Positions 1-64,000 of a DNA stretch of 64,000 bases are shown piece by piece. The position numbers and the translations under genes are program-made. Under the pieces are notes generated by a model that worked only from the letters and a program-made list of their open reading frames with translations, was not told the DNA's origin and did no database searches. This stretch comes from Candidatus Poribacteria bacterium. Lineage in GTDB: Bacteria; Poribacteria; WGA-4E; WGA-3G. The DNA is taken from positions 79,281 through 143,280 of the forward strand of contig JAPPES010000085.1 of assembly GCA_028824125.1 (NCBI GenBank). The letters run 5' to 3'. Each line of letters opens with the position of its first letter. Positions within the stretch are counted from its first letter, which is position 1.

Positions 1-67
1 AAAATAATTAAGTCGTATTCAAAACATTAATTATGTGAACAATCAAAATACAATGAGGAGTTAAATC

Positions 68-961
68 GTGTTAAAAAAAACTGTTTCTGTTGTCACATTG
101 ATGATCCTATTTAGTTTAAGTGTAACGTTACTCGCTAACGAATGGGCGACCTACTATTTTCCAGGCAAAGTTGGCAGTTCCTGGGTTTATGAAGATCAAG
201 ATGGCAACGAATTAACGCGCTATGCTGTTGAAGAAAAAAATGTTGAAGGCAATACGTTTCGCGCCTTTGAGTATGAACCTGAGATAGATGATTGGGAAAA
301 ATATATGTATGCTGTGCAACCCTTTTTGTATCAAGTCGGTGATGAATGGGTTGCTTTCTACGTTGGAGATGATATAGAAAACGCGACCGAGTCAATCCTG
401 AGTAAAAAACTTGACGAAACCCTTGCGATCATCCGTCAACAAACCGCAGGGCAACTCCCTCCCGGTGTCACGATTGATTTCGACTATACTATTGACCCCA
501 AAGCACAAGATTATTTTTACCTATTTCCAACACCTGTTGCATATAATGAAGAGTGGGTCGCTATGGAGTTAGATGTAAAAGTAGGGATGACCATGGACAT
601 TCAAGGAGCACCCGTTGAAATTCCTGCAGCACTTAAAACCGTTTCATCTACGACTAATGTTGTCGAAACAGGTAACGTTGTTGGAAAGGAAACTGTTGAA
701 ACTGAAGCAGGTACATTTGAAGAGTGTTTAAAAATTGAATATAGAACCAAAACAACTGTAGACACCGAACTCCCTCCCGAATACAAGCAGCTCCTTCCAG
801 AACAACAAACAAATGAATCTGTTTCAACCTTGTGGTTAGCCCCTAATGTCGGAATTGTCAAATTCAAGAGTGAACAGGAGAATTCAGATGAGGTGAAAAC
901 GCTTGAATTAAAAAGTTACGAAATCCAATCTGATGGATCCGAAAACGGAGAAAGTAAATAA
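68..961 (+). CDS. Secreted protein, member 1 of a tandem paralog family of unknown function. It has a signal peptide and one ~280-aa module.
   Basis: The ORF has an N-terminal hydrophobic signal peptide and is preceded by an AGGAG RBS before a GTG start. It shares the motifs [44 protein letters not shown] and LELKSYEI with the next four genes. Confidence 0.75.
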   Translation: MLKKTVSVVTLMILFSLSVTLLANEWATYYFPGKVGSSWVYEDQDGNELTRYAVEEKNVEGNTFRAFEYEPEIDDWEKYMYAVQPFLYQVGDEWVAFYVGDDIENATESILSKKLDETLAIIRQQTAGQLPPGVTIDFDYTIDPKAQDYFYLFPTPVAYNEEWVAMELDVKVGMTMDIQGAPVEIPAALKTVSSTTNVVETGNVVGKETVETEAGTFEECLKIEYRTKTTVDTELPPEYKQLLPEQQTNESVSTLWLAPNVGIVKFKSEQENSDEVKTLELKSYEIQSDGSENGESK

Positions 962-1021
962 TCTGTAGGACTTGCTTGGACTGCTGTCAGATTGATGATT
1001 CTTTATAAGGTGACATTCCGC

Positions 1022-1987
1022 ATGTTGAAAAAACTGTGTCCTTTCTTGATATTTTTCCTAACTTTTTATTTCAGTACGACTCTAATAGGAAACGAATCCA
1101 CGCAAAAGTATTTTCCAAGTACGCTTGATAGTTTTTGGGTTTATGAAGACCAAGGTGGGAACGAGTTAACACGTCGTGTGATTGAAGGAGAAGAAATTGC
1201 GGGGAAGACATATTACGGTTTCAGTTACGAACCTGTGTCAAAAGATTGGATAGATTTTAACCGTTACATGCATCTTTCTCTGTTTAATATTGGGGAGGAG
1301 TGGATAACGTTTCTTGTCGAAGAAGAAATAAAAAAAGCCGTCAAGGCACGCTTAACCAAAGAGATGGAAATTTTCTCTAAATTGGCAAAGAGTTCTTTAG
1401 AAAACAACACCCCACCCGAACTCAACCTTACTGTTGAGTTCAACTATCATGTGGAAGTAGAAGCAAAAGACGAATTCAATTTACTCCCGATCCAAGCAAC
1501 TCCGGATGAAGAATGGGACACATCACAAATTAATGCCAAAATCACCATGAAGTTCGACATACAAGGATTGCCAGACTTTCAGGGTGCTGCAGAAATGCCT
1601 GAAATCACACTTGATTTTACTATCGTTGAAACGGGAAAAATCCTTAACACAGAAACTGTTGAAGTGGCCGCTGGAACGTTTAAAGATTGTTTGAAAATCG
1701 AGTATAAAACGAAAACAGAAATGATAGCATCCCATCCATCAGGAACAAAAGATTTACCAGGTGAATCGATTAACACATTATGGTTAGCACCCAATGTTGG
1801 AATTGTCAAATTTCACCAACAATCTGATAAGATTTTTCTCAATATGATGTCAGATAGAGATGCCGTTGATGCGACAATGTCTGATGAAGAAGCTGCAGAG
1901 ATTACTGCTCCTTCAGTCAAGACTTATGAATTAAAGAGATACGAAATAGTGTCTGAAGTTTTACCAAACGATGACAACAAAGAATAG
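1022..1987 (+). CDS. Secreted protein, paralog family member 2. The start was moved from the ORF-track 992 to the internal Met of MLKKLCPF.
   Basis: The protein has a signal peptide and the motifs [46 protein letters not shown] and YELKRYEI. The other paralogs all begin MLKK/MLKR, which supports the later start. Confidence 0.75.
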   Translation: MLKKLCPFLIFFLTFYFSTTLIGNESTQKYFPSTLDSFWVYEDQGGNELTRRVIEGEEIAGKTYYGFSYEPVSKDWIDFNRYMHLSLFNIGEEWITFLVEEEIKKAVKARLTKEMEIFSKLAKSSLENNTPPELNLTVEFNYHVEVEAKDEFNLLPIQATPDEEWDTSQINAKITMKFDIQGLPDFQGAAEMPEITLDFTIVETGKILNTETVEVAAGTFKDCLKIEYKTKTEMIASHPSGTKDLPGESINTLWLAPNVGIVKFHQQSDKIFLNMMSDRDAVDATMSDEEAAEITAPSVKTYELKRYEIVSEVLPNDDNKE

Positions 1988-2035
1988 ATAATTTTCAGAA
2001 TTATACCAACGAGAAAACAGATATGGAGGGTTCTC

Positions 2036-2968
2036 ATGTTAAAAAGATTTTGTCCGGTATTGATATTACTTTTAGTCTTTGGTTTTAGCACAACCTTGTT
2101 AGGGAACGAGTCAGTGCAAAAATATTTTCCTGGCACTTTAGATAGTTTTTGGGTTTATGAAGACCAGGATGGAAATGAGTTAACACGTTATTCAATTGAA
2201 GGCGAAGAGATTGCCGGTGAAACGTATCTTTCTTTTAGTTATGACCCTGAGTTAGAAGATTGGGCGAATTATAGTTGTTTTATTCATCCGGGGCTATATA
2301 GTGTGAATGATGAAGGGATCACACTTGTTGTTGACAAAGCGGTAGAGAATGCCGTTGAAGCGCGTCTTAAAAAGGAAATGGATATGTTCGTAGAAATTTT
2401 AAAACAAGAAGTTTTTAGCCAAGCACCGCCAGGTGTAGAAATACCCGCCTTTAATTTAGATGTTGATGTTGAGGCACAAGGGCAAGAAAATTTTTTGCTG
2501 CTACCTGAAAATGTTGTGGCGGATGAAGAATGGGACGCAAACCAAGTCAAAGTCAAGGCTAAGATGACCATGGAAGGGCCAGGCGTTGTTACGAGTGATG
2601 AACCGTTGGGGATGGATTTCACGATAATAGAAACAGGAATTGTGCTTGGCACAGAAACAGTTGAAACGATTGCTGGCACGTTTAAAGACTGTTTGAAAGT
2701 TGAATATCGGACAGAAACAACCGTAGTATTGACCCCAACGCCTTCACCTGATGAAGTAGCACCTCCAGGAGAAACCGTAACGACAGTTTGGTTTGCACCT
2801 AACGTTGGAATCATAAAATTACATCAAAAATCGGGATACATGTTCTTAGATATGATACCAGATGATGCTGATTTTCCTGTAGCTCCGCCTCCTCCTACTG
2901 AGAGAACACTGGAATTAAAAAGATATGAAATCAAAACCGCTGAATCGGAAAGTGATACTGAGAATTAA
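2036..2968 (+). CDS. Secreted protein, paralog family member 3.
   Basis: A GGAGGG RBS precedes the start. The protein has a signal peptide and the motifs [46 protein letters not shown] and LELKRYEIK. Confidence 0.75.
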   Translation: MLKRFCPVLILLLVFGFSTTLLGNESVQKYFPGTLDSFWVYEDQDGNELTRYSIEGEEIAGETYLSFSYDPELEDWANYSCFIHPGLYSVNDEGITLVVDKAVENAVEARLKKEMDMFVEILKQEVFSQAPPGVEIPAFNLDVDVEAQGQENFLLLPENVVADEEWDANQVKVKAKMTMEGPGVVTSDEPLGMDFTIIETGIVLGTETVETIAGTFKDCLKVEYRTETTVVLTPTPSPDEVAPPGETVTTVWFAPNVGIIKLHQKSGYMFLDMIPDDADFPVAPPPPTERTLELKRYEIKTAESESDTEN

Positions 2969-3015
2969 TATACAAGAAGTCAGACATCACCTTCAACTGA
3001 ATTGGAGAAAATATC

Positions 3016-5634
3016 ATGTTAAAAAGACTGAACATCATTTTAATACTTTTATTCGCCTTTAGCTTTAGTGGGACACTGCTGGCAGATGAATCTGCAAATA
3101 AATATTTTCCATCAACGCTTGGAAGTTTCTGGGTTTATGAAGACCAAGATGGTAACGAGTTGACGCGTCATGCGATTGAAGGTGAAGAAATTGCTGGTAA
3201 GACTTTTCCTGCGTTCAATTATGAACCGGAGTTAGAGGACTGGGCAGAATATAGTCCTTTTATTCGTCCGTCTCTATATCAAGTTAGTGATGCAGGAGTC
3301 ACATTGTTTGTAAGAGAAGAGGTCGAAAAGGCAGTCAAAGCACGGCTTACCAAAGAAATAGAGACTGTAATTACAAAGTCTGAGGAAGAAGATCCTTCTT
3401 TTAAGCTTGACTACGATGTGGAAGTGGAAGTACCAAACATATTTTATATTCTGCCGGAGATTGTAACTAAGCAAAAAGAGTGGGAGGCAGTAAAAATAAA
3501 TGCCAAAATCACTACAGAATTTGGTGAAGCCAATTTCAATATTATTGAATCCGGAAAAATACTCGGCACACAATCTGTCAAAACATCTGTTGGCACGTTT
3601 AAAGACTGTTTGAAAGTTGAATACCGCACTGAAACAATCTTGCAAATATCTCCTCCAGACGAAGATGTCGGGTCCCCTGGCGAGTCGATAACAACACTTT
3701 GGTTAGCACCTAACGTGGGGGTTGTCAAGGTCCATCAAAAAGTCGAAGATATGCTTTTAAAAGCTATGCTTGACCTTAAGCTACCATCTGCAGCCACCGT
3801 TAGGACACTTGAATTAACAAAATACGAAATCAAATCAGCTGATACTAAAAGCAGCGAAAACAATTCTATTTCTGTTGTAAAATCTACAGAAGAAAAAGTT
3901 GAAACTGAAAAAGCAAAGTCGTTATCAAACGACACACAGCGTATAAATTATCTTCCCAGTCCGTTGGGAAGTTTTTGGGTGTATGAAGACCAAGATGGTA
4001 ATGAATTGACACGCCGCGCAGTTGAAGGCGAGGAAATAGTGGGTAAGGCATACCAATCCTTTAGTTATGAACCTGAATTAAAAAAATGGATGGATTATAG
4101 TTTCTTTATTCGTCCGTCTCTATATCAAGTTAGTGATGCAGGAGTCACATTGTTTGTAAGAGAAGAGGTCGAAAAAGCAGCCAAAGCACGGTTAAGTAAG
4201 GAAATGGAGTTATTGAGAGGAATAATAGAATTAGATGATCCAGATGCAGCAAACTTCACCTTCATAATTGAAGCAGAAGCACAAGACCAGGTCCATCTAC
4301 TACTCACCCCTGTAATCCCCTACGAAGAATGGGACGTAAATCAAATAAAAGCCAGTCTTAAATTGCAATTTGAAGGTGACCAACCGTCAATAGATTACAC
4401 CATTATAGAAACGGGAATTGTCACCGGAACTGAAGATGTTGAAACAGCTGCAGGTGTATTTGAAGATTGTCTAAAAGTTGAATACCACACAGAAACAACC
4501 GCAATTATCACCCCTGACCCTCGACCTGGCGAGAAAAAATCACCAGGAGAAACTATGACAACTGTATGGTATGCTCCCAACGTCGGAATCGTAAAATTAC
4601 ACCAAAAAAGAAAATACGCATTTTTTGATATGATTCCAGATGATGATAGTTTTCAAAAACCGCCTGATCCAAAACCGATAACGCTTGAATTAAAGAAATA
4701 TGAAATCAAGACAGTTGATCTTGAAAGTGCCAGGAAACAGTCTATTACGACACCCAAGCCACTAAAAGGTGATGCCGAAAAAGGAAAAACTAAAACAAGT
4801 AACGCACAATCCCCGAATTATTTTCCTGGCACATTAGATAGTTTTTGGGTTTATGAAGACCAAGATGGTAATGAATTAACACGCCGTGCTGTTGAAGGTG
4901 AGGAAATTGCTGGTAAAACTTATCCTGCATTCAGTTATGAACCGGAGTTGGAGGATTGGGCAGAATATAGTTGGTTTATTCGCCCTCCTTTGTATCAAGT
5001 GAGTAATGCTGGTATCACACTTGTTGTTAGCGATGAGGTTGAAAAAGCAGTTAAAGCACGCCTTAAGAAAGAGGTAGGTATTCTCACTGACGCAATAAAA
5101 CGGGATGCTCCACTGGACGCAGGTATTGACGCTGATATTAAGGTACAGGGACAAAACCAGTTATTCCTCCTCCCCGACACTATTATTCTTTTCAATGAGG
5201 AGTGGGACGTTAACCAGATTGAAGCAAACGTCAAGATGAAATTTCTGGGTGGAGGTGTCCCAGAGGATCAACAATTGGTAATTGATTTCACGATTTTAGA
5301 AACAGCAATTATCTCTGGTACTGAAACTGTTGAAACACCCGCTGGAAAGTTTGAAAACTGCCTGAAAGTTGAATATCGTACAGAAACTACTGCAGCAATG
5401 ACGCCTGCCCCACCACCCGATGAAGTAGAACCGCCAGGAGAAACCGTAACGACTGTGTGGTATGCTCCAAATGTCGGAATTGTCCAATTTCGTCAGGAAA
5501 CGAATTACATTTTTTTAGAAATGATTCCAGACGATGAAGATCTTCCTGTGCCACCTGGACCTAAAACGAAAACGTTTGAATTAAAGAAATATGAAATCAA
5601 ATCTGAAGAACCAGAAAATGAAGAAAGCAATTAA
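3016..5634 (+). CDS. Secreted protein, paralog family member 4. It is an in-frame fusion of three complete modules under a single signal peptide.
   Basis: The 872-aa product repeats the full module three times, with [14 protein letters not shown] at aa ~35, ~325 and ~610. Each module ends with a (T)LELxKYEIK motif. Low-complexity linkers separate the modules. Confidence 0.75.
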   Translation: MLKRLNIILILLFAFSFSGTLLADESANKYFPSTLGSFWVYEDQDGNELTRHAIEGEEIAGKTFPAFNYEPELEDWAEYSPFIRPSLYQVSDAGVTLFVREEVEKAVKARLTKEIETVITKSEEEDPSFKLDYDVEVEVPNIFYILPEIVTKQKEWEAVKINAKITTEFGEANFNIIESGKILGTQSVKTSVGTFKDCLKVEYRTETILQISPPDEDVGSPGESITTLWLAPNVGVVKVHQKVEDMLLKAMLDLKLPSAATVRTLELTKYEIKSADTKSSENNSISVVKSTEEKVETEKAKSLSNDTQRINYLPSPLGSFWVYEDQDGNELTRRAVEGEEIVGKAYQSFSYEPELKKWMDYSFFIRPSLYQVSDAGVTLFVREEVEKAAKARLSKEMELLRGIIELDDPDAANFTFIIEAEAQDQVHLLLTPVIPYEEWDVNQIKASLKLQFEGDQPSIDYTIIETGIVTGTEDVETAAGVFEDCLKVEYHTETTAIITPDPRPGEKKSPGETMTTVWYAPNVGIVKLHQKRKYAFFDMIPDDDSFQKPPDPKPITLELKKYEIKTVDLESARKQSITTPKPLKGDAEKGKTKTSNAQSPNYFPGTLDSFWVYEDQDGNELTRRAVEGEEIAGKTYPAFSYEPELEDWAEYSWFIRPPLYQVSNAGITLVVSDEVEKAVKARLKKEVGILTDAIKRDAPLDAGIDADIKVQGQNQLFLLPDTIILFNEEWDVNQIEANVKMKFLGGGVPEDQQLVIDFTILETAIISGTETVETPAGKFENCLKVEYRTETTAAMTPAPPPDEVEPPGETVTTVWYAPNVGIVQFRQETNYIFLEMIPDDEDLPVPPGPKTKTFELKKYEIKSEEPENEESN

Positions 5635-5696
5635 TGGTGTCAGACACATCATTTTTCCTTAAACTCAATCTATAATTGTCAATTAAAGGAGTTATT

Positions 5697-6587
5697 ATGT
5701 TAAAAAAAGTTTGTGCTGTCCTGATATTTTTGTTCGTCTGTAGTTTTAGTGCAACCCTACTGGGAAATGAGACAGCGAAAAAGTATTTTCCCAGCACACT
5801 TGGAAGTTTTTGGGTATACGAAGATCAAGATGGCAATGAGTTGACGCGTAAGGCGGTTCAAGGTGAAGAGATTGCAGGTGAAATGTATCATGCTTTTGAA
5901 TATGAACCGGCATTTGAAGAAAATTGGGAGAAGTATGAGTATTACGTCCATCCCACGCTTTTTAAGGTAGAGGACACAGGAATTAAGTTCTTGATTGGTG
6001 ATGAGGTTAAGAAGGCTTACAAGGAGCGGCTTACTAAAGAGGTAGAGGCTACTGTCCAACGTCCAGTCGGACAGTCAGTTTCTACTTCTAACTACGATGT
6101 AAAGGTAGAAGTAGAAGTACAAGACAATTTCTTCTTGCTTCCTATACCTTTCGCCCTCAACGAAGAATGGAATTCAATCTGGATAAAACCTAAGGTTAAA
6201 ATAACACTGAGTTTTGGAAACTCTGGTGTTGAGGCAGAATTGGCTGGAATGTCGCGGGTAAGTAACTTCTATTTTACAATTATAGAAAAAGGTATTATCA
6301 CTGCCAAAGAAACCGTTGAGACACCTGCTGGCACATTCAAAGACTGTTTGAAAATTGAATACCGGACAGAAACTGTGATGCCAACATTCGCAGGACAAGG
6401 CGCTCCTACAGCTGGTGAATCTGTTTCAACATTGTGGTTAGCTCCCAACGTCGGGATTGTGAAATTTCACCAAGATGCTGAAAGACCTATTGTCAGCGAT
6501 TTCAACGATCCTCATACCCTAACACAAGTGAAAACACTTGAGTTGAAGAAGTATGAAATTAAAACAGATGCAGCGAGGACTGAATGA
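5697..6587 (+). CDS. Secreted protein, paralog family member 5. The start was moved from the TTG at 5676 to the ATG of MLKKVCAV. Its stop overlaps the hemB start.
   Basis: An AAAGGAG RBS lies 6 nt upstream of the ATG. The protein has a signal peptide and the family motifs. Its TGA stop lies inside an ATGA shared with hemB. Confidence 0.7.
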
Positions 6588-7561
6588 GCGTTTTTCCTAT
6601 TTATCGTCCAAGACGGTTACGCGCAAATGAAAACCTGCGTCGACTTGTCCGAGAAACGAGTCTGTCTGTAGACGATCTTATCTATCCGATGTTTGTTGTC
6701 CACGGAGATGACACGGCAATAGAAATTTCTTCTATGCCGGGATGTTACCAATATTCTATTGATCGGCTTGTTAAAGCTGCGAAGGATCTTGCATCGCTTG
6801 GAATTCCCGGGACGATCTTGTTCGGAATTCCTGAAACGAAAGATGCACTTGGATCGGAAGCTTATGCCGAAGATGGTATCATTCAGCAGGCGGTACGCGC
6901 CATTAAGGATGCTGTTCCTGACCTACTTGTGATTACAGATGTTTGTCTGTGTGAATATACCGATCACGGACATTGTGGTATCGTGGAAGGCGGAGATGTG
7001 CAGAATGATCCAACACTTGACTTGCTTGTTAAAGAGAGTGTATCGCACGCGCAGGCAGGGGCTGATGTCATTGCTCCATCGGATATGATGGATGGCCGTG
7101 TCGGCGCAATTCGTGATGCCTTAGACGAAGAAGGCTATGAAAATATACCTATAATGGCGTATTCGGCAAAATACGCTTCTGCTTTTTATGGTCCCTTTCG
7201 TGAAGCGGCGGAATCAGCACCGCAATTCGGGGACCGCCGTTCATATCAGATGGACCCAGCGAATGCCGAGGAAGCACTACGAGAAGTGGCACTGGATATT
7301 GAGGAAGGCGCAGACATTGTGATGGTGAAACCCGCACTCTCATATCTTGACGTTATCCATCAAGTGAAGACAGAATTTCAGATGCCTGTTGCAGCCTATA
7401 ACGTCAGTGGCGAATATGCTATGATAAAGGCAGCCGCACAGAATGAATGGATTGACGAAAAACGCGTAGCACTGGAGGTCTTAACAAGTATCAAACGTGC
7501 TGGTGCAGATATGATTTTGACCTACTTCGCAAAGTCGGTCGTCGAATGGCTTGAAAATTGA
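6584..7561 (+). CDS. hemB: Porphobilinogen synthase (delta-aminolevulinate dehydratase).
   Basis: The N-terminus is RPRRLR. A zinc-type Cys cluster [14 protein letters not shown] is present. The match to HemB family proteins runs the full length. Confidence 0.9.
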
Positions 7562-7595
7562 GGTGCGGGTAATAGTAAAACCTATAATTAAGGGA

Positions 7596-7740
7596 CATTT
7601 CTGTAGCGTAAACTTCCAGTTTGCGTCAAATATGCACAAACTAACAGTTTGTGCTACAACTTCTATTGTCCGTTATGTCTCCAAAACAGGTTTATCAAAG
7701 TGTCCCAATAATTTCAAAGTTTACTATGAGTAGGTTCGAT
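7596..7740. repeat. MITE-like repeat, family A. Its terminal motif is TGTAGCACAAACTT-like. It carries an ~85-bp tail that is near-identical to 43985-44070.
   Basis: The sequence gtagcgtaaacttccagtttgcg...gtttgtgctacaac recurs at about 16655, 20650, 43840, 57690 and 60965. The ORF-track ORF 7551..7733 lies inside this element and is probably spurious. Confidence 0.6.
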
Positions 7741-7810
7741 AATAAAACCGTTCCTACCGTTGATGTATTTACATAATTTAGATTTTACAAATTAGAATTG
7801 GAGGAACGAA

Positions 7811-9094
7811 TTGGAGAGTAGCAAATCTTTATCAGCGTGGCAAAAATCACAACAATTTATCCCTGGCGGTGTCAACAGTCCCGTCCGTAATTTTAGCAAG
7901 GTTGGTGGACATCCCCGCTTTATTGATCGCGGTGAAGGGGCCAAGATTTACGACATAGACGGAAACGAGTATATCGATTATGTCGCTTCATGGGGACCAT
8001 TAGTTTTGGGGCATGCACATCCTGATGTGGTCGAAGCCGTCAGGACTGCAGCAGCGCGAGGCACAAGTTTCGGTGCTCCGACAGCATTAGAGACAGAACT
8101 TGCAAAAACTATCGTCAACGCAGTGTCTTCCATTGAACAGGTCCGACTTGTCAACTCAGGTACGGAAGCGACAATGAGCGCGATTCGTGTCGCACGCGGT
8201 TATACAGGACGCAATAAAATCATCAAGATAGATGGTTGCTATCACGGACATGTAGACTATCTATTGGCAAAAGCGGGTTCAGGCGTTGCAACTTTCGGTC
8301 TTTCGGATAGCGGTGGCGTGCCAGAGGATTTCGCACGGAATACACTCACTATCCCGTTTAACGATCCTGAGGCATTGACAACAACAATTGAGGCTAACAC
8401 GGACGAGATCGCCTGTCTCATACTGGAGCCTATTATGGGCAACATGGGGATTATCCCACCACGTGAGGGGTACCTCAATGAACTTCGTGAGATTACTGAA
8501 CAGCATGGGATCGTGCTTATCTTTGATGAGGTAATTACCGGTTTTAGGGTCGCTTATGGTGGCGCACAGTCATATTATAACGTTACACCAGATATGACAT
8601 GTTTAGGGAAGATAATCGGTGGTGGTTTGCCTGTCGGTGCTTACGGCGGAAAACGGGAGATTATGCAGTGTGTTGCCCCAGAAGGCGATGTGTATCAGGC
8701 AGGCACATTATCTGGTAATCCGTTGGCTGTCACTGCAGGTATAACGACTTTGAAAAAGCTGGCGGAACCAGGGGTTTATGAGCAACTTGAAAACCGCGCA
8801 TCTACTCTGGCAGACGGAATAGCAGAAGCAACCCAAAAACATGGAATTGATGCATGGCATAGCCGCGTCGGTTCAATGCTGATGCTATATTTTACAGCAG
8901 AGACTGTTACTGATGCAGATGGTGCACGAACAGCCGATATAGAACGTTATCGTCAGTACTTTTGGGGACTCCTTGAACGTGGTGTTTATGTCGCCCCTTC
9001 CCAATTTGAAGCCGGATTTGTATCCTTAGCGCATTCCGAAGAGGATATCAATATGACCGTTCAAGCTGCAACTGAGGTAATCGCAAATCTGTAA
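7811..9094 (+). CDS. hemL: Glutamate-1-semialdehyde 2,1-aminomutase.
   Basis: The N-terminus reads GGVNSPVR, followed by a class-III aminotransferase fold. The similarity to HemL is full length. Confidence 0.9.
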
Positions 9095-9112
9095 CAGTAG
9101 TAAAGGAATTGA

Positions 9113-10093
9113 ATGTCAAGTTTTGATCAGATTGTAAATTTAATTGCTGACGATCTTAGTGCTGTAGAGGCGAAACTGACTGAAAATACAGCGAGCGAAT
9201 ATAGTTTTGTAGATATGGCGGTTCAGCATGTTGTAGAAGGAGGCGGTAAACGCTTACGTCCTATCCTTGTTGTGCTATCTGCAAAAGCGCGTGGATACGA
9301 AGGTGCGGATGCACACACACTCGCAGCAGTTGTTGAACTCATCCATGTTGCATCCCTTGTGCATGATGATGTGCTTGATGAAGCTGCAATCCGCCGTGGA
9401 CGTGAAACATTACAGACAAAATGGGGCAATAAGGTGGCAGTACTTGTTGGGGATTACTTGCATGCCCGCGTTCTTTCAATGCTCGTTTCCCGCCGCGCAG
9501 ATGACCCCGCAATGGCGATCCTTGCCGATACCACGCAGGCAATGTGTGAGGGGGAAGTCATCCATGCCTATAAAAGTGGAGATTTTGATATATCAGAAGA
9601 GGAATACCTAAAGATAATTAGTTTTAAGACCGGTAAGTTGATTGCCGCCTCTTGCACGCTCGGTGCGATCCTCGGACCTCATGACACTCAGCAGATTGAG
9701 GCATTCACAACCTACGGCAAACAAATTGGAACTGCATTCCAAATTGTAGATGATCTGCTTGATTTCGTGGAAGACCCAGAAAAATTAGGAAAAAATGCTT
9801 TTGGTGATCTTCGTGAAGGGAAACTTACTTTTCCTATTATACATACCCGAAAAGTGTGTGATGATAATGAGAAACAAACGCTTGAAAAAGTGCTAAATCC
9901 TGACACCGATGAAACCGAAGCTATTACCTTTGTTGAATCTTTATTCCAAAAATATGGTGTGGAAATTCACTGTTTGGAAATTGCACAGAGTTATGCCGAC
10001 CGTGCTAAAACTGCGTTAACAAATATACCACAATCGGATGCGCGTACAGCCTTGCAAAACCTTGCGGATTACGTCGTTTCACGGGATTCATAG
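9113..10093 (+). CDS. Long-chain trans-polyprenyl diphosphate synthase (IspB/HepT-like).
   Basis: Two aspartate-rich motifs are present: LVHDDVLDEAAIRRG and FQIVDDLLDF. A KTGKL motif is also present. Confidence 0.8.
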   Translation: MSSFDQIVNLIADDLSAVEAKLTENTASEYSFVDMAVQHVVEGGGKRLRPILVVLSAKARGYEGADAHTLAAVVELIHVASLVHDDVLDEAAIRRGRETLQTKWGNKVAVLVGDYLHARVLSMLVSRRADDPAMAILADTTQAMCEGEVIHAYKSGDFDISEEEYLKIISFKTGKLIAASCTLGAILGPHDTQQIEAFTTYGKQIGTAFQIVDDLLDFVEDPEKLGKNAFGDLREGKLTFPIIHTRKVCDDNEKQTLEKVLNPDTDETEAITFVESLFQKYGVEIHCLEIAQSYADRAKTALTNIPQSDARTALQNLADYVVSRDS

Positions 10094-10097
10094 TAAA

Positions 10098-11219
10098 ATG
10101 TTTTATCCAGCACATATAAATCTGCAAAATAGAGCATGCCTTGTTGTTGGGGGGGGCACTGTTGCTGAACGTAAAGTTGTCTCTATGCTCATCAGTGGTG
10201 GAAATGTAACTGTGATTAGTCCAGACGCAACCGAATTAGTTATATTCCTTGCTGAGATAGGCACAATACAATGGCACAAACGGCAGTTTAAGACAGGAGA
10301 TACGAGCGGATATTTTCTTGTATGTGCCGCAACCGATTTTACAGATATAAACACCGCAGTATACGCTGAAGCACATAAAGAGAAGAACATTCGTTTAGTC
10401 AATGTCGTTGACGTTATCCCACAATGTACATTTGCTGCTGCGTCTGTAATAACAGATGGCAAACTCATGATTAGTATCTCCACAAGTGGTATGAGTCCAG
10501 CGACAAGTCGGCGCATCCGAGTACATTTTGAAGAGACGTTAAAGACGTCATCTTTATATACGCTTGGATATGAAAATGGAAAACCTGTACCAATTGAAAA
10601 TCAAAGATTGCCATATCCAGTTTACCTGTTATTGGAAGATCGCAAGTGTGTTGTCCTATATGAGCAGGAAACATCGGAAATTGAACGTAGAGTCTCACTA
10701 TTACGTCAGTGTGGCGCGATAGTGGTGCATAATCCTATGGACTTTGATGATGCATTCCTTGTGATTTCCGATACATCTATAAGTGATGTTTCTGATGGCT
10801 TCTTACAAGAGATTCTCGATAGACCAAACTCTGCTGACTTCTTTACACCGAATCTCGTTATAGATGATAACCTTATTATTAGCATATCAACAAAGGATAG
10901 CACAGATGTAAGCAAGATGGAACGTTTACATGCGAAACTCACGCATCAGTTTGAAAACAGCGGTTACGGTGCATTTATTGACCTGCTTGGCAAGCGGCGT
11001 CCGGAAGTCCTCAAAACTTTTCCTACGTCCAAAATGCGCGGCGATTTTTTTGAGAAACTTATCGGACACGTCGTAGACAGTCCACAAACATGTTGTCTAA
11101 GTCTTACAAACCCTGCGTGTTCTGCCGAATGCCTTTTCAACTGGGTACGACATGGTAAAATTAAGGACGCAAACAACTTTATATCGGAGTTTTTAAGCGC
11201 ACAGCAAGCAAAAATATAA
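10098..11219 (+). CDS. Precorrin-2 dehydrogenase / sirohydrochlorin ferrochelatase-like protein (SirC/Met8 family) with an internally duplicated degenerate domain. The start was moved to ATG 10098, just after the upstream stop.
   Basis: The N-terminal Rossmann signature LVVGGGTVAERKV is typical of SirC and the CysG N-terminus. The second half (aa ~190-370) repeats the same fold pattern in degenerate form. Confidence 0.65.
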   Translation: MFYPAHINLQNRACLVVGGGTVAERKVVSMLISGGNVTVISPDATELVIFLAEIGTIQWHKRQFKTGDTSGYFLVCAATDFTDINTAVYAEAHKEKNIRLVNVVDVIPQCTFAAASVITDGKLMISISTSGMSPATSRRIRVHFEETLKTSSLYTLGYENGKPVPIENQRLPYPVYLLLEDRKCVVLYEQETSEIERRVSLLRQCGAIVVHNPMDFDDAFLVISDTSISDVSDGFLQEILDRPNSADFFTPNLVIDDNLIISISTKDSTDVSKMERLHAKLTHQFENSGYGAFIDLLGKRRPEVLKTFPTSKMRGDFFEKLIGHVVDSPQTCCLSLTNPACSAECLFNWVRHGKIKDANNFISEFLSAQQAKI

Positions 11220-11222
11220 CGA

Positions 11223-12080
11223 ATGTCAACAGAACTCCTGCATTTTCTTTTTCTTATTACCGTATTAGTCTATTTAGCAGCCAGTATTTTTCAGGCACTC
11301 TACCTTGCAATAGGGGAACGATCTGAAACGCCGACTCTACGTCCACGGATCGCCTCAATCGCTTTCTGGGGAACGTGTCTTGGGTTTGCTTTGTTAACGC
11401 TTTTCATTGGACTCTGGTGGTCATTTCAAGGACATTTCCCAATGACGCACTGGACGGACTCAACAGCTTTCTTTGCGTGGGCAATCACCTTAATCTACCT
11501 GATTGTTGTTCGAATGACGCAGCTACATGCTATTGGAAGTTTTGTGATGCCTCTTGCATTCATTACAATCCTGATTTCCTATAGTTTCTCCAGAAATACA
11601 TCAGCATTGCCAGAAGATTTGGAAACCTATTGGTTAGTTCCACACGTTACACTTATTCTGCTTGCTTATGCTGCATTTATCACAGCCTTTGGGTTTGGAC
11701 TGCTTTACCTGATGGCAGAGAAAAAGATCCGTGAAAAGCAACATACGATCTTTCAAAACCTTCTTCCGTCCCTCGGTGCTTCGGACGAACTTGGTTTCCG
11801 ATGTACATTACTCGGAGTGATCCTATTGACAACGGGGGTAATTGTCGGGGCACTATGGACTCAGTATATTAATGAGGAAGTGAGATGGAGATGGCTTGAT
11901 TCTAAAGTTCTTTTTACTGTCGTGACATGGGTCATCTATGTTGTGCAAATTGGTATCCGTCAAGTGTGGGGTTGGCGTGGCAGAAAAGCAGCGTATTCTG
12001 AAATCGCCGGTTTTATTGCCGTACTCTGTACCTATATTGGTGTGAATCTGTTCTTAGACAGCGCACACACATTTCGGTAA
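11223..12080 (+). CDS. Cytochrome c assembly protein family membrane protein (CcsA/HemX-like).
   Basis: The protein is a multi-TM protein with a Trp-rich segment (WWSFQGHFPMTHWTDSTAFFAW, QVWGWRGRK). Its position between sirC and hemA matches the Bacillus hemAXCDBL arrangement. Confidence 0.7.
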   Translation: MSTELLHFLFLITVLVYLAASIFQALYLAIGERSETPTLRPRIASIAFWGTCLGFALLTLFIGLWWSFQGHFPMTHWTDSTAFFAWAITLIYLIVVRMTQLHAIGSFVMPLAFITILISYSFSRNTSALPEDLETYWLVPHVTLILLAYAAFITAFGFGLLYLMAEKKIREKQHTIFQNLLPSLGASDELGFRCTLLGVILLTTGVIVGALWTQYINEEVRWRWLDSKVLFTVVTWVIYVVQIGIRQVWGWRGRKAAYSEIAGFIAVLCTYIGVNLFLDSAHTFR

Positions 12081-12119
12081 TATGAGATAGTTGCACAAAG
12101 ATGTGACAAGTGCAAAATT

Positions 12120-12149
12120 TGACATTCTATCCTCAATTGTGATATAATT
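12120..12149 (+). promoter_or_regulatory. Near-consensus sigma70-type promoter (TTGACA-18-TATAAT) about 50 nt upstream of hemA.
   Basis: Read directly from the sequence: tttgacattctatcctcaattgtgatataatt. Confidence 0.45.
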
Positions 12150-12199
12150 TACTAACTATCGGACATTCGCAAGTATTCAGTATCCGACGAGCAAGTATC

Positions 12200-13501
12200 A
12201 TGAATCAGATTGTATCTATTGGGACAAGCCATCATATAGCACCCGTTGAATTCAGAGAAAAGCTGGCTTTTTCCGAAGAACAACTCATAGAATCCCTCCA
12301 TCATCTGCGCGAATCACATAAGGTTGATGAGGCAGTAATTCTCTCTACCTGTAATCGCGTAGAGGTTTATGGGGTCGCTAATTCCCAGCGAACAGCCAAA
12401 TCACCTGTTTCAGTCTTGTTTGACTTTTTATCTGATTACCATCGAATTAGTGTGGATACACTCAAAAAATGGAGCTATCGTCACCATAACCTTGATACCA
12501 TTTTACATCTTTTCCGGGTTACATCCAGCCTTGATTCAATGGTTGTGGGTGAATCTCAAATTTTAGGTCAAGTCAAAGAGGCTTATGATTTTTCACGTTC
12601 AGCAGGAGGTGCAGGGGCAATCCTAAACCGCCTTTTCGCGAAGGCATTCAGTGTTGGTAAACGTATACGTTCAGAAACCACTATTGCTGCAGGAGCTGTG
12701 TCGATCAGTTATGCAGCGGTAGAACTTGCTAAAAAGATTTTCAATACTTTAGAAAACAAAACCGTAGCGATTATTGGCGCGGGTGAGATGAGCGAACTGA
12801 CTGCCAAACATCTCGTCGCGAATGGTGTTTCAAAAGTAATCGTTGCGAACCGTACTTATGAACGTGCTGTCAAGATTGCCGAGAAGTTTAAAGGCGTCCC
12901 TGTTGCTTATGAGGAAAACCTAAACTTTCTCATTGATGCGGATATCGTCATCAGCTCCACAGACGCCCCCTATTATCTCATTGAACGCAAACCGCTTGCT
13001 GAGATTATGAGAAAGCGGAAACATCGGTATATGTTTCTCATTGACATCGCTGTTCCACGCGATATTGAACCGGACGTGAGTAAAATCAACCACGCCTTTC
13101 TCTATAACATTGATGATTTAGAAGCTGTTGTAGCGTCTAATCTCCAAGAACGGAAACAGGAAGCGGTTCGCGCTGAGCAGATTGTCTCTGAAGAGGCGAA
13201 GCAATTTCACGACCAATTGCAAATCCTCGAAGTTAATCCCACCATTAAAGCACTACATCAGCAGTTTCAACAGATAGCCGAATGTGAACTCAAAGTCTGC
13301 TTGGGTAAGACTACATTGTCAGACACACAAGAAGATGCTGTTGCATCTATGACACAAGCAATCGTTAAAAAACTTCTACATCACCCGGTAGAAAATTTGC
13401 GCCACGCTGTTAACGATGGCAATGCTGATCATGGGCAATATGTTCATGCCCTCCAAGAGTTGTTCGCTTTGGACAATAATGACGATAAGGAACAGGAATG
13501 A
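12200..13501 (+). CDS. hemA: Glutamyl-tRNA reductase.
   Basis: The N-terminus reads IVSIGTSHH...LSTCNRVEVY with the catalytic Cys. An NADP-binding GAGEM motif is present. Confidence 0.9.
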   Translation: MNQIVSIGTSHHIAPVEFREKLAFSEEQLIESLHHLRESHKVDEAVILSTCNRVEVYGVANSQRTAKSPVSVLFDFLSDYHRISVDTLKKWSYRHHNLDTILHLFRVTSSLDSMVVGESQILGQVKEAYDFSRSAGGAGAILNRLFAKAFSVGKRIRSETTIAAGAVSISYAAVELAKKIFNTLENKTVAIIGAGEMSELTAKHLVANGVSKVIVANRTYERAVKIAEKFKGVPVAYEENLNFLIDADIVISSTDAPYYLIERKPLAEIMRKRKHRYMFLIDIAVPRDIEPDVSKINHAFLYNIDDLEAVVASNLQERKQEAVRAEQIVSEEAKQFHDQLQILEVNPTIKALHQQFQQIAECELKVCLGKTTLSDTQEDAVASMTQAIVKKLLHHPVENLRHAVNDGNADHGQYVHALQELFALDNNDDKEQE

Positions 13502-14424
13502 GCAGCTCGGTTACAATTGGCACGCGTGGCAGCCAACTTGCGCTATGGCAAGCATCCTTTGTAAAACAGCAATTAGCACACCATTTCCCCGATGTTGAAG
13601 TTAACCTCAAAATCATCAAAACCACCGGTGATACTATCCAAAATCGTTCTTTGGTGGGATTAGGCAAAGGCGTTTTTACCAAAGAGATAGAAATCGCGCT
13701 ATTAAACGGTGATATAGACCTTGCTGTTCATAGCCTTAAAGACCTCCCAACAGAATTACCCCAAGGACTTTGTATAGCCGCGATCCCAAAGCGTGAAGAC
13801 CCACGCGATGTACTCGTTACATCCACAGGGTTCTTCTTAGAAGATTTGCTGCATGGTGCGAAAATCGGCACTACAAGCCCACGGCGAAAGGCACAACTTC
13901 TCCATCTACGTCCAGATTTGCAAGTTATTGATGTCCGAGGCAATGTTGATACTCGGATCCGTAAACTTGAAGAAACCGATCTTGATGGGATTATTCTCGC
14001 TGCGGCAGGGATTAAACGCCTCCTTAAGGAAGAAGTTATCACGCAATTTTTTGAAATAGAGCAGATGGTGCCAGCAGTTGGACAGGGAGCATTGGCGATC
14101 GAAGCGCGTGAAGGAGATAGCGACATTGAAAACCTACTTGTTCCTTTGAACGACACAACGACAGTTGCCGAAATTACCGCTGAAAGAACTGTATTGGAAA
14201 GTCTCGGCGGCGGATGTCAAGTGCCGATAGGCGCGTATGCTGAACACGTTGAGGGTGAACTCTCACTTATCGGCACTGTATGCCATCCTGAAGGGAGAGT
14301 CCGTATTGTAGAAAGCGCAGCGGGAATGTTAGACGATGCACAGCACTTGGGCAGAATTGTTGCTGAAAGATTGCGTAACAGCGGAGCAAATGAACTGTTG
14401 AAAGCACTGTCAGATGTGGAATGA
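13498..14424 (+). CDS. hemC: Hydroxymethylbilane synthase (porphobilinogen deaminase).
   Basis: The N-terminus reads IGTRGSQLALWQA. The start shares an ATGA overlap with the hemA stop. Confidence 0.9.
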   Translation: MSSSVTIGTRGSQLALWQASFVKQQLAHHFPDVEVNLKIIKTTGDTIQNRSLVGLGKGVFTKEIEIALLNGDIDLAVHSLKDLPTELPQGLCIAAIPKREDPRDVLVTSTGFFLEDLLHGAKIGTTSPRRKAQLLHLRPDLQVIDVRGNVDTRIRKLEETDLDGIILAAAGIKRLLKEEVITQFFEIEQMVPAVGQGALAIEAREGDSDIENLLVPLNDTTTVAEITAERTVLESLGGGCQVPIGAYAEHVEGELSLIGTVCHPEGRVRIVESAAGMLDDAQHLGRIVAERLRNSGANELLKALSDVE

Positions 14425-14426
14425 AT

Positions 14427-15836
14427 TTATTCTCTTTGCGCACAAGGCACAATAATAGAATCCACCATCCCGTGTAATATCTTCTTATCGGCAGGACAGA
14501 CAGCTGCCTGAATTCCACCGAGTTTCACAGTATCACCTACAACAAAATAGTATGGACGCAGAAGTGGGCGGGCGGGCAGCTCTTGCATATCCGCAGTTTC
14601 AAAATCGTAGTATTGCATCCTTACACGTTGGGCGGTGTGGAATTGCTGTAATACGTGTGGTGTTTTCTCAAAAGACGCAAGACCATTTTCAATTGCAGCT
14701 CCCCACTCCTCTGTTGACAGATCATGCCCGATTTTGACGCCACGGCTACCCCAGGCGAGTTCCGAAAACCCCGAAGGTTTGATTACTAATTCCCGTTGCC
14801 GTTGTGTTACAATACTGAGTTGTCGCCAGTCCGTTACAGGCATATTCTCTATTTCCAAGTTTGGAATAATAGCATGCGGCGGTAAAGGACGCGGATCAAG
14901 GACCCACGTCTGTGGAATCGCTTCCTGTAGAAACGGATAGGTTTTTTTGCCAAGTTGACGTTGCCAAAAAGGTTGAAGTGAGGGATGGTGGAAGAGCGCG
15001 AGACACAATTTCTCTTCTAAATAGGCTTTCGGAGGAGGTGTCATCACAACGGTGCGCTTCTTCGCACTATAGAAGATTAATTCTGCTTTCGGGATGTTCG
15101 GAAGATCAAATAACTCATAGAAGCGGTAAACGACATCAACCTCCATCTTACCATCTGCATTTTGAACAAATAGCCCATCTTCGGTAAAGAAAATCTCGTG
15201 AGGTTTAACGGCGGCAGTTCTGAGTCCAGCATCACAAAGTGCATTAGCAAGCCACGCCATTTCTGGTCTATAATCTTCAGATTCGTCTGAAACAACAATT
15301 GCAAGTGTAGGATTATCCTTCTTTGCTAAAGCGCGGATCATTTCCGCATAGGAATTCACCATGCCATCTTTCCCGCCGATGATGGGATAGCCAAGTTTCG
15401 CATACAACCTCGCCAAGCAACCTGTCGCACCGATGAAACCAGGGATAGAATCAAGCTCTGTTATTATTTTGCTGTTGTCCGTAGTCGGTAAAATATCAGG
15501 GCGTATGACGCCAGGCAGTTGGCTTTTGAAGCGGTTCATCCGTCCCTGCTGGATGACACTTTCAGGTTTACCAATATCTAAATATTCTGCTACCCAAGCG
15601 GGTTGAATCCCTCTCGCGCTTTGGGAATAGAGCAAGTTGCAAGCGCGATAAAAACTTAATAGGTGCGGACCGAGTTCCTCAAACCAATTCAAGTCCTCTT
15701 GTGAAATCCAAAACGGTTCCGGTGAAATTCGCCATGATGTATTACAATCGGGGTGAACCTCCCGTTTTTCTGATGAAAATAATTTTTCCTTCGATATCTC
15801 ATCGTTGATTAACAAACATATCTGTTTTGCATCCAA
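14427..15836 (-). CDS. Circularly permuted ATP-grasp / glutathionylspermidine-synthase-like amidoligase family protein.
   Basis: VIRPDILPTTDNSKIITELDSIPGFIG and EEKLCLALFHHP segments resemble CP-ATP-grasp type 2 / GspS family signatures. Confidence 0.45.
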   Translation of the reverse strand: MDAKQICLLINDEISKEKLFSSEKREVHPDCNTSWRISPEPFWISQEDLNWFEELGPHLLSFYRACNLLYSQSARGIQPAWVAEYLDIGKPESVIQQGRMNRFKSQLPGVIRPDILPTTDNSKIITELDSIPGFIGATGCLARLYAKLGYPIIGGKDGMVNSYAEMIRALAKKDNPTLAIVVSDESEDYRPEMAWLANALCDAGLRTAAVKPHEIFFTEDGLFVQNADGKMEVDVVYRFYELFDLPNIPKAELIFYSAKKRTVVMTPPPKAYLEEKLCLALFHHPSLQPFWQRQLGKKTYPFLQEAIPQTWVLDPRPLPPHAIIPNLEIENMPVTDWRQLSIVTQRQRELVIKPSGFSELAWGSRGVKIGHDLSTEEWGAAIENGLASFEKTPHVLQQFHTAQRVRMQYYDFETADMQELPARPLLRPYYFVVGDTVKLGGIQAAVCPADKKILHGMVDSIIVPCAQRE

Positions 15837-16009
15837 ACTAAAACTCCCTATAATTCATACATTAGCATATATTTTTTATCTATAGAATTATATAGAATTT
15901 CTGTGATTTACGCAACATTAAGTGGCATTTCGTTATGGAGCAGGGCAAATAAAAAAGTGTGATGGTATTCAGCAGAAAGCCTACTCACTATCACATCTCG
16001 ATTGTCGCT

Positions 16010-16468
16010 CTAATCATTGAAGTGACGATACATCTTTACTCTGAGCGTTTCTACCTCGGCTGTGAGTAAACTGATCATCTCACTCTGTTTCTGTATGAGT
16101 GCCGCAATCTGCATTTCTGACGCGCTATCCTTCCTACTACGCCATGTGATGATGAGCTGTGGAATACCTACGGCTATCACTATGAGTGCTACCAAAGCGT
16201 ATACAAGGTTTGCAACCATTGCGATCTGTTTTTCAACGCCGGTTAAACGTCCATCTAATCGCGCAAAACCCTCTTTTAAAGACACAATATCGGATTTTAT
16301 AGATACGATATCAGCTTTTATAGGCGTGAGTTCCTTATCAAGAACTGTTTCGATTTCCTCTTTGACAATCAAGCGAATTTCTTTAAGGTCTTGAGGTGTC
16401 AACTGAGCGAGAGATGGCAACGTAATAGTACACAAACAGACCGAGAAACAGAAAATAGTTTTCAACAT
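16010..16468 (-). CDS. Hypothetical secreted/membrane protein with coiled-coil segments and a C-terminal TM helix.
   Basis: The product has a signal peptide and heptad-like VSIKSDIVSLKEG repeats. A hydrophobic stretch LVYALVALIVIAVGI is present. Confidence 0.4.
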   Translation of the reverse strand: MLKTIFCFSVCLCTITLPSLAQLTPQDLKEIRLIVKEEIETVLDKELTPIKADIVSIKSDIVSLKEGFARLDGRLTGVEKQIAMVANLVYALVALIVIAVGIPQLIITWRSRKDSASEMQIAALIQKQSEMISLLTAEVETLRVKMYRHFND

Positions 16469-16654
16469 GGTTTACTCCTTTCGGGAAACCTTTTATTTTG
16501 GACTAAAGGAATTATACACAATTTTTCCAATTAAAACAACAAAAAGGCGGGGCCCCAGCAATGGGTATGTAAAGTTTTTGTCACATATAGCATTGTCCCA
16601 TCAGGAAAGACGCATAAACTTGTCAGAATCGCAGATGATGCTAAAACTCGCAAG

Positions 16655-16690
16655 CGTTTTGTAGCATAAACTTCCAGTTTGTGCTATCCC
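16655..16690. repeat. Partial family-A MITE terminus.
   Basis: The sequence gtagcataaacttccagtttgtgctatcc matches the family-A end. Confidence 0.5.
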
Positions 16691-16711
16691 CAAAAGCTCA
16701 ACATGGAAGTG

Positions 16712-16810
16712 AAATCAACGGTATGAATCATGGCGAATGCCATACGGGGAATGCCTAAATGGCATTCATACCGTTGATTTGGCGCATTCGTCTTTAGGCA
16801 TTCCCCGTGC
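16712..16810. repeat. Family-B palindromic REP-like repeat (GGGGAATGCCTAAATGGCATTCATACCGTTGATT) with nested inverted copies.
   Basis: The motif recurs at about 43798 (reverse), 53826 and 61098. The hairpin gaatgcc/ggcattc is perfect. Confidence 0.65.
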
Positions 16811-16861
16811 TACAGAAACGGACTATCGGACGAGAAACATCGCCCAGACGAAAAACGATTT

Positions 16862-16925
16862 GGCATCTCCATGCATATAATCCGCGCAATCCGCATAATC
16901 CGTGACAATCCGCGATTCAAATAAA
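16862..16925. repeat. Family-E short tandem/inverted repeats (AATCCGCGATTCAG-type).
   Basis: The sequence taatccgcgcaatccgcataatccgtgacaatccgcgattcaaat is present here. Related copies lie at 57470-57795 in both orientations. Confidence 0.5.
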
Positions 16926-17065
16926 AAGGTGACAAAACTTTACACACCCTCCCAGCAATCAAATTATTGACTTAAAATCTCTATTTTGATAATATAACCA
17001 CAGTCTGTTGTATTGTTCACTAATAATGTTTCTACAGTTCGGTATTAATCGGAATAAAGGAGGAT

Positions 17066-17866
17066 ATGAAAGTGCAATATATCTATTCAAAATTATCCCT
17101 TATCTTAGTCATAACTATGGTCTTAGTGATACTCAGTGTTATGTCCACACACGCAGCAGTTGACAAACACACCGTTGCCGTGTGGCTCTTTGAAGAAGGA
17201 GATGGAAAGACGGTCCGAGACGCTTCTGGTAATGGACATAATGGTAAAATAACCGGTAGTCTCAAATGGGTAAAAGCGAAGTCTGGCACAGGGTTAGAAT
17301 TCCCTGGGGATGGCAGCGGTTATATTGTCGTGGATTCAACAAAAAAATTGGAGTTGGAAACACTCACGATTGAAGTGCTGGTCAAGGTAACAGGACATGA
17401 TGGTAAATGGCAGGGAATCGTCTGCAAACAGCAGGTAGGATGCACTAATCGGAACTACGGTATATGGGTGCATAATAATGAGCAGGTCCTGCATGCACAG
17501 ATCGGTGCAAATGGAGGATGTGCCTTCAACATGAATGGTACAACGCGAATCACAGACAACACATGGCATCATCTTGCTTTTACGTTTGATGGGGATATGG
17601 GGCGCCTCTACGTTGATGGTCAATTAGAGACAGAGAAAGCCAATGCGGCTACGTTTCAGAGCAACGATCCGATTACCATCGGTGTGCCGAATATTGACAA
17701 TGCTAACGGATTAATAGGTATCATTGAAGAGATACGTATCTCCAACATCGCACGAAGTGAAGATGAAATTAAAGAGGCTAAGGATATCGGCTTAGCCCAA
17801 ATTCTTAGCGTTGACCCACAATCAAAATTAACGACACGTTGGGGTTATATCAAACAGGTCCCATAA
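17066..17866 (+). CDS. Secreted LamG (concanavalin A-like lectin/glucanase) domain protein.
   Basis: The product has a signal peptide. It carries a LamG_3-like pattern (VRDASGNGHNGKITG...WHHLAFTFDG...LYVDGQ). Confidence 0.7.
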   Translation: MKVQYIYSKLSLILVITMVLVILSVMSTHAAVDKHTVAVWLFEEGDGKTVRDASGNGHNGKITGSLKWVKAKSGTGLEFPGDGSGYIVVDSTKKLELETLTIEVLVKVTGHDGKWQGIVCKQQVGCTNRNYGIWVHNNEQVLHAQIGANGGCAFNMNGTTRITDNTWHHLAFTFDGDMGRLYVDGQLETEKANAATFQSNDPITIGVPNIDNANGLIGIIEEIRISNIARSEDEIKEAKDIGLAQILSVDPQSKLTTRWGYIKQVP

Positions 17867-17885
17867 ACTACAAAGGAAACCAAAT

Positions 17886-19130
17886 TTGAGGATATTAAAG
17901 TATACGATATTATCACTTTTGTGTGTTAGCATACTCGTTTACGGAGCCGCTACAGATGTGCCAGAACATGGTCTTCCGATGGCGGTGCCAGAGGATGTTG
18001 GCGTTTCTACTGAACGGCTTGAAAAAATCGCACCTGTTCTGCAGGGATACGTCAACAAAGGACAAACACCAGGATTCCTTACTGTCATCGCGAGGAAAGG
18101 GAAAATCGCACATTTTGAGACCATCGGTATGCAGGATATTGAAAATAAAAAACCGGTTGAACCAGATACAATCTTCCGTATCTATTCAATGTCAAAACCG
18201 ATTACCAGCGTTGCTGTGATGGTCCTCTACGATGAAGGGCATTTGAAACTTGATGATCCTGTTGAAAACTATATTCCCGCATTCAAAGACATGAAGGTCT
18301 TTAACAATGAACAGACTAAAACCCATACCGCAAAAAATAAGATGACAATCAAGCATCTACTCACACATACTTCCGGTTTGACTTACGGGTGGGGCGACAG
18401 ACCCGTTGATAAACTTTACGCCAAATTGAAAGTATTTGAACGTGATTCAACGTTGGCAGAAAAGGTAGAGAAACTTAGCAAAATCCCGCTTGTTTTCGAA
18501 CCCGGCAAGAGATGGAAATACGGTGTTTCTACGGATGTTCTCGGTTATCTTGTGGAGGTTGTATCTGAAATGCCGTTTGAAGAATTTTTACAGACGAAGA
18601 TTTTCAAACCACTCGGCATGGTAGATACTGGGTTTTCGGTGCCACAAACAGAAGTAGAACGATTTGCGGCTATATATAGAGCTGCTGAATCAGGGGAACT
18701 ACAACGTGTCGGAAAACCGCCTCTTGCAACTGATAACCTCACTTTCTTTCCTTCTGGGGGTGGCGGGTTTGTTTCTACTGCTGCGGATTACCTCCGTTTT
18801 TGTCAGATGTTACTCAATGGCGGTGAATTAGATGGTGTGCGTATTTTAAAGACCGAAACCGTTGAACTGATGCATTATCCACATCAACAATATCACAGAG
18901 ATGGATGGGCTTACGGTTTTGGATTCCATGTTGTTACACGTAAAAATTATGGGAAAAATGGACGGTCATCTGGATCATTTAGTGGAGGTGGTTTAGCTGC
19001 GACTAACTTTTGGATTGACCCAGAAAGAGAACTCATCGGCATTCTGATGACGCAGCTGATGAATAACCGTTATCCTTTTCAAGGGGAATTCAGGAAGCTT
19101 ACCTATCAGGCTTTAATTGACTCGGAATAA
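17886..19130 (+). CDS. Secreted beta-lactamase-family serine hydrolase (class C beta-lactamase / EstB-like), paralog 1.
   Basis: The product has a signal peptide. An S-x-x-K catalytic motif (YSMSKPITS) is present, and the fold is beta-lactamase-related. Confidence 0.8.
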   Translation: MRILKYTILSLLCVSILVYGAATDVPEHGLPMAVPEDVGVSTERLEKIAPVLQGYVNKGQTPGFLTVIARKGKIAHFETIGMQDIENKKPVEPDTIFRIYSMSKPITSVAVMVLYDEGHLKLDDPVENYIPAFKDMKVFNNEQTKTHTAKNKMTIKHLLTHTSGLTYGWGDRPVDKLYAKLKVFERDSTLAEKVEKLSKIPLVFEPGKRWKYGVSTDVLGYLVEVVSEMPFEEFLQTKIFKPLGMVDTGFSVPQTEVERFAAIYRAAESGELQRVGKPPLATDNLTFFPSGGGGFVSTAADYLRFCQMLLNGGELDGVRILKTETVELMHYPHQQYHRDGWAYGFGFHVVTRKNYGKNGRSSGSFSGGGLAATNFWIDPERELIGILMTQLMNNRYPFQGEFRKLTYQALIDSE

Positions 19131-19210
19131 TAGCGTAATTAGAGACAAAAAACGGTCTACGTTGAAAATTATTGGAGTGCTTATTCTAAAATTATAGACT
19201 TCAGCAATTG

Positions 19211-19288
19211 TCGGGAATCGGAGTTCCCTTCTACAATGTTAGATCCATCTTCAGTAGGAGCGATCTCAGAATCGCGACCTTTACCCAT
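19211..19288. repeat. Family-F repeat (GGGAATCGGAGTTCCCT / GTAGGAGCGATCTC.GAATCGCGAC).
   Basis: Matching segments occur at 48270-48340 and 50482-50528. Confidence 0.5.
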
Positions 19289-19341
19289 AAAATTTCGGCA
19301 GACACATCACTATATGACACGAAAATAAAAAGGAGAATAGA

Positions 19342-20589
19342 TTGAAACGATTAACTTGCTTACTTTTACTACTATTTTGGACCACTGCACTTGCATTCGG
19401 ACAAGGACTTCCGATAGCTGAGCCAGAGGATGTTGGTGTTTCTACTGAACAGCTTAAAGAAATCGCACCGACGCTGCAGGGGTACATTGACAAAGGGCAA
19501 CTACCTGGATTCCTCACAGTTATAGCGAGGAAAGGGAAGATTGCACATTTTGAAACCATCGGCATGCGAGATGTTGAGAATAAAAAACCGATTGAACCAG
19601 ATACAATCTTCCGTATCTATTCAATGTCAAAACCGATTACCAGCGTTGCTGTGATGGTACTTTACGATGAAGGGCATTTGAAACTTGATGATCCCGTTGA
19701 AATGTATATACCCGCCTTTAAAGGCATGCAGGTATTCAACAAAGAACAGACTGAAACACATGACGCTAAAAATAAGATGACAGTAAAACATCTCTTAACA
19801 CATACTTCCGGCTTGACTTACGGGTGGGGTGACAAACCTGTTGATAAACTCTATGGTGAGCTCAAAATATTCAAACGTGGTTCCGGTTTAGCAGAGATGA
19901 CAGAAAAACTGGGCGATATCCCGCTCGTTCACGAACCTGGAGCAAGATGGACCTACGGTGTTTCTACAGATGTTCTCGGCTATCTTGTGGAAGTCGTATC
20001 TGAAATGCCGTTTGAGGAATTCTTACAGACAAAGATTTTCAAACCACTCGGCATGGTAGACACTGCATTTTCAGTACCGAAGGAAAAAGTAGAGCGATTT
20101 GCAGCGTTGTATAGACCTACAGAAGAAGGTGGACTTAAACTTGCGAGAAACGCGCCGCTTGCAAATGATGATGTCACTTTCTTTCCTTCTGGTGGTGGCG
20201 GTCTTGTTTCTACTGCTGCGGATTACCTCCGTTTCTGTCAGATGTTACTTAACGGTGGTGAATTGGAGGGGGTCCGCATTTTAAAGACCGAAACCGTTGA
20301 ACTCATGCGCTATCCACATCATCAATACGGCAAAGATGGTGCTTTCGGACTCGGATTTCATGTTGTAACCCGTAAGGATGGCGATAAAAATAAAAGGGCT
20401 ACAGGTGCATACAGTTGGGGCGGTGCAGCCGCTACAACCTTTTGGATTGACCCAGAAAAAGAACTCATCGGAATTTTGATGACGCAGCTGATGAATAACC
20501 GTTATCCTTTTCAAGGGGAATTCAGGAAGTTGACTTATCAGGCTTTAATAGAAGCAGAACCAGAACAGTCGGATAATCAGCAAAAATGA
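19342..20589 (+). CDS. Secreted beta-lactamase-family serine hydrolase, paralog 2. It is near-identical to paralog 1 across long nucleotide tracts.
   Basis: The product has a signal peptide and a YSMSKPITS motif. About 80% of residues are identical to 17886..19130, with 60-75-nt identical DNA tracts. Confidence 0.8.
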   Translation: MKRLTCLLLLLFWTTALAFGQGLPIAEPEDVGVSTEQLKEIAPTLQGYIDKGQLPGFLTVIARKGKIAHFETIGMRDVENKKPIEPDTIFRIYSMSKPITSVAVMVLYDEGHLKLDDPVEMYIPAFKGMQVFNKEQTETHDAKNKMTVKHLLTHTSGLTYGWGDKPVDKLYGELKIFKRGSGLAEMTEKLGDIPLVHEPGARWTYGVSTDVLGYLVEVVSEMPFEEFLQTKIFKPLGMVDTAFSVPKEKVERFAALYRPTEEGGLKLARNAPLANDDVTFFPSGGGGLVSTAADYLRFCQMLLNGGELEGVRILKTETVELMRYPHHQYGKDGAFGLGFHVVTRKDGDKNKRATGAYSWGGAAATTFWIDPEKELIGILMTQLMNNRYPFQGEFRKLTYQALIEAEPEQSDNQQK

Positions 20590-20639
20590 TAAATCCAAGT
20601 TGTCCGCCTATCTGATGCCAATAACTTTGGATATTATTG

Positions 20640-20965
20640 TAGCGCAAAACTTTTAGTTTGCATCCACTACTGCACAAACTAAATGGAGATTAAATAAATA
20701 TTATGGTAATTTCTTTAGTCCCGTAGGGACGCAATGTTTATAGAAAAATGTTGTCCTTCCCCTCTTGAGTTCCGTAGGAACGGCATATTTATTGTTGATG
20801 CGCTTCGAAACATATCGTCCCTACGGGACTAAGGAATGAGGTTGTCCGCGCTGCTATAAACATATCGTCCCTACGGGACTGAAGAGCACTTAAAATGTTT
20901 CGAATATGTATAATGAAAAATTACCGATTTAATTACTTCATCTTCATAAAGTTTGTGCTACAGCA
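20640..20965. repeat. Full-length family-A MITE. Its core contains four copies of a GTCCCTACGGGAC palindrome, one of them inverted.
   Basis: The ends are tgcacaaactaaatggag... and ...cttcataaagtttgtgctacag. Internal repeats lie at about 20718, 20767, 20806 and 20856. Confidence 0.65.
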
Positions 20966-21048
20966 CAGTTTGGCGGTTTAGGTCCCACGGACCAAAAGTG
21001 GTGTGTATGTATTTTTGGATTTCACTATAACTGAGGAGAAACAGACTT

Positions 21049-22221
21049 ATGGACTATGGAATTCCGCGCGCGGTGCCTGAAGAGGTCGGTATGTCCGCAG
21101 CGCGGTTGCAACGAATTGCACCTGTCATACAACGTTGGGTAGACGATGGCAAAATACCTGGCGCATTAACAATGATCGCTCGTGAAGGTAAACTCGTACA
21201 TTTCGAAAAGTTCGGCATGCAGGACGTTGCAACTGCTAAACCAATGGAGTTTGATACCATCTTCCGCATCTACTCAATGACAAAACCGATTACAAGTGTT
21301 GCCGTGATGATGCTCTATGAGGAGGGACATTTTCAACTCAATACACCTGTATCTGAATTTATCCCTGCTTTCAAAGAAATGAAGGTTTACGCAAATCATG
21401 GCGATGCGATTGTTGATGCGGAACGAGAGGTGACGGTCAAACACCTACTCACCCATACTGCAGGCCTTATCTATGGTGGCGACTGGGTACACCCGATTAA
21501 TGACCGATATAGAGAAGCGGACTTTTACGGTGGGGACCTCTCACACATGGCACAAGAACTCGGTAATATCCCGCTTTTACACCACCCAGGCGACGCGTGG
21601 AATTACGGCATGTCTACCGATGTTCTCGGTTATCTTGTAGAAGTCGTTTCAGGAATGCCGTTTGCGGAGTTCTTGAAGAAGCGGATTTTTGAACCCTTAG
21701 ACATGGTAGATACAGATTTCTCTGTTCCTGAAGAAAAGGCCGACAGATACGCCACGTTATATGAACCTGCGGAAGATGGCGGTATTCATGTGCTGGAAAA
21801 TGCGCCTGTTTCAAGTGGTCCACTTAGTTTTCACCATTCGGGTGGTGCAGGGTTGCAGTCAACCGCTGCAGATTACCTCCGCTTTTGCCAAATGATGCTC
21901 AATGAAGGCGAACTCGACGGTGTCCGTTTGCTCGGTAGAAAAACGGTGGAACTTATCACAATGAATCATATCCCTGATGATTGGCAACCACTGTGGAGAA
22001 CTGGATGCGGTTTCGGTTTAGGATTTGCTGTTGTCACCGATGTGGCTGACACACATGCCCTTGGTTCTTTAGGCACTTACAGTTGGGGTGGTCTGGCAAG
22101 TACCACATTTTGGATTGATCCCGTTGAAGAATTGATCGGCATTCTAATGACGCAATTAATCGGTGATGCCCCCTTCCACGCCCAATTCCGAGTGCTAACC
22201 TATCAGGCTATTATTGATTAG
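21049..22221 (+). CDS. Beta-lactamase-family serine hydrolase, paralog 3. It has no signal peptide and is probably cytoplasmic.
   Basis: A GAGGAG RBS precedes the start and a YSMTKPITS motif is present. Identity to paralogs 1 and 2 is about 60%. Confidence 0.8.
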   Translation: MDYGIPRAVPEEVGMSAARLQRIAPVIQRWVDDGKIPGALTMIAREGKLVHFEKFGMQDVATAKPMEFDTIFRIYSMTKPITSVAVMMLYEEGHFQLNTPVSEFIPAFKEMKVYANHGDAIVDAEREVTVKHLLTHTAGLIYGGDWVHPINDRYREADFYGGDLSHMAQELGNIPLLHHPGDAWNYGMSTDVLGYLVEVVSGMPFAEFLKKRIFEPLDMVDTDFSVPEEKADRYATLYEPAEDGGIHVLENAPVSSGPLSFHHSGGAGLQSTAADYLRFCQMMLNEGELDGVRLLGRKTVELITMNHIPDDWQPLWRTGCGFGLGFAVVTDVADTHALGSLGTYSWGGLASTTFWIDPVEELIGILMTQLIGDAPFHAQFRVLTYQAIID

Positions 22222-22228
22222 ATTTGCA

Positions 22229-22436
22229 AAGTAGTAGACACACGCCGTGTGCCGTAAGTTCGTAGGTTGGTTAGAGCGTAGCGAAACCCAACATTTGCCG
22301 TTTTAACATCGCCCGATAGTTCTTATGGGAGGGTTTTGTAATCCCGATATAAAGCAGCGTTTGTAGTAACACAATTCATTGTACGTCTTTGAACTTGTGG
22401 ACGGCACGCGGAGCGTGCCTACTACCTTTAAGCACA
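22229..22436. repeat. Family-C MITE (~208 bp) with ~30-bp terminal inverted repeats GTAGTAG(A/G)CACACGCCGTGTGCCGT.
   Basis: Both terminal repeats are present in inverted orientation. Related copies lie at 24290 (a solo terminal repeat) and 39710. Confidence 0.65.
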
Positions 22437-22499
22437 TATATGACATTGAATTATTTATGCATACCCCTCAAATAAATGTGATAGGAGAAAAATACATCA

Positions 22500-23114
22500 A
22501 TGAAGATCGCAGTCGTAACCGGAGAACACGGATTTCGAGAAAAAGACTTTGACGCAGTCTTTCAAAATATGGAAGGCATTGCGTTTGTTAGAGAAGACCT
22601 GGATGTCTTTGTAGACGATCCAGACCAGAAGGAATATGATACTGTTGTGTTTTACAACTTCCACCGTCCGTATCCAAAAGAGGAACAAGCGAAAACCATT
22701 TTGGGACTCACTGAACGTGGGCAGGGATTGGTCATCTTGCATCACGCTATCCTTGCCTTCCCAGAGTGGGATGCCTATTCTGATATGTGTGGTATTGACA
22801 GTCGTGCTGATTTCGGTTACTTTCCGAAGCAAACATTGCAGATGCAAGTTACTGACCCTACCCATCCGATTACTCAAGGACTCACCGATTGGGAGATGGG
22901 AGACGAAACCTATACGATGAAATTTGCAGGTGAAGATAGCACTATCCTGCTAACCGTTGACCATCCGAATAGCATGGACGTGATAGGGTGGGCGCGTGAA
23001 TATGGAAATTCTCGTATTTTCTGTCTCCAGAGCGGACATGACAACGTCACCTATTCTAATCCGAACTTCCGAGAGGTATTGCGGCGCGGCATTGAATGGT
23101 GCGCTAGAGAATAA
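22500..23114 (+). CDS. ThuA-like (trehalose utilisation) glutamine amidotransferase-like protein.
   Basis: The ORF is about 200 aa. ThuA-family patterns are present (VILHHAILAFPEWDAY, GHDNVTYSNPNF). Confidence 0.6.
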   Translation: MKIAVVTGEHGFREKDFDAVFQNMEGIAFVREDLDVFVDDPDQKEYDTVVFYNFHRPYPKEEQAKTILGLTERGQGLVILHHAILAFPEWDAYSDMCGIDSRADFGYFPKQTLQMQVTDPTHPITQGLTDWEMGDETYTMKFAGEDSTILLTVDHPNSMDVIGWAREYGNSRIFCLQSGHDNVTYSNPNFREVLRRGIEWCARE

Positions 23115-23173
23115 AGAGCAACGGTAAGAGCGGATCCTAACCGCTCCGTGTTGTTAAGAAATGTGCAGTTTTT

Positions 23174-24271
23174 ATGTTTTCTAAACATCTTAGAATTACA
23201 ACAATTTGTGTCCTTCTCTTACTTTCAACGATACTCGTAAACTCTGAAAAAGGAAAAACAATGGCCCAAACTTCGTATTCAGTTTGCAAAGCATGGGATT
23301 CTCAGGACTTTGATGTCTACTCCATAGAACAAGGTGGCAAAGCGATTGCCGAGATTGCTCCATCACTCGGAAATAACTGCTACGCGTTCAGGGTCTTCGA
23401 TGGAAAAAACTGGCTCAAATTGATAGACGAACCACCGGATTTAGAAACGTTGGAACAACGTCCAACTGCCTTCGGTAACCCAATTCTTTTTCCGTTCCCT
23501 AATCGAATTCGGAACGGAAAATGGGAATTTGAGGGTAAAACCTATCAGTTTGACAAAGAGCCTGAATCACCGACTACTATTCACGGTCTGCTATTGAACC
23601 GTCCATACAAAGTTGACAAACACCATGCGAGTGAAAACGGTGCAACATTGGTGTCTTCGCTAAATTCAGGAGATTTTCCGGATATTAGTCGCCAATATCC
23701 TTTTCCATTCAAAATTGAGATTACCTATACAATCAAAGATGCCGTGTTAACGATGGTGGTTTCTATCCAAAACACAGGCGATGGAAATATGCCGATGGGA
23801 TTTGGCATTCATCCGTATTTTAGCACAAACCTAACCGGAACAGCGGACGCGTCAAAAGCAGTGATTACCGTTCCTGCCAACAAATATTGGGAATTGGATG
23901 AGGTTCTCGTGCCTACCGGCGAACAGAAGGATGTCACAGGAACGCTTGACCTACGCAACGGACAACCCTTTGCAAAATTGAAACTTGACCATGTTTTCAC
24001 AGATGTTCAATTGGTTGACGGTGTAAGTCGATGCGTTATTGAAAATAGAGATACAGGACACGGCATGATTATGGAATCGGATGCGCAATTTAGGGAACTG
24101 GTTGTATATACGCCACCGGAGCGAGATGCTATCTGTTTTGAACCGTATACCTGCCCGACAGATGCCATCAATTTAGAGGCGAAAGGCATTCCAGCAGGTG
24201 TTATTGTGCTGTCCCCGCAAGAGATATTTTCAGCAACCGTACGCATAATGCCGACGTATAATTCTAAATAA
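23174..24271 (+). CDS. Secreted aldose 1-epimerase (galactose mutarotase-like) family protein.
   Basis: The product has a signal peptide. Mutarotase-like segments are present (PFPFKIEITYTI...GFGIHPYF). Confidence 0.6.
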   Translation: MFSKHLRITTICVLLLLSTILVNSEKGKTMAQTSYSVCKAWDSQDFDVYSIEQGGKAIAEIAPSLGNNCYAFRVFDGKNWLKLIDEPPDLETLEQRPTAFGNPILFPFPNRIRNGKWEFEGKTYQFDKEPESPTTIHGLLLNRPYKVDKHHASENGATLVSSLNSGDFPDISRQYPFPFKIEITYTIKDAVLTMVVSIQNTGDGNMPMGFGIHPYFSTNLTGTADASKAVITVPANKYWELDEVLVPTGEQKDVTGTLDLRNGQPFAKLKLDHVFTDVQLVDGVSRCVIENRDTGHGMIMESDAQFRELVVYTPPERDAICFEPYTCPTDAINLEAKGIPAGVIVLSPQEIFSATVRIMPTYNSK

Positions 24272-24289
24272 AACAAAGTTTGCATTTAA

Positions 24290-24322
24290 AAGTAGTAGGC
24301 ACGTTCCGCGTGCTGTCCACTT
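24290..24322. repeat. Solo family-C terminal repeat, followed by a degenerate D motif.
   Basis: The sequence here is agtagtaggcacgttccgcgtgctgtccactt, followed by ctatgaatctccctcaataaattt. Confidence 0.5.
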
Positions 24323-24365
24323 ACTATGAATCTCCCTCAATAAATTTAGGTGGTGCGAAAATAAA

Positions 24366-25313
24366 ATGAAAAACACCACATTGCTATTATTTTTAATTTT
24401 GCTCATACTCACAAAACCGTGCAGTGCTATTTTTGAAGGCACAGCGAATGCCAACATCTTTATCAAAATGTCCGAACAGCGCGGTGATTTTGGTAGGCTT
24501 GCCCTCTGGCACGAAGCTGCGGCAGAATGCCTCACCCTAATTTCTGTGCCGATGAACGAGATCGCCCTCAATTACTACAAACGCAACGGATATGAGAAAT
24601 GGGCTGCGCGCACAGAAAAGGAAGCACTCGAAATTCAGGAACAACGCCAATTGCACCTCAAACGCACCAAAGCTGCGTGGAAAAAATCGAAAACTTCAGA
24701 AGTTGACCTAAAAGTGGAACGCGAAAAAATTGCCAAATTCATTACAACATGGTTACCACATTATCCAGATAGATTTTATAACTTTGGTATCTACGCTACT
24801 TTTTTTGCAGAGTTGAAGGAACGCGCGGAACAGAAAAAAGAGTATGCAAAAGTACTACATCTTGAGGCTGATGCAGCTGAAATGTGCGCAGTACAGTATG
24901 AGAAGATTCCAATAAAATATGGATTGAAAAACTATGAACAACTTCGAGACGCATATCTCCGACATGCGACCTTACTTCGCACCCTTGCAAAGCAATCGCC
25001 AAAGGCATTGCCTCCTGAAGCAAACATCGGTAAACGGATCCAACTTGAGAGACCGAAACCGCAAATAACACCATCAAAAAAAGCAGATAAAATCCTTCAT
25101 ATAGCAAAATCTGATCTACGCATCAAAGCTGCATTGGCGGATCAAAAGGGGATTCGTGAATATGCATGGTTTCAAGGATTTGCTTGGACAGTCAGTTTCT
25201 ATAATCACGGTTGGGGCAATCTCGCTATCGGTATTATTGATGACAAAACCGGAAAAGTTGTAGATGTTTTGAAAGGCGAACCCGAGACAGGTAAACTTGA
25301 ACTACTGGATTAG
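24366..25313 (+). CDS. Hypothetical secreted protein.
   Basis: The product has a signal peptide. No recognisable domain was found. Confidence 0.4.
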   Translation: MKNTTLLLFLILLILTKPCSAIFEGTANANIFIKMSEQRGDFGRLALWHEAAAECLTLISVPMNEIALNYYKRNGYEKWAARTEKEALEIQEQRQLHLKRTKAAWKKSKTSEVDLKVEREKIAKFITTWLPHYPDRFYNFGIYATFFAELKERAEQKKEYAKVLHLEADAAEMCAVQYEKIPIKYGLKNYEQLRDAYLRHATLLRTLAKQSPKALPPEANIGKRIQLERPKPQITPSKKADKILHIAKSDLRIKAALADQKGIREYAWFQGFAWTVSFYNHGWGNLAIGIIDDKTGKVVDVLKGEPETGKLELLD

Positions 25314-25319
25314 CAGCGT

Positions 25320-28300
25320 ATGAATCAGCAGACATCTTCAAAAAATCTGTCCCTTTTTGTCCTTTTGATTATCGGAATAATCAGTTACTGTACTGCTGTT
25401 GGAAATGCTACCCCGCCTGAAATTACACCGGGTGAATTATTAATTCGCCTGACACCAGAAGCATCAACCGATCTACAGCGACTGCAAGTCAAATCTCCCA
25501 TAGCAGCATTGTATGCAAAGCACAGTGTAGAATCTCTGAGATCTATCTTCCCATCTGTCACCCGTTTTTCAAAACATAACGCCAAACTTAAGCGCACCTA
25601 TCTCCTAAGGTTTTCACTCACTGTAGACCTTTCAGCACTTAAAGCAGCATTTGAAAAGAGCGAACTTATTGAGGCGGTCACGTATAACTATTTACGTCCA
25701 ACTTTGGTGAATGAAATTGTTCCCAACGACCCAAAATATCCAGAGCAATGGAGTTTGCCGCTGATAAATTTGCCACAAGCATGGGCAATTGAGAAGGGCA
25801 ACCGTGAAGTGGTTATCGCTATCATCGATTCTGGTATTGACTATAGACACGATGATCTCGCCTCAAAAATTTGGGTAAATCCTGGCGAAATTCCTGATAA
25901 TGGTTTAGATGATGATGGCAACGGTTACGTTGATGATATACATGGATGGGATTTTACCGATGCCCCCAATCTGCAAGCAGAAGGCGATTTCATAGAAGGC
26001 GATAACGAACCAATTGATGAATCTGGGCATGGGACACACGTTGCTGGCATAGCGGGTGCAATGCCAAATAACGGTATCGGTATTGCTGGAGTTGCGTGGA
26101 ATTGCCCGCTGATGGCGGTGCGCGCTGGACTTTCACTCGGTGGCGGTTCTCGTATGCAGGATGACGACTCCGCCGCAGCGATTGTCTACGCCGCTGATAA
26201 CGGTGCGGATATTATTAACATGAGTTGGGGCAGCGCACAACACTCCTTTGTTATCCAAGACGCTATTGATTATGCATATCAACGGGGGGCGGTATTAATA
26301 GGAGCGGCGGGCAATTCAAATGAAGCAGAGAGTATTTTTCCCGCCGGATACCGAAAAGTTATTTCTGTAGCATCAACGAACCAACACAAACAACGTTACT
26401 ACAAATCCAATTTCGGTGCATCTGTGGACATAGGAGCTCCCGGAAACGCTATTCTCAGCACACAAATCGACAACGACTACCGTATTCTTACTGGTACTTC
26501 TATGGCAGCACCGCACGTCGCAGGCGTTGCAGCATTAATGCGAGCAAAACGACCTTCTCTGACCCACGAAGAAGTCCGACAAATACTCACCAGCACTGCC
26601 GATGTGGTTTTGGAAAAAGATAGTGATGAACCTGATCCGAAACTTGCAGGTGCGGGAACCCTCAATGCTGAACGAGCTTTATTAGCAAGTGGTGTCTTAC
26701 AAGCACGAATTCATGCACCGCAAACAAATAGTGGCGGATCAACTTCAATTACATTTATCGGCACTGCAGGAGGTTATAAGTTTAAATCGTGGCAGCTGTT
26801 TTATGGAAGTTCTACTACCCCTACAACTTATGTTCCGTTTACAGACCCTTTATCAACGCAAAAAGTAGCCGAACAGTTAGCCGTATGGGATACGACTGAT
26901 ATACCAGAGGACGTTTACACTGTTCGCCTCGTTGCCACGGGAAGAGATGGTAGCCAAACACACGACCAAGTTGTGTTAACGGTGGACCGCACACCCCCCA
27001 AAGTTTTCTCTGTTACGGCAACTGAGACGTTATACGGAGACAGTTCTTCCACGATTTTCACTTGGGCTACAGACGATGTAACTCGGAATACCTTCTATTT
27101 TCGGCGCAGTGGTCAAATCACGCCTTTTGCTCCTATTGAGGAAAGAGGACTCGCCAAAGAACACTTATTTTCTCTGGAATTGGAAACAGGACAATATCAG
27201 TTTTACATCGCAGCACAAAACACTATCGGATTAAAGACAGTTGATGACAACAATGAGAAGTACTACACAATCGACGTTATTGGCAGTTCTATATCACCTA
27301 ATGGGTTCATTGAAACGGCACTTGACATGCCCCAGCTCCGCCTCGCAAATGTTTCTACTGATTTTGATAAAGATGGCTTACCCGAACTTGTCGGTGCACC
27401 TTTTTCAAATACCGCTGGGGAAAAACTTACGACACCTGACGGTATCGTTTTTTATGAACGATCACCAACAGGCAAATATCAGATAGCGCACAACCTCTCC
27501 AACATAGATTCGCTTGAAATCTTGGATCAAGACATAAATTTAGAAACGTTCACACCGTGGACAGTAGACGACACAGATAAAGATGGCTTGCTGGAAATAC
27601 TTGCTAACGACGAAGATCAAACATTCCTGATAGAAAGTCTTACACCAAATGGTTACCCTGCACAAATTATTTGGGCGACACCGTTTCTTTCAGGCGGAAA
27701 AATCGCAGACTTGGATGGTGATGGTAAAAAGGAAATTGTTGGCGTTGATAACAACAATAACCGGATTCTCATCTTTGAAAATAGAGGAAATAACGTGTAT
27801 GACAGAATTGCTGAGTTAGTTAATCAAACGGAAGGGAAAAATGTCTTTGCGTTAGACTTTGCAATTGACGACTTCAATGTTGATGGGAATGACGACTTAA
27901 TTGTTGGTGATAGTGAAGGGGAACTTTTCATTTATACTGCTACAGCAAATAACACTTTCCACCTCCAGTGGCAAACTCAACTTGGGATAGATGTTAGGCT
28001 ATTAATCTCTGGGGATTTAACCGATGACGGCAGGGCAGAATTTGTTGTTGGTGGCACTGTCTCACCGCCTGATGTGTCTTCCGCTTCACCTATCTGGAAG
28101 TTCCTTGTTTTTACGTATACAGCTGGCAAGTATGTACAGCTCTGGGAACAAGCTATTGCGCCGTATCGACTCCGTGGAAACAGTCTCGCCATAGCTGAAT
28201 TAGATGGAGATGGGGCCAACGAACTTGCCATCATTACACAGCCGAACCTCTACGTGATGAAATGGAACGGAACAACATTTGTACCGACATTTCATCAAAA

Positions 28301-29345
28301 AGTCACTGAAACACCTACGCTCTTCACCGCTGATCTCAATAAAAATGGGTTTCACGAGCTCTATGTTAACTCTGAAGAAGGGCTAAGTTTTATTGAATCT
28401 GCTTTTGCGATGGATAATAACTCTGTTGCTATGCTAACGCCATGGGACGTTTCCGCTACGCCTTTGACTGCAAAGGTCGTTCAGGTTACGTGGAAAACTG
28501 CAGAAGAAACGCAAGTGCCCACCGTCTTTACTATCTATCGCGCGATCGGTGAAAAGAGCGAAGCACCTGCAGGGACTAAGTTTGAGGCAATTGCTAATAA
28601 CCTCACCTTACCCAGATTCTTAGACAGAACGGTTGAAACAGGGACAACTTATTGGTATGCTATCACTGCCAAAGGAGAAACAGGCATAGAAACAGAACGA
28701 ACAAAGGCAATTTCTGCAACACCGCGCCTTGCTCCTAAAATAATCAGTGCTACCTATCAACCTCCGAATTGGATAATTGTCACTTTTGATCGGCAAATGA
28801 ATTTTACAATTAGTGATGAGCGAAGGTATCTTTTGCGTCAGCCAAAACAATTGGGCGGGTTACGGCCAATGTCTGCTATTCGTGACAGAATGGGAACGCG
28901 CGCGCTCTTAGCCTTTGATACAGATAAACTACAAGCACTAATCACCGTTTCAACAAACCAATATGAGATTGCTGTGTCCAATGTAACTGATGTTGATGAA
29001 AACCCGATTAGGGCTACTACTAACTTAGTTGAGGTACAGCAGCGTGCTGCTGAAACAAAAATAAAAGATTTTACACAGTTACGCGTCTATCCAAACCCTG
29101 TTCGTCCGAACATATCAGACAAAGGCGTAGTCACCTTTAATAAAGTGCCTGTAGGAACCCGCATTCAACTTTTCACACCTAAGGGTGAACTGCTTGAGAA
29201 CTTGAACGTCACCGAAAGCGATGGAAACAGTAAACAGTGGTGGTTGACAAACGGCAGCATCGGTGATATAGCTACCGGTATATATATTTATATACTTGAA
29301 TTTGAAGCGCAGAAAAAAGTTGGGAAGATTGCTGTGATTAAGTAA
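25320..29345 (+). CDS. Giant secreted subtilisin-like serine protease (S8) with FG-GAP/VCBS beta-propeller repeats, an Fn3-like region and a T9SS-type C-terminal sorting domain.
   Basis: The catalytic triad motifs AIIDSGIDY (Asp), HGTHVAG (His) and GTSMAAPHVAG (Ser) are present. FG-GAP repeats are of the DxDxDG type (DFDKDGLPELV and others). The C-terminal YPNP...GIYIYILEF stretch matches the Por_Secre_tail pattern. Confidence 0.8.
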   Translation: MNQQTSSKNLSLFVLLIIGIISYCTAVGNATPPEITPGELLIRLTPEASTDLQRLQVKSPIAALYAKHSVESLRSIFPSVTRFSKHNAKLKRTYLLRFSLTVDLSALKAAFEKSELIEAVTYNYLRPTLVNEIVPNDPKYPEQWSLPLINLPQAWAIEKGNREVVIAIIDSGIDYRHDDLASKIWVNPGEIPDNGLDDDGNGYVDDIHGWDFTDAPNLQAEGDFIEGDNEPIDESGHGTHVAGIAGAMPNNGIGIAGVAWNCPLMAVRAGLSLGGGSRMQDDDSAAAIVYAADNGADIINMSWGSAQHSFVIQDAIDYAYQRGAVLIGAAGNSNEAESIFPAGYRKVISVASTNQHKQRYYKSNFGASVDIGAPGNAILSTQIDNDYRILTGTSMAAPHVAGVAALMRAKRPSLTHEEVRQILTSTADVVLEKDSDEPDPKLAGAGTLNAERALLASGVLQARIHAPQTNSGGSTSITFIGTAGGYKFKSWQLFYGSSTTPTTYVPFTDPLSTQKVAEQLAVWDTTDIPEDVYTVRLVATGRDGSQTHDQVVLTVDRTPPKVFSVTATETLYGDSSSTIFTWATDDVTRNTFYFRRSGQITPFAPIEERGLAKEHLFSLELETGQYQFYIAAQNTIGLKTVDDNNEKYYTIDVIGSSISPNGFIETALDMPQLRLANVSTDFDKDGLPELVGAPFSNTAGEKLTTPDGIVFYERSPTGKYQIAHNLSNIDSLEILDQDINLETFTPWTVDDTDKDGLLEILANDEDQTFLIESLTPNGYPAQIIWATPFLSGGKIADLDGDGKKEIVGVDNNNNRILIFENRGNNVYDRIAELVNQTEGKNVFALDFAIDDFNVDGNDDLIVGDSEGELFIYTATANNTFHLQWQTQLGIDVRLLISGDLTDDGRAEFVVGGTVSPPDVSSASPIWKFLVFTYTAGKYVQLWEQAIAPYRLRGNSLAIAELDGDGANELAIITQPNLYVMKWNGTTFVPTFHQKVTETPTLFTADLNKNGFHELYVNSEEGLSFIESAFAMDNNSVAMLTPWDVSATPLTAKVVQVTWKTAEETQVPTVFTIYRAIGEKSEAPAGTKFEAIANNLTLPRFLDRTVETGTTYWYAITAKGETGIETERTKAISATPRLAPKIISATYQPPNWIIVTFDRQMNFTISDERRYLLRQPKQLGGLRPMSAIRDRMGTRALLAFDTDKLQALITVSTNQYEIAVSNVTDVDENPIRATTNLVEVQQRAAETKIKDFTQLRVYPNPVRPNISDKGVVTFNKVPVGTRIQLFTPKGELLENLNVTESDGNSKQWWLTNGSIGDIATGIYIYILEFEAQKKVGKIAVIK

Positions 29346-29368
29346 GATCGGTTTTATAGGAACCGAAT

Positions 29369-30265
29369 ATGGACGATTTTATCCTTATTGCAAATCCAAT
29401 ATCCGGTAAAGGCAAGGCAAAAGCAGTTGCTGAACAAGCTTACACTGCCCTTATGGCAGATGGATGTAATGGCGAGATAAAGCTAACGACTGGCTCTGGA
29501 GATGCAACTCGTTTTGCTCAAGAAGCAGTCTCAAGTGGGATTCGGCAGGTAATAGCTTGCGGTGGCGATGGCACGCTTCACGAAGTTGTCAATGGCATTG
29601 CAACCGTCCCAGATGTTACCTTAGGCTTAATTCCGTGTGGTCGTGGTAACGATTTAGCAACTGCCGTAGGTATCCCACGCCAACCGCAACATGCGATTCA
29701 GACGCTATTTACTGGTAAATCAAGATTTATCGATTTAGGTTACGTCCGTTCAGAAAAAGGGAGTGAGCACTATTTTACGACCATCACAACGTGTGGTTAC
29801 GACACAGAGGTCAGCCGTCGCGCTGCCGCACGCACCACGCCATTTTCAGGAACAGCCTCTTACGTCTATGCCGCTATTGCAACACTGTTCCAATACGAGT
29901 GTCCGTCTGTCCGAATTAAGGGCGACTTCGGTGTTTATGAAGACTCAATTTTGCTTGCTGCAACCGGAAGCACAAAAAGTTATGGTGGCGGATTTAAAAT
30001 CGTCCCAGACGCACAATTTGATGACGGACTTTTTGATGTCTGTATTATCCGTCCCGTTTCATCCTTTACAGTACTTCGTCTGATGGTTACGCTCTTCTGG
30101 GGTGGTCATGTTTCTCATCCTGCAGTGGAAATCCATCAGACCCGTAGTTTGAAGATAGAAACTGACCCTCCCGTTATGCTTTACGCTGACGGTGAACCGA
30201 TGTGTGAAACACCTGCCACGATTGAGATAATCAAGCATGGACTTACTGTTCTTGTGCCATCTTAA
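29369..30265 (+). CDS. Diacylglycerol kinase catalytic domain lipid kinase (YegS/DagK family).
   Basis: The N-terminus reads ILIANPISGKG. A GGDGTLHEVVNG motif is present. Confidence 0.8.
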   Translation: MDDFILIANPISGKGKAKAVAEQAYTALMADGCNGEIKLTTGSGDATRFAQEAVSSGIRQVIACGGDGTLHEVVNGIATVPDVTLGLIPCGRGNDLATAVGIPRQPQHAIQTLFTGKSRFIDLGYVRSEKGSEHYFTTITTCGYDTEVSRRAAARTTPFSGTASYVYAAIATLFQYECPSVRIKGDFGVYEDSILLAATGSTKSYGGGFKIVPDAQFDDGLFDVCIIRPVSSFTVLRLMVTLFWGGHVSHPAVEIHQTRSLKIETDPPVMLYADGEPMCETPATIEIIKHGLTVLVPS

Positions 30266-30338
30266 GTATTTGATCCGCTGCTAAATCAGAATATTAAACG
30301 TGCAAAAAACTATTGGATAGAATACAAGGAGAGGTTAA

Positions 30339-30707
30339 ATGACTAAAATATATGAAACATGGGACGCTTTCCTGATTGATCAACTTGCCGAAGAGGAAGA
30401 TATGAGCGGTTTCCTTTCTGCCGTAATGGAAGAATATCAAACACATGGGAATCCAGCTGTAATTCAGATATCCTTAGAGAGTATCGTTGAAGCAAAGGGC
30501 GGAATCTCTGAATTTGCCAAGAAAACTGACATTGACCCACAACTTCTCTCGGAAGTGTTAACGAGCAAAGAAGCACTACATATTGACGCGCTTAGAACCG
30601 TTCTCAATGCTTTGGGATGTTGTCTTTCAATTGTGCTTTTAGAAAATGTAGATACCTATATTGAGAGTGCTGCTGATGCGCGAAAACAACCGTGGCAACG
30701 CATATAA
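30339..30707 (+). CDS. Putative addiction-module antidote protein (HigA-like, COG3636 type), apparently an orphan.
   Basis: The segment GNPAVIQISLESIVEAKGGISEFAKKTDIDPQLLSEVLTS...LNALGCCLSIV follows the TIGR02684-type pattern. No toxin partner is adjacent. Confidence 0.5.
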   Translation: MTKIYETWDAFLIDQLAEEEDMSGFLSAVMEEYQTHGNPAVIQISLESIVEAKGGISEFAKKTDIDPQLLSEVLTSKEALHIDALRTVLNALGCCLSIVLLENVDTYIESAADARKQPWQRI

Positions 30708-30744
30708 AAGCAAAGTCGTGTAGGTCAGGTAGAGATTCGCAAAA

Positions 30745-32520
30745 TCAGGATTCTTCCGGATACATCCCTTCTATCACATCACCATATTTTTCAATAATAA
30801 CGTTCCGCTTCAACTTCAGTGTCGGAGTCATCTCGTCTTCTTCCTGTGAGAATTCCTGTTCAAGCAGTGCAAACCTTCGCACCTGTTCAAAATCCGAGAA
30901 ATCAGTCAAACGTTCTCGTATCTCACCCTGAATGAGTTGTTGCACCTCACGTGTTTTCAACATCTCAGGAATGTCAGTCGAATCAACACCGTTCTCTGAT
31001 GCCCATGATTTGAGTGCATCAAAATTCGGCACAATCAGCGCAGCAACATTTTTACGTTCATTACCCACTAACATAATCTGGTCAATAAAAGGACTTTGCA
31101 CCAGTTGGCTCTCTATCGGTTGCGGTGCCACGTTTTTGCCATTAGATAGCACAATAATGTTTTTCTTCCGATCAGTAATCTTGATAAACCCATCATCGTC
31201 AATGATACCGATGTCACCAGTGTGAAACCATCCCTCACTATCAATAACTTCTGCAGTTGCGTCTTCATTGTTGAAATAACCCTTCATCACATGTGGTCCG
31301 CGGGTTAAAATCTCACCATCTTCAGCGATCTGCACTTCAATACCAGGAACAGGTTCACCGACCGTTCCGAACCTCCATTTAGCCGGATGATTCATGCTAA
31401 TGACAGGTGAGGTTTCCGTTAAACCATACCCTTCCAAAATCAGAATGCCTGCTGCGTGAAAAAACTCGGCAATTGATTGCGGCAACGCAGCACCACCGGA
31501 CACGAAAAATCGTAGTTGTCCACCTGTTGCTGCCTTCAATTTCGCGAAGACTAATTTATCCGCAATGTTCTGTTTTAACTGCAATAGCGCAGACGGGTTT
31601 TCCCCATGTTGAATCTTGGAACTCACCGCCGAACCAACGGAGACACCCCAGTGAAAAATTTTCTGTTTGAGCGATGAACCTGCTTGCACAGCACGTAAAA
31701 CCCTATCGTGCATTGTTTCATACAAGCGCGGCACGCTGAGCATGACCGTCGGTGAAACCTCCTGCATATTCTGGGCAACTGTAAAAGTGCTTTCTGCATA
31801 AGCTATTTTCGCGCCAGAGAACAGCGGCACATAGTGCCCGCCAAGCCGCTCAAAGACGTGTGATAACGGGAGGAAAGATAACAATACATCTGTGTCATCT
31901 ACATCAATAAGCGATTTGCATGCCTTAAAGTTTGATAAGAAATTTGCATGCGTTAGCATAACACCCTTAGGATTACCGGTCGTGCCAGAGGTATAGATAA
32001 TCGTTGCAATGTCGTCTTCATTTGTCTCATCAGTCTCAAGTGCATCTGCCTCTTTACCGCGTTCACAGACTTCCTCAAAACTAACAACGTCTTCAGGAGG
32101 TTCACCTTCAATTGAATCAAAGATAATTATCTGTTCAAGTGTCTCTACTTCATTTCGGATTGCAATCACCTTTTCCAGTTGCTCCGTAGTCGAGACACAG
32201 ATTATTTTTGACCCAGAATCTTTGAGAATATAACCAACCTGTGCTGCTGTCAATGTTGAAAACATCGGCACGTTAACTGCACCGGTTTTGAGAATGCCGA
32301 AGTCGGAGATAGCCCATTCGGGACGATTTTCGGATAGGATTGCAATTCTGTCCCCCTTTTGCACCCCTAATGCACTAAGACCTCTACTGAAAGCATCCAC
32401 CGATTCACCGAGTTCGATGTAAGAGATGTCCTGATATGTGCCACCTTTCGGTTTATGCGCTAATGCGGGTTTATCACCGTACTGCTGAATTGATTGTTCA
32501 AACATTGATATCAGTGTCAT
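30745..32520 (-). CDS. Long-chain fatty-acid--CoA ligase (AMP-dependent synthetase). The start was moved to the Met of MTLISMFEQ, which has a GGGAGA RBS.
   Basis: An AMP-binding motif IIYTSGTTGNPKGVMLTH is present. Similarity to acyl-CoA ligases is full length. Confidence 0.8.
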   Translation of the reverse strand: MTLISMFEQSIQQYGDKPALAHKPKGGTYQDISYIELGESVDAFSRGLSALGVQKGDRIAILSENRPEWAISDFGILKTGAVNVPMFSTLTAAQVGYILKDSGSKIICVSTTEQLEKVIAIRNEVETLEQIIIFDSIEGEPPEDVVSFEEVCERGKEADALETDETNEDDIATIIYTSGTTGNPKGVMLTHANFLSNFKACKSLIDVDDTDVLLSFLPLSHVFERLGGHYVPLFSGAKIAYAESTFTVAQNMQEVSPTVMLSVPRLYETMHDRVLRAVQAGSSLKQKIFHWGVSVGSAVSSKIQHGENPSALLQLKQNIADKLVFAKLKAATGGQLRFFVSGGAALPQSIAEFFHAAGILILEGYGLTETSPVISMNHPAKWRFGTVGEPVPGIEVQIAEDGEILTRGPHVMKGYFNNEDATAEVIDSEGWFHTGDIGIIDDDGFIKITDRKKNIIVLSNGKNVAPQPIESQLVQSPFIDQIMLVGNERKNVAALIVPNFDALKSWASENGVDSTDIPEMLKTREVQQLIQGEIRERLTDFSDFEQVRRFALLEQEFSQEEDEMTPTLKLKRNVIIEKYGDVIEGMYPEES

Positions 32521-32694
32521 ATATCGTCTCCCTGCTGTTTTTTCGCTATTGTAACATACAGCTTGATACAAGTCAAGTTAAACGCTTCATGTACTCTTAT
32601 TTTTCTTGACTCATCCTGATAGAAACGGTATACTCACAGTGAATGGAGATGCACTTCATAAGATAAAATTCACCCAAGCATAAATGGTAAAACA

Positions 32695-33282
32695 GTGAAA
32701 ATTCCAAAAATCTTCATTATCGGAGAGAATTCGCAGGCAGGAACTTATGTCCTGCGAATTCGACTTAAAGAAGCTATCGAATTACAATTTGGACGATTTA
32801 AGAAAGGTAAACTGATTTCATTGCCTGCAGGTGCCTATACCTATGTCGGTTCTGCGCTCTCAGAAAAGGGCGCAACTTCACTTGCACGTAGACTTGTACG
32901 ACATGCAACACGAAGCGGCAGCAAACCGCCACACGCTATGAGAGCAGAAATGTTAAAGCAATTTCGTGAATGCTGTTTGGGGCCACGCGATCCGCTGCCA
33001 AAAAACGGCAAAAAATTGTTCTGGAACATAGATTTTATGCTGGATTTAGAATTAGCGGAGATTATCAACGTTATTACAATTCGTTCTTCCGAACGGTTGG
33101 AAAATAAAATTGCTGAGTTTCTCGAACACAACGCATATACACAGATAATAGAAAAAAGTTTAGGCGCAAATGATGCACCACGCTATACCCATATTTTACG
33201 TGTGAACGCAGACGATACATGGTGGGCATCCATTGCAGAAAATATACAAGAAAACTACTTATTTCATTCAAACGATACTTGA
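32695..33282 (+). CDS. GIY-YIG nuclease superfamily protein (DUF123-like).
   Basis: The segment AGAYTYVGSALSEKGATSLARRLVRH...WNIDFM resembles DUF123 signatures. Confidence 0.45.
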   Translation: MKIPKIFIIGENSQAGTYVLRIRLKEAIELQFGRFKKGKLISLPAGAYTYVGSALSEKGATSLARRLVRHATRSGSKPPHAMRAEMLKQFRECCLGPRDPLPKNGKKLFWNIDFMLDLELAEIINVITIRSSERLENKIAEFLEHNAYTQIIEKSLGANDAPRYTHILRVNADDTWWASIAENIQENYLFHSNDT

Positions 33283-33306
33283 AATTAAACCACTTCCGAG
33301 GTAAAT

Positions 33307-34422
33307 ATGCACGACCCACGACTTGATAAACTTGCAAACGTACTCACAACCCATTCCACTAAAGTCCAACCCGATGAATTTGTCCTAATTGAAGCCATTG
33401 ACATTCCGCAGGAGATGGTAATCGCCCTTATCCGTGCTGTGAGAAAAGCAGGCGGTATTCCTCTCGTTGAATTAAAACAAAATCGCATTCAACGCGAAAT
33501 TATTCTGGGCGGAGATGATATCGGCATAAAATTGATTGGTGAATACGAAACGTACAGAATGAAAAAGGTTCAGGCTTATATTGGAATACGTGGCAGCCAT
33601 AACATTACCGAGATGTCCGATGTTCCATCAGAAGCAATGCAGCGTTACCAAAAGCATTGGCTGCGTCCGCTTAATGATATCCGCGTGCCACGCACAAAAT
33701 GGGTTGTGTTACGTTGGCCCTTACCGGCGATGGCACAGCAGGCGAAGATGAGCACAGAAGCATTTGAAGATTACTATTTTGACGTTTGCACGCTTGACTA
33801 TAGTAAAATGGAGCGTGCGATGCAACCCCTCAAGTCTTTGATGGAAGAAACAGATCAAGTCCACATCGTCGGTGAGGATACTGATTTGCGGTTCAGCATA
33901 AAGGATATACCGGTTATTCCGTGTGCAGGCGAGTATAACATTCCCGACGGCGAGTGCTTTACCTCGCCTGTGCGAGATTCTATCAACGGCACGATCCATT
34001 TCAATACCCCTACAATCTATCAAGGAACAACGTTTACTGATGTTCGGTTCCGCTTTGAAAATGGCAAAATCGTTGAAGCATCTGCAAATTACACCGAAAA
34101 GTTGAATACTATTCTTGATACAGACGAAGGCGCACGTTATATTGGAGAGTTTGCCATCGCGTTCAATCCGTACATCACAACCCCGATGCTCGATATCTTG
34201 TTTGATGAGAAAATTGCGGGATCGTTCCACTTCACACCCGGACAGGCTTACGAAGAAGCGGATAACGGTGTTCGCTCTGCTGTTCATTGGGATATGGTAA
34301 TGATTCAAACGCCAGAGCATGGCGGCGGTGAAATCTATTTTGATGGAAATCTCATTCGCAAAGATGGTCGATTTGTTCACCCAGAATTGGATGCATTAAA
34401 TCCGGAAAATCTAATCAGTTAA
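33307..34422 (+). CDS. Aminopeptidase, M29 family (AmpS/PepS/aminopeptidase T-like).
   Basis: The ORF is about 370 aa. An M29-like segment is present (NIPDGECFTSPV...FENGKIVEASA...EGARYIGEFAIAFN). Confidence 0.55.
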   Translation: MHDPRLDKLANVLTTHSTKVQPDEFVLIEAIDIPQEMVIALIRAVRKAGGIPLVELKQNRIQREIILGGDDIGIKLIGEYETYRMKKVQAYIGIRGSHNITEMSDVPSEAMQRYQKHWLRPLNDIRVPRTKWVVLRWPLPAMAQQAKMSTEAFEDYYFDVCTLDYSKMERAMQPLKSLMEETDQVHIVGEDTDLRFSIKDIPVIPCAGEYNIPDGECFTSPVRDSINGTIHFNTPTIYQGTTFTDVRFRFENGKIVEASANYTEKLNTILDTDEGARYIGEFAIAFNPYITTPMLDILFDEKIAGSFHFTPGQAYEEADNGVRSAVHWDMVMIQTPEHGGGEIYFDGNLIRKDGRFVHPELDALNPENLIS

Positions 34423-34438
34423 CATAGAAGGATACACT

Positions 34439-35874
34439 ATGTCACAATCCCCTAATATTCTTTTTCTACTTACCGATCAGCAACGTTTTGATTCATTAGG
34501 TTGCAACGGTGCCCCTGTTTGCCAAACGTCTGCGGTGGATAATATTGCTGCAACAGGGATGCGTTTCACAAAAGCTTATACACCCATTGCACTCTGTTCA
34601 CCTGCACGGGGTTCATTACTTACAGGACTTTATCCACATAATCATGGGCAGCTCTCAAACATGGGTAATTTTAATGCAGTATTTGCAAATCAGATTCTTG
34701 ACAAACCTGCATATCCGCAACTCCTAAAAGCCGCCGGATATAATGTGGCATGTGTTGGTAAATGGCATCTTGCTAAACAGGGAGATACTGAGTTCTGGGG
34801 TTATGACAAGTGGCACCCATATAGCGAATGGCATCAATGGCTCCGAGACGATGGGATTGATTTTAGGATTGACCGTGATGCTGTGCAACCTTTGGAATGG
34901 GGGGAGAGGCTCCGTTCTACGGCAGGCTTCCACTTCCTGTTGAACGCACGATGGAGGCGTGGACTGCAGATAAAACGATTGAATTAATCAACGGATATAC
35001 CAATTCCGAGCAACCCTTCATGATTGCGGCTAATTTCTTCGGACCGCATTTTCCCTACGCTGTGCCAGAACCTTACGATACTATGTACGACCCTGATTCT
35101 GTTGAACGTTGGGGGAACTTTGATGAACAGTTCATCAACAAACCACTTATTCAGCAGAAAGAGATGCTTCGCTGGAACGCGAGTCATTTGACGTGGCCTG
35201 ACTGGCAGAAAGTCATCGCTGCGTATTGGGGATTTTGCACCTTTATTGACGACCAAGTTAAACGAATAATTGATTGCCTTGAAGAGAACGGTTTAGCAGA
35301 AAACACTATCGTTATCTTTTCAACTGACCACGGCGATATGCTCGGTAGCCACCGACTTTTCAACAAAGGTTTTCACATGTACGAGGAGACACACCATATT
35401 CCACTTATGGTCCGATGGCCAGGGGTGACATCGCCTGGAACGACCTGTGATGAATTTGTGAACCTTGTTGACCTTATGCCAACATTCTTGGAAATTGGTG
35501 GTGCCACAATGCCTGATAATCTCGACGGAAGGTCTATTGTACCGATCCTCAAAGGAGAAACATTAGCAGATTGGCCCGACGACGTTTTCGCTGAATTTCA
35601 TGGATACGAACCAACACTTGCATCTGTACGGATGGTGCGCACCGACTCTTGGAAATACGTCTACAATCCATATAGTGAAGACGAACTCTACGATATGCAA
35701 AGTGACCCGCATGAACTTCATAATCTTGCAACACATCTCGGGTACAAACACGTGCTTCGCCGCATGAAAGACCGTATGGTCAAGCGGTTACGCGAAACGA
35801 AGGATAATATCGTTATGGAAGGTGGATGGCAGAGCAATTCGTTTGATCTGCTTGTGTCTGATCGGGAAAGATAG
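34439..35874 (+). pseudogene. Sulfatase (arylsulfatase family) split by a frameshift in a 6-G homopolymer at about 34899-34904. It may be a sequencing error or a genuine frameshift.
   Basis: ORF 34439..34987 carries LLTDQQRFD and the formylglycine motif CSPARGSLLTG. ORF 34897..35874 continues the sulfatase fold (FSTDHGDMLG). The two frames meet at ggaatggggggagagg. Confidence 0.7.
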
Positions 35875-35910
35875 CTATGTTAAATGTCTCACAGAATAAA
35901 CGATTGATTT

Positions 35911-36375
35911 TTATTGGTGTGCCGCAGTCATGAGAATTGCCTTGGTAGTGTCCGAGATGTTAAGCGTTCTGAATGCTGCATCGGACAACCCAACCAAATA
36001 GTATGCTTGATGTTCGGTAGGACTGAGTTTGATCTTACCATCCTCTATCTCAACAAGAAAGTTGAAATGTCTCGTTTTTTTGCCAGAACTGGATGTATTA
36101 TCAAAGGATCCGAGATATTTTAGGACCGATTTCAGAATAAGTCCTGTTTCTTCTTGGACTTCTCGAACGAGTGCTGTAAGTAGACTTTCTCCCGTCTCCA
36201 CGGTACCGCTTGGTATTTCAACAGCTCCACCCATGAAGTCAGATAGCACACGTTCCAGGAGCAAGAATTTGTTATCTTTGTAGATTACCGCGCCCACAAC
36301 CAGTTTTTGCACGCCGTCTTTTTGAGAATCGGTGAGCAGCTGCTGAATAATAGTGTGCTCAATGTTTGACTGCAT
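35911..36375 (-). CDS. NUDIX hydrolase.
   Basis: A Nudix box GGAVEIPSGTVETGESLLTALVREVQEETGL is present. Confidence 0.8.
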   Translation of the reverse strand: MQSNIEHTIIQQLLTDSQKDGVQKLVVGAVIYKDNKFLLLERVLSDFMGGAVEIPSGTVETGESLLTALVREVQEETGLILKSVLKYLGSFDNTSSSGKKTRHFNFLVEIEDGKIKLSPTEHQAYYLVGLSDAAFRTLNISDTTKAILMTAAHQ

Positions 36376-36543
36376 ATTATGGTTCTACCTTTTCCACAAA
36401 CTCACATCCTTCGCGGAACCACTCTATGAGTATCATATTCTCATTGTGAGTCCGTTTTGCTTGTGATAACACCAGTTCTAAAAATTGATGTCGCATTACC
36501 CGTTTTTATGAAATGTAGTGTAAATTTGGTATAAGTCCTGAAT

Positions 36544-36599
36544 AATAAAGAATCTCCCGACAACAATTTAAAATGTTTGTTATCGGGAGATTCTTTATT
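36544..36599. terminator. Perfect 17-bp-stem hairpin (AATAAAGAATCTCCCGA...TCGGGAGATTCTTTATT) downstream of the minus-strand gene 36637..38118. It is a candidate terminator or regulatory hairpin.
   Basis: The inverted repeat was read directly from the sequence. No clear U-tract follows it. Confidence 0.4.
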
Positions 36600-36636
36600 A
36601 AATGAGGAGTAGAACTGAACAATCCTAAATAGATTG

Positions 36637-38118
36637 TTAGTCAGTAGCTCCAATTTTTGCTGCTTCAGGTGCACTTTCCGGAAGATTCTTCTTCGCTAAA
36701 GTATCTTCAGGTACATAACCTTTGTAGTCGGAGATGGAGCCGTGTGTCAACGCGTATACTACAACGTTCGTCATAAAACGATAAACACCGGGTGAATAGT
36801 GTACACTCCGGGTTGGGAGACTAACAGCTTCCATTGCGCACATATAGTCACGACGGACGACAATAACGGACAACTTTTCACCTACGGAGAAACCTTCAAG
36901 GAAATTGCGTTTCGGTGGACGTGTGCCCCACCAGAAAATGTCGAATCCGACAGGCGGCCCGCCGATTGTATAGAAGTTGTCGTAGATCTCGTGGGAGTTG
37001 TCAATCCGTTCAATTTGGTATTCAGGCATGACATAGCGCATTTGTGCAAGGAACAAACGGACCATTGCTTGTGCTGGCGCATTTACACCACAGTCGTCAA
37101 AGACAAGGAATCCGCCTTTTTCAACGAGGTATTTACGGAGTCCCCCCGCTTCTGCTTCGGTAAACCGGTTATCCATTTTACCACCACCATATTGTTTTCC
37201 AAGCAGGTTCCGTGATCGCGTAAGTGAAGGATCGTGCCCTGTCATGAAAGCGAGTGGTGTTTTAAATAGATTTGCATCGGTCAGCTTTAAGGATCCGCCT
37301 TCAACGTTCATGTCCGTTTTGATTTTGGTTTTCTCGTTGAGCCATTTGGTAAGGGCATTCAACGAGGAAGAATCAGCCCACCAGTCGGAAAGGGTATGGC
37401 GGATACGTGTAAAACGGAGGACGCCACGAATATCACGTCCTTTACCGATGACCCGTCCCCCCGGTTCGCCCTTGGGTAATGGTGGTACTTCAACGTTACC
37501 AAGCGTAATGCTTTCAGCGACATCGCCAAGTGCATCGCGAACTACACCGACGTTTTCAACCATGGCTAAACCCGGTTGCCGTCCAATTGTAAGTTTTACT
37601 TGAACCGGACTTCCCGCGACACCGCGTTCAATGTTAGCGGGGCCCGCGGAAGGTGCATTCGCTGCAGGACCGGCAAAAGCTAAAGCACTCGGTGAACTTG
37701 ACACAGGTAAATCCGCGTGAGTAACCACCTCTGGCACAGGAGCATCCGGTCTAACTACTTTCGGTACATTTGGATTAATCGGGGCATCTATCTTAACAGC
37801 TTGATTAGAAAATTCCAACACCGTTTGTTGGATATTTTGAGTTGTCTTCGGCGCGAAAGCCGTTGTTAAGCGCGGTTGAACTTGTACCGGTTCAGTAACA
37901 ACCGTAGTTTCTACCGGGACAATTGGTTTGTTAAGCTGCTTAACAATAGGTTTGCGCACCTTAGGTTTCGGGGGATCCGGCGGTTCAAACGTTTCTATTC
38001 CAACTAAATCTTTGAATGTCTGTGTTTGCGTAACAAAATAGAGTCCAAAGATTAGAATAACAACCCCGTGGATTACCAGCGCCGTCATTAAGGCAGCTGA
38101 TGTTCTTTTAGCACTCAT
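36637..38118 (-). CDS. Hypothetical membrane-anchored protein. It has an N-terminal TM helix, a Pro-rich TonB-like linker and a C-terminal domain of unknown function.
   Basis: The N-terminal TM segment is VIHGVVILIFGLYFV. A PPDPPKPKVRKP linker follows. The C-terminal ~300 aa has no recognised motif. Confidence 0.45.
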   Translation of the reverse strand: MSAKRTSAALMTALVIHGVVILIFGLYFVTQTQTFKDLVGIETFEPPDPPKPKVRKPIVKQLNKPIVPVETTVVTEPVQVQPRLTTAFAPKTTQNIQQTVLEFSNQAVKIDAPINPNVPKVVRPDAPVPEVVTHADLPVSSSPSALAFAGPAANAPSAGPANIERGVAGSPVQVKLTIGRQPGLAMVENVGVVRDALGDVAESITLGNVEVPPLPKGEPGGRVIGKGRDIRGVLRFTRIRHTLSDWWADSSSLNALTKWLNEKTKIKTDMNVEGGSLKLTDANLFKTPLAFMTGHDPSLTRSRNLLGKQYGGGKMDNRFTEAEAGGLRKYLVEKGGFLVFDDCGVNAPAQAMVRLFLAQMRYVMPEYQIERIDNSHEIYDNFYTIGGPPVGFDIFWWGTRPPKRNFLEGFSVGEKLSVIVVRRDYMCAMEAVSLPTRSVHYSPGVYRFMTNVVVYALTHGSISDYKGYVPEDTLAKKNLPESAPEAAKIGATD

Positions 38119-38266
38119 TATTTCACCTCACAAAATATTTACGAAATTGGTCTTTAAAATATAAACTTTACTAAATTTAAGACTAAACCTATACTACTCT
38201 ATGCAATTTATGTGCCAATTAGAATAGTGTGTAATATATGTAGTAACCCCATATTGAGAGTGTAAT

Positions 38267-38318
38267 AGCTGCACAAAATGGGGCAGCTCGGTTATAAGCT
38301 GCACAAAATGGGGCAGCT
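38267..38318. repeat. Two tandem copies of a 22-bp hairpin unit AGCTGCACAAAATGGGGCAGCT, 30 bp apart.
   Basis: The direct repeat was read from the sequence and each copy is internally palindromic. ORF 38194..38376 is probably an artefact of the repeat. Confidence 0.5.
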
Positions 38319-38517
38319 TTTCCTCTGGATCAGTAGTGAACCCCACAAAAATAGTATTTTGAAATAAAAATTGCACCTTATTATGAGTTAGGCAACACGT
38401 ACTGCTGCAACTTTTGCCAATGCAAATACTCAGAATTTCATTTTTCTTGTGATACTATAACAAATTTGCAAAAAAATGTCAATAAAAATTGAGTCTTAAA
38501 AATAATTATTTCAATTG

Positions 38518-39678
38518 CTATGAGTTCGTTCCCGTAAATTTCTCAAAATTTTCGATCTTCTGGATTACATCAACCACCTGAATTTGAGACATACACCCTT
38601 CTGCTCCGAATCGACAGGTAGAACCTGAACAGGGAGGGCAATCAAACTTCTTTTGAATAGTTTGGCATTTATTGCCGACAGGCCCGAATCGTTTCGGATC
38701 GCTGGGGCCGTAGAGTCCAATGGTCTGCGTGCCTACAGCCGCCGCGAGATGCATCGGACCGCTATCATTTCCGATAAACATACTACATACTTGTAAGATT
38801 GATGCTAACTGCGTTATGTTTGTTTTGCCTGCAATGTTCGTTGATTTTCCTTGCATTCGGTCTTGAATTTGATTTATTATCGGGATTTCATCTTTCACAC
38901 CGACAAACAAGATTTGTGCACGTTTTTGTGCAATTAACCAATCCGCTAATTCTGCGTAACGTTTGGGGTCCCACCTTTTTAATGGAATTGGAGACCCTGG
39001 ATGAATGACGATAAAAGGCTGCTCTATCTGAATCTGATGCGTTTTGAGAAAATTAGATGCCCATTTTTCATTCTCTCTGTCTACTGAGAAAGTGGTAGTT
39101 TCTATTGATGTTGGAATACCTGATCGCCTCAGGACATCAAGATTTCGCACCGTTTCATGCGTTCCACTGAATCGGGGAAAACCTAACTTGTTTGCAATCT
39201 GTAGGGATGCACGGTTGAGACGTCTCGGTGTAACGCGTAAAAGCGCAAAACAAACAGTCCGCCAATCCCCCCGAAGTTCTACTAACAGATCGTATTTGTG
39301 GTGACGTAATTGCCGATATAGTTGAAGTGCATTCTTCAAAGATGTTCGTTGTTCAGATCGGCAGAATGCGGGCGAATTGTATTCTAATACTTTATCCACA
39401 TCGGGGTGGTTTTCCAAAATAATACGCCCCCATGTCCCTATGAGCGCGTGCAGTTCGGTGTTTGGATACGCCAAACGCAGATTGGAAAACACAGGAGTCG
39501 CTAACAATACGTCTCCAAGGTGATCAAGTTTAACGACGAGAATACGTTCTGGGGTATAGTCCTTCGGTAAAGGTTTTCTGTAAAAAAGCCACTGCACAAT
39601 AGCAGAAATAATTAGCGTGAGAATTTCGGATGCGTTCTGAAACATCGTTTTTAGTTTATCTAATTGAGGGGTGTGCAT
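38518..39678 (-). CDS. Glycosyltransferase family 9 (ADP-heptose:LPS heptosyltransferase-like) with a Cys-rich C-terminal tail. The start is uncertain, because the ORF-track start at 39741 runs into a repeat element.
   Basis: A GT9 N-terminal motif ILVVKLDHLGDVLLATP is present. The C-terminal tail reads CPPCSGSTCRFGAEGC. The first ~21 codons of the track ORF lie inside the family C/D repeat. Confidence 0.7.
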   Translation of the reverse strand: MHTPQLDKLKTMFQNASEILTLIISAIVQWLFYRKPLPKDYTPERILVVKLDHLGDVLLATPVFSNLRLAYPNTELHALIGTWGRIILENHPDVDKVLEYNSPAFCRSEQRTSLKNALQLYRQLRHHKYDLLVELRGDWRTVCFALLRVTPRRLNRASLQIANKLGFPRFSGTHETVRNLDVLRRSGIPTSIETTTFSVDRENEKWASNFLKTHQIQIEQPFIVIHPGSPIPLKRWDPKRYAELADWLIAQKRAQILFVGVKDEIPIINQIQDRMQGKSTNIAGKTNITQLASILQVCSMFIGNDSGPMHLAAAVGTQTIGLYGPSDPKRFGPVGNKCQTIQKKFDCPPCSGSTCRFGAEGCMSQIQVVDVIQKIENFEKFTGTNS

Positions 39679-39866
39679 AAATAATTCCGATGTTAAATAT
39701 GCGTTTAAAGGTAGTAGGCACACGCCGTGTGCCGTCCACAAGTTTAAAGAGGCGCAATGAATTGCGCGACTACAAACAGCACTTTGTGAAATAATGCCGC
39801 ACCTAAAGTCCGTCCCTGTCTGTGCTGATGCGCCAAATATTTATGCACACCCCTCATATAATTTAC
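39662..39866. repeat. Composite repeat. Inverted D motifs (TTATTTATGCACACCCCTCA) flank a family-C terminal repeat plus an internal segment.
   Basis: The left end is aggggtgtgcataaataattcc and the right end is atttatgcacacccctcatataat. An internal segment caatgaattgcgcgactacaaac matches 22364-22392 in reverse. Confidence 0.55.
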
Positions 39867-40123
39867 ATAGATTTGTCAAGAGGTATAGTGGAAACACATC
39901 GAATAGAACGTAGCAACTGCTTGATGGGACATTGGTTCGGACGCTTCAAGCGCAAGTCCATTATTGTTTCAAAAAGCGTGGAGATGGTAGACTTGACAAT
40001 CGCCTTATTTGCGAGATTCCGAACTAATGGAAATGTCTTGACATCTTAAATATCGGAGAATGACGCCGAATATCATTATTTAGTTAATACCCTCAATTTT
40101 AATGCATCTCGTCATATTTTTAC

Positions 40124-41074
40124 TTACCGACTCAACATTTTCTCACGATGCCATGCTAAAGCACTTTGAGCAGGAAAAAGTTCTTGTTGTTCTGGCAATA
40201 ATATCGCTTTACCATTTAATGCTTTTAACATCCATTCTGTTGGTCCTCGTTCAGTCATCAATTCTGAAACAATAACATTATACGACTCGTCTACGGAAAA
40301 CAAGTATCTATCAAACGCCCAATGGTGTAGTTTGCATAGAGAAATTCCATTTCGAACATCGTCATTGTTTGATTTATTGAACGGAATTATGTGTGCGGCT
40401 TCAGTAACACTTTCACCATTCAACGTTAAAATCTGCAACTCACAGACAGCACAAGTATAGTCGTAAATCCTCATGATTGTGCGGCGAAAACCAGGTTCTC
40501 GAATCTTTTTTTCACTTTCAATTGGTTCCTCAAGTTCTGTTGAGAAATCGTGTTGAACATAATCCAATAGTTCCTTGCTAAAACCACTGATCTGTTGTTC
40601 TTCTGAAATAACACTTTGGATTTCATTCGTCAAACCGAGGAAATATTTGTCAATAAGTGTTTTCCGTAATATCTCTCTTTCCAATGGTTGAATTAGTAGA
40701 GTAAAGAGTTCTTCATCAAGACTTGCATGTGATATCATCTTTCGTAGTTGAGAAAAAGTTTTTATTTGAGAAACGACTTCTAATGCTTTCTCATAACCAG
40801 AATTTGGGTGATGATGCCAAAAACTACGGCTCTTTAGGTGGAAGAATGGTAAAGCAGGATTTGGTTTCCTATTTGTGACGCAATTCCAATACTTTAGGAA
40901 TTTCTCAACCAAATGGGGCGATGGAGGAATTTTGTTAATTTCAATCTGTTCTTGCTCAATCATTTCAATAATTGTTAACAAGAGTACTGGTTGATGTGGG
41001 GCATTACCATGTGCCCTATCTATTCGCAAATTCCTAAACTCATTGATGTATTTTCTCAGGATCTCTTCATTCAT
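40124..41074 (-). CDS. HNH-family nuclease (HNH_2 type) with an uncharacterised ~190-aa N-terminal domain. It may be restriction- or defence-related.
   Basis: The C-terminal segment YDYTCAVCELQ...EAAHIIPFN...NGISLCKLHHWAFDRYLFSVDE matches HNH_2 signatures. The N-terminus contains NAPHQPVLLLTIIEMI. Confidence 0.6.
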   Translation of the reverse strand: MNEEILRKYINEFRNLRIDRAHGNAPHQPVLLLTIIEMIEQEQIEINKIPPSPHLVEKFLKYWNCVTNRKPNPALPFFHLKSRSFWHHHPNSGYEKALEVVSQIKTFSQLRKMISHASLDEELFTLLIQPLEREILRKTLIDKYFLGLTNEIQSVISEEQQISGFSKELLDYVQHDFSTELEEPIESEKKIREPGFRRTIMRIYDYTCAVCELQILTLNGESVTEAAHIIPFNKSNNDDVRNGISLCKLHHWAFDRYLFSVDESYNVIVSELMTERGPTEWMLKALNGKAILLPEQQELFPAQSALAWHREKMLSR

Positions 41075-41124
41075 AATTCTTAAATTTTCAAATATTCCAG
41101 AAGTAGATTACCACAAGGTGCAAC

Positions 41125-43635
41125 CTACTTCCGCAACAACATCTTCCGAGTCTCCGTAAAATCCCCCGCAGAAAAGGTATAAAAATAGAGACCACTCGCA
41201 ACCGCTTCCCCGTAATCATTACGACCATCCCAATATGCGGCACTGCTCCGACCATAATACGTCCCCGCAGATTGATGCCCCAAATCTAACCTTCGGATAA
41301 GGTTTCCGCGCATATCGTATATTGTGATTGTAACATTAGTATCAGTCGCTAACTGATACGGTATCCATGTCTCAGGATTGAACGGGTTCGGATAGTTTTC
41401 CAAGAGGCGAGTTTCAGTTGGCATCACGGCTGCGAGCATTTGTTCGAGTACCGCTATACCTTGGACTACGGTTGCGTCTTTATTAGGCAATCGCTTTGCC
41501 ATATCAATCCACTGCTGTAAAGTTTTCGCATTGCGTGAGGCTATAAGATACGATTGTGTTGGTGCAGCATTCGCTTCAGCATTAATTTCATTTACAACCA
41601 ATAGCAGATCAAGAATATCCACAACCCCATCCGCATTGACATCAGGATTTGGATGGATGCTGCCGATGATGGTTTTGCCGAAGTTGGCAGCAACAAGCAC
41701 AAGATCGGTCGTATCAACCGTTCCATCTCCATTTATGTCGGCGCGGTTTTCGCCCGAAGACGGTTCCCCTGCCCGTAGCACATATCCTTGACGGGTGATA
41801 TTCCCGTGAACATCAATAACCTGAAGCCTAATTGTGTTTATCGGAAGTGCTGTTAAGGGGGCAATGTCAAATTCAACTACGGTACTCTGTGCGTCTATCC
41901 GTTTGCAATGATATAATTTTGTGCCGTGCGCCGGGTCATCGTTAGTTGTTGAGACAAGCAGCTGAACCTGATGGATACCATCAAAATCAGTTATATAAAA
42001 TATAATTGGGAAACTGGTAGCGTTTGCGGGATAAGTTTCTGAAGTTAACATCTGCAGCGTCGTCAGGTCGTTAAATGCTGGTTGGCCACTATTAAAAAAC
42101 CGACTCACGCTCAACCATTCTGTCGCACATCCGGAAAACCTATCTGGAGCCGCACCGTAAGACATAATATATTTATCGTCTCGGAAGTCGTGATCCAACC
42201 CGAAAGCATGCCCGAGTTCATGTGCAGTGACAATTACGCCTGTCTCACCGTCAAAACACTCTCCGGATGCGGGAATAACTGCGTAGCCTCCATGTGATTT
42301 TACCTGCTGTTCTAATCCAAGCCAATTACTACCACCGACTCCACACACATCTTTGTGTTCAATAGCTTGGCTACTGACCTCCGCAACAATTAGATAAACG
42401 TGCTTTTCCATATCAAACTGTGAAGCAACTTCAGCATGAATCTTATTGGTAGTGTTGGTATGATAGTAAACGTCATTGGAGTTTCCATCAATACGATAAA
42501 CAACAGTTTGCTCGTTCTCATCAGTTTCAAAAGTAAATGTTTTTCTGCCGAATCCGTTCGCCTGCATCTGGTCAGCATAAAGGTCTTGAACATCTCTGAT
42601 GAGGCGATCCAGTTTTGCCCACATATCAGGTTGTGCAGTACGGTTGCGTGGAATGAAATAGATAATTCTCACCAAATCAGGCATAACAGACTCATAAGGT
42701 GTAATATCCCAGAGTCGTAACGTGCCATCGCTGCCACCACTGGTTAAGTAAGTCCCATCCGGTGAAAAAGCGGTAGCATTGACCCATCCAACGTGCCCGC
42801 TCAGCGTTGCGATATTCACACCATTTTGAATTGTCCAGAGGTTTACCACTTCATAATCTGTGCTGGCAAATTTGCTGCTATCTGGTGAAAAACTGAGGTC
42901 AGTGACTGTACTGTTAGTCGGCAAAATGCCGACCTGTTCCCAATTCGGTAGTTTCCACAGTTTAACGCCGCCGTTATACCCAGCACTTGCAAGTGTTTGG
43001 TCGTTAGGTGAAAACTTAACAGTAGATATAAAATCGGGATCACCTTGAAATTGGGCGATATCTTGTTGGTTTTGGAGATTCCTGACTTTTATCTGTCCGC
43101 TTGCATCCCCTGTGGCAAGGAATTTCCCATCGGTAGAAAACGCTACAGTCAAAACCCATTCGCCATGCCTTAGTGTCATAATTTCTCTGAGTGTATGAAT
43201 ATCCCATATCTTTACGTGTCGTCCTGCAGTTGCTATTTTTTGTCCATCGGACGAGAAGGCAATCGCTTTGATTTGGGATCGAGCATGATCGGTAATATGC
43301 GAAAGCGTCGAGAGGTGGCGTTTGCCTGGAACATTCCATAATTTGAAGGTAAAATCATCGCTGCTACTAACGAGTCGCTGTCCGTCCGGAGAAAAAGCGA
43401 TGGAATTGATAGTATCTTTATGGCTGCCTAAGGTTGTCACACTGCCCTCTGCCAAATCCCATAATTTAACTGTGTGATTTCCGCCAGCACTTGCAATAAG
43501 CGAAGAGTTGACTGGGGAATACGCCACTGCTTGGACACTGCCGCCGTGGGTTAATGCAGTGTGGTCTTGCGCAAGGGTAGTCAATGGAAATAGTATCAGA
43601 ACGGTTATTGTGAGAAAAATGTATTCGCGGCGCAT
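41125..43635 (-). CDS. Secreted multidomain protein with WD40 repeats, a metzincin zinc protease (HELGHAFGLDHD), dockerin type-I repeats and a T9SS-type C-terminal sorting domain.
   Basis: The product has a signal peptide. At least six WD40 units (GHxxxVxxxAFSPDG...WD) are present. A HExxHxxGxxHD motif is present. Dockerin repeats are DINGDGTVDTTDL and DVNADGVVDILDL. The C-terminus reads YPNPFNPET...IYDMRGNLIRRL...GLYFYTF. Confidence 0.75.
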   Translation of the reverse strand: MRREYIFLTITVLILFPLTTLAQDHTALTHGGSVQAVAYSPVNSSLIASAGGNHTVKLWDLAEGSVTTLGSHKDTINSIAFSPDGQRLVSSSDDFTFKLWNVPGKRHLSTLSHITDHARSQIKAIAFSSDGQKIATAGRHVKIWDIHTLREIMTLRHGEWVLTVAFSTDGKFLATGDASGQIKVRNLQNQQDIAQFQGDPDFISTVKFSPNDQTLASAGYNGGVKLWKLPNWEQVGILPTNSTVTDLSFSPDSSKFASTDYEVVNLWTIQNGVNIATLSGHVGWVNATAFSPDGTYLTSGGSDGTLRLWDITPYESVMPDLVRIIYFIPRNRTAQPDMWAKLDRLIRDVQDLYADQMQANGFGRKTFTFETDENEQTVVYRIDGNSNDVYYHTNTTNKIHAEVASQFDMEKHVYLIVAEVSSQAIEHKDVCGVGGSNWLGLEQQVKSHGGYAVIPASGECFDGETGVIVTAHELGHAFGLDHDFRDDKYIMSYGAAPDRFSGCATEWLSVSRFFNSGQPAFNDLTTLQMLTSETYPANATSFPIIFYITDFDGIHQVQLLVSTTNDDPAHGTKLYHCKRIDAQSTVVEFDIAPLTALPINTIRLQVIDVHGNITRQGYVLRAGEPSSGENRADINGDGTVDTTDLVLVAANFGKTIIGSIHPNPDVNADGVVDILDLLLVVNEINAEANAAPTQSYLIASRNAKTLQQWIDMAKRLPNKDATVVQGIAVLEQMLAAVMPTETRLLENYPNPFNPETWIPYQLATDTNVTITIYDMRGNLIRRLDLGHQSAGTYYGRSSAAYWDGRNDYGEAVASGLYFYTFSAGDFTETRKMLLRK

Positions 43636-43797
43636 AAGATGTGTTTGTAGAAAATCTAAATTCTAATACATTCCTGTGGATTTGAGGCGTTTGTAATCAC
43701 GTAATTCATTGCGTCTCTTACATTAGACTGAACATGCTCCTTTTTTATAGTAAAACTTACAATTAATGGGACACTTATGAGCATCAAACTTTTAGTA

Positions 43798-43831
43798 AAT
43801 CAACGGTATGAATGCCTTATGGCATTCCCCG
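43798..43831. repeat. Family-B palindromic repeat, reverse orientation.
   Basis: The sequence is aatcaacggtatgaatgccttatggcattccccg. Confidence 0.6.
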
Positions 43832-43834
43832 TGT

Positions 43835-44070
43835 CTCATCGGCACAAACTAAATGAAGTTTAAATAAATATTTCGGTAAGGGGGCGAGGTTAGGAAACCT
43901 CGCCAGCAGCAGGTGTACATCTCTGCTGGCGAGGTTTCCTAACCTCGCTAAATTACCCAATTTATTTTTTTATCTTCATAAAGTTTGTGCTACAACCTCT
44001 ATTGTCCGTAATGTTCCAAAATAGATTTATCAAAGTGTCCCAATAATTTCAAAGTTCACTATAGTTAGCG
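43835..44070. repeat. Family-A MITE with an internal 26-bp perfect-stem hairpin and an 85-bp tail near-identical to 7651-7735.
   Basis: The left end is gcacaaactaaatgaagtttaaataaatatttcggtaa. The hairpin is gcgaggttaggaaacctcgccagcag/ctgctggcgaggtttcctaacctcgc. The right end is ttcataaagtttgtgctacaacctctattgtccg... Confidence 0.65.
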
Positions 44071-44271
44071 AGCTTTTCTCTATGGAATAGACACTGTTTT
44101 GCTTTACATTATAACCGAAAGTGCCATTAATTCATAGACAAAAAACGGAGTTTTCTGTTATTATAAATTTCATACCTTACGAAAGATCAGACAATATACT
44201 TGCTAAATACGTTATGCTTGATTCGATAGTCAAATTCTTTCAAACACCTGTAAACTGGGAGGAAAAGGCAT

Positions 44272-45102
44272 TTGTCAGCCGAAATCCTTAATGGAACCCG
44301 CCTCGCGCAGCGGATCCGTAGCCAAATCCGGCAGAAACTGAAAAAACTCAAATTCACTCCCGGTCTTGCTGTGGTCCAAGTCGGCGATGATCCTGCATCT
44401 ACCCTCTATATCAAACATAAACAACGCGATTGTGAAAAAGTACATTTCCATTCAGAAGTTCATCGGATCCCCGTGAACATAACTCAGCAAGTACTCATTG
44501 ATAAGGTAATGGAATTAAATGTTCGCGAAGATGTCCACGGCATTTTAGTGCAAATGCCGCTGCCAGATACAATTGACGCACAAGTCGTTATAGATGCAAT
44601 CGTGCCTGATAAGGATGTAGATGGGTTGACACCTTTCAATTTAGGTAATCTATTCATCAATCGAGAAACAATTACACCATGCACACCTACTGGAATTATT
44701 CGACTTATCGAATTGACAGGAGAGCCAATTGAAGGCAAGCATGCGGTCTGTGTCGGCAGAAGTCATCTTGTCGGAAAGCCGGTCGGCGTAATGCTTCTCA
44801 ATCGTAACGCTACCGTCACTTACTGCCATTCCCGCACGAAAAATCTTGCAGAGGTAACAAAGGAAGCGGATATACTGGTTGCTGCCGTTGGAAAACCTGA
44901 ATTTATTACAGCAGATATGGTTAAGCAGGGAGCAACTGTCATTGATGTCGGTATCAACTCCGTTGCTGAGCGTCTTGTGGGCGATGTAAAATTTGAGGAA
45001 GTCAAAGAGATAGCAGGATTTATTACGCCGGTGCCAGGCGGTGTCGGTCCACTGACGCGCGCGATGTTGTTGGAGAATACACTAAAGTTAGCAAGTAGAT
45101 AA
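44272..45102 (+). CDS. folD: Bifunctional methylenetetrahydrofolate dehydrogenase/cyclohydrolase.
   Basis: An ILVQMPLP motif is present and the FolD similarity is full length. The start codon appears to be TTG. Confidence 0.85.
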   Translation: MSAEILNGTRLAQRIRSQIRQKLKKLKFTPGLAVVQVGDDPASTLYIKHKQRDCEKVHFHSEVHRIPVNITQQVLIDKVMELNVREDVHGILVQMPLPDTIDAQVVIDAIVPDKDVDGLTPFNLGNLFINRETITPCTPTGIIRLIELTGEPIEGKHAVCVGRSHLVGKPVGVMLLNRNATVTYCHSRTKNLAEVTKEADILVAAVGKPEFITADMVKQGATVIDVGINSVAERLVGDVKFEEVKEIAGFITPVPGGVGPLTRAMLLENTLKLASR

Positions 45103-45140
45103 ACAAGTACTGAATAATCTTAGATAAATGGAGGATATAT

Positions 45141-45905
45141 ATGGCATTTCCAGGATTTGAATTAAATGATAAGGTAATGTTAATTACCGGTTCCGGTAAA
45201 GGTATCGGCAGAGGTATAGCCCTTGCTGCCGCACAGATGGGAGCGAAGGTAATCTTGAACAGCCGAACCCAATCTGACCTTGAAGAAGTTGCTGAAGAGA
45301 TTCGGACTAACGGAGGAGAAGCGGAGCCAGTCGTGTTTGATGTAAGTGACATGAAATCTGTTGCAGAAGGAGCGCAAGCTGCAATTGATGTATGGGGTAG
45401 GGTTGATGTCCTTGTCAATAACGCTGGAACGAATCGTCCTAAACCTGCATTAGAACTCACTGAAGAAGATTGGGACGCAATTTATGATCTCAACCTAAAA
45501 GGTCTATTCTTTTTAACACAAACGCTTGTTAAACCGATGATCGAACGCGAAAGCGGAAAAATTATCAACATCTCCTCTACTATGGGTTTAGTTGGCGGAC
45601 CTTTGCGTACTGCCTATTCGGGTAGCAAAGGTGGCGTTGTTTTATTAACAAAAGGCCTCGCAGTTGAATGGGCACCGCATAATGTCACCGTAAACGCTGT
45701 TGCTCCCGCATTCACCCGCACGCCACTTGCAGATGTTCTACTGCAACGCAAAGAATTTTACGAAGACGTCGTCCGTCGAATTCCAATGGGGCGGGTCGGT
45801 GAGGTAGACGAAGTTGTCGGTGCTGTACTTTTCTTAGCCTCGGACGCAGCAAATTGGATCACTGGACAAACCATTGCCGTTGATGGTGGTTGGGTCGCAT
45901 GGTAG
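45141..45905 (+). CDS. SDR family oxidoreductase (3-oxoacyl-ACP reductase-like).
   Basis: A TGSGKGIG cofactor motif and a YSGSK catalytic motif are present. Confidence 0.8.
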   Translation: MAFPGFELNDKVMLITGSGKGIGRGIALAAAQMGAKVILNSRTQSDLEEVAEEIRTNGGEAEPVVFDVSDMKSVAEGAQAAIDVWGRVDVLVNNAGTNRPKPALELTEEDWDAIYDLNLKGLFFLTQTLVKPMIERESGKIINISSTMGLVGGPLRTAYSGSKGGVVLLTKGLAVEWAPHNVTVNAVAPAFTRTPLADVLLQRKEFYEDVVRRIPMGRVGEVDEVVGAVLFLASDAANWITGQTIAVDGGWVAW

Positions 45906-45937
45906 TTTCTAACTACTTATATACTGCGTTGTTTTTC

Positions 45938-45966
45938 TTGCAAATTCACGCCTTGTAGAGTATAAT
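45938..45966 (+). promoter_or_regulatory. Sigma70-like promoter TTGCAA-17-TATAAT upstream of the lipoprotein gene 46110.
   Basis: Read directly from the sequence: cttgcaaattcacgccttgtagagtataatt. Confidence 0.4.
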
Positions 45967-46109
45967 TTGCATGATAGATATGAATTTGTACTGAAGAAAT
46001 TATCTCTATTTGAATCCGTTTTATACAAATAGATTCTGTTAGCCAAATTCAATATTAATTTTTTATAATTCTATGAAAACAGAGAGAAATCTCTATTTAG
46101 GAGAAAATA

Positions 46110-48107
46110 GTGAAACGTTTTTTTCTTTTAGCAGGAATCGCAATCGTGATTCTTTGCCAGTTGAGTTGTTCTTCTGATGAAGAGCAAGCAAAAATTAAAA
46201 ATCCCGCAATCACTGATGCTACAGATGGATTTATCGCTGCACCGGTGGTTGGTGAAGTTAAACTCGAAAGCATGTATGAAGATGAAGTTCGCAGACTTGC
46301 GACAAAAACGCCTATTGAAATGATCACAGTGATTGAAGGCACAAGTAAAGTGATTGTTGAGGCAGAATTTCGCAGAGTTAAAAATTCCAGGTTTGGATTT
46401 CCACTTTATGAATGTGTCCTGACAGATGAGGCAGTTGCAGCAATGGGTGGAGTTGCGAAAGGAATGTCCGGCAGTCCGGTTGGCACTTCTGGACGGGTTT
46501 TCGGGGCACTTGCGTATGGAGATAATTGGGCAAAAACACCACATCGGTTCTTGGTAACACCAATTGAGGCAATGGAGGCCACACTGGATCACCAAACATT
46601 TGGCGAATTTTTGAATCCTCCCGCTGCACCCGGTGCTGTCGTGAACGCCACCTATACCGCAGTGAAAACACCTATTACGATTTCTGGAGTTGACTCTAAC
46701 AGGCTGCAACAACTCTCTTCACACCTCGCGGATACACGATTTAATAATGTTGAATTCTTTTCCCGCTTCGGTGGAGCACCTGGAGCACCTCCGGCGAATG
46801 CATCGCCTAACCTTTCAGCAGGGGACATGATCGGTGTCGCTCCTGTAACGGGAGATGTTTTCAACTTTATAGGTTTTGGGACTGTGACACAGGTTTATGG
46901 CGATAAATTTGTTGCATTCGGTCATGAAATGTTCCGTGAAGGAAAATCATCACTACCAGTATATAGGGCAGTCGTGGATATAATTGTTCCTCATTTAGAG
47001 GCATCTTATAAATCCTCATCAGCTTATGGAAATCCGATCGGCACGATAACGAAAGACCTCAGAGCCGGAATTGTTGGCGAACTTGGCAAATTACCGCCGA
47101 TGATTCCTGTAACAGTTACATATCAACCTGTCAATACGCCAGAACCAGTTCAAACACATCACAAGGTCGCTTACGGTCAAGAATGGGCAATACCAATTGT
47201 CGCTGCTGCAACTTTGGATTCTGTTCGCAGTGAGGTTAGTCCGGGAACTATTGAGGCAAACGTAGTGATTAGTTTTAAAGAGACTGATAATGTCTATACA
47301 GAATCTTTCAGGACTATTGCACCAGATCCGTTTGAAGCTGTATTGGGAAACATGGACATCATTGTTGAGTCATTTACCAATATTCTTGCAAATGGTGCAG
47401 GCAGAGCAACAATAGATGAAATTAACATCTCTCTCATTGACATTCCGAACATTCTCCATACAGAGATTACCGACATTCATGTTATAGGGGAAGTCAAGCA
47501 AGGTGAAGAGGCAACTTTTGTTGTTGAGATGTTACCCCATTGGAGTGCTGCAGGTAAGAATCGCAAAATGTATAGAGAAGTGAAACTGCAGATTCCTGAA
47601 AATTTCATTTCTGGACCAGCAAACTTATCTATAGCCGCTGCAACTGAATATGGCTTTAATCCGTTCAGTAATCTATTTGCCCCATCCCCAGAAAATTTAG
47701 ATGAGCTGATTGGACAACTGAAGGATATCCAGTTTGATAAAGGATTAATCCTTGTGACGCTTGCTACATTGGAGGAGGAGGAGCCTGAACAAATAGATCC
47801 TGCTTTAGAGGCATTTTTCGTAGAGTTCTTTGAAGCACTTTTCGCAGACTTATTTGATGTTCCACCTGAAGATGGAGAAACCCCACCTGAAGATGGTGAA
47901 TTACCACCTGAAGATGGTGAAATGATTGAAATGATTGATCAAGAAGAGCTGATGGATGACCTGGCACCAACCCCGCGTCCGGTCCCTATTACTGGTACTG
48001 CGCTTGTTGTCTATCGCTTCATCGTAACAGGGGATACAGAAATAGAAATTGAAATTCAACCTATTGAAGTTGAACCGGAAACTGAAGTTGAACCAAAGGC
48101 TGAGTAA
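46110..48107 (+). CDS. Lipoprotein with SpoIVB/S55-like serine-peptidase motifs in apparently permuted order and a C-terminal acidic PPEDGE tandem repeat.
   Basis: A lipobox LSC|S is present. GMSGSPVGTSGRVFGALAYG, an S55 Ser-motif-like segment, lies at aa ~118. IGFGTVTQVYGDKFVAFGHEM, an S55 His-region-like segment, lies at aa ~255. PPEDGE is repeated three times near the C-terminus. Confidence 0.45.
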   Translation: MKRFFLLAGIAIVILCQLSCSSDEEQAKIKNPAITDATDGFIAAPVVGEVKLESMYEDEVRRLATKTPIEMITVIEGTSKVIVEAEFRRVKNSRFGFPLYECVLTDEAVAAMGGVAKGMSGSPVGTSGRVFGALAYGDNWAKTPHRFLVTPIEAMEATLDHQTFGEFLNPPAAPGAVVNATYTAVKTPITISGVDSNRLQQLSSHLADTRFNNVEFFSRFGGAPGAPPANASPNLSAGDMIGVAPVTGDVFNFIGFGTVTQVYGDKFVAFGHEMFREGKSSLPVYRAVVDIIVPHLEASYKSSSAYGNPIGTITKDLRAGIVGELGKLPPMIPVTVTYQPVNTPEPVQTHHKVAYGQEWAIPIVAAATLDSVRSEVSPGTIEANVVISFKETDNVYTESFRTIAPDPFEAVLGNMDIIVESFTNILANGAGRATIDEINISLIDIPNILHTEITDIHVIGEVKQGEEATFVVEMLPHWSAAGKNRKMYREVKLQIPENFISGPANLSIAAATEYGFNPFSNLFAPSPENLDELIGQLKDIQFDKGLILVTLATLEEEEPEQIDPALEAFFVEFFEALFADLFDVPPEDGETPPEDGELPPEDGEMIEMIDQEELMDDLAPTPRPVPITGTALVVYRFIVTGDTEIEIEIQPIEVEPETEVEPKAE

Positions 48108-48132
48108 TTTAAAATCGCATCTAACCTGATGT

Positions 48133-48168
48133 ATGGGCAGATCCACGGATCTGCCCAAATTTCTTTCC
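48133..48168 (+). terminator. Rho-independent terminator-like hairpin (TGGGCAGATC-CACG-GATCTGCCCA) followed by a T-rich stretch, downstream of 46110..48107.
   Basis: The stem-loop and the following aatttctttccc were read directly from the sequence. Confidence 0.55.
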
Positions 48169-48269
48169 CTTCTGTTGTTATCATAAAGAATATCTCTTGT
48201 TGAGGGTTTTGTAGCCCGATTTTACCGATTTATTTTTTTATAGTGAATTAGAAAATAAGTTTACACTTC

Positions 48270-48340
48270 TTCTGTAGGAGTGATCTCCGAATCACGACTC
48301 AACCTATTAGCCTTAGGGAATCGGAGTTCCCTCCTACAGC
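48270..48340. repeat. Family-F repeat with CTGTAGGAG...CTCCTACAG terminal inverted repeats.
   Basis: The sequence ctgtaggagtgatctccgaatcacgac...gggaatcggagttccctcctacag shares its arms with 19211-19288 and 50482-50528. Confidence 0.55.
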
Positions 48341-48420
48341 TCAGATGTAAAGTTAATTGTAGAATCCTCTATAAACTTCATCAAAACGCGCCTACCGAGA
48401 GAAATCGCGTTAATTTGGTG

Positions 48421-49512
48421 TTATTCACACTTAACAGGCGACCTATCTACATAACATTTAACAATGTTAATAATCAGTTCAATATCGCTCCGCGCAGATT
48501 CAAGGGAGGTATAGCACGTTTCGCCTTTCGTGATGCAAGCATGGAAATGACGCAGCTCTCGCACAAATGCACTTTCCCATTCAATTGCAGGTGTTTTGCT
48601 ATAAGTTGTTCCATCTGCATCTATACCTTGGACTGTTACCTCTGACAAAATGCCTCGTGAAAAACCGGTAGGGTAAGACACCAACACACGTTTATTATCT
48701 CCGTAAATCTCTAAAGTCTCCTTAAAATCCCATAGATCGGGCAGGTCAACCCAAGTCGCAATACAACGTGCTCCGTTCGGAAAACCAAAAACGATGCTTA
48801 CACCTTGTCCATCAGACCACACTTCAGCACTTATGACTTCACTCGGTGAGCCCAACATCACACGTAAACTGTAGATGTCGTGGATCATACTGCCGGAAAG
48901 CAGGAAAAATGCGCGTTCCGCTTCGGCTGATACATCACCTATGGCTTCTCTCCGTGCTGATTCACGCGCAGCATGTGCAGGCGCATAAGCATCTGGCGGC
49001 ACATCGTTGAAACGCTCCACGTCAAATTGACTAAGATGCAATCGGTTGTTCGGATGTAGATGATTTATCTGAACGAACCGATAACTTTCCATTGTTTCAA
49101 CTTCGCGCTTTGCAAGTTGAAAAGCAGGATCATGCACCTTCATATAACCTGCTTGTCCGACTTTCCCTGCTTTCTGTTGGGCAGCAATCATCGCATCAAT
49201 CTCTTGTAATGAAAAACAGACAGGTTTCTCAATGAAAACATGCTTTCCTGCTTCAAACGCGGCAAGGGCAACTTCCGTTTTCGGGTCACCATGGCACAGC
49301 AGCACGGCATCGACATCACTGTCTAAAAGTTCGGTATAATCTGTTACAAAGTGGGGGACGTTGAATCTTTTGGCAGCTGCTTCTGCTGCACCCGGCGACA
49401 AGTCGCATACAATCTGCACTTCAAATTCACGGTGAAGTTGATTTAGGTTCGGCAAATGGTGAACCTGGGCAATTGCACCACATCCAATAACGCCAATCTG
49501 GACACGACTCAT
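48421..49512 (-). CDS. Gfo/Idh/MocA family oxidoreductase. The start was moved to the Met of MSRVQIGVIGCG, which has a GGAGG RBS.
   Basis: The N-terminus carries a Rossmann motif IGVIGCGAIAQ, and the C-terminal domain is Gfo/Idh/MocA-like. Confidence 0.75.
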   Translation of the reverse strand: MSRVQIGVIGCGAIAQVHHLPNLNQLHREFEVQIVCDLSPGAAEAAAKRFNVPHFVTDYTELLDSDVDAVLLCHGDPKTEVALAAFEAGKHVFIEKPVCFSLQEIDAMIAAQQKAGKVGQAGYMKVHDPAFQLAKREVETMESYRFVQINHLHPNNRLHLSQFDVERFNDVPPDAYAPAHAARESARREAIGDVSAEAERAFFLLSGSMIHDIYSLRVMLGSPSEVISAEVWSDGQGVSIVFGFPNGARCIATWVDLPDLWDFKETLEIYGDNKRVLVSYPTGFSRGILSEVTVQGIDADGTTYSKTPAIEWESAFVRELRHFHACITKGETCYTSLESARSDIELIINIVKCYVDRSPVKCE

Positions 49513-49686
49513 TGTGTTTCTAACCTCCAACGAATTCTCTGAATATGTCCTTATCGTATCATATATCCAAAATAGATGCACTCCATTTTACAATGGATAA
49601 TTGCAGAAACAAAATTGATTTGACACCTAAACACAGCATGTGATAATCTGTATCTATCAGCGTGCTTCAACGTTTAGCGTGATATA

Positions 49687-50442
49687 ATGCGAAATATCAA
49701 ACTTGTGCTTGAATATGATGGCACCAATTACCACGGGTGGCAAACACAACCTAACCTTCCAACAATTCAGGGAACAGTTGAGGAGGCATTGACACAGTTA
49801 ACGAAAACACCGATACAAATTATCGGAGCGGGTAGAACAGACACTGGTGTTCACGCGGAGGGGCAGGTGGCAAATTTTCATACTAATTTGTCAATCCCGC
49901 AAGTCGCTTTTCAGAAAGGACTTAACACGCTTTTACCACGAGACATAGTTGTCTGTTCTGTTACAGAAGTGGATGCGGACTTTCATGCACGTTTCAGTGC
50001 CATCAGCAGGCGGTATCGATATACGATTTTAAATAGAACGTATCCATCTGCTATTTTGCGGCGGACTGCTTATTTCTATCCTGTACCAATTGATGTAGCG
50101 TTAGTCAACGCTATCTGCCAGAGCATAATTGGAAAATGGGATTTTTCTTCTTTCCAAAAAACAGGAAGTGATAGACTAAACCCTGTGTGTGAGATATTTG
50201 AAACGTGCTGTTGGAAAGCAGAAGAATATGTCTACTTTGAAATTGAAGCGAATTCGTTTTTGCGAGGAATGGTTCGTGCTATTGTTGGCACAATCTTAAA
50301 ATGTATCAAGCATGTCAATGGCAATATGGAGAATATTTGTGATCGGTTTCACAGCATATTAGAGGCGAAGGACAGAGCATTAGCAGGTCCATCAGTCCCT
50401 GCTCACGGGTTGTCGCTAATTCGCGTTGAGTATAACAACTAA
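49687..50442 (+). CDS. truA: tRNA pseudouridine(38-40) synthase.
   Basis: The N-terminus reads LEYDGTNYHGWQTQ and GAGRTDTGVHAEGQV follows. Confidence 0.85.
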   Translation: MRNIKLVLEYDGTNYHGWQTQPNLPTIQGTVEEALTQLTKTPIQIIGAGRTDTGVHAEGQVANFHTNLSIPQVAFQKGLNTLLPRDIVVCSVTEVDADFHARFSAISRRYRYTILNRTYPSAILRRTAYFYPVPIDVALVNAICQSIIGKWDFSSFQKTGSDRLNPVCEIFETCCWKAEEYVYFEIEANSFLRGMVRAIVGTILKCIKHVNGNMENICDRFHSILEAKDRALAGPSVPAHGLSLIRVEYNN

Positions 50443-50481
50443 TACCGTTTGTAATATATAATGTGTCATTTGCTGGGATAT

Positions 50482-50528
50482 CCTGTAGGAGCGACCTCCA
50501 GGTCGCGACCTGGAGGTCGCTCCTACAG
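50482..50528. repeat. 46-bp perfect palindrome (CTGTAGGAGCGACCTCCAGGTCGCGACCTGGAGGTCGCTCCTACAG), related to family F. It lies just downstream of truA.
   Basis: Read directly from the sequence. It may act as a terminator. Confidence 0.6.
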
Positions 50529-50616
50529 AAGAAAGGGACATTCAGCAAACAATAACAGTTGAATTTCTTAACGGATAGTATTTATTTTAATTGGTATAAC
50601 GTAAAACGAGGTTTTT

Positions 50617-51636
50617 ATGAACTACGCCCAAGTCTTGAATGAACTGGAAACATTGGTTACTGAAACTTTTGGTCTTTGGGAACACAACAGAGTTGGATTT
50701 CAATGGCGGCACTATACCTGGAACCACACCATGCGCGTCCGTGCTATGAGTATGGAACTCGGCAGACGCGAAGGGGGTGATGTCAAGCTGCTTGAGGTTG
50801 CAGGAACTTTACACGACATCACCAAACGTTACGATGGTGTCATCCTAACTGATGACAACGGAAAACGTATCCTTGACCATAACGGCTTCTGGCTAAATGA
50901 AATGCTTACGCCTGCGGGGAAAAACATTGTCACAGAACTTTATGAAAAGCACAATCTAAACGGAAAGGTCCACCATGAATCTGGGGCAGTCATCACTGAA
51001 AACATTTTGGCGATGTACGATTTTGAGCCAGCGTTTGTGGAAGCCGCTACGTCTGTCGTTTTGGCACACCTGAAGCCAATGAATCTAACTGCTGAAGATT
51101 TTAAGCTGTTATATGGTAACATAGAAAACCAGATCCTTTATGATGCAGATACCATGGATCCGAATGTTGGGTATACCGGCTTTTTCCGCAATATCCATAT
51201 TCATGCTTATTTTGCACTTCAACGTGGAAACTTTGATTTAGAGGAATATGTCAGAAATCTGCCGCGTTGGATTAATTCCAAGCAGGAATTTGTGGATAAA
51301 CTGCTAACTGAATCGTCCCGTGAAGTAGGACAAATCAGGCAAGATCGGAATCAACGACTCTTTGCCCAAATGGTAGATGAATTAGATGATATGGAGATCA
51401 ACCGCAAATACGGGTTACTCGGTATAATTGAATATTTCGTTAGTGAGACAGAAGACCCACATTTCCTGAATCAGCTCAATTATCTGCAAACCGAATGGCT
51501 TCCACAACGGCAGCAGTGGATAGCTGAAGAGGAGAAGAGCGAATCTGCACGTGAACGCGCCCAAGCTGCCGTTGATCGCGTTAACGATTTTTTGACCTTG
51601 TTTGAACAAGAAGGCAGAGGTGAATTTAAGGAGTAA
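50617..51636 (+). CDS. HD-domain phosphohydrolase family protein.
   Basis: H...HD signatures are present (HTMRVRAMSMELG...LHDITK). Confidence 0.5.
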   Translation: MNYAQVLNELETLVTETFGLWEHNRVGFQWRHYTWNHTMRVRAMSMELGRREGGDVKLLEVAGTLHDITKRYDGVILTDDNGKRILDHNGFWLNEMLTPAGKNIVTELYEKHNLNGKVHHESGAVITENILAMYDFEPAFVEAATSVVLAHLKPMNLTAEDFKLLYGNIENQILYDADTMDPNVGYTGFFRNIHIHAYFALQRGNFDLEEYVRNLPRWINSKQEFVDKLLTESSREVGQIRQDRNQRLFAQMVDELDDMEINRKYGLLGIIEYFVSETEDPHFLNQLNYLQTEWLPQRQQWIAEEEKSESARERAQAAVDRVNDFLTLFEQEGRGEFKE

Positions 51637-51642
51637 TTAATT

Positions 51643-52515
51643 ATGAATCATCCAGCGACTGCCGAACCTAAAGGCTTTGTTACTACCAGACCAATTCCGT
51701 ACCCCGACGACCTCTACCGTTTTGATACGGTGGCAAATAGCATCTCTGGTGGTTTTTCAGCGGTAACCGACGCGGATATTGAATATTTCCATCAGCATGG
51801 ATATCTTGTCATTGAAGATGCTTTTACTCGTGATGAAGTTCAGGACGCATTAGACGGTATGGTGCATCTAATGGATGGCAAAAACCCTGACTTTCGTGCC
51901 ATCCAATTTGAGCCGAAACTCACAAAACTCAAAGATGACATGAATACTGATGAACGCCGCGATGCGATCAGAAAAATCTTCAACTACGTAAATTATGAAC
52001 CACGTCTAAATGCGATGGCAGCGCACGCTGGACTTCTCGGTGTTTTGGAACAGATTATGGATGACAAACCTGCGCTTTTTCAAGATATGGCATTAGTCAA
52101 ACCGCCACGACAAGGCTCCGAAAAACCGTGGCACCAAGATTGTGCGTACTTTAATTTAGAGCATGGAACAACCGTTGTCGGCGTTTGGATAGCCTTAGAT
52201 GCAGCCACGCCTGAAAACGGATGCATGCACATCATCCCTGGCTCACATAACGAAGGACCGATGATCCACTTTAAACGCAGAGATTGGCAGATTTGTGATA
52301 CAGATGTCCCAGTTGCTCGCGATACGATGGTGCCACTGCAACCGGGAGGCTGTCTATTCTGGCACGGATTGACCCATCACGGGAGTCCTGTCAATCACTC
52401 ATCACAACGGCGCCGCGCGCTTCAGTTGCATTATAAACCTGCAAGTTCTGAAGATATTACGACACAAGCACGGATGGATATATACGGAAGTGAGGGAAAA
52501 GACGTAGACTGCTAA
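51643..52515 (+). CDS. Phytanoyl-CoA dioxygenase (PhyH) family Fe(II)/2-oxoglutarate-dependent oxygenase.
   Basis: PhyH-family motifs WHQDCAYF and HIIPGSH are present. Confidence 0.7.
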   Translation: MNHPATAEPKGFVTTRPIPYPDDLYRFDTVANSISGGFSAVTDADIEYFHQHGYLVIEDAFTRDEVQDALDGMVHLMDGKNPDFRAIQFEPKLTKLKDDMNTDERRDAIRKIFNYVNYEPRLNAMAAHAGLLGVLEQIMDDKPALFQDMALVKPPRQGSEKPWHQDCAYFNLEHGTTVVGVWIALDAATPENGCMHIIPGSHNEGPMIHFKRRDWQICDTDVPVARDTMVPLQPGGCLFWHGLTHHGSPVNHSSQRRRALQLHYKPASSEDITTQARMDIYGSEGKDVDC

Positions 52516-52521
52516 AAACGA

Positions 52522-52543
52522 AAGGACGGATAATCCCGTCCTT
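52522..52543. terminator. Hairpin AAGGACGG-ATAATC-CCGTCCTT between two convergent genes. It is a candidate bidirectional terminator.
   Basis: The stem-loop lies between the ends of 51643..52515 (+) and 52596..53645 (-). Confidence 0.45.
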
Positions 52544-52595
52544 AACATATTTATGTTAGATTTGAAGTTCTTCGTGTGGTAAGGATTTATAAACC

Positions 52596-53645
52596 TTACT
52601 TCTGTTCTGGGAACGGTGCGCGGATGTCGTAACGCCCCTCTTTAAACACCGGTAACTTTCCGCCTTCAACTAACAAGTCAAGCGGATTAGGACGCGTTTC
52701 TAACGGGAATGTGACAACGTCTTGTAGGCGCACGGATTCATAAAACGCCATCAGAATTTCTATGGTGCAGAGTCCATGTCTCCCCGCATTACGGTGCTCA
52801 TCAACTTCGCCTTCAATCCATGCTAACATCTCTGAAAATTGATTCGGTTCGCTTTGGCGAGGTTTGATAGTCTGCCAGCCTGCGGCTTTGCTATTCAGAA
52901 GTTCAATCGTGCCATCGCCACCTCGGCGGAGTTGGCCATCGTCGCCATACACAGCATCACCACGGAGACCTGGTCCCGGCAAATCACTTTCGTAGATACC
53001 ACGGATGCCGCCTTCAAAGCATATCTCTGCCACACAAAGGTCTTCAGTTCGAACACGTCGTTCCCAACGATCAGTTTTTCGTGAAACTTGCCCGATAAGC
53101 CACTGTGGCTCAGGATCGCCGAGGATAAAACGCATTTCGTCAATCTCGTGCGTTCCGCGATTTAGTAATCCGTGTCCATCACGACGCAGCATCGCTTGAG
53201 GTTGACCAATTGCCCCCTCTTGGATAAGTCTTCGTGCTTCACAGTTTTGGGAGCTAAAACGCCTTTGATGTCCGACAACCAATTTTGTGCCGTTCTTTTC
53301 ACAGGCGTCCATCATGTCTTGTGCATCGCCAACAGAGGCAGCCATCGGTTTTTCTGTGATAACACCCAATGCCCCATTTTCTGCTGCGGCGATTGTCGGT
53401 TCAGCACGTACGCTCTGCCAAGTGGTAATACTTACAATGTCAAGTTCTTCTTTCTGGCACATTTCCTCAAAATCGGTGTAATGTGAAGGAAGGGAAAACT
53501 CATCAGCAAATTTTGCTGCAGAATCAGCACTAATGTCCGATGCGGAGACAACTTTAGCACGACCACTACCGTTCCAACTCCGCGCATGGGCACGCCCCAT
53601 ACCACCACAACCAATAACGCCAACACGATATGTTTTTTCTGCCAT
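52596..53645 (-). CDS. Gfo/Idh/MocA family oxidoreductase.
   Basis: The N-terminus reads YRVGVIGCGGMGRAHA. Confidence 0.75.
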   Translation of the reverse strand: MAEKTYRVGVIGCGGMGRAHARSWNGSGRAKVVSASDISADSAAKFADEFSLPSHYTDFEEMCQKEELDIVSITTWQSVRAEPTIAAAENGALGVITEKPMAASVGDAQDMMDACEKNGTKLVVGHQRRFSSQNCEARRLIQEGAIGQPQAMLRRDGHGLLNRGTHEIDEMRFILGDPEPQWLIGQVSRKTDRWERRVRTEDLCVAEICFEGGIRGIYESDLPGPGLRGDAVYGDDGQLRRGGDGTIELLNSKAAGWQTIKPRQSEPNQFSEMLAWIEGEVDEHRNAGRHGLCTIEILMAFYESVRLQDVVTFPLETRPNPLDLLVEGGKLPVFKEGRYDIRAPFPEQK

Positions 53646-53825
53646 CTTTTTACCTCATCTTACAAAAAAGTTGATGTTAAAGCCAAAGTTTATCAAAAGT
53701 TAATGCGCAATGCAAGTCAATTCCTAACAAAAACGAACAATTCACAATAACATGTGTCTTTTTTAATACAATTTAATTTATAGCTTTTCATTATAATAGT
53801 ACACAGGACTTATGCAAAATGGTAG

Positions 53826-53860
53826 GCGGGGAATGCCTAAATGGCATTCATACCGTTGAT
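53826..53860. repeat. Family-B palindromic repeat.
   Basis: The sequence is cggggaatgcctaaatggcattcataccgttgatt. Confidence 0.6.
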
Positions 53861-54074
53861 TTGGCGTTTTATCCACGCGCTGATAATTCAGAATGCTGTT
53901 GGAAGTTACACCATTTTAGCCATAATTTTCGCAACAATTGCGAAAATTGCATAAGTCATGGTACACTTATATTTGTAACAAGTACGCTGTTGGCATCGTT
54001 TATGCAAGACAATAGATAACAAACTTAAAACGCGCGACGTTTATCCAATCAAATATTAATTCACGGAGAATAAA

Positions 54075-55346
54075 ATGCAAAAATTAATAATCAACGGCGG
54101 TGCCAGACTTGAAGGTAAAATTCAGATAAACGGTTCAAAAAATGCTGTCCTACCTATTGCAGTCGCTGCAGCTATTCTTGGGGATAGTGTCAGTGTGCTT
54201 CACAATGTCCCAAATCTTACAGATGTAAAAACACTGAGTGCTGTTCTGGAAGGTCTTGGTGCTTCAATCACACGAAAAAACGGTTCTCTCTATATTGAAC
54301 CGATAAACCGCATGGAGTACGAAGCACCTTACGATTTGGTGCGAAAAATGCGAGCATCCATATACGTTTTGGGACCGCTCGTAGCAAAACTTGGACGCGC
54401 AAAAGTCTCTTTCCCCGGTGGGTGTGCTATCGGTCCACGCCCAGTTGATTTACACATCCGAGGTTTAGAGCATTTAGAGGCACAGGTTGAGGTCAAAAGA
54501 GGCTATATCTTTGCACAAGCAGAACGGCTGGTTGGTGCTAAAATGGATTTGATTGGTCAACACGGTCCCAGTGTCGGCGCAACCGCAAATGTCTTGATGG
54601 CGGCAACGTTAGCTGAAGGAACAACCGTTATACAAGGTGCCGCATGTGAACCCCATATCAGTGACCTTGCCCGATTTCTCAATGCAATGGGCGCAAATAT
54701 AGAAGGTATTGGCACTTCTACTTTGACAATTCAAGGTGTAAAACAGTTGCACGGCACAGAACATACAATTATTTCAGACGATATTGAAGCGGGTACTTTC
54801 ATGGTCGCAGCCGCGATGACTAATGGTGATGTTTACCTTGAAGGTATCACGCCACCACAAATACACGCTGTTTCAGAAAAATTATTAGAAGCCGGTGTGC
54901 AATTAGATTGGGATGGGACAGGTGTTCGAGTTACTACACCGGGCCAACTCAAACCGATAGATGTTACGACTGCTCCATTCCCAGGATTTCCCACTGACAT
55001 GCAAGCGCAGATGATGGGATTGCTCAGTCTTGCATCAGGCACAAGCATTATCACTGAAAACGTTCATACGGATCGCTTCATACATGCTGCAGAACTAAAT
55101 CGGATGGGCGCGGATATAAGACTTGAGGGACGCAAAGCGATAGTGAATGGTGTTCCATCTCTCAGTGGTGCGCCAGTGATGGCTTCTGATCTGCGCGCTG
55201 GTGCTGTACTGGTCGTTGCTGGTATGGCAGCTGCAGGTGAAACCACTGTCTCGCGTATCTATCATATTGATAGAGGCTACGAAGCAATTGAGAAAAAACT
55301 GAACAGTATCGGTGCTGATATTCGTAGAGTCAGCGACAGTGAATAG
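54075..55346 (+). CDS. murA: UDP-N-acetylglucosamine 1-carboxyvinyltransferase.
   Basis: The N-terminus reads KLIINGGARLEGKIQINGSKNAVLPI. The MurA similarity is full length. Confidence 0.9.
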   Translation: MQKLIINGGARLEGKIQINGSKNAVLPIAVAAAILGDSVSVLHNVPNLTDVKTLSAVLEGLGASITRKNGSLYIEPINRMEYEAPYDLVRKMRASIYVLGPLVAKLGRAKVSFPGGCAIGPRPVDLHIRGLEHLEAQVEVKRGYIFAQAERLVGAKMDLIGQHGPSVGATANVLMAATLAEGTTVIQGAACEPHISDLARFLNAMGANIEGIGTSTLTIQGVKQLHGTEHTIISDDIEAGTFMVAAAMTNGDVYLEGITPPQIHAVSEKLLEAGVQLDWDGTGVRVTTPGQLKPIDVTTAPFPGFPTDMQAQMMGLLSLASGTSIITENVHTDRFIHAAELNRMGADIRLEGRKAIVNGVPSLSGAPVMASDLRAGAVLVVAGMAAAGETTVSRIYHIDRGYEAIEKKLNSIGADIRRVSDSE

Positions 55347-55380
55347 GAAGATTTTTTGAACTTGATTGTAAGGTAATACC

Positions 55381-56679
55381 ATGTTGCGAATTATTGAAAC
55401 ACAAACCCCAGAAAGTGAATCCTTTATTACTAAACTGAATGAACGCGGTAGGTTAATGGATGAAACCATTTTAAAAACTGTGCGCCGTACGTTAAACGAT
55501 GTACAATCAGAAGGCGACAAAGCGGTCGCTCGGTATACCCGCAAACTTGATGCACCACGAATTTCTGTAAAAGAACTGCAAGTGCGACAAAGCGAATTTA
55601 AACAGGCATACACCGAAGTAGACCCTGATTTTATTGAGGCAATTGTACACGCAAAGAAAAACATAGAAAGTTTCCATCAAAAGCAGATGCGAACTTCTTG
55701 GTTTTCTACTGAGGCAGACGGCGTCCTGTTAGGACACATTATCCGCCCGTTAAAACGCGTTGGTGTTTGTGTGCCATCTGTCAGCCAACTGCTTGTCTCT
55801 TCACTGCTCATGGTTGTTCTCCCTGCAATTGTTGCTGGCGTTGAAGAAATTGCGGTTTGCATGGGACCTATGCGGAATCGGCAGATAAACCCACACATGC
55901 TGGTTGCCGCCGCTGAATGTGGTATTAACGAGATCTACAAATGTGGTGGGGCCCAAGCCGTTGCAGCGATGGCTTACGGTACTGAAACTATTTCGCCCGT
56001 TGATAAAATAGTCGGTCCAGGGAACTTATACGTGCAATTTGCTAAAAGAGAGGTTTTTGGACACGTTGATATTGATAAAATAGCCGGACCAAGCGAAATC
56101 CTTGTTATTGCAGATAGCACTGCAGACCCTGATTTTGTCGCTGCGGATCTTATTTCACAAGCGGAGCACAGTCCAGAATGTTCAGCAATTCTTGTTACAC
56201 CATCACGGGGATTTGCTGAACAGGTTAAAGCAGCAATCGAAGTCCAAGCGCAGACTCTTCCTCGTCAAGATGAAATTGTCCAAGCATTTGAAAACTACGG
56301 CGCCGCGTTCGTTGTCAACGATTTAACAGAAGCAGTTGCCTTCGCAAACCAAATTGCTCCTGAACACGTTGAACTACACATTGAAAATCCGCTTGATTGG
56401 ATTGGGGAGATACAGAATGCGGGTGCTATCCTTGTCGGACCTTATTCTCCTGAAGCTGTAGGGGATTATATTGCTGGACCAAGCCACATCCTCCCGACAG
56501 GCACTGCAGCACGTTATGCTTCCCCGTTAAGCGTTCACGACTTCCTTAAAAAGACAAGTCTGATTTCTTATACCAAAACCGCGTTAGAAAAAGTTACGCC
56601 GGATGTTGTCAAACTTGCAGAGGTAGAGGGTTTGGAAGGTCATGCTGCAGCTATGAAAATCCGATTTGAAGACGATTAG
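55381..56679 (+). CDS. hisD: Histidinol dehydrogenase.
   Basis: A GGAQAVAAMAYGTETI segment is present. The HisD similarity is full length. Confidence 0.85.
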   Translation: MLRIIETQTPESESFITKLNERGRLMDETILKTVRRTLNDVQSEGDKAVARYTRKLDAPRISVKELQVRQSEFKQAYTEVDPDFIEAIVHAKKNIESFHQKQMRTSWFSTEADGVLLGHIIRPLKRVGVCVPSVSQLLVSSLLMVVLPAIVAGVEEIAVCMGPMRNRQINPHMLVAAAECGINEIYKCGGAQAVAAMAYGTETISPVDKIVGPGNLYVQFAKREVFGHVDIDKIAGPSEILVIADSTADPDFVAADLISQAEHSPECSAILVTPSRGFAEQVKAAIEVQAQTLPRQDEIVQAFENYGAAFVVNDLTEAVAFANQIAPEHVELHIENPLDWIGEIQNAGAILVGPYSPEAVGDYIAGPSHILPTGTAARYASPLSVHDFLKKTSLISYTKTALEKVTPDVVKLAEVEGLEGHAAAMKIRFEDD

Positions 56680-56738
56680 TCTTACATCCTACCTTGTAGG
56701 AAAGATTTGACCACCCGATTTACGAGAATAAAACTGAA

Positions 56739-57410
56739 ATGCTTTTTATACCGTCACTTACCAAACCAATTTCCCCAGTTGCGACATTTTCCATTGTTGG
56801 ACACGATCCAAACAGTGGCGATTTAGGTATTGCCGTCCAATCCAAGTTTTTTGCAGTCGGTGCTGTGGTGCCGTGGGCAGAAGCTGGCGTTGGCGCAATT
56901 GCAACGCAATCCTGGGCAAACACGACTTATGGCCCCAGAGGATTGGAACTGCTCAAAATAGGACTTTCAGCACAACAAACTTTGGACCACCTCCTCAGAG
57001 ATGACTCTGGAAAGAAAACACGTCAAGTCGGCATCGTTGATGCGAATGGCACCCCTGCTAATTACACAGGCGAAGAATGCCACGATTGGGCAGGTGCTGT
57101 TTCTGGCAAAAATTACACGGCACAGGGAAACATCCTCGCTGGAGAAGCGGTTGTTGAAGCGATGGGAAAAGCGTTTGAAGAAACGGAAGGCGAAGTGGCG
57201 GATAAATTGATGGCCGCACTTTCTGCTGGACAAGAAAAGGGCGGCGATAAACGTGGACAGCAGTCTGCGGCGCTGCTCGTTGTTCGGAAAAATGGTGGCT
57301 ATGGCGGTTTCAATGACCGATACATCGATCTACGCGTTGACGATGCTGAAGAACCAATCGAAGAACTGCACCGACTCTTAGGTATTCATAAAAAATTCTT
57401 TCCCCGCTAA
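56739..57410 (+). CDS. DUF1028 family protein (Ntn-hydrolase-like).
   Basis: The segment TFSIVGHDPNSGDLGIAVQSKFFAVGAVVPWAEAGVGAIATQSWAN matches the DUF1028 consensus closely. Confidence 0.65.
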   Translation: MLFIPSLTKPISPVATFSIVGHDPNSGDLGIAVQSKFFAVGAVVPWAEAGVGAIATQSWANTTYGPRGLELLKIGLSAQQTLDHLLRDDSGKKTRQVGIVDANGTPANYTGEECHDWAGAVSGKNYTAQGNILAGEAVVEAMGKAFEETEGEVADKLMAALSAGQEKGGDKRGQQSAALLVVRKNGGYGGFNDRYIDLRVDDAEEPIEELHRLLGIHKKFFPR

Positions 57411-57439
57411 TTATTCCTCTTGCGTAGGCGGCAGCTCCG

Positions 57440-57800
57440 CGTAAATCGAATGAAGATTAATTTTTTAATTCGGACCTTTTCTTTCCGCACTTGTCTGAAT
57501 CGCGGACTACGCGGAGAATACGGAAAACACGGATTATTGAGTCTGGAACTCCCAAACACTTATTCAAAGTGTGCCTCAATCGTTTGAAAAGGAACTTATT
57601 TTGCCAAACCCCCATCCGCGTAATCCGCGATCCAGACAGAATAGTAATAAGCCGCGTCTTCTGCGTAATCCGCGATTCAGACACTAAAAAAATGTAGCAC
57701 AAACTTTCCAGTTTGTGCCAAAATACGCAAACTAAAAGTTTGCAGTACAAAAGACAAAATCCGCGTTCTCCGCGCACTTCCGCGATTCAGATCGGAATTA
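57440..57800. repeat. Intergenic repeat cluster. It contains family-E AATCCGCGATTCAG units in both orientations, a family-A terminus at about 57690-57750 and a D motif at about 57795.
   Basis: gtctgaatcgcggactacgcgga lies on one side, and tccgcgtaatccgcgat(c/t)cagac occurs twice on the other. The sequence tgtagcacaaactttccagtttgtgcc belongs to family A. The D motif reads ttatttgtgcacacccctcaa. Confidence 0.55.
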
Positions 57801-57908
57801 TTTGTGCACACCCCTCAACTAAATAACCCTGATCTAAATTTGCATTGATATTAGCTAAAAAATTTGTTATTATATTGAGTATAGTTACTTTATTAAAGGC
57901 ATTCGCTT

Positions 57909-58610
57909 ATGAACGCTGAACCAACCGCTATAGAAGAGATACTCACTCAGATTCGTCAACACTTGCTCCCGCAGGTGGCAGGTCTTACCAAGTTTCAAAC
58001 AGCGATGGGATTGCAAAAATTTCGGAGTCGTTTGCACAGTATCCACAATTTTTGCCTTCGTGCTGAGTTGTCAGGTGAGATTAGCAATCAAGTTGAGGTA
58101 CTGCTTTCAACCAGTGCGAGTTTTTGGCATCTTATTACCGAAAACGAGTTAATACTGACGAACTTGAAAGACTTTACACGTGTTCGCACCTTTTCAGCAG
58201 AAGCAGAAGGCATAACCAATTTAGAAGAGCTGCTTTCGGGTGAGGACACGCTCCGAGATGTGATTGTCAATAGTATCGCCTTTATGTTAAATTGGAAAGC
58301 CAATACGATTTGGGTTGATACTGCTAAGAAGGCACGCACCGCGATGACAAAAAACTATATGCTTGAAATTCAGGACAGGATTTGGCAGTTTATTAAAGAG
58401 AGTAAACAAGAAACAGAACCAATTGATGTAGCACAAGCTGAGCGGATTCGAGTACGAGCAGAAAAGTTCATGCAGATCATTCAAGTGGGTGAATTAACAA
58501 CTGAAGCACAAGTGACTTTGTTGATGCAAATTTATAACATGTTACTCCGGTTCCAACTTGGGCAACTGATTATCCAATTAGAAAACCTGCAAGAAAATGA
58601 AACGGATTAG
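57909..58610 (+). CDS. Hypothetical protein, predicted to be alpha-helical.
   Basis: The ORF has coding-like composition. No motif was recognised. Confidence 0.4.
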   Translation: MNAEPTAIEEILTQIRQHLLPQVAGLTKFQTAMGLQKFRSRLHSIHNFCLRAELSGEISNQVEVLLSTSASFWHLITENELILTNLKDFTRVRTFSAEAEGITNLEELLSGEDTLRDVIVNSIAFMLNWKANTIWVDTAKKARTAMTKNYMLEIQDRIWQFIKESKQETEPIDVAQAERIRVRAEKFMQIIQVGELTTEAQVTLLMQIYNMLLRFQLGQLIIQLENLQENETD

Positions 58611-58642
58611 ATGCGGCTGCCTGATGGTAAAGGGATTATTTT

Positions 58643-59425
58643 ATGGAAAAAGATCTGTTTGAATCGCTTGTTGAAGTTATCGCAACATTGAGGGGCGAAA
58701 ACGGGTGCCCGTGGGATCGGGAACAGACACATACATCTTTAAAACCGACACTCATTGAAGAAACCTACGAGACGGTTGAAGCGATTGATTCTGGCGATCC
58801 AAAGAAATTAAAAGAGGAACTTGGCGATCTTTTATTAAACGTTATGCTTCAAGCACAGATCGCTGCAGAAAACAGGGATTTTGATATTTACGATGTGATT
58901 GACACGTTGACAGAGAAATTAATTCGGAGACATCCGCATGTGTTTGGTGATGTTCATGTGGATGATGCAGAAGAGGTTGTGAAAAACTGGGAAGCTATTA
59001 AAAGCCAAGAGGCAGGTTACGAAGATAGAGAATCAGTGCTTGATGGCATTCCGAATGCCTTACCCGCTTTGCTTCGGGGGCAGAAAATACAGAAACGTGC
59101 GGCGCGAGTCGGTTTTGATTGGGATGACATTGCTGATGTGGTCGCGAAGGTGGACGAAGAGTTAGCAGAGGTTAAGGACAGCTTGCACAATAATGACTCT
59201 GATGCTGTTGAAATGGAGATCGGAGACCTTTTGTTTGCCGTTGTGAATTTATGTCGTTTTGTCGATCTTCAAGCCGAAGAGGTGTTGCGAAAATCAAACC
59301 GTAAGTTCGTTGCCCGCTTTAAACGGATGGAGGCAGAACTGGAAAAACAGGGAGAATCCTTTTCCGAGAAAACACTTGCCGAACTCGACGAAATTTGGGA
59401 AGATGTAAAAAAAGATGAATCATGA
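58643..59425 (+). CDS. mazG: Nucleoside triphosphate pyrophosphohydrolase MazG.
   Basis: A tandem MazG-domain pattern is present (LRGENGCPWDREQTH...EETYE..., second EExxE/D set). Confidence 0.8.
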   Translation: MEKDLFESLVEVIATLRGENGCPWDREQTHTSLKPTLIEETYETVEAIDSGDPKKLKEELGDLLLNVMLQAQIAAENRDFDIYDVIDTLTEKLIRRHPHVFGDVHVDDAEEVVKNWEAIKSQEAGYEDRESVLDGIPNALPALLRGQKIQKRAARVGFDWDDIADVVAKVDEELAEVKDSLHNNDSDAVEMEIGDLLFAVVNLCRFVDLQAEEVLRKSNRKFVARFKRMEAELEKQGESFSEKTLAELDEIWEDVKKDES

Positions 59426-60152
59426 AGTTCTTGACAAGTTTCGAGCATATCCCGAATATGAAAAGTATTCCCAGCTTATTAATGAATTGGATCCGAACGC
59501 ACCCCCACAGGTCGTAATTGTACATCGGACACCTGATCCTATCTGTGGATCGGGTAAAAAACTCGGTATCTTTTCTGGTTCTTTTAATCCGCTCACTGTG
59601 GCACACATCAAAATGGTTGAGGAAGCGCGAGAACGTTTTCAACTTGATGAGCTGCTTTTGCTGCTTGCTAAGGCAAATGTTGATAAAGATTTATTTGGAT
59701 GGCCGTTGGCAGGGAGAATTCTGTCCCTCAAACGTTATGCTGAAGATCAAAACAATATTTCAATTGGTATATCCAGTCACGGTCGATATATTGACAAAGT
59801 AGAAGCCTTAAAAACGATCTATCCTGTTGACACCGAGTTTCACTTCATTGTCGGTTACGATACATTGGTCCGGATTTTTGATCCGAAATACTATACGGAT
59901 ATTCAAACAGAATTACAACACCTTTTTTTAGAGTGTCGTTTTATCGTAGCAAACCGCGACCAGGTAGATATTGAAACGATAAAAGAATTCCTTTCACAAC
60001 CAGCACATCAACAGTATAGATCATCTGTTACGCCCTTGAGACTCCCAGACTTCTATGCCGAGGTATCTTCCACCGAGGTGCGCCAGCGGATAGCGCAAGG
60101 GGATACTATTTCTCATTTAGTCCCACCTGTTATTGCCGAATTTTTTGAATAG
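59415..60152 (+). CDS. Nucleotidyltransferase of the NadD (nicotinate/nicotinamide mononucleotide adenylyltransferase) family. It has a ~55-aa N-terminal extension and an atypical T-x-A-H motif.
   Basis: The segment GIFSGSFNPLTVAHIKM is NadD-like. The C-terminal ISSTEVRQRIAQG...VPPVIAEF matches NadD. The start overlaps mazG by 11 nt. Confidence 0.55.
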   Translation: MNHEVLDKFRAYPEYEKYSQLINELDPNAPPQVVIVHRTPDPICGSGKKLGIFSGSFNPLTVAHIKMVEEARERFQLDELLLLLAKANVDKDLFGWPLAGRILSLKRYAEDQNNISIGISSHGRYIDKVEALKTIYPVDTEFHFIVGYDTLVRIFDPKYYTDIQTELQHLFLECRFIVANRDQVDIETIKEFLSQPAHQQYRSSVTPLRLPDFYAEVSSTEVRQRIAQGDTISHLVPPVIAEFFE

Positions 60153-60732
60153 CATTCTGTAATTCCCACCTGTAGTTAATGACCGGTTTTCCCAATTTTT
60201 TACACGTATAAATGCGTGCATCTAAATGTTCACAAAACAGACACGAATGAAAAAGCCGAATTTCAGGTATAGGTTGAAAGTGAGCGCACCTATTTGCAGT
60301 TTCAACCATCTCATTTAGATATGTTCGGAAAACGATATTATTTAATTTTGATTTGGCAGCACGATCTATTGCCCGTTTCTTTTCTCCGTGTTGTTCCCAG
60401 ATTCTATTAATGACCTCTGTCAAAATAGCGCGATATGTTTGTTCACCAGGAGGCTCAGGGGAATAAAGCGTAACTTCGTTTTGAAGGCAATAATTCGAGA
60501 GCCTTTTAAGCAGACTGGTCTCACCTTTTCCGTATTCCTTTCGCAATTCTGCTTTAAACCTTTGCTGAAACTGTCCCCACTCAATAGTCCGCGATTCCCA
60601 TTTTTTTAACAGAAGCACAGAAGGTGTGAGTTCGGGGATGACTCTGATGCCCTCTACTTTCTGATGGCAGATAACGAACTTATTCTGTGTGTCGTTTTCT
60701 CTTTGGTTTTCGAGTGCGTCTAAATACAACAC
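60130..60732 (-). CDS. DUF488-like domain protein with a Cys-rich C-terminal extension.
   Basis: LTPSVLLLKKW...FQQRFKAEL...VTLYS resembles the YeaO/DUF488 core. A CxxC...C cluster lies near the C-terminus. Confidence 0.35.
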   Translation of the reverse strand: MLYLDALENQRENDTQNKFVICHQKVEGIRVIPELTPSVLLLKKWESRTIEWGQFQQRFKAELRKEYGKGETSLLKRLSNYCLQNEVTLYSPEPPGEQTYRAILTEVINRIWEQHGEKKRAIDRAAKSKLNNIVFRTYLNEMVETANRCAHFQPIPEIRLFHSCLFCEHLDARIYTCKKLGKPVINYRWELQNAIQKIRQ

Positions 60733-60964
60733 GTTCTGTGTCCTCTTCAGAAATACTATTCACCATATTTATTGTAACGTTAAAATAAAAATGTGGTTTG
60801 GTTTATTTTAACATTACAATAAAAATTGTGCAACAAATATTTCAAATTGGCACAAAAGTAGATAGAATAAGGTGTCAATATAAAAAAAGAGGTTGGTTAG
60901 GTGGGTTTTATAGTGAAATCCAAAATTTATGCACACTTTTGGTCCGTGGCACCTAAACTGTCAG

Positions 60965-61160
60965 ACTGTGTTGTAGCACAAACTTTTAGTTTGTGTAGTA
61001 GTGTACGCAAACTGAATGAAGTTTAAAGAAATATTTCGGTAATTTGGCGAGGTTAGGAAAACTCACCAGCAGAGATGTACACCTGCTGCTGGCAAGGCGG
61101 GGAATGCCTAAATGGCATTCATACCGTTGATTTCTTCCTAACCTTGCCAATGTCCAAGTA
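60965..61160. repeat. Family-A MITE that carries a family-B element (61098-61132) nested inside its internal hairpin.
   Basis: The element begins tgtagcacaaacttttagtttgtg...aaatatttcggtaa. A TTGGCGAGGTTAGGAA...TTCCTAACCTTGCCAA stem is interrupted by cggggaatgcctaaatggcattcataccgttgatt. Confidence 0.6.
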
Positions 61161-61245
61161 ATTATGGATTTTATTATAAAAATCAACGCCAAATACCATG
61201 CGCGTATTTGGCGGATTTCAAGGATTTTGGGAAACCTTAATCTAT

Positions 61246-62106
61246 CTATTGCTTGTCTCCATACATTGGGTTCTCAAGCAAAGATTGGACTTCATAGATT
61301 GAACCTTTCTTTTCAGAATAAGGTTCTGGCATACGAACAGGTGTCGGGACAATACGGGGTTGGTTAGTGGGTTCACCTTGAATAATAAATTCGTTGAATG
61401 TTTCCCAATCTGGAATGCCTTTCAGTGGCCACGCATCAACAGCGCAATATTGGAAAAGTAACAAGCGGCGGGATTTATCAGAGGTATTCGGGGCGGACCC
61501 ATGTAAAGCTCGAACATGGTGAATGGTAATTCCACCTGCTTTCAACTCAATAGGCACAGCACCTTCTGGCGTAAAATCAGGGTCAGTCACTGCACCGATA
61601 AAAGCACCGTTTTGGTGATGATCCAAAGTGGGCCCCTTGTGAGAACCGGGAAGTATCATCAATGCACCGTTCTCGACAGTCATATCGTCAATAACAACAC
61701 CGACTGCAAGCAGATCATCGTTGGTGTGCGGGTAAAACGCCCAATCTTGATGCCATTCCACAGGACTACCAAATTCGGGGTATTTCATATTGAGTTTGTG
61801 CCCGTTATACCGAATTCCTGAACCGATAAGTTGGGACACTATGCCGAGTATATTCGGGTGGCGTAAGGTTTGGTCATAGACGGTGTGGTATAGGCATGGG
61901 CTTTTGATACGGCGCACACGCGGATTTGCAGCGGAGTGTCCTGGCTCTAAATCGAAAATATCGTTGTGTTCTGTGACTTCTCTGGATTTTTCAACAAATT
62001 CATCGGTAACGCGACGGAGTGCTGCTACTTCTTCATCGTTTAGCACTGCCTCAACACCGATATAACCGTTTTTATCATAAAAATCAAGTTGTTCTTGTGT
62101 TAGCAT
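61246..62106 (-). CDS. Phytanoyl-CoA dioxygenase (PhyH) family protein.
   Basis: The N-terminus reads LTQEQLDFYDKNGYIGVEAV. The core contains WHQDWAFYPHT. Confidence 0.7.
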   Translation of the reverse strand: MLTQEQLDFYDKNGYIGVEAVLNDEEVAALRRVTDEFVEKSREVTEHNDIFDLEPGHSAANPRVRRIKSPCLYHTVYDQTLRHPNILGIVSQLIGSGIRYNGHKLNMKYPEFGSPVEWHQDWAFYPHTNDDLLAVGVVIDDMTVENGALMILPGSHKGPTLDHHQNGAFIGAVTDPDFTPEGAVPIELKAGGITIHHVRALHGSAPNTSDKSRRLLLFQYCAVDAWPLKGIPDWETFNEFIIQGEPTNQPRIVPTPVRMPEPYSEKKGSIYEVQSLLENPMYGDKQ

Positions 62107-62160
62107 TCATAAACCTCCTGGGCTACGTTTTCCTCCATTTGCGTATATCTTATGCCTTTC

Positions 62161-62565
62161 TCAACTGGAAAAGACAATTTCAGAACAAGTGACTATATAC
62201 CTTGATCCAGTGCATACGAACTCAAAATCCCATACGAAATTATCTCCCTTATCTACACAATGTACTCCGAGAATTCCCCATATAGGTCCAGAATCCTCCG
62301 CCGATAAGATTTTAAATGTTTTTACATCTTTAAATTCAACATGAACAAGTTGATTGTGTTCTTTTCCGTAAGGATGTGTGTTGACAGTGAGAATAATGGT
62401 CTTATCAGCGTCTCCAATCCCCGTAGACCTGCCTTCGTCATTTATGGCTTTGTAATTCTCAAATTTAATTTCTATTCCAGCAACATAATCATCATGAAAA
62501 TGATTAAAATGTTTTAAGGCTGCATCAACTTCTTCAATATTGGTGGCTTCAAATCTTTCATCCAT
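62161..62565 (-). CDS. Hypothetical protein.
   Basis: The ORF is 134 aa with no recognised motif. Confidence 0.35.
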   Translation of the reverse strand: MDERFEATNIEEVDAALKHFNHFHDDYVAGIEIKFENYKAINDEGRSTGIGDADKTIILTVNTHPYGKEHNQLVHVEFKDVKTFKILSAEDSGPIWGILGVHCVDKGDNFVWDFEFVCTGSRYIVTCSEIVFSS

Positions 62566-62612
62566 AAGGCATGTCTTGTTTTGAAAATTCTGTTTTTAAT
62601 ATCATAGTACAA

Positions 62613-63725
62613 TTATACATCATTCTCATTAATAGTTTCAATTAGTTTTTCATATATGTTCTGAATCTTTTGGACATGCTTTTCAATGCTGAATGCTTCC
62701 TCAGCATGTTTTCTTGCAGCTTTACCCATCTGTTTACACTTATCAAAATCTGTAACCAATTGGACAATCTTATCTGAGATCGTCTCAATTGAGTCTAACG
62801 GAACAACGTATCCTGTAACACCGTCTACAATCATTTCGGATGTGCTCCCGATTGGTGTGCCGATGACAGTCTTCCCTGATGCCATTGCTTCGGCTATCAC
62901 ACTTCCTGCTGATAAAGTAACCAAAAGATCAAGTTCTTGCATAACGCGCGGCATGTCGTCCCGGTGTCCTGTAAAATAGATCACATCTTCTAACTTGTAT
63001 TCAGAAACCAGTTGACGAACTTCCTTATCATAAGCGCGATGTTCGGGTGTATCAAGTGCAGCACCGATGATGTGAAATCGAACATTTTGGCATTGCTGGG
63101 CAACATGAGATGCTATCTCAACAAAAGTTTTCTGTTTTTTGAATGGTTCAATTCTGCCTACTATTCCAACTATAAATGGATCTGACTCCCTCTTTTTTTT
63201 TGAATCAGGTTGAAAAACAGAAATATCAACACAGTTTAAGACGACATCAATTTTTTCAGAAGGAACACCTGCTTGAACGAGTGGACTTTTACTCTGTTCA
63301 GAGATTGCGATGATGCGACTCATTTGATCAAAGTTGTACTTTGCAATCTGTGCAGGTGTTAGGATATTCCGCACATGTGAAATAACAGGAACGTTCAACT
63401 GGTTTTTAACTTGTAACAGGTATGGATTGAGCCATGAATCGGAGGTATGCACTAATCGGACATTATGTTTCTTTGCGAGATCGGTTAACTTAGCGGCAGC
63501 TGTGCGGCGAGTGAGACGGGATACCACTTTTCGCCACGGTGGGAGATTCAGAATAGTGGTAGGGATATTTGCTTCTCTTAATTGTTCAGCAAAAATACCG
63601 TCGTCCGGACAGACGACGATTGGTTGATAAAGATTTTTGTTTAGATGTGTAACAAGGTAATAGAGTTGTTTTTCGCCCCCACCGATGCTTGACCCACAAT
63701 GGCTAAGGTAAAGTATAGGAATCAT
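62613..63725 (-). CDS. Glycosyltransferase family 4 (glycosyl transferase group 1).
   Basis: A GT4 C-terminal pattern is present (EPFKKQKTF...GTPIGSTSEMIVDGVTGYVVP). Confidence 0.75.
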   Translation of the reverse strand: MIPILYLSHCGSSIGGGEKQLYYLVTHLNKNLYQPIVVCPDDGIFAEQLREANIPTTILNLPPWRKVVSRLTRRTAAAKLTDLAKKHNVRLVHTSDSWLNPYLLQVKNQLNVPVISHVRNILTPAQIAKYNFDQMSRIIAISEQSKSPLVQAGVPSEKIDVVLNCVDISVFQPDSKKKRESDPFIVGIVGRIEPFKKQKTFVEIASHVAQQCQNVRFHIIGAALDTPEHRAYDKEVRQLVSEYKLEDVIYFTGHRDDMPRVMQELDLLVTLSAGSVIAEAMASGKTVIGTPIGSTSEMIVDGVTGYVVPLDSIETISDKIVQLVTDFDKCKQMGKAARKHAEEAFSIEKHVQKIQNIYEKLIETINENDV

Positions 63726-63754
63726 CTGTTTATCAGTAGGAGCGAAATTTCTGT

Positions 63755-64000
63755 TTACACTGCAAAGTCAAGATGTTGGTCACGGAAAACTTGGCTCACG
63801 GATCTATGCTGATGAACTCTTAGAATAGCTTGCGCGAGAAGTGATGCGATAGAAAGCACTTTAATTTTTCCATCAAGCTGCTTTTCAGCAGGGACAGGAA
63901 TCGTATCCGTCGTGACCACTTCGCGAATTGAAGGGTGCATGAGTCGTTCCAATGCGGGACCTACGAGCACAGCATGTGCAATGCTAACATAAGCGGGTTT
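63755..64000 (-). CDS. prs: Ribose-phosphate pyrophosphokinase, C-terminal part. The gene is partial and continues beyond the window end.
   Basis: The sequence TIPVPAEKQLDGKIKVLSIASLLAQAILRVHQHRSVSQVF matches the Prs C-terminus. Confidence 0.6.
   Translation of the reverse strand, partial: KPAYVSIAHAVLVGPALERLMHPSIREVVTTDTIPVPAEKQLDGKIKVLSIASLLAQAILRVHQHRSVSQVFRDQHLDFAV

Follow-up and report, generated by a model that had tools for sequence, protein, structure and literature searches.

The proteins of known structure closest to the domain considered here are BF2203 (PDB 3fzx), described as a 'putative exported protein with YmcC-like fold', and BDI_3050 (PDB 4fvs), described as a 'putative lipoprotein'. 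The fold label given to 3fzx by its depositors is also the only tie to E. coli GfcB/YmcC, a lipoprotein encoded in the group 4 capsule operon. At the level of gene organization, exported or surface proteins encoded in tandem paralog arrays diversify by intergenic and intragenic recombination, as in the repeat-domain surface proteins of host-associated bacteria.

Gene D, the subject of this report, lies in a 64,000-nucleotide stretch of contig JAPPES010000085.1 from a Candidatus Poribacteria bacterium (hereafter the window; positions count from its first letter). It is a real, further member of a known uncharacterised family, and neither a new kind of system nor a new mechanism. Its modules share with 3fzx and 4fvs their export and a C-terminal β-hairpin motif that includes a conserved cysteine. 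They differ from both structures in length (about 260 versus about 210 residues), in a strongly conserved N-terminal strand pair and a 25-residue helix, and in their occurrence in tandem gene arrays with 2–5 modules per polypeptide; in contrast to the 'putative lipoprotein' 4fvs, the Poribacteria family has an ordinary Sec signal peptide and not a lipoprotein signal. GfcB/YmcC and the gene D product are both envelope proteins, the latter as judged from its signal peptide, but gene D is without a lipobox and without capsule genes nearby; no YmcC/GfcB structure was present among the 50 Foldseek matches listed, and there was no sequence match. Like the recombining arrays, the locus combines variable copy number, permuted order, mosaicism, apparent conversion tracts and dN/dS values above those of housekeeping genes; unlike them, its dN/dS stays below 1, and gene D is known from sequence, with surface exposure only possible. 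It is quite probable, on the whole, that gene D specifies an exported three-barrel DUF3108-like protein that arose from fused single-module genes, has been shuffled by recombination and has a putative binding or scaffold role.

A five-gene paralog array abuts hemB

Five paralog genes on one strand (68–6587) form an array that abuts hemB, and gene D is the fourth of them. The features of the array are listed below; L numbers denote loci in other genomes.

68..961, + strand: array gene A, a DUF3108-like paralog of one module that carries a signal peptide of its own, MLKKTVSVVTLMILFSLSVTLLANE (PF21347, 36.3 bits; module HMM)
992..1987, + strand: array gene B, single-module paralog (ORF list; PF21347; module HMM)
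2036..2968, + strand: array gene C, single-module paralog (ORF list; PF21347; module HMM)
3016..5634, + strand: array gene D, comprising signal peptide, module D1, linker alpha, D2, linker beta, D3 and a 10-aa tail
3016..3084, + strand: predicted signal peptide of gene D, aa 1–23, MLKRLNIILILLFAFSFSGTLLA (sole strongly hydrophobic window)
3094..3834, + strand: module D1 (type 'D'); closest relative, the second module in the L001 gene (76.8% aa identity)
3259..3329, + strand: 71-nt tract in D1, identical to 4105–4175 in D2; encodes FIRPSLYQVSDAGVTLFVREEVE
3835..3939, + strand: linker alpha, aa 274–308 (SADTKSSENN-S-ISVVKSTEEKVETEKAKSLSNDTQ); predicted disordered, pLDDT <35
3940..4710, + strand: module D2 (type 'E'); without a close orthologue among the nearest genomes
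4105..4175, + strand: partner copy of the 71-nt tract, in D2 (exact-repeat comparison)
4711..4809, + strand: linker beta, aa 566–598 (TVDLESARKQ-S-ITTPKPLKGDAEKGKTKTSNAQ); predicted disordered, pLDDT <35
4810..5601, + strand: module D3 (type 'F'); orthologue of module 1 in the L002 gene
5697..6587, + strand: array gene E, single-module paralog (ORF list; PF21347; module HMM)
6584..7561, + strand: hemB, porphobilinogen synthase (Pfam ALAD, E=1.6e-158)

An earlier note on this DNA had placed gene D among tandem paralogs, and the five same-strand genes bear this out. Every pair among the seven modules of the window aligns end to end at 40–62% amino acid identity; because all of them also match DUF3108_like, the repetition lies far beyond chance. 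Genes A and B are 94–98% and 91–94% identical in amino acid sequence, respectively, to their orthologues at L001 and L002, and modules D2 and D3 have their closest relative in gene C (58–62% amino acid identity). The true start of gene B is likely the ATG at 1022 (MLKKLCPF...). Gene E starts at the ATG at 5697, behind AAGGAG, and corresponds to a 296-aa gene call in an ENA re-assembly; the mechanical ORF list begins it at a TTG at 5676. The stop codon of gene E overlaps the start of hemB (ATGA), which opens a tetrapyrrole cluster and serves as a conserved anchor downstream of the array. Promoter and terminator scans of positions 1–9200 returned no more sites than did shuffled sequence.

Gene D encodes three modules behind a single signal peptide

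The gene D reading frame (3016–5634, + strand) begins with ATG and encodes 872 residues with no internal stops; its product is identical to P0002, deposited at NCBI as 'hypothetical protein OXI43_11250 [Candidatus Poribacteria bacterium]'. An HMM trained on the seven modules of the window identified three full-length domains at approximately aa 27–273, 310–565 and 600–862 in ATG numbering (32–278, 315–570 and 605–867 in the stop-to-stop frame, which begins five codons 5' of the ATG), so that the module starts previously given as ~35, ~325 and ~610 were about right. A WVYEDQ motif recurs at aa 39, 321 and 611, the modules close with YEI(K) at aa 270, 562 and 859, and each contains a single cysteine (aa 198, 485 and 782), with no cysteines elsewhere in the protein. 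D1 and D2 are each followed by a linker; D3 ends in FELKKYEIK followed by an ordinary 10-residue tail, SEEPENEESN, and the stop codon.

Only one strongly hydrophobic stretch is present, at aa 7–21 (2.41 in a 15-residue Kyte-Doolittle window); the next-best window, 1.65, lies within a β strand. Because this stretch is the only one of its kind, a single N-terminal signal peptide and no internal ones are predicted. Together with the three HMM domains and the lack of stops, this upholds the earlier claim of three complete in-frame modules under one signal peptide. The orthologues P0011 and P0012 have this signal peptide with at most one residue changed, and in the AF2 model residues 2–21 form a lone helix of low pLDDT. 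Reading the sequence by eye, we infer that cleavage occurs before DES, and the protein is expected to be exported across the inner membrane by the Sec pathway. A lipoprotein was considered and rejected, as MLKRLNIILILLFAFSFSGTLLA is followed by DES with no cysteine and thus no lipobox.

The modules are diverged and mosaic

D1, D2 and D3 are 53–62% identical to one another in protein and 64–69% in DNA sequence. The three modules are not a recent triplication; judged by this divergence they are old paralogs. D1 is itself a mosaic: on a 120-nt map, 3016–3255 corresponds to the beginning of L001 module 1 (92–97% identity) and 3376–3855 to L001 module 2, where identity climbs from 80% to 98%. The 71-nt tract shared with D2 lies between these segments. 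D1 and D2 are 93–97% identical in nucleotide sequence across it versus 48–65% around it, and the orthologous L001 segment at 3259–3329 is only 72% identical; we read the tract as a probable product of gene conversion. D2 finds its best matches at 70–75% amino acid identity (P0121 and module 2 of P0001). D3 and module 1 of the L002 gene are 93.9% identical in amino acid and 94.6% in nucleotide sequence; its other orthologues, the final modules in the genes of L001 and L007, reach 82%.

Linkers alpha and beta, each of about 35 residues, are rich in S, T, K and E. Both open with the usual 10-residue C-terminal tail (a tail of this length follows YEIK in 92 of 173 family proteins) and continue with a TCT serine codon at position 11. 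Because this serine codon sits where most paralogs stop, stop loss coupled to deletion of a signal peptide is suggested, and such an origin would fit the linkers as judged by position and composition alone. An alpha-type linker also follows the D-type module in L001 and is present in L002 and L007, and the beta-type linker is the first one in L001 and L002, the order being swapped relative to the window. Local alignment of linker beta and the tails against 73 gene-gene junctions, evaluated with shuffles, gave no match. Linker alpha gave one A-rich low-complexity match to these junctions that exceeded all 200 shuffles; it was rejected as a fossil of an intergenic spacer or signal peptide, being located in a long C-terminal tail of L029 and not in a spacer. 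Internal translation starts were likewise rejected: alpha contains no in-frame ATG or Shine-Dalgarno-like motif, and the ATG at 4772 in beta is out of context.

The module is a predicted β-barrel of the DUF3108-like family

Gene D scores 74.8 bits against Pfam PF21347 (DUF3108_like) over three matched stretches, and genes A, B, C and E score 36.3, 34.4, 30.9 and 38.0 bits, all above the gathering cut-off of 27 bits. The matches fall mostly on profile positions 133–188 of 199, mainly the C-terminal hairpin, and the N-terminal two thirds of the module is poorly modelled by this HMM. DUF3108 proper (PF11306, cut-off 26 bits) was rejected: the single-module genes score only 15.2–16.2 bits, and the 872-aa protein owes its 36.8 bits to the sum of three stretches. 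Since the single-module scores are below the cut-off, we file gene D under DUF3108_like. NCBIfam gave no match for any array protein.

A PDB sequence search with the whole gene D protein returned marginal matches only. A module profile, however, matched 4fvs (E=3.4e-7) and 3fzx (E=1.9e-4), with which it has the motif PAGtF-dC-KV-Y ... W-aPN-G-V in common. An AF2 model of the single module D3 (pLDDT 89.7, pTM 0.86) shows a closed barrel and a helix inside or beside it, and among the Foldseek matches listed only 3fzx and 4fvs were significant (E about 1e-7); the fold match is partial (TM 0.37–0.49, rmsd about 9 Å). In the full-length model (pTM 0.37), all three modules fold confidently as separate β-barrel-plus-helix blocks. 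No fixed packing between modules is predicted, because both linkers have pLDDT <35 and the overall pTM is low. An integral outer-membrane barrel was rejected, porin, BamA and OmpA chains appearing in Foldseek only at E values of 0.2 or worse and probabilities of at most 0.18. No array protein matched a Pfam OMP family, and the module as read from sequence ends in ...YEIK plus an acidic tail with no terminal aromatic residue. A LolA/LolB-like carrier was also rejected (LolA-type chains at E=0.46–0.86 by Foldseek and profile search).

Related genomes vary in module number and order

Another 24 genomes of Poribacteria, including several complete chromosomes, have the array immediately upstream of hemB. 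The comparison of module number that the earlier note had called for gives 1 to 8 modules per hemB-linked array, with multi-module genes holding 2, 3 or 4, and the architectures 1-1-1-3-1, 1-1-1-4, 1-1-1-2-1, 1-2-1-3-1, 1-3-2-1 and 1-1-1-1 were seen. A five-module protein (P0001) is encoded on an unplaced 4.9-kb contig. Detectable relatives number 813, and among the named matches the module family was found only in Poribacteria; 123 of the 185 relatives fetched are single-module proteins. The deepest loci with the fewest modules (L023, L024, L028 and L029) have only one or two single-module genes each. Some family members sit elsewhere, beside M61 peptidases and ECF sigma factors, and the module is also appended to extracytoplasmic multi-domain proteins (BlaR1-M56+LRR+ExbD and PEGA+FGE-sulfatase). 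A scan of metagenome contigs added one further locus (L031) and no strain-level variants, and no literature on the module family in Poribacteria was found.

Close relatives carry the same units in different orders. The window has D-alpha-E-beta-F versus E-beta-D-alpha-F in L001, and the F-type module (D3) comes first in L002, yet hemB is 97–98% identical among genomes with permuted module-plus-linker units. Gene D and its orthologue alternate between tracts of 97–98% and 60–75% nucleotide identity. Because the dS of displaced orthologous modules equals that of hemB (0.20 for D3 versus module 1 of L002 gene 4; 0.23 for hemB), the rearrangements post-date the split of the genomes. The four modules of L004 are 75–90% identical and are joined by near-identical linkers, which indicates a recent intragenic duplication. 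The single gene 4 of L010 keeps the signal peptide and 5' end of gene D and abuts hemB. In the distant L030 (hemB 87% identical), a three-module gene with related linkers occupies the same array position; since distant Poribacteria also have multi-module genes, the fusion is old and family-wide and not private to the source genome. The earlier suggestion of ongoing recombination thus finds support in copy-number variation, permuted units, mosaic tracts and the perfect 71-nt tract.

Array modules have dN/dS values of 0.16–0.5 (0.04 in one pair, gene A versus L002), with D1 and D3 at 0.16–0.37 relative to their orthologues, and hemB, hemL and ispB at 0.03–0.10. The array modules are under purifying but relaxed selection, which speaks against a pseudogene.

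Alternative explanations

Gene D belongs to a lineage-wide family and has been shuffled by recombination; it is not an oddity or assembly error. An artefact, by mis-joining or by collapse or expansion of repeats in a short-read metagenome, is exceedingly improbable. The source is a MAG contig, and the 71-nt exact D1/D2 repeat exceeds the small k-mers of some assemblers. However, the modules are only 64–69% identical in DNA, and with no exact inter-module repeat longer than 71 nt and the rest at most 33 nt, collapse or expansion by an assembler is unlikely. A re-assembly of the same sample (ENA ERZ23495471, scaffold_195) contains the identical 872-aa protein with the same neighbours, and independently assembled genomes, including the deposited complete chromosomes of L001, L003 and L004 (5–6 Mb), have genes of 2–4 modules at the same array position with frame, linker types and signal peptide kept. 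The maintenance of the multi-module layout in many genomes also counts against a degenerating read-through pseudogene, in which a neutral fusion would leave downstream modules decaying without signal peptides. The several-fold higher dN/dS of array modules relative to housekeeping neighbours and the lack of a close orthologue for D2 could be taken in its favour, but the 2.6 kb contain no stops or frameshifts, the dN/dS of D1 and D3 is well below 1, and each of the three modules has all family-invariant residues and its single cysteine and folds confidently in AF2; we give decay next to no weight.

It is unlikely that multi-module genes are ancestral in the clade and that the single genes (L005, L010, L015 and others) arose from them by deletion or fission. 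The distant three-module gene of L030, with its beta-like linker (SATTIPLEKDEE versus SITTPKPLKDDAEK), would suit such a history, and gene 4 of L010 looks as if the stretch separating the first module from the last gene had been deleted. Against this, single-module proteins with their own signal peptides dominate the family, the loci with the fewest modules hold single genes only, and linkers with the 10-aa tail and a sense codon at the usual stop point to an original fusion. Fission and fusion are compatible, and later losses to one module are likely in the clade of the window. A further alternative concerns function: the modules may carry tetrapyrrole/heme or small hydrophobic ligands in connection with the heme operon instead of serving as generic binding or scaffold units. 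Such a role draws on the co-directional arrangement with hemB-hemL-...-hemA-hemC and the overlap of the last gene with the hemB start (ATGA), on the juxtaposition of array and hemB in 24 Poribacteria loci, and on the closed barrel with its helix and the one conserved cysteine that each module has in common with 4fvs and 3fzx. It is nonetheless improbable. The 24 loci belong to one phylum, where synteny may be mere inheritance, relatives elsewhere lie beside M61 peptidases and ECF sigma factors, the modules have no conserved His, Met or CxxCH motif, and heme-binding barrels were non-significant in Foldseek (E >0.3).

Proposed origin and function of gene D

Under the fusion reading that we prefer, the starting state would be exported single-module paralogs arranged in tandem directly upstream of hemB throughout Poribacteria. 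A multi-module gene would form from neighbouring single-module genes when a stop codon and the signal peptide of the next gene are lost. The module ends are conserved and flank variable loops. Homologous recombination at these ends, including ..LELKKYEIK, would then have duplicated, deleted, permuted and patch-converted units time and again, leaving close genomes with 2, 3 or 4 modules in different orders. As to the direction of change, without a rooted genome tree some single genes could be fission or deletion products. In descriptive terms the locus falls within the class of recombination-diversified tandem modules, with variation in copy number and order, mosaicism and a putative conversion tract. 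Signs of programmed switching were absent from the locus, namely an invertible promoter, silent cassettes, simple-sequence tracts and a nearby reverse transcriptase.

The mature protein would consist of independent domains that two disordered linkers string together like beads. It is most likely a putative extracytoplasmic, non-enzymatic, multivalent binding or scaffold protein, in which several diverged barrels per chain could confer multivalency or mixed specificity. Gene D provides a well-anchored case of tandem paralogs becoming a multi-domain protein, with conserved flanks, hemB as a marker and many complete genomes, and it illustrates the steps of stop loss, signal-peptide loss and shuffling of module and linker at conserved module ends. 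It also exposes a Poribacteria-specific expansion of an uncharacterised DUF3108-like domain, with up to 8 modules per locus and reuse on BlaR1-like and FGE-sulfatase proteins, and makes this family a candidate envelope or host-interface family of an uncultured sponge symbiont phylum. A more elaborate and doubtful proposal is that the hemB-proximal array is a recombination cassette system that diversifies and multimerises an exported barrel, with a ligand tied to tetrapyrrole/heme handling or to host or phage interaction and the multi-module gene as the hot spot at which new combinations arise. That proposal includes translational coupling to hemB and use by sponge-associated Poribacteria.

Anatomy of the three-module gene

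Five paralogous genes lie upstream of hemB, and the fourth (gene D) was described in an earlier note as three complete modules fused in frame under a single signal peptide.

Array and downstream genes (window positions)
68-961, same strand as B-E: array gene A, open reading frame
992-1987, same strand as A and C-E: array gene B, open reading frame
2036-2968, same strand as A, B, D and E: array gene C, open reading frame
3016-5634, same strand as the other array genes: array gene D, 872-codon open reading frame without interruption
5676/5697-6587, same strand as A-D: array gene E, open reading frame
6584-7561: hemB, directly downstream of gene E
6584-14424, same strand as the array and directly downstream of it: tetrapyrrole cluster with hemB (ALAD), hemL (class-III aminotransferase), polyprenyl synthase, NAD_binding_7/SirC-like, CcsA/HemX-like 'cytochrome c assembly', hemA (GluTR) and hemC (PBG deaminase) genes

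That description was confirmed by the uninterrupted reading frame, by an HMM built from the window's seven modules, which detected three full-length domains and no more in gene D and one in each neighbouring array gene, and by a sole strongly hydrophobic segment at aa 7-21. Three copies each of the WVYEDQ motif (aa 39, 321 and 611) and of the YEIK module end (aa 270, 562 and 859) are present, with one Cys per module. The seven modules are alignable over their full length at 40-62% amino acid identity (D1/D2 53.5%, D1/D3 53.5% and D2/D3 61.9% within gene D) and 64-69% DNA identity. The claim that each copy ends in LELxKYEIK followed by a linker holds for the junctions after modules 1 and 2, which are S/T/K/E-rich (aa 274-308 and 566-598, linkers alpha and beta), whereas the third copy ends in FELKKYEIK with an ordinary 10-aa tail and no linker.

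Repeat collapse or mis-joining is an unlikely source of this reading frame because exact inter-module repeats are short (71 nt between D1 and D2; all remaining ≤33 nt) and the repeat families are at most 80% identical. The product is identical to NCBI 'hypothetical protein OXI43_11250, Candidatus Poribacteria bacterium' (P0002). Mis-assembly, which the note had named as a possible refutation, is also made unlikely by other assemblies: the same sample, re-assembled separately in ENA, yields the identical 872-aa protein with the same neighbours, and Poribacteria genomes assembled independently, among them several single-chromosome records of 5-6 Mb, have multi-module genes at this array position.

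Multi-module genes across Poribacteria

Scanning one genome per species gave 30 loci, of which 29 are titled Poribacteria and the remaining one is from an uncultured bacterium. In 24 of the 30 the family sits immediately upstream of hemB, and in most of these the last array gene stops 4 nt into the hemB frame, like the ATGA overlap of gene E with the hemB start in the window. Module number, which the note had proposed comparing among related genomes, differs among loci, even near ones such as L007.

Array architectures in related loci (modules per gene, in array order)
1-1-1-3-1: window, L001, L002, L030
1-2-1-3-1: L003
1-1-1-4, then last gene split by insertion: L004
1-3-2-1: L006
1-1-1-2-1: L007
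1-2-1-1-1: L008, L014
1-2-1-1-1-1: L013
1-2-1-1: L018
1-2-1: L009, L016
1-1-1-1-1: L005
1-1-1-1: L010, L011, L012, L015, L017, L021
1-1: L023, L028, L029
1: L024

Of 185 relatives taken from the protein collection, 123 are single-module; two modules occur in 39, three in 13, four in nine and five in one, and every multi-module protein with an intact N-terminus has a single N-terminal signal peptide. A single-module search returned 813 relatives at E≤1e-3, all of those with a source name being Poribacteria. Given these syntenic architectures, module counts and sources, the multi-module architecture is recurrent and lineage-wide.

In L004 (OZ244616.1, a complete chromosome) the hemB-adjacent array gene at 13449-15459 is in two fragments. 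The insertion of ~1.2 kb, possibly a small mobile element, carries a 274-aa ORF with a Pfam RRXRR match (E=1.2e-7).

Recombination among modules and linkers

By hemB identity the nearest genomes are L002 (98.5%), L001 (97.5%) and L007 (96.9%), in which genes A, B and C are collinear orthologues 84-98% identical to those of the window. For the gene D modules collinearity is absent. D3 matches the first module of the L002 gene at 93.9% identity and, at 82%, the module that ends the L001 and L007 genes. D1 pairs with the second L001 module at 76.8% and lacks a counterpart in L002. For D2 no partner exceeds 62% in these three genomes, 69.5% in syntenic loci, or 75% among all relatives compared. 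Because dS is the same for the displaced pairs (0.20-0.36) as for hemB (0.23-0.29), these pairs are true orthologues whose position changed after the genomes split.

Two linker types occur in the window's clade. Alpha (SADTxSSxNNS..VKS.E.KVET.KAK...) always follows a D-type module, and beta (T.DL.S..K.SITTPKPLK.DAEK.KTKTSNAQS) comes after an E-type module in L001 and the window, and after an F-type first module in L002; the unit order is D-alpha-E-beta-F in the window versus E-beta-D-alpha-F in L001. In a 120-nt sliding comparison of gene D with L001, tracts of 97-98% identity alternate with tracts of 60-75%, and the partner changes within modules. Positions 3259-3329 and 4105-4175 agree at 71/71 positions, synonymous sites included. 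D1 and D2 share 48-65% identity around this tract, and within it the L001 orthologue reaches only 72%; the tract therefore appears to reflect recent gene conversion. The ongoing recombination suggested by the note is thus borne out by the relatives, through displaced modules, permuted units, mosaic tracts and the conversion tract. The four-module gene of L004, with modules 75-90% identical and near-identical linkers, points to recent intragenic duplication.

Positions 3016-3255, covering the signal peptide and the ~55 first codons of D1, have 92-98% nucleotide identity across the three nearest genomes, and this identity persists where the remainder of the first module is another module type. 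The 5' end of gene D therefore behaves like a fixed 'expression site' that receives different modules by recombination.

Origin of the fusion and selection

Of 173 family proteins, 92 have a tail of exactly 10 residues behind YEIK. Both window linkers open with a 10-residue tail-like segment, and the TCT Ser codon that comes next falls exactly at the TAA position of paralogs C, D3 and A. The remaining 22-24 codons are ~50 nt below the length of a spacer plus signal peptide, and no hydrophobic core was found in them. This linker structure fits fusion by stop-codon loss together with deletion of the downstream gene's signal peptide, after which unequal crossing-over may have spread the module-linker unit. 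Judged by eye, a loose pattern is common to alpha and beta (SI..K...EK.K..SN.Q..NY); in DNA comparisons, direct resemblance of the linkers to spacers could not be shown. At least one more fusion is clearly independent of that in gene D: it lies at array position 2 in six loci (L003, L008, L013, L014, L016 and L018) and has a linker of 6-8 aa. In this family fusion is an old and common trait, and some single-module states in close relatives, for example L010, are probably secondary deletions.

Module dN/dS is 0.16-0.5, except for the gene A pair with L002 (0.04); values for hemB, hemL and ispB are 0.03-0.10. Selection on the modules is relaxed or partly diversifying, yet still purifying, and the pseudogene reading of gene D was ruled out on that account.

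Module family and predicted fold

Gene D makes a neat evolutionary example within a known family; its product is already public as a hypothetical protein, and its domain lies within a known DUF. All array genes pass the Pfam gathering score of PF21347 (DUF3108_like), only the three-module protein passes that of PF11306 (DUF3108 proper), through summing, and NCBIfam gave no match for the array proteins. A profile of 82 family members matched PDB entries 4fvs (putative lipoprotein BDI_3050, E=3.4e-7) and 3fzx (BF2203, 'YmcC-like fold', E=1.9e-4), which share with the family the motif PAGtF-dC-KV-Y ... W-aPN-G-V.

AlphaFold2, given the alignment of these 82 family members, produced a confident model of D3 (pLDDT 89.7, pTM 0.86), predicted as an all-beta fold with a barrel-like sheet of long antiparallel strands and one 24-residue helix. 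In a Foldseek search of the PDB its only significant matches were 3fzx and 4fvs (E about 1e-7, with modest TM of 0.37-0.49), and membrane barrels, LolA-like and lipid-binding proteins gave none. The full-length model folds three separate blocks (block means mostly 75-90 pLDDT) joined by linkers of pLDDT <35, with pTM 0.37, so that the product is predicted to resemble beads on a string with the signal-peptide helix in front. Across 124 modules the N-terminal strands and C-terminal hairpins are conserved, and variable positions cluster in three loops and at the end of the helix.

Possible function and neighbourhood

The gene D product is predicted to be exported through a Sec-type, non-lipoprotein signal peptide and to fold into soluble barrels. 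No library searched gave it an enzyme identity, and the literature on DUF3108-like proteins yielded passing mention only (PMC4364669). Elsewhere in Poribacteria proteins the module is fused, C-terminally, to BlaR1-M56, LRR and ExbD domains in another extracytoplasmic protein (P0064; the precomputed domain list of P0065 is similar), and P0063 combines a signal peptide, module, PEGA and FGE-sulfatase. M61 peptidases adjoining single-module genes have a partial module copy at the N-terminus. We have high confidence in the anatomy and evolution of gene D; its product may be an extracytoplasmic module for scaffolding or, with low confidence, binding, which fusion would make multivalent.

The M61 pairings occur outside the hemB locus (L019, L020, L022, L025 and L027; e.g., L020 4504-9926), where the glycyl-aminopeptidase-domain proteins are 800-1000 aa long and the partial copy, ~65 aa long, carries the conserved hairpin motif of the module. 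At some of these loci ECF sigma-factor sequence lies just upstream in the same open frame.

Since the array is co-directional with the tetrapyrrole cluster and gene E overlaps the start of hemB, a link to tetrapyrrole handling can be proposed speculatively, with all support drawn from one phylum; no heme-binding motif is conserved in the module family. Directly after hemC, a 469-aa ORF at 14427-15836 (-) has no Pfam match at E≤1e-5. Two ordinary envelope-type genes also lie in the window, encoding a Laminin_G_3/concanavalin-like lectin-domain protein (17066-17866) and a beta-lactamase-family (PF00144) protein (17886-19130).

Follow-up and report, generated by a model that had tools for sequence, protein, structure and literature searches.

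An exported DUF3108-like gene precedes hemB at a conserved stop/start junction in Poribacteria

Introduction

Why does a gene for a predicted exported protein end within the first two codons of hemB, whose product is an enzyme of tetrapyrrole biosynthesis in the cytoplasm? This question is raised by a locus in the 64-kb stretch of Candidatus Poribacteria DNA that was analysed here (the window), in which five co-directional genes of one protein family form a tandem array and the last of them, 5697..6587, shares its final nucleotides with hemB. We examined the junction itself, the two gene products, related loci of Poribacteria and outgroup loci from metagenomes. The features of the locus are collected in Table 1.

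Table 1. Features at and around the hemB junction, in window positions
Feature	Position	Strand	Basis or detail
Four further family genes (68-961, 1022-1987, 2036-2968 and 3016-5634, the last with three modules)	68..5634	+	ORFs, Pfam
hemB-adjacent DUF3108-like gene, 296 aa, last of the tandem array	5697..6587	+	ORF, PF21347, AF2, Foldseek, dN/dS
Predicted Sec signal peptide, residues 1-23, putative cleavage before NE	5697..5765	+	Hydropathy and pattern
Shine-Dalgarno-like GAGG	6575..6578	+	In the final codons of 5697..6587, with 5 nt between motif and hemB ATG
ATGA stop/start overlap	6584..6587	+	hemB ATG 6584..6586, upstream-gene TGA 6585..6587, context ctgaATGAgcg
hemB, porphobilinogen synthase, 325 aa	6584..7561	+	Pfam PF00490 ALAD and NCBIfam NF006762
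Two similar 9-bp hairpins in the 249-nt hemB-hemL spacer	7606..7654	+	RNA fold of 7555-7815, z = -2.4
hemL, polyprenyl synthase, SirC-like precorrin-2 dehydrogenase, CcsB/HemX-like membrane protein, hemA, hemC	7811..14424	+	Pfam, NCBIfam

The overlap and the start of hemB

A sequence-only reading of this locus had described a 4-nt ATGA overlap between the last gene of the array and hemB, and this was borne out, with coordinates that are exact from the sequence. The start of hemB is secure, because position 6584 opens the first start codon following an in-frame stop and has no alternative, position 2 of the Pfam ALAD model aligns to HemB residue 7, and the N-terminus MS(V/T)FPIYRPR is kept across all related loci. 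The TGA of the overlap is intrinsic to the first two codons of hemB, ATG AGC (Met-Ser). Overlaps of 4 nt were found in 2/39 same-strand neighbour pairs of the window, namely at this junction and between hemA and hemC, where hemC overlaps hemA by the window's second ATGA.

HemB matched Pfam PF00490 over its full length (527 bits; residues 7-322 on model positions 2-317) and the porphobilinogen synthase equivalog NF006762 of NCBIfam with 539 bits, against a cut-off of 297. Its translation contains an 11-residue cysteine-rich Zn-type motif as well as SAKYAS and VMVKPA, which we take to be the metal-binding and active-site lysine motifs of ALAD.

The upstream gene encodes a predicted exported DUF3108-like protein

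We regard 5697..6587 as a real gene, because its product has homologues in about 930 clusters at 90% identity, its dN/dS values lie between 0.09 and 0.26, and its AF2 model is confident. A hypothetical protein from a Candidatus Poribacteria MAG matched the product at 100% identity. Both genes of the pair are under purifying selection, also in comparisons with saturated dS, and the DUF3108-like gene evolves much faster than hemB, for which dN/dS was 0.02-0.05. The label of paralog given to this gene was confirmed, with 45-47% identity to the three single-module array genes that were aligned.

The label of secreted protein is plausible, judged heuristically from a conserved Sec-type N-terminus and its hydropathy pattern. 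Specifically, the product begins with MLKK, about 15 hydrophobic residues and FSATLLG/NE, and its maximum 15-aa Kyte-Doolittle hydropathy was 2.67. Every paralog likewise opens with MLKK or MLKR, followed by some 15 hydrophobic residues and then by a motif like FSxTLLG/NE, and all hemB-adjacent homologues conserve the n-h-c pattern and the hydropathy behind this heuristic signal-peptide call. Such an N-terminal hydrophobic segment is missing from the internal modules of the three-module paralog. A lipoprotein signal was also considered and was rejected, as the family proteins have no conserved lipobox cysteine.

In the AF2 model (pLDDT 82.4, pTM 0.78), the chain forms an all-beta meander into which one long helix is inserted, and a low-confidence helix spans residues 2-28 at the N-terminus. 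All paralogs matched Pfam DUF3108_like (PF21347); for the hemB-adjacent protein the score was 38.1 bits against a cut-off of 27 (E = 2e-9), and the match spans only residues 201-256, about 55 residues on profile positions 136-183 of 199. Among solved structures, the family profile matched only 4FVS (BDI_3050, Parabacteroides distasonis) and 3FZX (BF2203, Bacteroides fragilis, annotated with a 'YmcC-like fold'). Foldseek searches against the PDB again gave these two structures, each at probability 1.0, and no other entry with E under 0.1; E. coli YmcC itself was matched at E = 0.59. Three tyrosines and one cysteine (Y30, Y41, Y69 and C217) were invariant in the family alignment. The model and these matches suggest that the protein is an exported YmcC-like module of beta-barrel type.

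The Poribacteria proteins share with 4FVS and 3FZX the C-terminal pattern TPAGTF-DC-K-Y ... W-APN-G-V and an N-terminal FP-T-G--WV hairpin, and BDI_3050 and BF2203 are, like them, exported proteins or lipoproteins that are uncharacterised. The likeness has limits, with TM-scores of only 0.34-0.49 and an identity of 16-18%. In addition, the Poribacteria proteins have about 80 more residues, contain extra strands and a helix inserted at 102-120, and, unlike 4FVS and 3FZX, occur in tandem arrays and as multi-module proteins. In Burkholderiales, DUF3108 genes have been linked to DUF3567 and metH, and the fold has been termed YmcC-like (PMC4364669). Literature searches on DUF3108, on Poribacteria with hemB and on the YmcC fold returned no paper linking DUF3108-type proteins or Poribacteria to hemB.

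The junction is conserved across Poribacteria

A scan with the family profile, using one genome per species, yielded 76 loci, all of them from Poribacteria or MAGs. Together with five look-up loci and the window, 82 loci were annotated. Among these, 36 entries carry hemB (the window and 35 loci), of which 34 are distinct, two look-up loci being duplicates of scan loci. A family gene ends at the start of hemB in 36/36 hemB-carrying entries, which cover 30 species-representative genomes.

Because this first scan had been seeded with the family, a search seeded with hemB was added. In Poribacteria genomes from which the first scan had yielded no hemB locus, the look-ups found a family gene directly upstream of hemB in 4/4 cases; in three of the four, it was a single gene preceded by a GFO_IDH_MocA gene. 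Over 38 distinct Poribacteria loci, the overlap was ATGA in 36 and TAATG in two, and the junction was invariant across at least 34 species-level genomes. A GGAGG, GGAG or GAGG motif lies at -18..-4 in 32/36 distinct junctions. No Poribacteria locus has a spacer before hemB, whereas the other junctions of the cluster vary. This conservation does not merely reflect recent divergence, since comparisons of the window with more distant loci showed saturated synonymous sites (dS > 1).

Outgroup loci share the overlap with a different partner

A metagenome scan seeded with hemB returned only loci from outside Poribacteria, at 64-72% identity, and these were used as an outgroup. None of the 80 outgroup loci contains a family ORF. 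The gene order is hemX-hemA-hemC-(ORF of about 830-900 nt)-hemB-hemL, and the ORF before hemB was hemD (Pfam HEM4) in both of the two loci that were checked. This order resembles that of the hemAXCDBL operon of Bacillus subtilis.

Among the 65 outgroup loci with enough upstream sequence, 32 have a 4-nt overlap of hemB with the upstream gene. In the overlapping loci, hemB begins with ATG AGY, and AGGAG lies within the tail of the upstream gene, so that the hemD-hemB junction shares with the Poribacteria junction its start codons, its ATGA and its SD-like site. The heme gene set is also the same as in the Poribacteria cluster. The partner differs, since hemD encodes an enzyme of the same pathway and the Poribacteria gene an exported DUF3108-like protein, and so does the gene order, which in Poribacteria is the rearranged hemB-hemL-ispB-sirC-hemX-hemA-hemC. 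Because ATGA occurs with another partner in the outgroup, the overlap tells more of hemB than of the gene before it. In this part of the tree, the ATGA design is thus a property of hemB itself, and what was altered in Poribacteria is its partner and the order of the genes.

Turnover of paralogs upstream of hemB

In the window, spacers of roughly 30-60 nt separate the array genes, with an SD-like motif at the end of each spacer. Among Poribacteria genomes, hemB is preceded by arrays of 1 to 6 genes, with 1 to about 9 modules. The hemB-adjacent genes do not form one orthologous group but fall into at least three paralog groups. The largest of these is tight and comprises 21 loci including the window, and the nearest relatives of two other sets, of 7 and 6 loci, are genes that in other genomes stand first or inside the array. 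The idea that a remnant of hemD survives as the C-terminal tail of the adjacent paralog was rejected: the tails are short and acidic, like those of other paralogs.

In two loci, the adjacent family gene is disrupted. A 1.27-kb insertion encoding an RRXRR-domain protein splits it in L033, and a frameshift or stop breaks it in L010. Both loci retain an intact 3' fragment, overlap and hemB, so a full-length upstream ORF is probably dispensable for hemB expression. The element that persists is the junction, not any one paralog.

Family members in other genomic contexts

No heme gene accompanies the family genes in 46/82 of the loci examined. In one recurrent context, a solitary family gene lies between ABC-2 permease pairs (ABC2_membrane_2 and DUF3526), with genes for ECF sigma factors, TolC-like OEP proteins, DUF4097 proteins and M61-PDZ peptidases nearby. 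These peptidases (740-1000 aa) themselves match the family profile, and in the two that also have a Pfam DUF3108_like match the module is N-terminal. In a second context, a solitary family gene lies between sulfatase and GFO_IDH_MocA genes, with ADH, TPR and FGE-sulfatase genes nearby. Additionally, a more divergent member was found in another five-gene tandem array, adjoining WD40 and HEAT genes.

Members of each context are mutual best matches, and identity between contexts is about 50%. The members at ABC-2 permeases or in M61-PDZ peptidases have the same module and motifs as the hemB-linked proteins, from which they differ in having no heme genes nearby. An exhaustive search of representative sequences gave 613 clusters at E <= 1e-3 and only 45 at E <= 1e-30, and a divergent full-length member likewise came from Poribacteria. 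Judged from genomic context alone, the DUF3108-like proteins most likely act in the cell envelope, where they may bind or handle exported or periplasmic cargo, rather than in heme metabolism in particular.

Probable co-transcription and translational coupling, and proposed origin of the arrangement

From the overlap, the sequence-only reading had concluded that the two genes are co-transcribed and translationally coupled, and it had added a possible role of the family in heme, porphyrin or iron handling. The comparison lends good support to the first part, through the invariant junction, the frequent SD-like motif and the lack of any spacer, and we infer that 5697..6587 and hemB are co-transcribed and coupled in translation. 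The second part found no such support and is treated in the next section.

We consider it probable that the pair closes a Poribacteria-specific operon as its conserved 3' end, an arrangement produced by a lineage-specific rearrangement in which the junction was kept or re-formed with a new partner. Ancestrally, hemB would have stood in the order hemX-hemA-hemC-hemD-hemB-hemL, often with its ATGA on the hemD stop and with a ribosome-binding site contained in the end of hemD. In the ancestor of Poribacteria, hemB-hemL would have been relocated behind an exported DUF3108-like gene, which itself followed a GFO/IDH/MocA oxidoreductase gene, and the same stop/start design would have been kept or re-formed with this partner. 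In several lineages, including that of the window, the upstream gene would later have been amplified to a tandem array of 2-6 genes. Recombination may then have changed which paralog sits last, with the junction always retained, likely because hemB, presumably an essential gene, would not be expressed if it were lost.

Because no intergenic region precedes hemB, its promoter most likely lies upstream of, or within, the DUF3108-like gene or genes, and an internal promoter may be present in the 3' part of the upstream gene. Translation of hemB could proceed by re-initiation of ribosomes that terminate at the TGA, or by new initiation at the GGAGG-like site once it is exposed by the upstream ribosome. 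A promoter scan gave 28 sites against 28.1 expected, with a sigma-70-like model that may not be that of Poribacteria; promoter and terminator counts both equalled the shuffled expectation and hence are silent on an internal hemB promoter. Folding of 36 junctions revealed no shared hairpin, and SD accessibility was low, mostly 0.2-0.5, values that stand without a control set.

The same junction could reflect compaction without coupling, with hemB using its own promoter and ribosome-binding site, both located in the 3' end of the preceding gene, and with the overlap as a neutral outcome of ATG AGC, which supplies a TGA in the +1 frame. The TGA that comes with the hemB start, the well-spaced SD-like site of hemB and the intact hemB behind the disrupted partners in L033 and L010 would all fit this explanation. 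Nevertheless, we judge it improbable: the frame relation (ATGA or TAATG), expected in one of three frames, was kept in 38/38 loci in spite of saturated dS, and a spacer evolved in no locus, whereas every other junction of the cluster varies. The absence of a sigma-70-like site on the + strand within 5697-6583 points the same way, although it weighs little.

A third explanation holds that the two genes are co-regulated without any biochemical link, the envelope protein and hemB answering one signal such as oxygen or the growth state in the sponge mesohyl. The conserved unit of GFO_IDH_MocA, DUF3108-like gene and hemB is in line with this, and family members elsewhere adjoin ECF sigma factors, suggesting control by envelope signals. 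On the other side, no regulator or operator was identified in the 67 nt upstream of the array within the window, and the unit has no tight connection with the remaining heme genes (hemL onward, hemA). We regard shared regulation of this kind as unlikely.

The proposed role in heme handling

The suggestion that the family serves heme, porphyrin or iron handling is not backed by sequence or fold, nor by the conservation of ligand residues or the contexts of the family as a whole. Synteny with heme genes, as a test of this suggestion, gave a divided result, since it was found for the hemB-linked subgroup (38/38 loci) and not for the family as a whole (46 loci without heme genes). We do not uphold the role, because in outgroup loci the same overlap is formed with hemD, 46/82 loci are non-heme loci, the paralog next to hemB differs between lineages, and the only matches are uncharacterised DUF3108-like proteins. 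Known exported heme or porphyrin binders (HasA, HmuY, NEAT/Isd, HusA and periplasmic heme-binding proteins) gave no Pfam or NCBIfam match. Foldseek against the PDB at E <= 0.001 listed DUF3108-like structures only, and HpuA (5ee4) appeared at E = 1.7 with probability 0.01.

A true functional link would mean that the hemB-linked DUF3108-like proteins bind or traffic a periplasmic tetrapyrrole, either heme or a precursor, for instance in cytochrome c maturation or in exchange with the sponge host. The phylum-wide linkage, in which at least one family gene is always kept upstream of hemB, would agree with such a link, as would the CcsB/HemX-like gene in the cluster, the three tyrosines and one cysteine that are invariant, and a predicted beta-barrel-type module that could hold a hydrophobic ligand. 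These residues are, however, common to members outside the heme context, and the cysteine motif is also present in Bacteroidales homologues, whereas no invariant His or Met and no CXXCH motif was found. Similarity to known heme-binding proteins was absent in sequence and fold, heme-related Foldseek rows having E > 1 and probability <= 0.03. Moreover, different paralogs fill the hemB-adjacent slot, L033 and L010 have a disrupted adjacent gene, and the overlap design predates the DUF3108-like partner. The chance of a functional link therefore seems slight. The bolder version, in which the hemB-linked proteins would form a new class of tetrapyrrole binders in the periplasm or at the surface, coupled to hemB to balance supply and handling of a tetrapyrrole (in cytochrome c maturation, or in provisioning or sensing the sponge host), with the amplification to as many as 9 modules tuning capacity, is very doubtful.

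Comparison with classical coupled pairs and implications

Classical overlapping pairs with coupled translation, such as trpE-trpD and trpB-trpA of E. coli, encode subunits or enzymes of one pathway. As at hemB, their genes lie on the same strand, stop and start overlap, and the SD sequence is inside the upstream coding region. In the Poribacteria pair, by contrast, the products belong to different compartments and have no known relation, and the coupling is deduced from comparison. The arrangement is a lineage-specific instance of a familiar operon design and as such of modest interest.

If the coupling is real, the output of HemB in a whole phylum of sponge symbionts would depend on the expression of an exported envelope protein, and the locus would be a clear case of an essential gene that anchors an unrelated neighbour after operon rearrangement. 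For heme biology, no long-standing question is opened at present, and the idea of a heme function is testable but unlikely. The main value of the locus lies in the handle it offers on a large, uncharacterised family of exported proteins that has expanded in Poribacteria, with arrays, multi-module proteins and peptidase fusions.

The remaining tetrapyrrole cluster

The order of the tetrapyrrole genes at 7811..14424 is the same in related loci, with some local changes. In L003, three unrelated genes are inserted after hemB, and in L004 and L005 hemA/hemC are displaced. Searches of the whole window for Rfam families and, with ARAGORN, for tRNAs gave no hits. The spacer between hemB and hemL varies from 27 to 401 nt among related loci. 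In the window, the hairpins in this spacer went unreported by the terminator scan because they are not followed by a T-run; they are a possible transcript end or processing site.

Tandem arrays and multi-module genes

The array upstream of hemB includes a gene whose product carries three complete family modules, joined by linkers rich in Ser, Glu and Lys, with a signal peptide confined to the first module. In the arrays of related genomes (loci L001-L070), two-, three- and four-module versions of the array gene occur, and array size ranges from one to six genes. This variation in both module number and array size points to frequent unequal recombination. Locus L167 carries a second, separate tandem array, adjoined by WD40 and HEAT-repeat genes; its five family genes are divergent, encode products of 337-367 aa and have no recorded Pfam hit. 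Therefore, tandem amplification is a general habit of the family.

Locations of the features described (window, or locus in a related genome)
Feature	Location	Remark
Three-module family gene	window 3016-5634	member of array upstream of hemB
Separate five-gene array	L167:1-5616	
M61-type proteins, examples	L081:1283-4279 and 4263-6674	family-profile match
ABC-2 permease cluster, examples	L081:6762-9788 and 13268-16303	
Insertion in hemB-adjacent gene	L033:14727-16001	
Split hemB-adjacent gene	L010:9911-10888	
Hairpins, hemB-hemL spacer	window 7606-7654	
Genes inserted between hemB and hemL	L003:10153-15300	557 aa and 631 aa, both without Pfam hit; 481-aa TPR protein
Polyprenyl synthase/SirC-like overlap	window 10038-10093	56 nt
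hemA/hemC overlap	window 13498-13501	aggaATGAgc
ORF directly after hemC	window 14427-15836, minus strand	469 aa, no Pfam hit

Family members in other contexts

At about 25 loci (L038-L081), a solitary family gene was flanked by pairs of ABC-2 permeases of approximately 500 aa (ABC2_membrane_2 and DUF3526), with TolC-like OEP, DUF4097 and C-type-lectin/CarboxypepD_reg proteins nearby. This arrangement is a recurrent envelope export cluster. Additionally, Poribacteria proteins of 740-1000 aa containing Peptidase_M61_N and Peptidase_M61, usually with a PDZ domain, matched the family profile (L028, L049, L073 and L081). Peptidase_M61 was missing from one of the seven M61-type proteins, and two of the proteins have a DUF3108-like module that Pfam located N-terminally. 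An M61-type ORF that also showed an ECF sigma factor may represent two genes fused by the ORF caller.

Variation around hemB and in the heme cluster

The family gene directly upstream of hemB was disrupted at two loci. In one complete Poribacteria chromosome (L033), it is interrupted by a 1.27-kb insertion, likely a mobile element, which encodes a 274-aa ORF with an RRXRR domain. In L010, it is split into ORFs of 192 and 126 aa, which marks it as a pseudogene or else stems from an error in long-read assembly.

The hemB-hemL spacer, whose length is not conserved among genomes, contains in the window a pair of 9-bp hairpins that resemble each other, gcgtaaact...agtttgcgt and gcacaaact...agtttgtgc, with neither a T-run nor an Rfam match. 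In one genome (L003), three genes are inserted between hemB and hemL; despite this, the DUF3108-like/hemB junction was unaltered.

Besides that junction, just one of the window's 39 same-strand gene pairs overlaps by 4 nt: hemA/hemC, at a second ATGA. Taken at its longest, the ORF of the SirC-like gene shares 56 nt with the polyprenyl synthase gene; because the SirC-like gene begins past the synthase stop in related loci, its true start in the window probably lies further downstream. The ORF directly after hemC occupies a position held in L002 by a TP_methylase/HEM4 (cobA-hemD) fusion, and thus hemD of the window genome is located elsewhere than beside hemC.

Follow-up and report, generated by a model that had tools for sequence, protein, structure and literature searches.

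The family-A repeats of Candidatus Poribacteria are REP-type hairpin pairs, and most of their sites are cargo within larger transposon-derived elements. As to the host, HemA encoded in the window is 100% identical to an NCBI protein assigned to Candidatus Poribacteria. In the 64,000-nucleotide stretch of DNA analysed here (the window), the family-A unit reads T-GTAG-CRYAAACT / loop / AGTTTRYG and forms a hairpin of 23-27 nt with a 9-bp stem and a loop of 2-4 nt; TGTAGCACAAACTT is its 5' half. At all six window sites (A1-A6), two such hairpins are laid out as an inverted pair with GTAG facing outward, either as intact doublets or as doublet remnants. A doublet spans ~58 nt, with 5-15 nt between its hairpins. 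Folded as single-stranded DNA, the window hairpins give z values of -4.8 to -6.5. All intact hairpins of the window start with TGTAG, and decayed ones differ, such as the left hairpin of A4 (TGAGC).

An initial annotation had recorded six intergenic family-A copies and read them as nested MITEs. All six copies are real. TGTAGCACAAACTT is matched 10 times in the window with up to 2 mismatches, against 0.67 matches expected, and none of 100 shuffles reaches 10. Seven of the ten matches fall within the six sites; the remaining three (2084, 23819 and 58427) fall in ORFs and appear to be due to chance. The copies are small and AT-rich, and each of the six sites does lie between ORFs. The features are listed below, with the strand given where one was assigned.

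7573..7726: A1 outer MITE, shell 1 (TAGTAAAAC...GTTTACTA), 154 nt, recognized by its inverted arms
7602..7658: A1 REP-A inverted doublet, GTAG outward in both hairpins, from sequence and DNA fold (two hairpins, -13.4 kcal/mol, z -4.75)
16660..16686, plus strand: A2 intact REP-A hairpin, 27 nt, from sequence; fold z -6.5
16687..16814: A2 decayed partner hairpin (…GGAAGTG / TGCTACA), broken by family B, from sequence
16745-16780: inner family-B copy of a B-in-B nest, within the B copy of the decayed A2 partner hairpin
20638..20962: A3 REP-A doublet, from inverted repeats and sequence
20638-20663: A3 left hairpin
20672-20680 and 20950-20962: arms of the A3 right hairpin, separated by element M
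20683..20947: element M of A3, 265 nt, in the right-hairpin loop
20718-20730, 20769-20781, 20817-20829 and 20867-20879: four P-type hairpins in the core of the A3 M
20963..21027, minus strand: lone long arm of a shell-2 TAGT-type MITE adjoining A3, ending ...CACTA-TA; the other arm is absent
43748..44061: A4 outer MITE, shell 1, 314 nt, with TA target duplication and an empty site in L212; arms of 31 nt, 81% complementary
43778..43994: A4 REP-A doublet, from sequence
43797-43831, minus strand: family B interrupting the A4 left hairpin, which starts at 43778
43842-43850 and 43982-43994: arms of the A4 right hairpin
43853..43979: element M of A4, 127 nt, in the right-hairpin loop
43884-43948: hairpin H at the centre of the A4 M, perfect 26-bp stem
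57693..57749: A5 REP-A inverted doublet; fold -15.9 kcal/mol, z -6.2
60911..61176: A6 outer MITE, shell 2 (TAGTGAAATCC...GGATTTTATTA), 266 nt, flanked ta-...-ta
60972..61045, plus strand: A6 left REP-A hairpin (60972-60998), 5' arm of the right hairpin (61006-61013) and left end of M
61046..61148: A6 hairpin H, reversed relative to A4
61098-61133, plus strand: family B, 36 nt, within the 3' arm of the A6 hairpin H

This layout shifts several boundaries of the initial annotation. Its A2 (16655-16690) covers only a single hairpin, and the decayed partner runs to 16814. Its A4, set to begin at 43835, overlooked the left hairpin, and its limits for A1 (7740) and A4 (44070) take in arms of the outer elements, beyond family A. 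The inverted termini that it assigned to all copies are hairpin halves and are found in A1, A3, A4 and A5, but A6 has neither the right half of M nor the right REP-A (TGTAGC) end.

What is the unit that inserts? A1, A4 and A6 are enclosed by complete TAGTRAAA...TTYACTA MITEs that duplicate TA, and A3 retains one shell arm. Shells 1 and 2 carry TIRs together with the TA target duplication: among 11 homologous copies of shell 1, ta-TAGT...ACTA-ta flanks are found at 10 left and 9 right ends, and paired shell-2 copies likewise have TA flanks. In a relative, L212, the site that the A4 shell occupies here is exactly empty (CCTTTCT-TA-GTTTGG vs CCTTTTT-TA[314 nt]TA-GTTAGC), and a shell-3 copy has an exact empty site with a 7-8 bp duplication. 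These two are the datable family-A insertions, the remaining sites being too diverged, and the inserting unit in both is the entire shell with the doublet inside. Family-A doublets have entered several unrelated MITE families: they are found in at least five that differ in TIRs and TSDs, at differing positions in shells that have no other sequence in common. TAGT-type MITEs that lack the hairpin are present at three loci (L081, L044 and L023), and the family-A hairpin is therefore cargo rather than a terminus. Every shell-1 copy observed contains the doublet, and no empty shell 1 was seen.

The outer shells resemble IS630/Tc1-mariner-type (Stowaway-like) MITEs and the cyanobacterial Nezha in their long TIRs, TA duplication, size (124-314 nt) and empty/filled site, but this likeness does not extend to the family-A ends. 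TA target duplication points to IS630/Tc1, and the earlier suggestion of such a transposase fits the shells, although no cognate gene was found; the loci compared contain no TAGT-ended pair 700-2500 bp apart that could be an autonomous IS630-type partner. At the TGTAGC ends themselves, the proposed search for target-site duplications yields no consistent direct repeats (TTTC/ACTT at A1, TTAT/GCAC at A3, CTTA/ACCT at A4 and AAAA/AAAG at A5), and the family-A flanks have no common motif. No empty/filled pair with the doublet alone as the inserted unit was found among the loci compared.

The second source of complexity is insertion into the hairpins. AAATGAAGTTTAAATAAATATTTCGGTAA, which had been taken for a subterminal block common to all copies, is the end of an independent element, M, in the right-hand hairpin loop; within the window it occurs with up to 3 mismatches in A4 and A6 only, in a diverged form in A3 and not in A1, A2 or A5. 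M is non-coding, measures 111-265 nt and generates a duplication of 0-1 nt. Its insertion into a hairpin loop is shown by an exact empty/filled pair. Of its 14 independent copies, 10-11 are flanked by complementary arms (6 bp or longer), compared with 0.4% of 2000 control sites. M insertions are also seen elsewhere, in unrelated hairpins; since the hairpin loops that M has entered belong to five or more families without relation to one another, its target is apparently structural rather than sequence-specific. The insertion sequences IS1397 and ISPpu9/ISPpu10 similarly insert inside REP hairpins (Tobes & Pareja 2006, PMC1525189; PMC8450116), but they differ from M in its non-coding nature, its size, its range of unrelated targets and its minimal duplication.

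Family B is located within hairpin arms in A2, A4 and A6. Family-A hairpins thus serve as insertion targets, with loops for M and arms for family B, and these insertions, together with carriage by shells, account for the long, nested copies A2, A3, A4 and A6. The small dispersed repeats (SDR) that Elhai et al. reportedly described in Nostoc in 2008 are said to be very small repeats that insert into one another and into MITEs; family B (36 nt) and its nesting resemble them, although the Poribacteria host is not cyanobacterial. The perfect hairpin reported in A4 is present, folds at -43 kcal/mol (z -12.6) and consists of two small GCGAGGTT/AACCTCGC hairpins in inverted orientation. A6 had correctly been read as the same hairpin with a family-B copy in the stem and an inverted loop, the loops of A4 and A6 being reverse complements of each other. 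The four palindromes described in A3 comprise three exact GTCCC(GTA/TAC)GGGAC copies and one variant, GTTCCGTAGGAAC.

Beyond the window, a scan with a pattern that demanded GTAG matched at least 116 loci, and ~85% of the loci listed are Poribacteria by their record titles. The matches listed and the window together contain 230 family-A hairpins in ~1.04 Mb. Close neighbours among the matches listed form 50 outward doublets (spacing up to 15 nt), along with 26 tandem pairs and a single inward pair. In Poribacteria MAGs, the hairpin appears as outward doublets, singlets and tandem arrays, the latter running head to tail with a period of 31-44 nt (L041, L048, L052, L059 and L107), and several loci per Poribacteria genome occur among the matches listed. 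The stems covary (A..T in 132 of 135 and G..C in 50 of 51). G·T wobbles occupy the GTAG strand in ~30% of the hairpins, but this count, like that of GTAG conservation, is ascertainment-biased because part of the hairpin was preset in the search pattern. CTACA also ends the partner hairpins of doublets in other loci, and these partners lie outside that ascertainment. Outward GTAG doublets with the same stem are found in Chloroflexota, Acidobacteriota and Ignavibacteriota MAGs, phyla that do not have these shells.

The copies are dispersed units rather than parts of one conserved regulatory region, as had been claimed: they adjoin unrelated genes, and several window copies are absent or replaced in relatives with ~84-93% nucleotide identity. 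The A1 shell is present at its orthologous site in L129 and missing from L130 and L131, but the spacers of the latter two have otherwise diverged. The estimate of one copy per ~10 kb applies to the window and to the nearest of its relatives, with two doublets in 21 kb of L129, but not to four more distant Poribacteria loci, which contain no family-A doublet in ~84 kb.

Family A adds a Poribacteria case to the known bacterial repeats of the GTAG-REP/REPIN type. In eight phyla, GTAG REPs are found singly, as outward-facing dimers and in clusters (Di Nocera, De Gregorio & Rocco 2013, PMC3733652). They share with family A the short stem-loop with GTAG at one end, these arrangements, covarying stems with G·T pairs and dimers within longer palindromic repeats of which no empty form is found; the family-A stem GCRYAAACT is set beside the numbered families by description, and the hosts covered by that study do not include Poribacteria. 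The GTAG-15 dimers of A. variabilis lie inside long palindromes beginning TATAGGA (PMC3733652). In Poribacteria, the surrounding palindrome is shown to be a TA-duplicating MITE with an empty site. REPINs, as defined by Bertels & Rainey (2011; PMC3116915), and the E. coli REP/BIME elements with TnpA-REP (Ton-Hoang 2012, PMC3333891) resemble family A as hairpin-capable inverted REP doublets, which are the commonest arrangement alongside tandem clusters. The family-A spacer is merely 5-15 nt, in contrast to the doublet units of 71 or 110 bp in P. fluorescens (PMC3116915). A RAYT gene is part of the REPIN-RAYT system, but family A has no hairpin-flanked RAYT in the loci searched. REPIN sequences are usually lineage-specific, whereas the family-A stem is common to several phyla.

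Neither the window nor ~1.1 Mb of loci, from Poribacteria and elsewhere, has a Y1/RAYT gene next to a family-A hairpin, no family-A hairpins are found at genes of the Poribacteria-type Y1 family in 80 metagenome loci, and no transposase lies between family-A hairpins 300-1500 bp apart among the loci compared. One such interval (L074) holds a 201-aa ORF without a transposase match in the Y1 searches, which may, at a guess from its sequence, encode a Uma2-type nuclease. The Y1 genes found in Poribacteria score as IS200-type (71.5 bits; 29.7 bits with the RAYT model, below its 80-bit cut-off) and are single-copy and flanked by hairpin arrays. The P-type hairpin and GATATGTTTATAG tail of A3 resemble these arrays.

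We propose, with a probability of roughly 60%, that family A is a GTAG-tagged REP in non-autonomous, Y1-handled REPIN-type doublets nested in MITEs. By analogy with REP/REPIN systems, the doublets would form hairpins in single-stranded DNA, and a tyrosine transposase of the Y1 (HUH) type, with its gene at another place in the genome, would act on them; the annotation's IS200/605 suggestion fits the hairpins by the same analogy, although a cognate gene was not found in the loci searched. A doubtful but possible alternative is that the doublet is a passive module, a structural or functional unit such as a protein-binding site or RNA hairpin that is not mobile itself and spreads by MITE hitch-hiking and recombination or conversion. 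Both dated insertions being entire shells, the constant presence of the doublet in shell 1 and the negative transposase searches are in line with it, and the G·T wobbles, ascertainment-biased as they are, could hint at a role at the RNA level. However, the doublet occupies many otherwise unlike shells at varied internal positions, adjoins unrelated repeats at A5 and is present in at least four phyla without these shells in common, and its tandem arrays and excess of outward doublets are hallmarks of transposase-handled REPs (PMC3116915; PMC3733652).

A classical MITE, that is, a single non-autonomous derivative of a DDE transposon with TGTAGCACAAACTT as its terminal inverted repeat, deletions as its length variants and cut-and-paste movement with target duplication, is very improbable. 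The copies are indeed dispersed, miniature, nested and of mobile type, with inverted ends of 14-15 nt at A1, A3, A4 and A5. But ends at TGTAGCACAAACTT are contradicted at the level of both termini and TSDs: the supposed TIR is half a hairpin that also occurs alone and head to tail, lacks flanking direct repeats, resides in MITE families with unlike TIRs and TSDs and recurs in other phyla, and the long forms are due to M, which enters unrelated hairpins as well. Also very improbable is a PATE-like leftover, with the two hairpins as the subterminal ones, left and right, of an IS200/IS605-type element that has decayed and lost its transposase gene, as the hairpin arrays at the Poribacteria Y1 genes and a TnpB-like gene near one of them (L123) might suggest. 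In IS200/IS605, both end hairpins have the same orientation on one strand, and insertion occurs 3' of a fixed short motif. Family-A hairpins are instead inverted and symmetric, with outward doublets outnumbering tandem pairs and no common flanking motif; the Y1-flanking hairpins have other stems and a TATCTGTGTAGA tail absent from family A, and no full-length element with both hairpins around tnpA/tnpB is seen in ~1.1 Mb.

The REPIN-type reading can be extended, in a combination that we consider unlikely as a whole, to a layered system of modules. Family-A doublets, H and P-type hairpins, family B and M would all move as single-stranded DNA, and M would recognize the loop of any extruded hairpin rather than a sequence, producing 'Russian-doll' hairpins. 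It would be driven by the IS200-like Y1 genes, inherited vertically in single copy, with flanking hairpins that co-vary with the gene lineage, and the family-A stem would be the sign of a REPIN-RAYT lineage that is ancient or spreads horizontally.

When repeats are annotated in Poribacteria, and probably in other MAG-only phyla, REP-type doublets need to be told apart from the TIR/TSD MITEs around them; without this distinction, copy numbers, boundaries and 'families' come out wrong. The literature searched contained no mention of Poribacteria together with REPs, REPINs or RAYTs. The stem shared with Chloroflexota, Acidobacteriota and Ignavibacteriota offers a concrete way to ask if REP-transposase systems are old or have passed from one phylum to another, and M, with its clean empty/filled pair and strong preference for unrelated hairpin loops, is a testable case of structure-directed insertion. 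Because the repeats vary between genomes that are ~93% identical, they may also provide strain markers for sponge symbionts.

The unit common to A1 to A6, the six window sites for which the initial annotation proposed a MITE family A, is a GTAG-tagged hairpin, T-GTAG-C-R-Y-AAACT / 2-4 nt loop / AGTTT-R-Y-G, that mostly occurs in outward-facing doublets, that is, as two inverted hairpins with GTAG on the outside. All six sites lie between ORFs, as had been stated. TGTAGCACAAACTT, which had been read as the element terminus, has 10 matches in the window at up to two mismatches, against 0.67 expected, and this count was reached in 0 of 100 shuffles. Seven of the 10 matches fall within the six sites, and the other three (2084, 23819 and 58427) are located in ORFs and look like chance matches. 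Compared side by side, the sites share the hairpin and not a pair of 14-nt ends. Nor is there a target-site duplication at the family-A ends, since the TGTAG...CTACA boundaries have no flanking direct repeats. The window holds the following copies, shells (outer TIR/TSD MITEs that enclose a copy) and nested elements M and B.

7602-7658: A1, doublet of two inverted hairpins, 5-6 nt apart, GTAG outward on both sides
Around A1: shell of 154 nt with 31-nt inverted arms (TAGTAAAAC...GTTYACTA)
Up to 16814: A2, one intact hairpin and a decayed partner, which ends TGCTACA at 16814
16712-16807: family B, broken copy
16745-16780, + strand: family B
20683-20947: element M
43797-43831, - strand: family B
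43853-43979: element M
Around A4: shell of 314 nt with 31-nt inverted arms (TAGTAAAAC...GTTYACTA)
53827-53862, + strand: family B
57693-57749: A5, doublet of two inverted hairpins, 5-6 nt apart, GTAG outward on both sides
61098-61133, + strand: family B
Around A6: element related to the A1 and A4 shells (TAGTGAAATCC...)

As single-stranded DNA, A1 and A5 each fold into two hairpins (-13.4 kcal/mol, z -4.8, and -15.9 kcal/mol, z -6.2, respectively). The decayed partner in A2 is broken by a family-B copy, which holds a second B copy; a copy had been placed at A2 with limits that take in a single 27-nt hairpin. A3, A4 and A6 are doublets in which the loop of the right-hand hairpin holds an insert of 127-265 nt. 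The left hairpin of A4 had been overlooked because a family-B copy splits it, and A6, one of the copies said to share inverted termini, lacks its right end. This hairpin anatomy identifies all six sites as doublets or doublet remnants.

What is the unit that inserts? An exact empty site for A4 (CCTTTCT-TA-GTTTGG) is found in L212, a relative with ~84% nucleotide identity, and the filled site in the window reads CCTTTTT-TA-[314 nt]-TA-GTTAGC. Therefore, the inserted unit is the whole shell with its contents, and TA is duplicated. Across the loci, nearly all copies of the TAGT-type shells are flanked as ta/TAGT...ACTA/ta, and A3 adjoins one surviving arm of the same shell kind. A shell-3 MITE (ends AACGYNAGTTTGATAA) that contains a doublet is present at positions 3097-3283 of L129, a ~93%-identical relative, with a 7-8 bp duplication, AAATCTA(A), and is absent from the window at 5635-5675 (5.65 kb). 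In a third shell family (ATACCATTTCTAAT ends), the contents are a single family-A hairpin, a family-A array or GTAG hairpins whose sequence is quite different, and shells of the TAGT type also occur with no family-A hairpin (L081, L044 and L023). Given such varied shells with family A and TAGT shells without it, family A is carried as cargo by MITEs of five or more unrelated families, which insert as whole units, and is not their terminus. The empty-site comparison covers A1-A4, as A5 and A6 lie beyond the syntenic stretch of the relatives compared; for A1, A2 and A3, it gave no exact empty site, and the relatives have the same insertion or unrelated spacers. No autonomous partner of the shells was found in the loci. 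In L043, two shell-5 ends form a 2-kb pair, which was rejected as an autonomous element because the 432-aa ORF between them is not transposase-like and, judged from its sequence, resembles a subunit for type I restriction specificity (HsdS).

The "subterminal block" that had been attributed to all copies is present in A4 and A6 and, in diverged form, in A3, but in no other copy, and it is the end of the independent element M rather than a part of family A. M (ATGAAGWTTAA...TTAAWCTTCAT) is non-coding and 111-265 nt long. At 24290-24320 of the window (24.30 kb), the hairpin GGCACG-TTCCG-CGTGC is intact, and at L129:20732-20842 the same hairpin accommodates a 111-nt M in its loop with 0-1 nt duplicated. 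In 10-11 of 14 independent copies, M is bracketed by arms that are complementary over 6 bp or more, versus 0.4% of 2000 control sites, and its hosts represent at least five hairpin families (family A, P-type, the GGCACG type, a small hairpin inside the nested element H, and others). Because these hairpins are unrelated, M targets hairpin loops in a largely sequence-independent manner. It was also considered, and rejected, that the family-A doublets lie at the tip of larger hairpins. Their flanks are no more self-complementary than controls (mean folding energy -7.3 versus -6.5 kcal/mol, p = 0.17), and loop targeting is thus claimed for M only.

Family-A hairpins take in insertions of both M and B. 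In A4 and A6, the middle of M is formed by H, which consists of two small GCGAGGTT/AACCTCGC hairpins inverted relative to each other and has opposite orientations at the two sites. The perfect 26-bp stem described for the A4 hairpin, the inverted loop of the A6 hairpin and the presence of family B within the A6 stem were confirmed. The M centre in A3 contains four P-type hairpins (GTCCCGTAGGGAC then GATATGTTTATAG), three of which are exact palindromes as reported and the fourth a variant. A6 passes directly from H to the right shell arm, like L023-type shells, and is probably a recombinant or deletion. The 36-nt element B (CGGGGAATGCCTAAATGGCATTCATACCGTTGATTT) lies in the 3' arm of a family-A hairpin at two sites, A2 and A4; at A6 it is in the stem of H, and one copy is inside another B copy. 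L029 and L086 provide what looks like a filled and empty pair for family B within a GTAGG hairpin.

A scan with the pattern TGTAGCRYAAACTT-N(1-4)-AGTTTG in one genome per species gives at least 116 loci, and ~85% of the matches listed are Poribacteria MAGs according to record titles. Apart from the hairpin, the listed loci have further repeats in common with the window, namely the shells, M and family B. Closed Poribacteria chromosomes with the hairpin include OZ244889.1, OX639973.1 and CBDBPM010000002.1. Together with the window, these loci, whose selection by the scan pattern presupposes much of the hairpin sequence, contain 230 hairpins in ~1.04 Mb. Close neighbours comprise 50 outward-facing doublets up to 15 nt apart, 26 head-to-tail pairs, which form arrays repeating every 31-44 nt, and one inward-facing pair. 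A variable stem position covaries, with A-T pairing in 132 of 135 hairpins and G-C pairing in 50 of 51; the adjoining position has many G·T pairs on the GTAG strand, a count that is biased because the scan pattern fixed the base there. The same GTAG-CGCAAACT hairpin forms outward-facing doublets in MAGs whose record titles place them in Chloroflexota (Caldilinea and Anaerolinea), Acidobacteriota (Blastocatellia and Pyrinomonadaceae) and Ignavibacteriota (loci L014, L026, L031, L047, L062, L073, L078, L093, L099, L103 and L114-L117), and the partner hairpin in these doublets sometimes differs, covarying. The density is lineage-dependent, with six sites in the 64-kb window, two doublets in 21 kb of the closest relative and none in four more distant Poribacteria loci (~84 kb together). 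The glutamyl-tRNA reductase encoded in the window has a 100% identical match under the NCBI name Candidatus Poribacteria, its nearest relatives are named likewise, and an HD-domain protein leads to the same assignment. The window also matches the metagenome scaffold ROBB21-1 scaffold_195. A cyanobacterial (Nostoc-like) origin, suggested by composition and the style of the repeats, is rejected on these protein names and on the genome scan. Against Rfam at gathering thresholds, the window as a whole gave 0 matches to known RNA families, and BLAST of the plasmid collection with one doublet found nothing.

The search for a cognate transposase of family A found none among the loci searched. The queries were published sequences of REP-associated tyrosine transposases (RAYT) and TIRYTs (PMC3733652 supplement), six of which gave no match with phmmer. 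An HMM of 19 sequences detected one IS200-like Y1 gene (L067:463-939), which matches Pfam Y1_Tnp (E 1.6e-26) and the NCBIfam IS200 model (71.5 bits, above its cut-off) and scores 29.7 bits with the REP-associated tyrosine transposase model, below the cut-off of 80. Homologues of this gene are numerous in Poribacteria; most have a single contig on record, and one keeps its syntenic position in many samples. In each of the four lineages examined, short GC-rich hairpins form arrays on either side of the Y1 gene (L067:230-1060; L119-L128, ~500 bp on either side of the gene at 1501-1980), the stems of which vary by gene lineage and the 3' tail of which is conserved, approximately TATCTGTGTAGA or GATATGTCTATAG. 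This arrangement is REPtron-like. The P-type hairpins of A3 (20718-20879) match the type flanking Y1 genes. No family-A hairpin was found near the Y1 genes, either in the examined homologues or in 80 related metagenome loci, where the flanking hairpins are of other kinds, and the extra loci contain no additional Y1 genes. The genes that recur beside the hairpin encode WD40, laminin-G, GFO/IDH and similar proteins, and none is a transposase; the WD40 genes have neither a fixed distance nor a fixed orientation relative to the hairpin.

By analogy with known systems, we propose with a probability of about 0.6 that family A is of the REP/REPIN type (a REPIN being an inverted REP doublet) and spread as doublets handled in trans. 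A Y1/HUH transposase encoded in trans would handle the doublets as single-stranded hairpins, as proposed for REP/REPIN-RAYT systems (PMC3116915, PMC3333891), and the doublets would have entered different shells, and other phyla, as REPIN-type elements. Given this reading, a dedicated RAYT has somewhat less than an even chance. The main rival, which we regard as unlikely, holds that the doublet is passive, a module with a structural role or one at the RNA level, and depends on its carriers for all of its spread. That family A is a classical MITE, as initially annotated, is highly improbable, being contradicted by the target-site duplication data, the arrays and the multiple carriers, and the orientation of the hairpins makes a remnant of IS200/IS605 even less probable.

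Family A behaves like a GTAG REP or REPIN and conforms to the structural criteria of this kind, whose defining genetic mark would be a cognate RAYT. In the account of GTAG-15 by Di Nocera et al. (PMC3733652), the dimers of A. variabilis lie inside long palindromes starting TATAGGA, the same picture of cargo in a palindrome as family A in its shells. The literature search found no paper joining Poribacteria with REP, REPIN or RAYT. Family A is probably new within the GTAG REP/REPIN kind, but a named SDR or GTAG family may match it. Three features beside the original claim are more unusual: TA-duplicating MITEs carry REPIN-type doublets as cargo, and one such insertion is dated; the miniature element M enters the loops of hairpins that are unrelated in sequence; and one REP stem is common to several phyla.

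Further REP-like families are intergenic in the window: GTAGTAGGCACG-TTC-CGCGTGC hairpins (22215-22259, 24276-24320 and 39695-39739), AATCCGCGATTCAGAC repeats adjoining A5 (57600-57800 and 16880-16925) and GGTAGGTTCG...CCTACC palindromes (7728-7760). Relative to L129, the window has ~825 bp extra at 15926-16906 (L129:13726-13881), which includes a 152-aa ORF (16010-16468) and the A2 site, and ~215 bp extra at 22.3 kb (22258-22478; L129:18897-18902). A 177-bp element with ends AGGACTTACG...CGTAAGTCCT is polymorphic between L129:6716-6895 and window 9095-9112, possibly with a duplicated target, (A)ATAG. Two sets of tandem paralogues, one of seven DUF3108-like genes and one of three beta-lactamase-family genes, are found at 68-6587 and 17886-22221, and several repeat insertions occupy their spacers.
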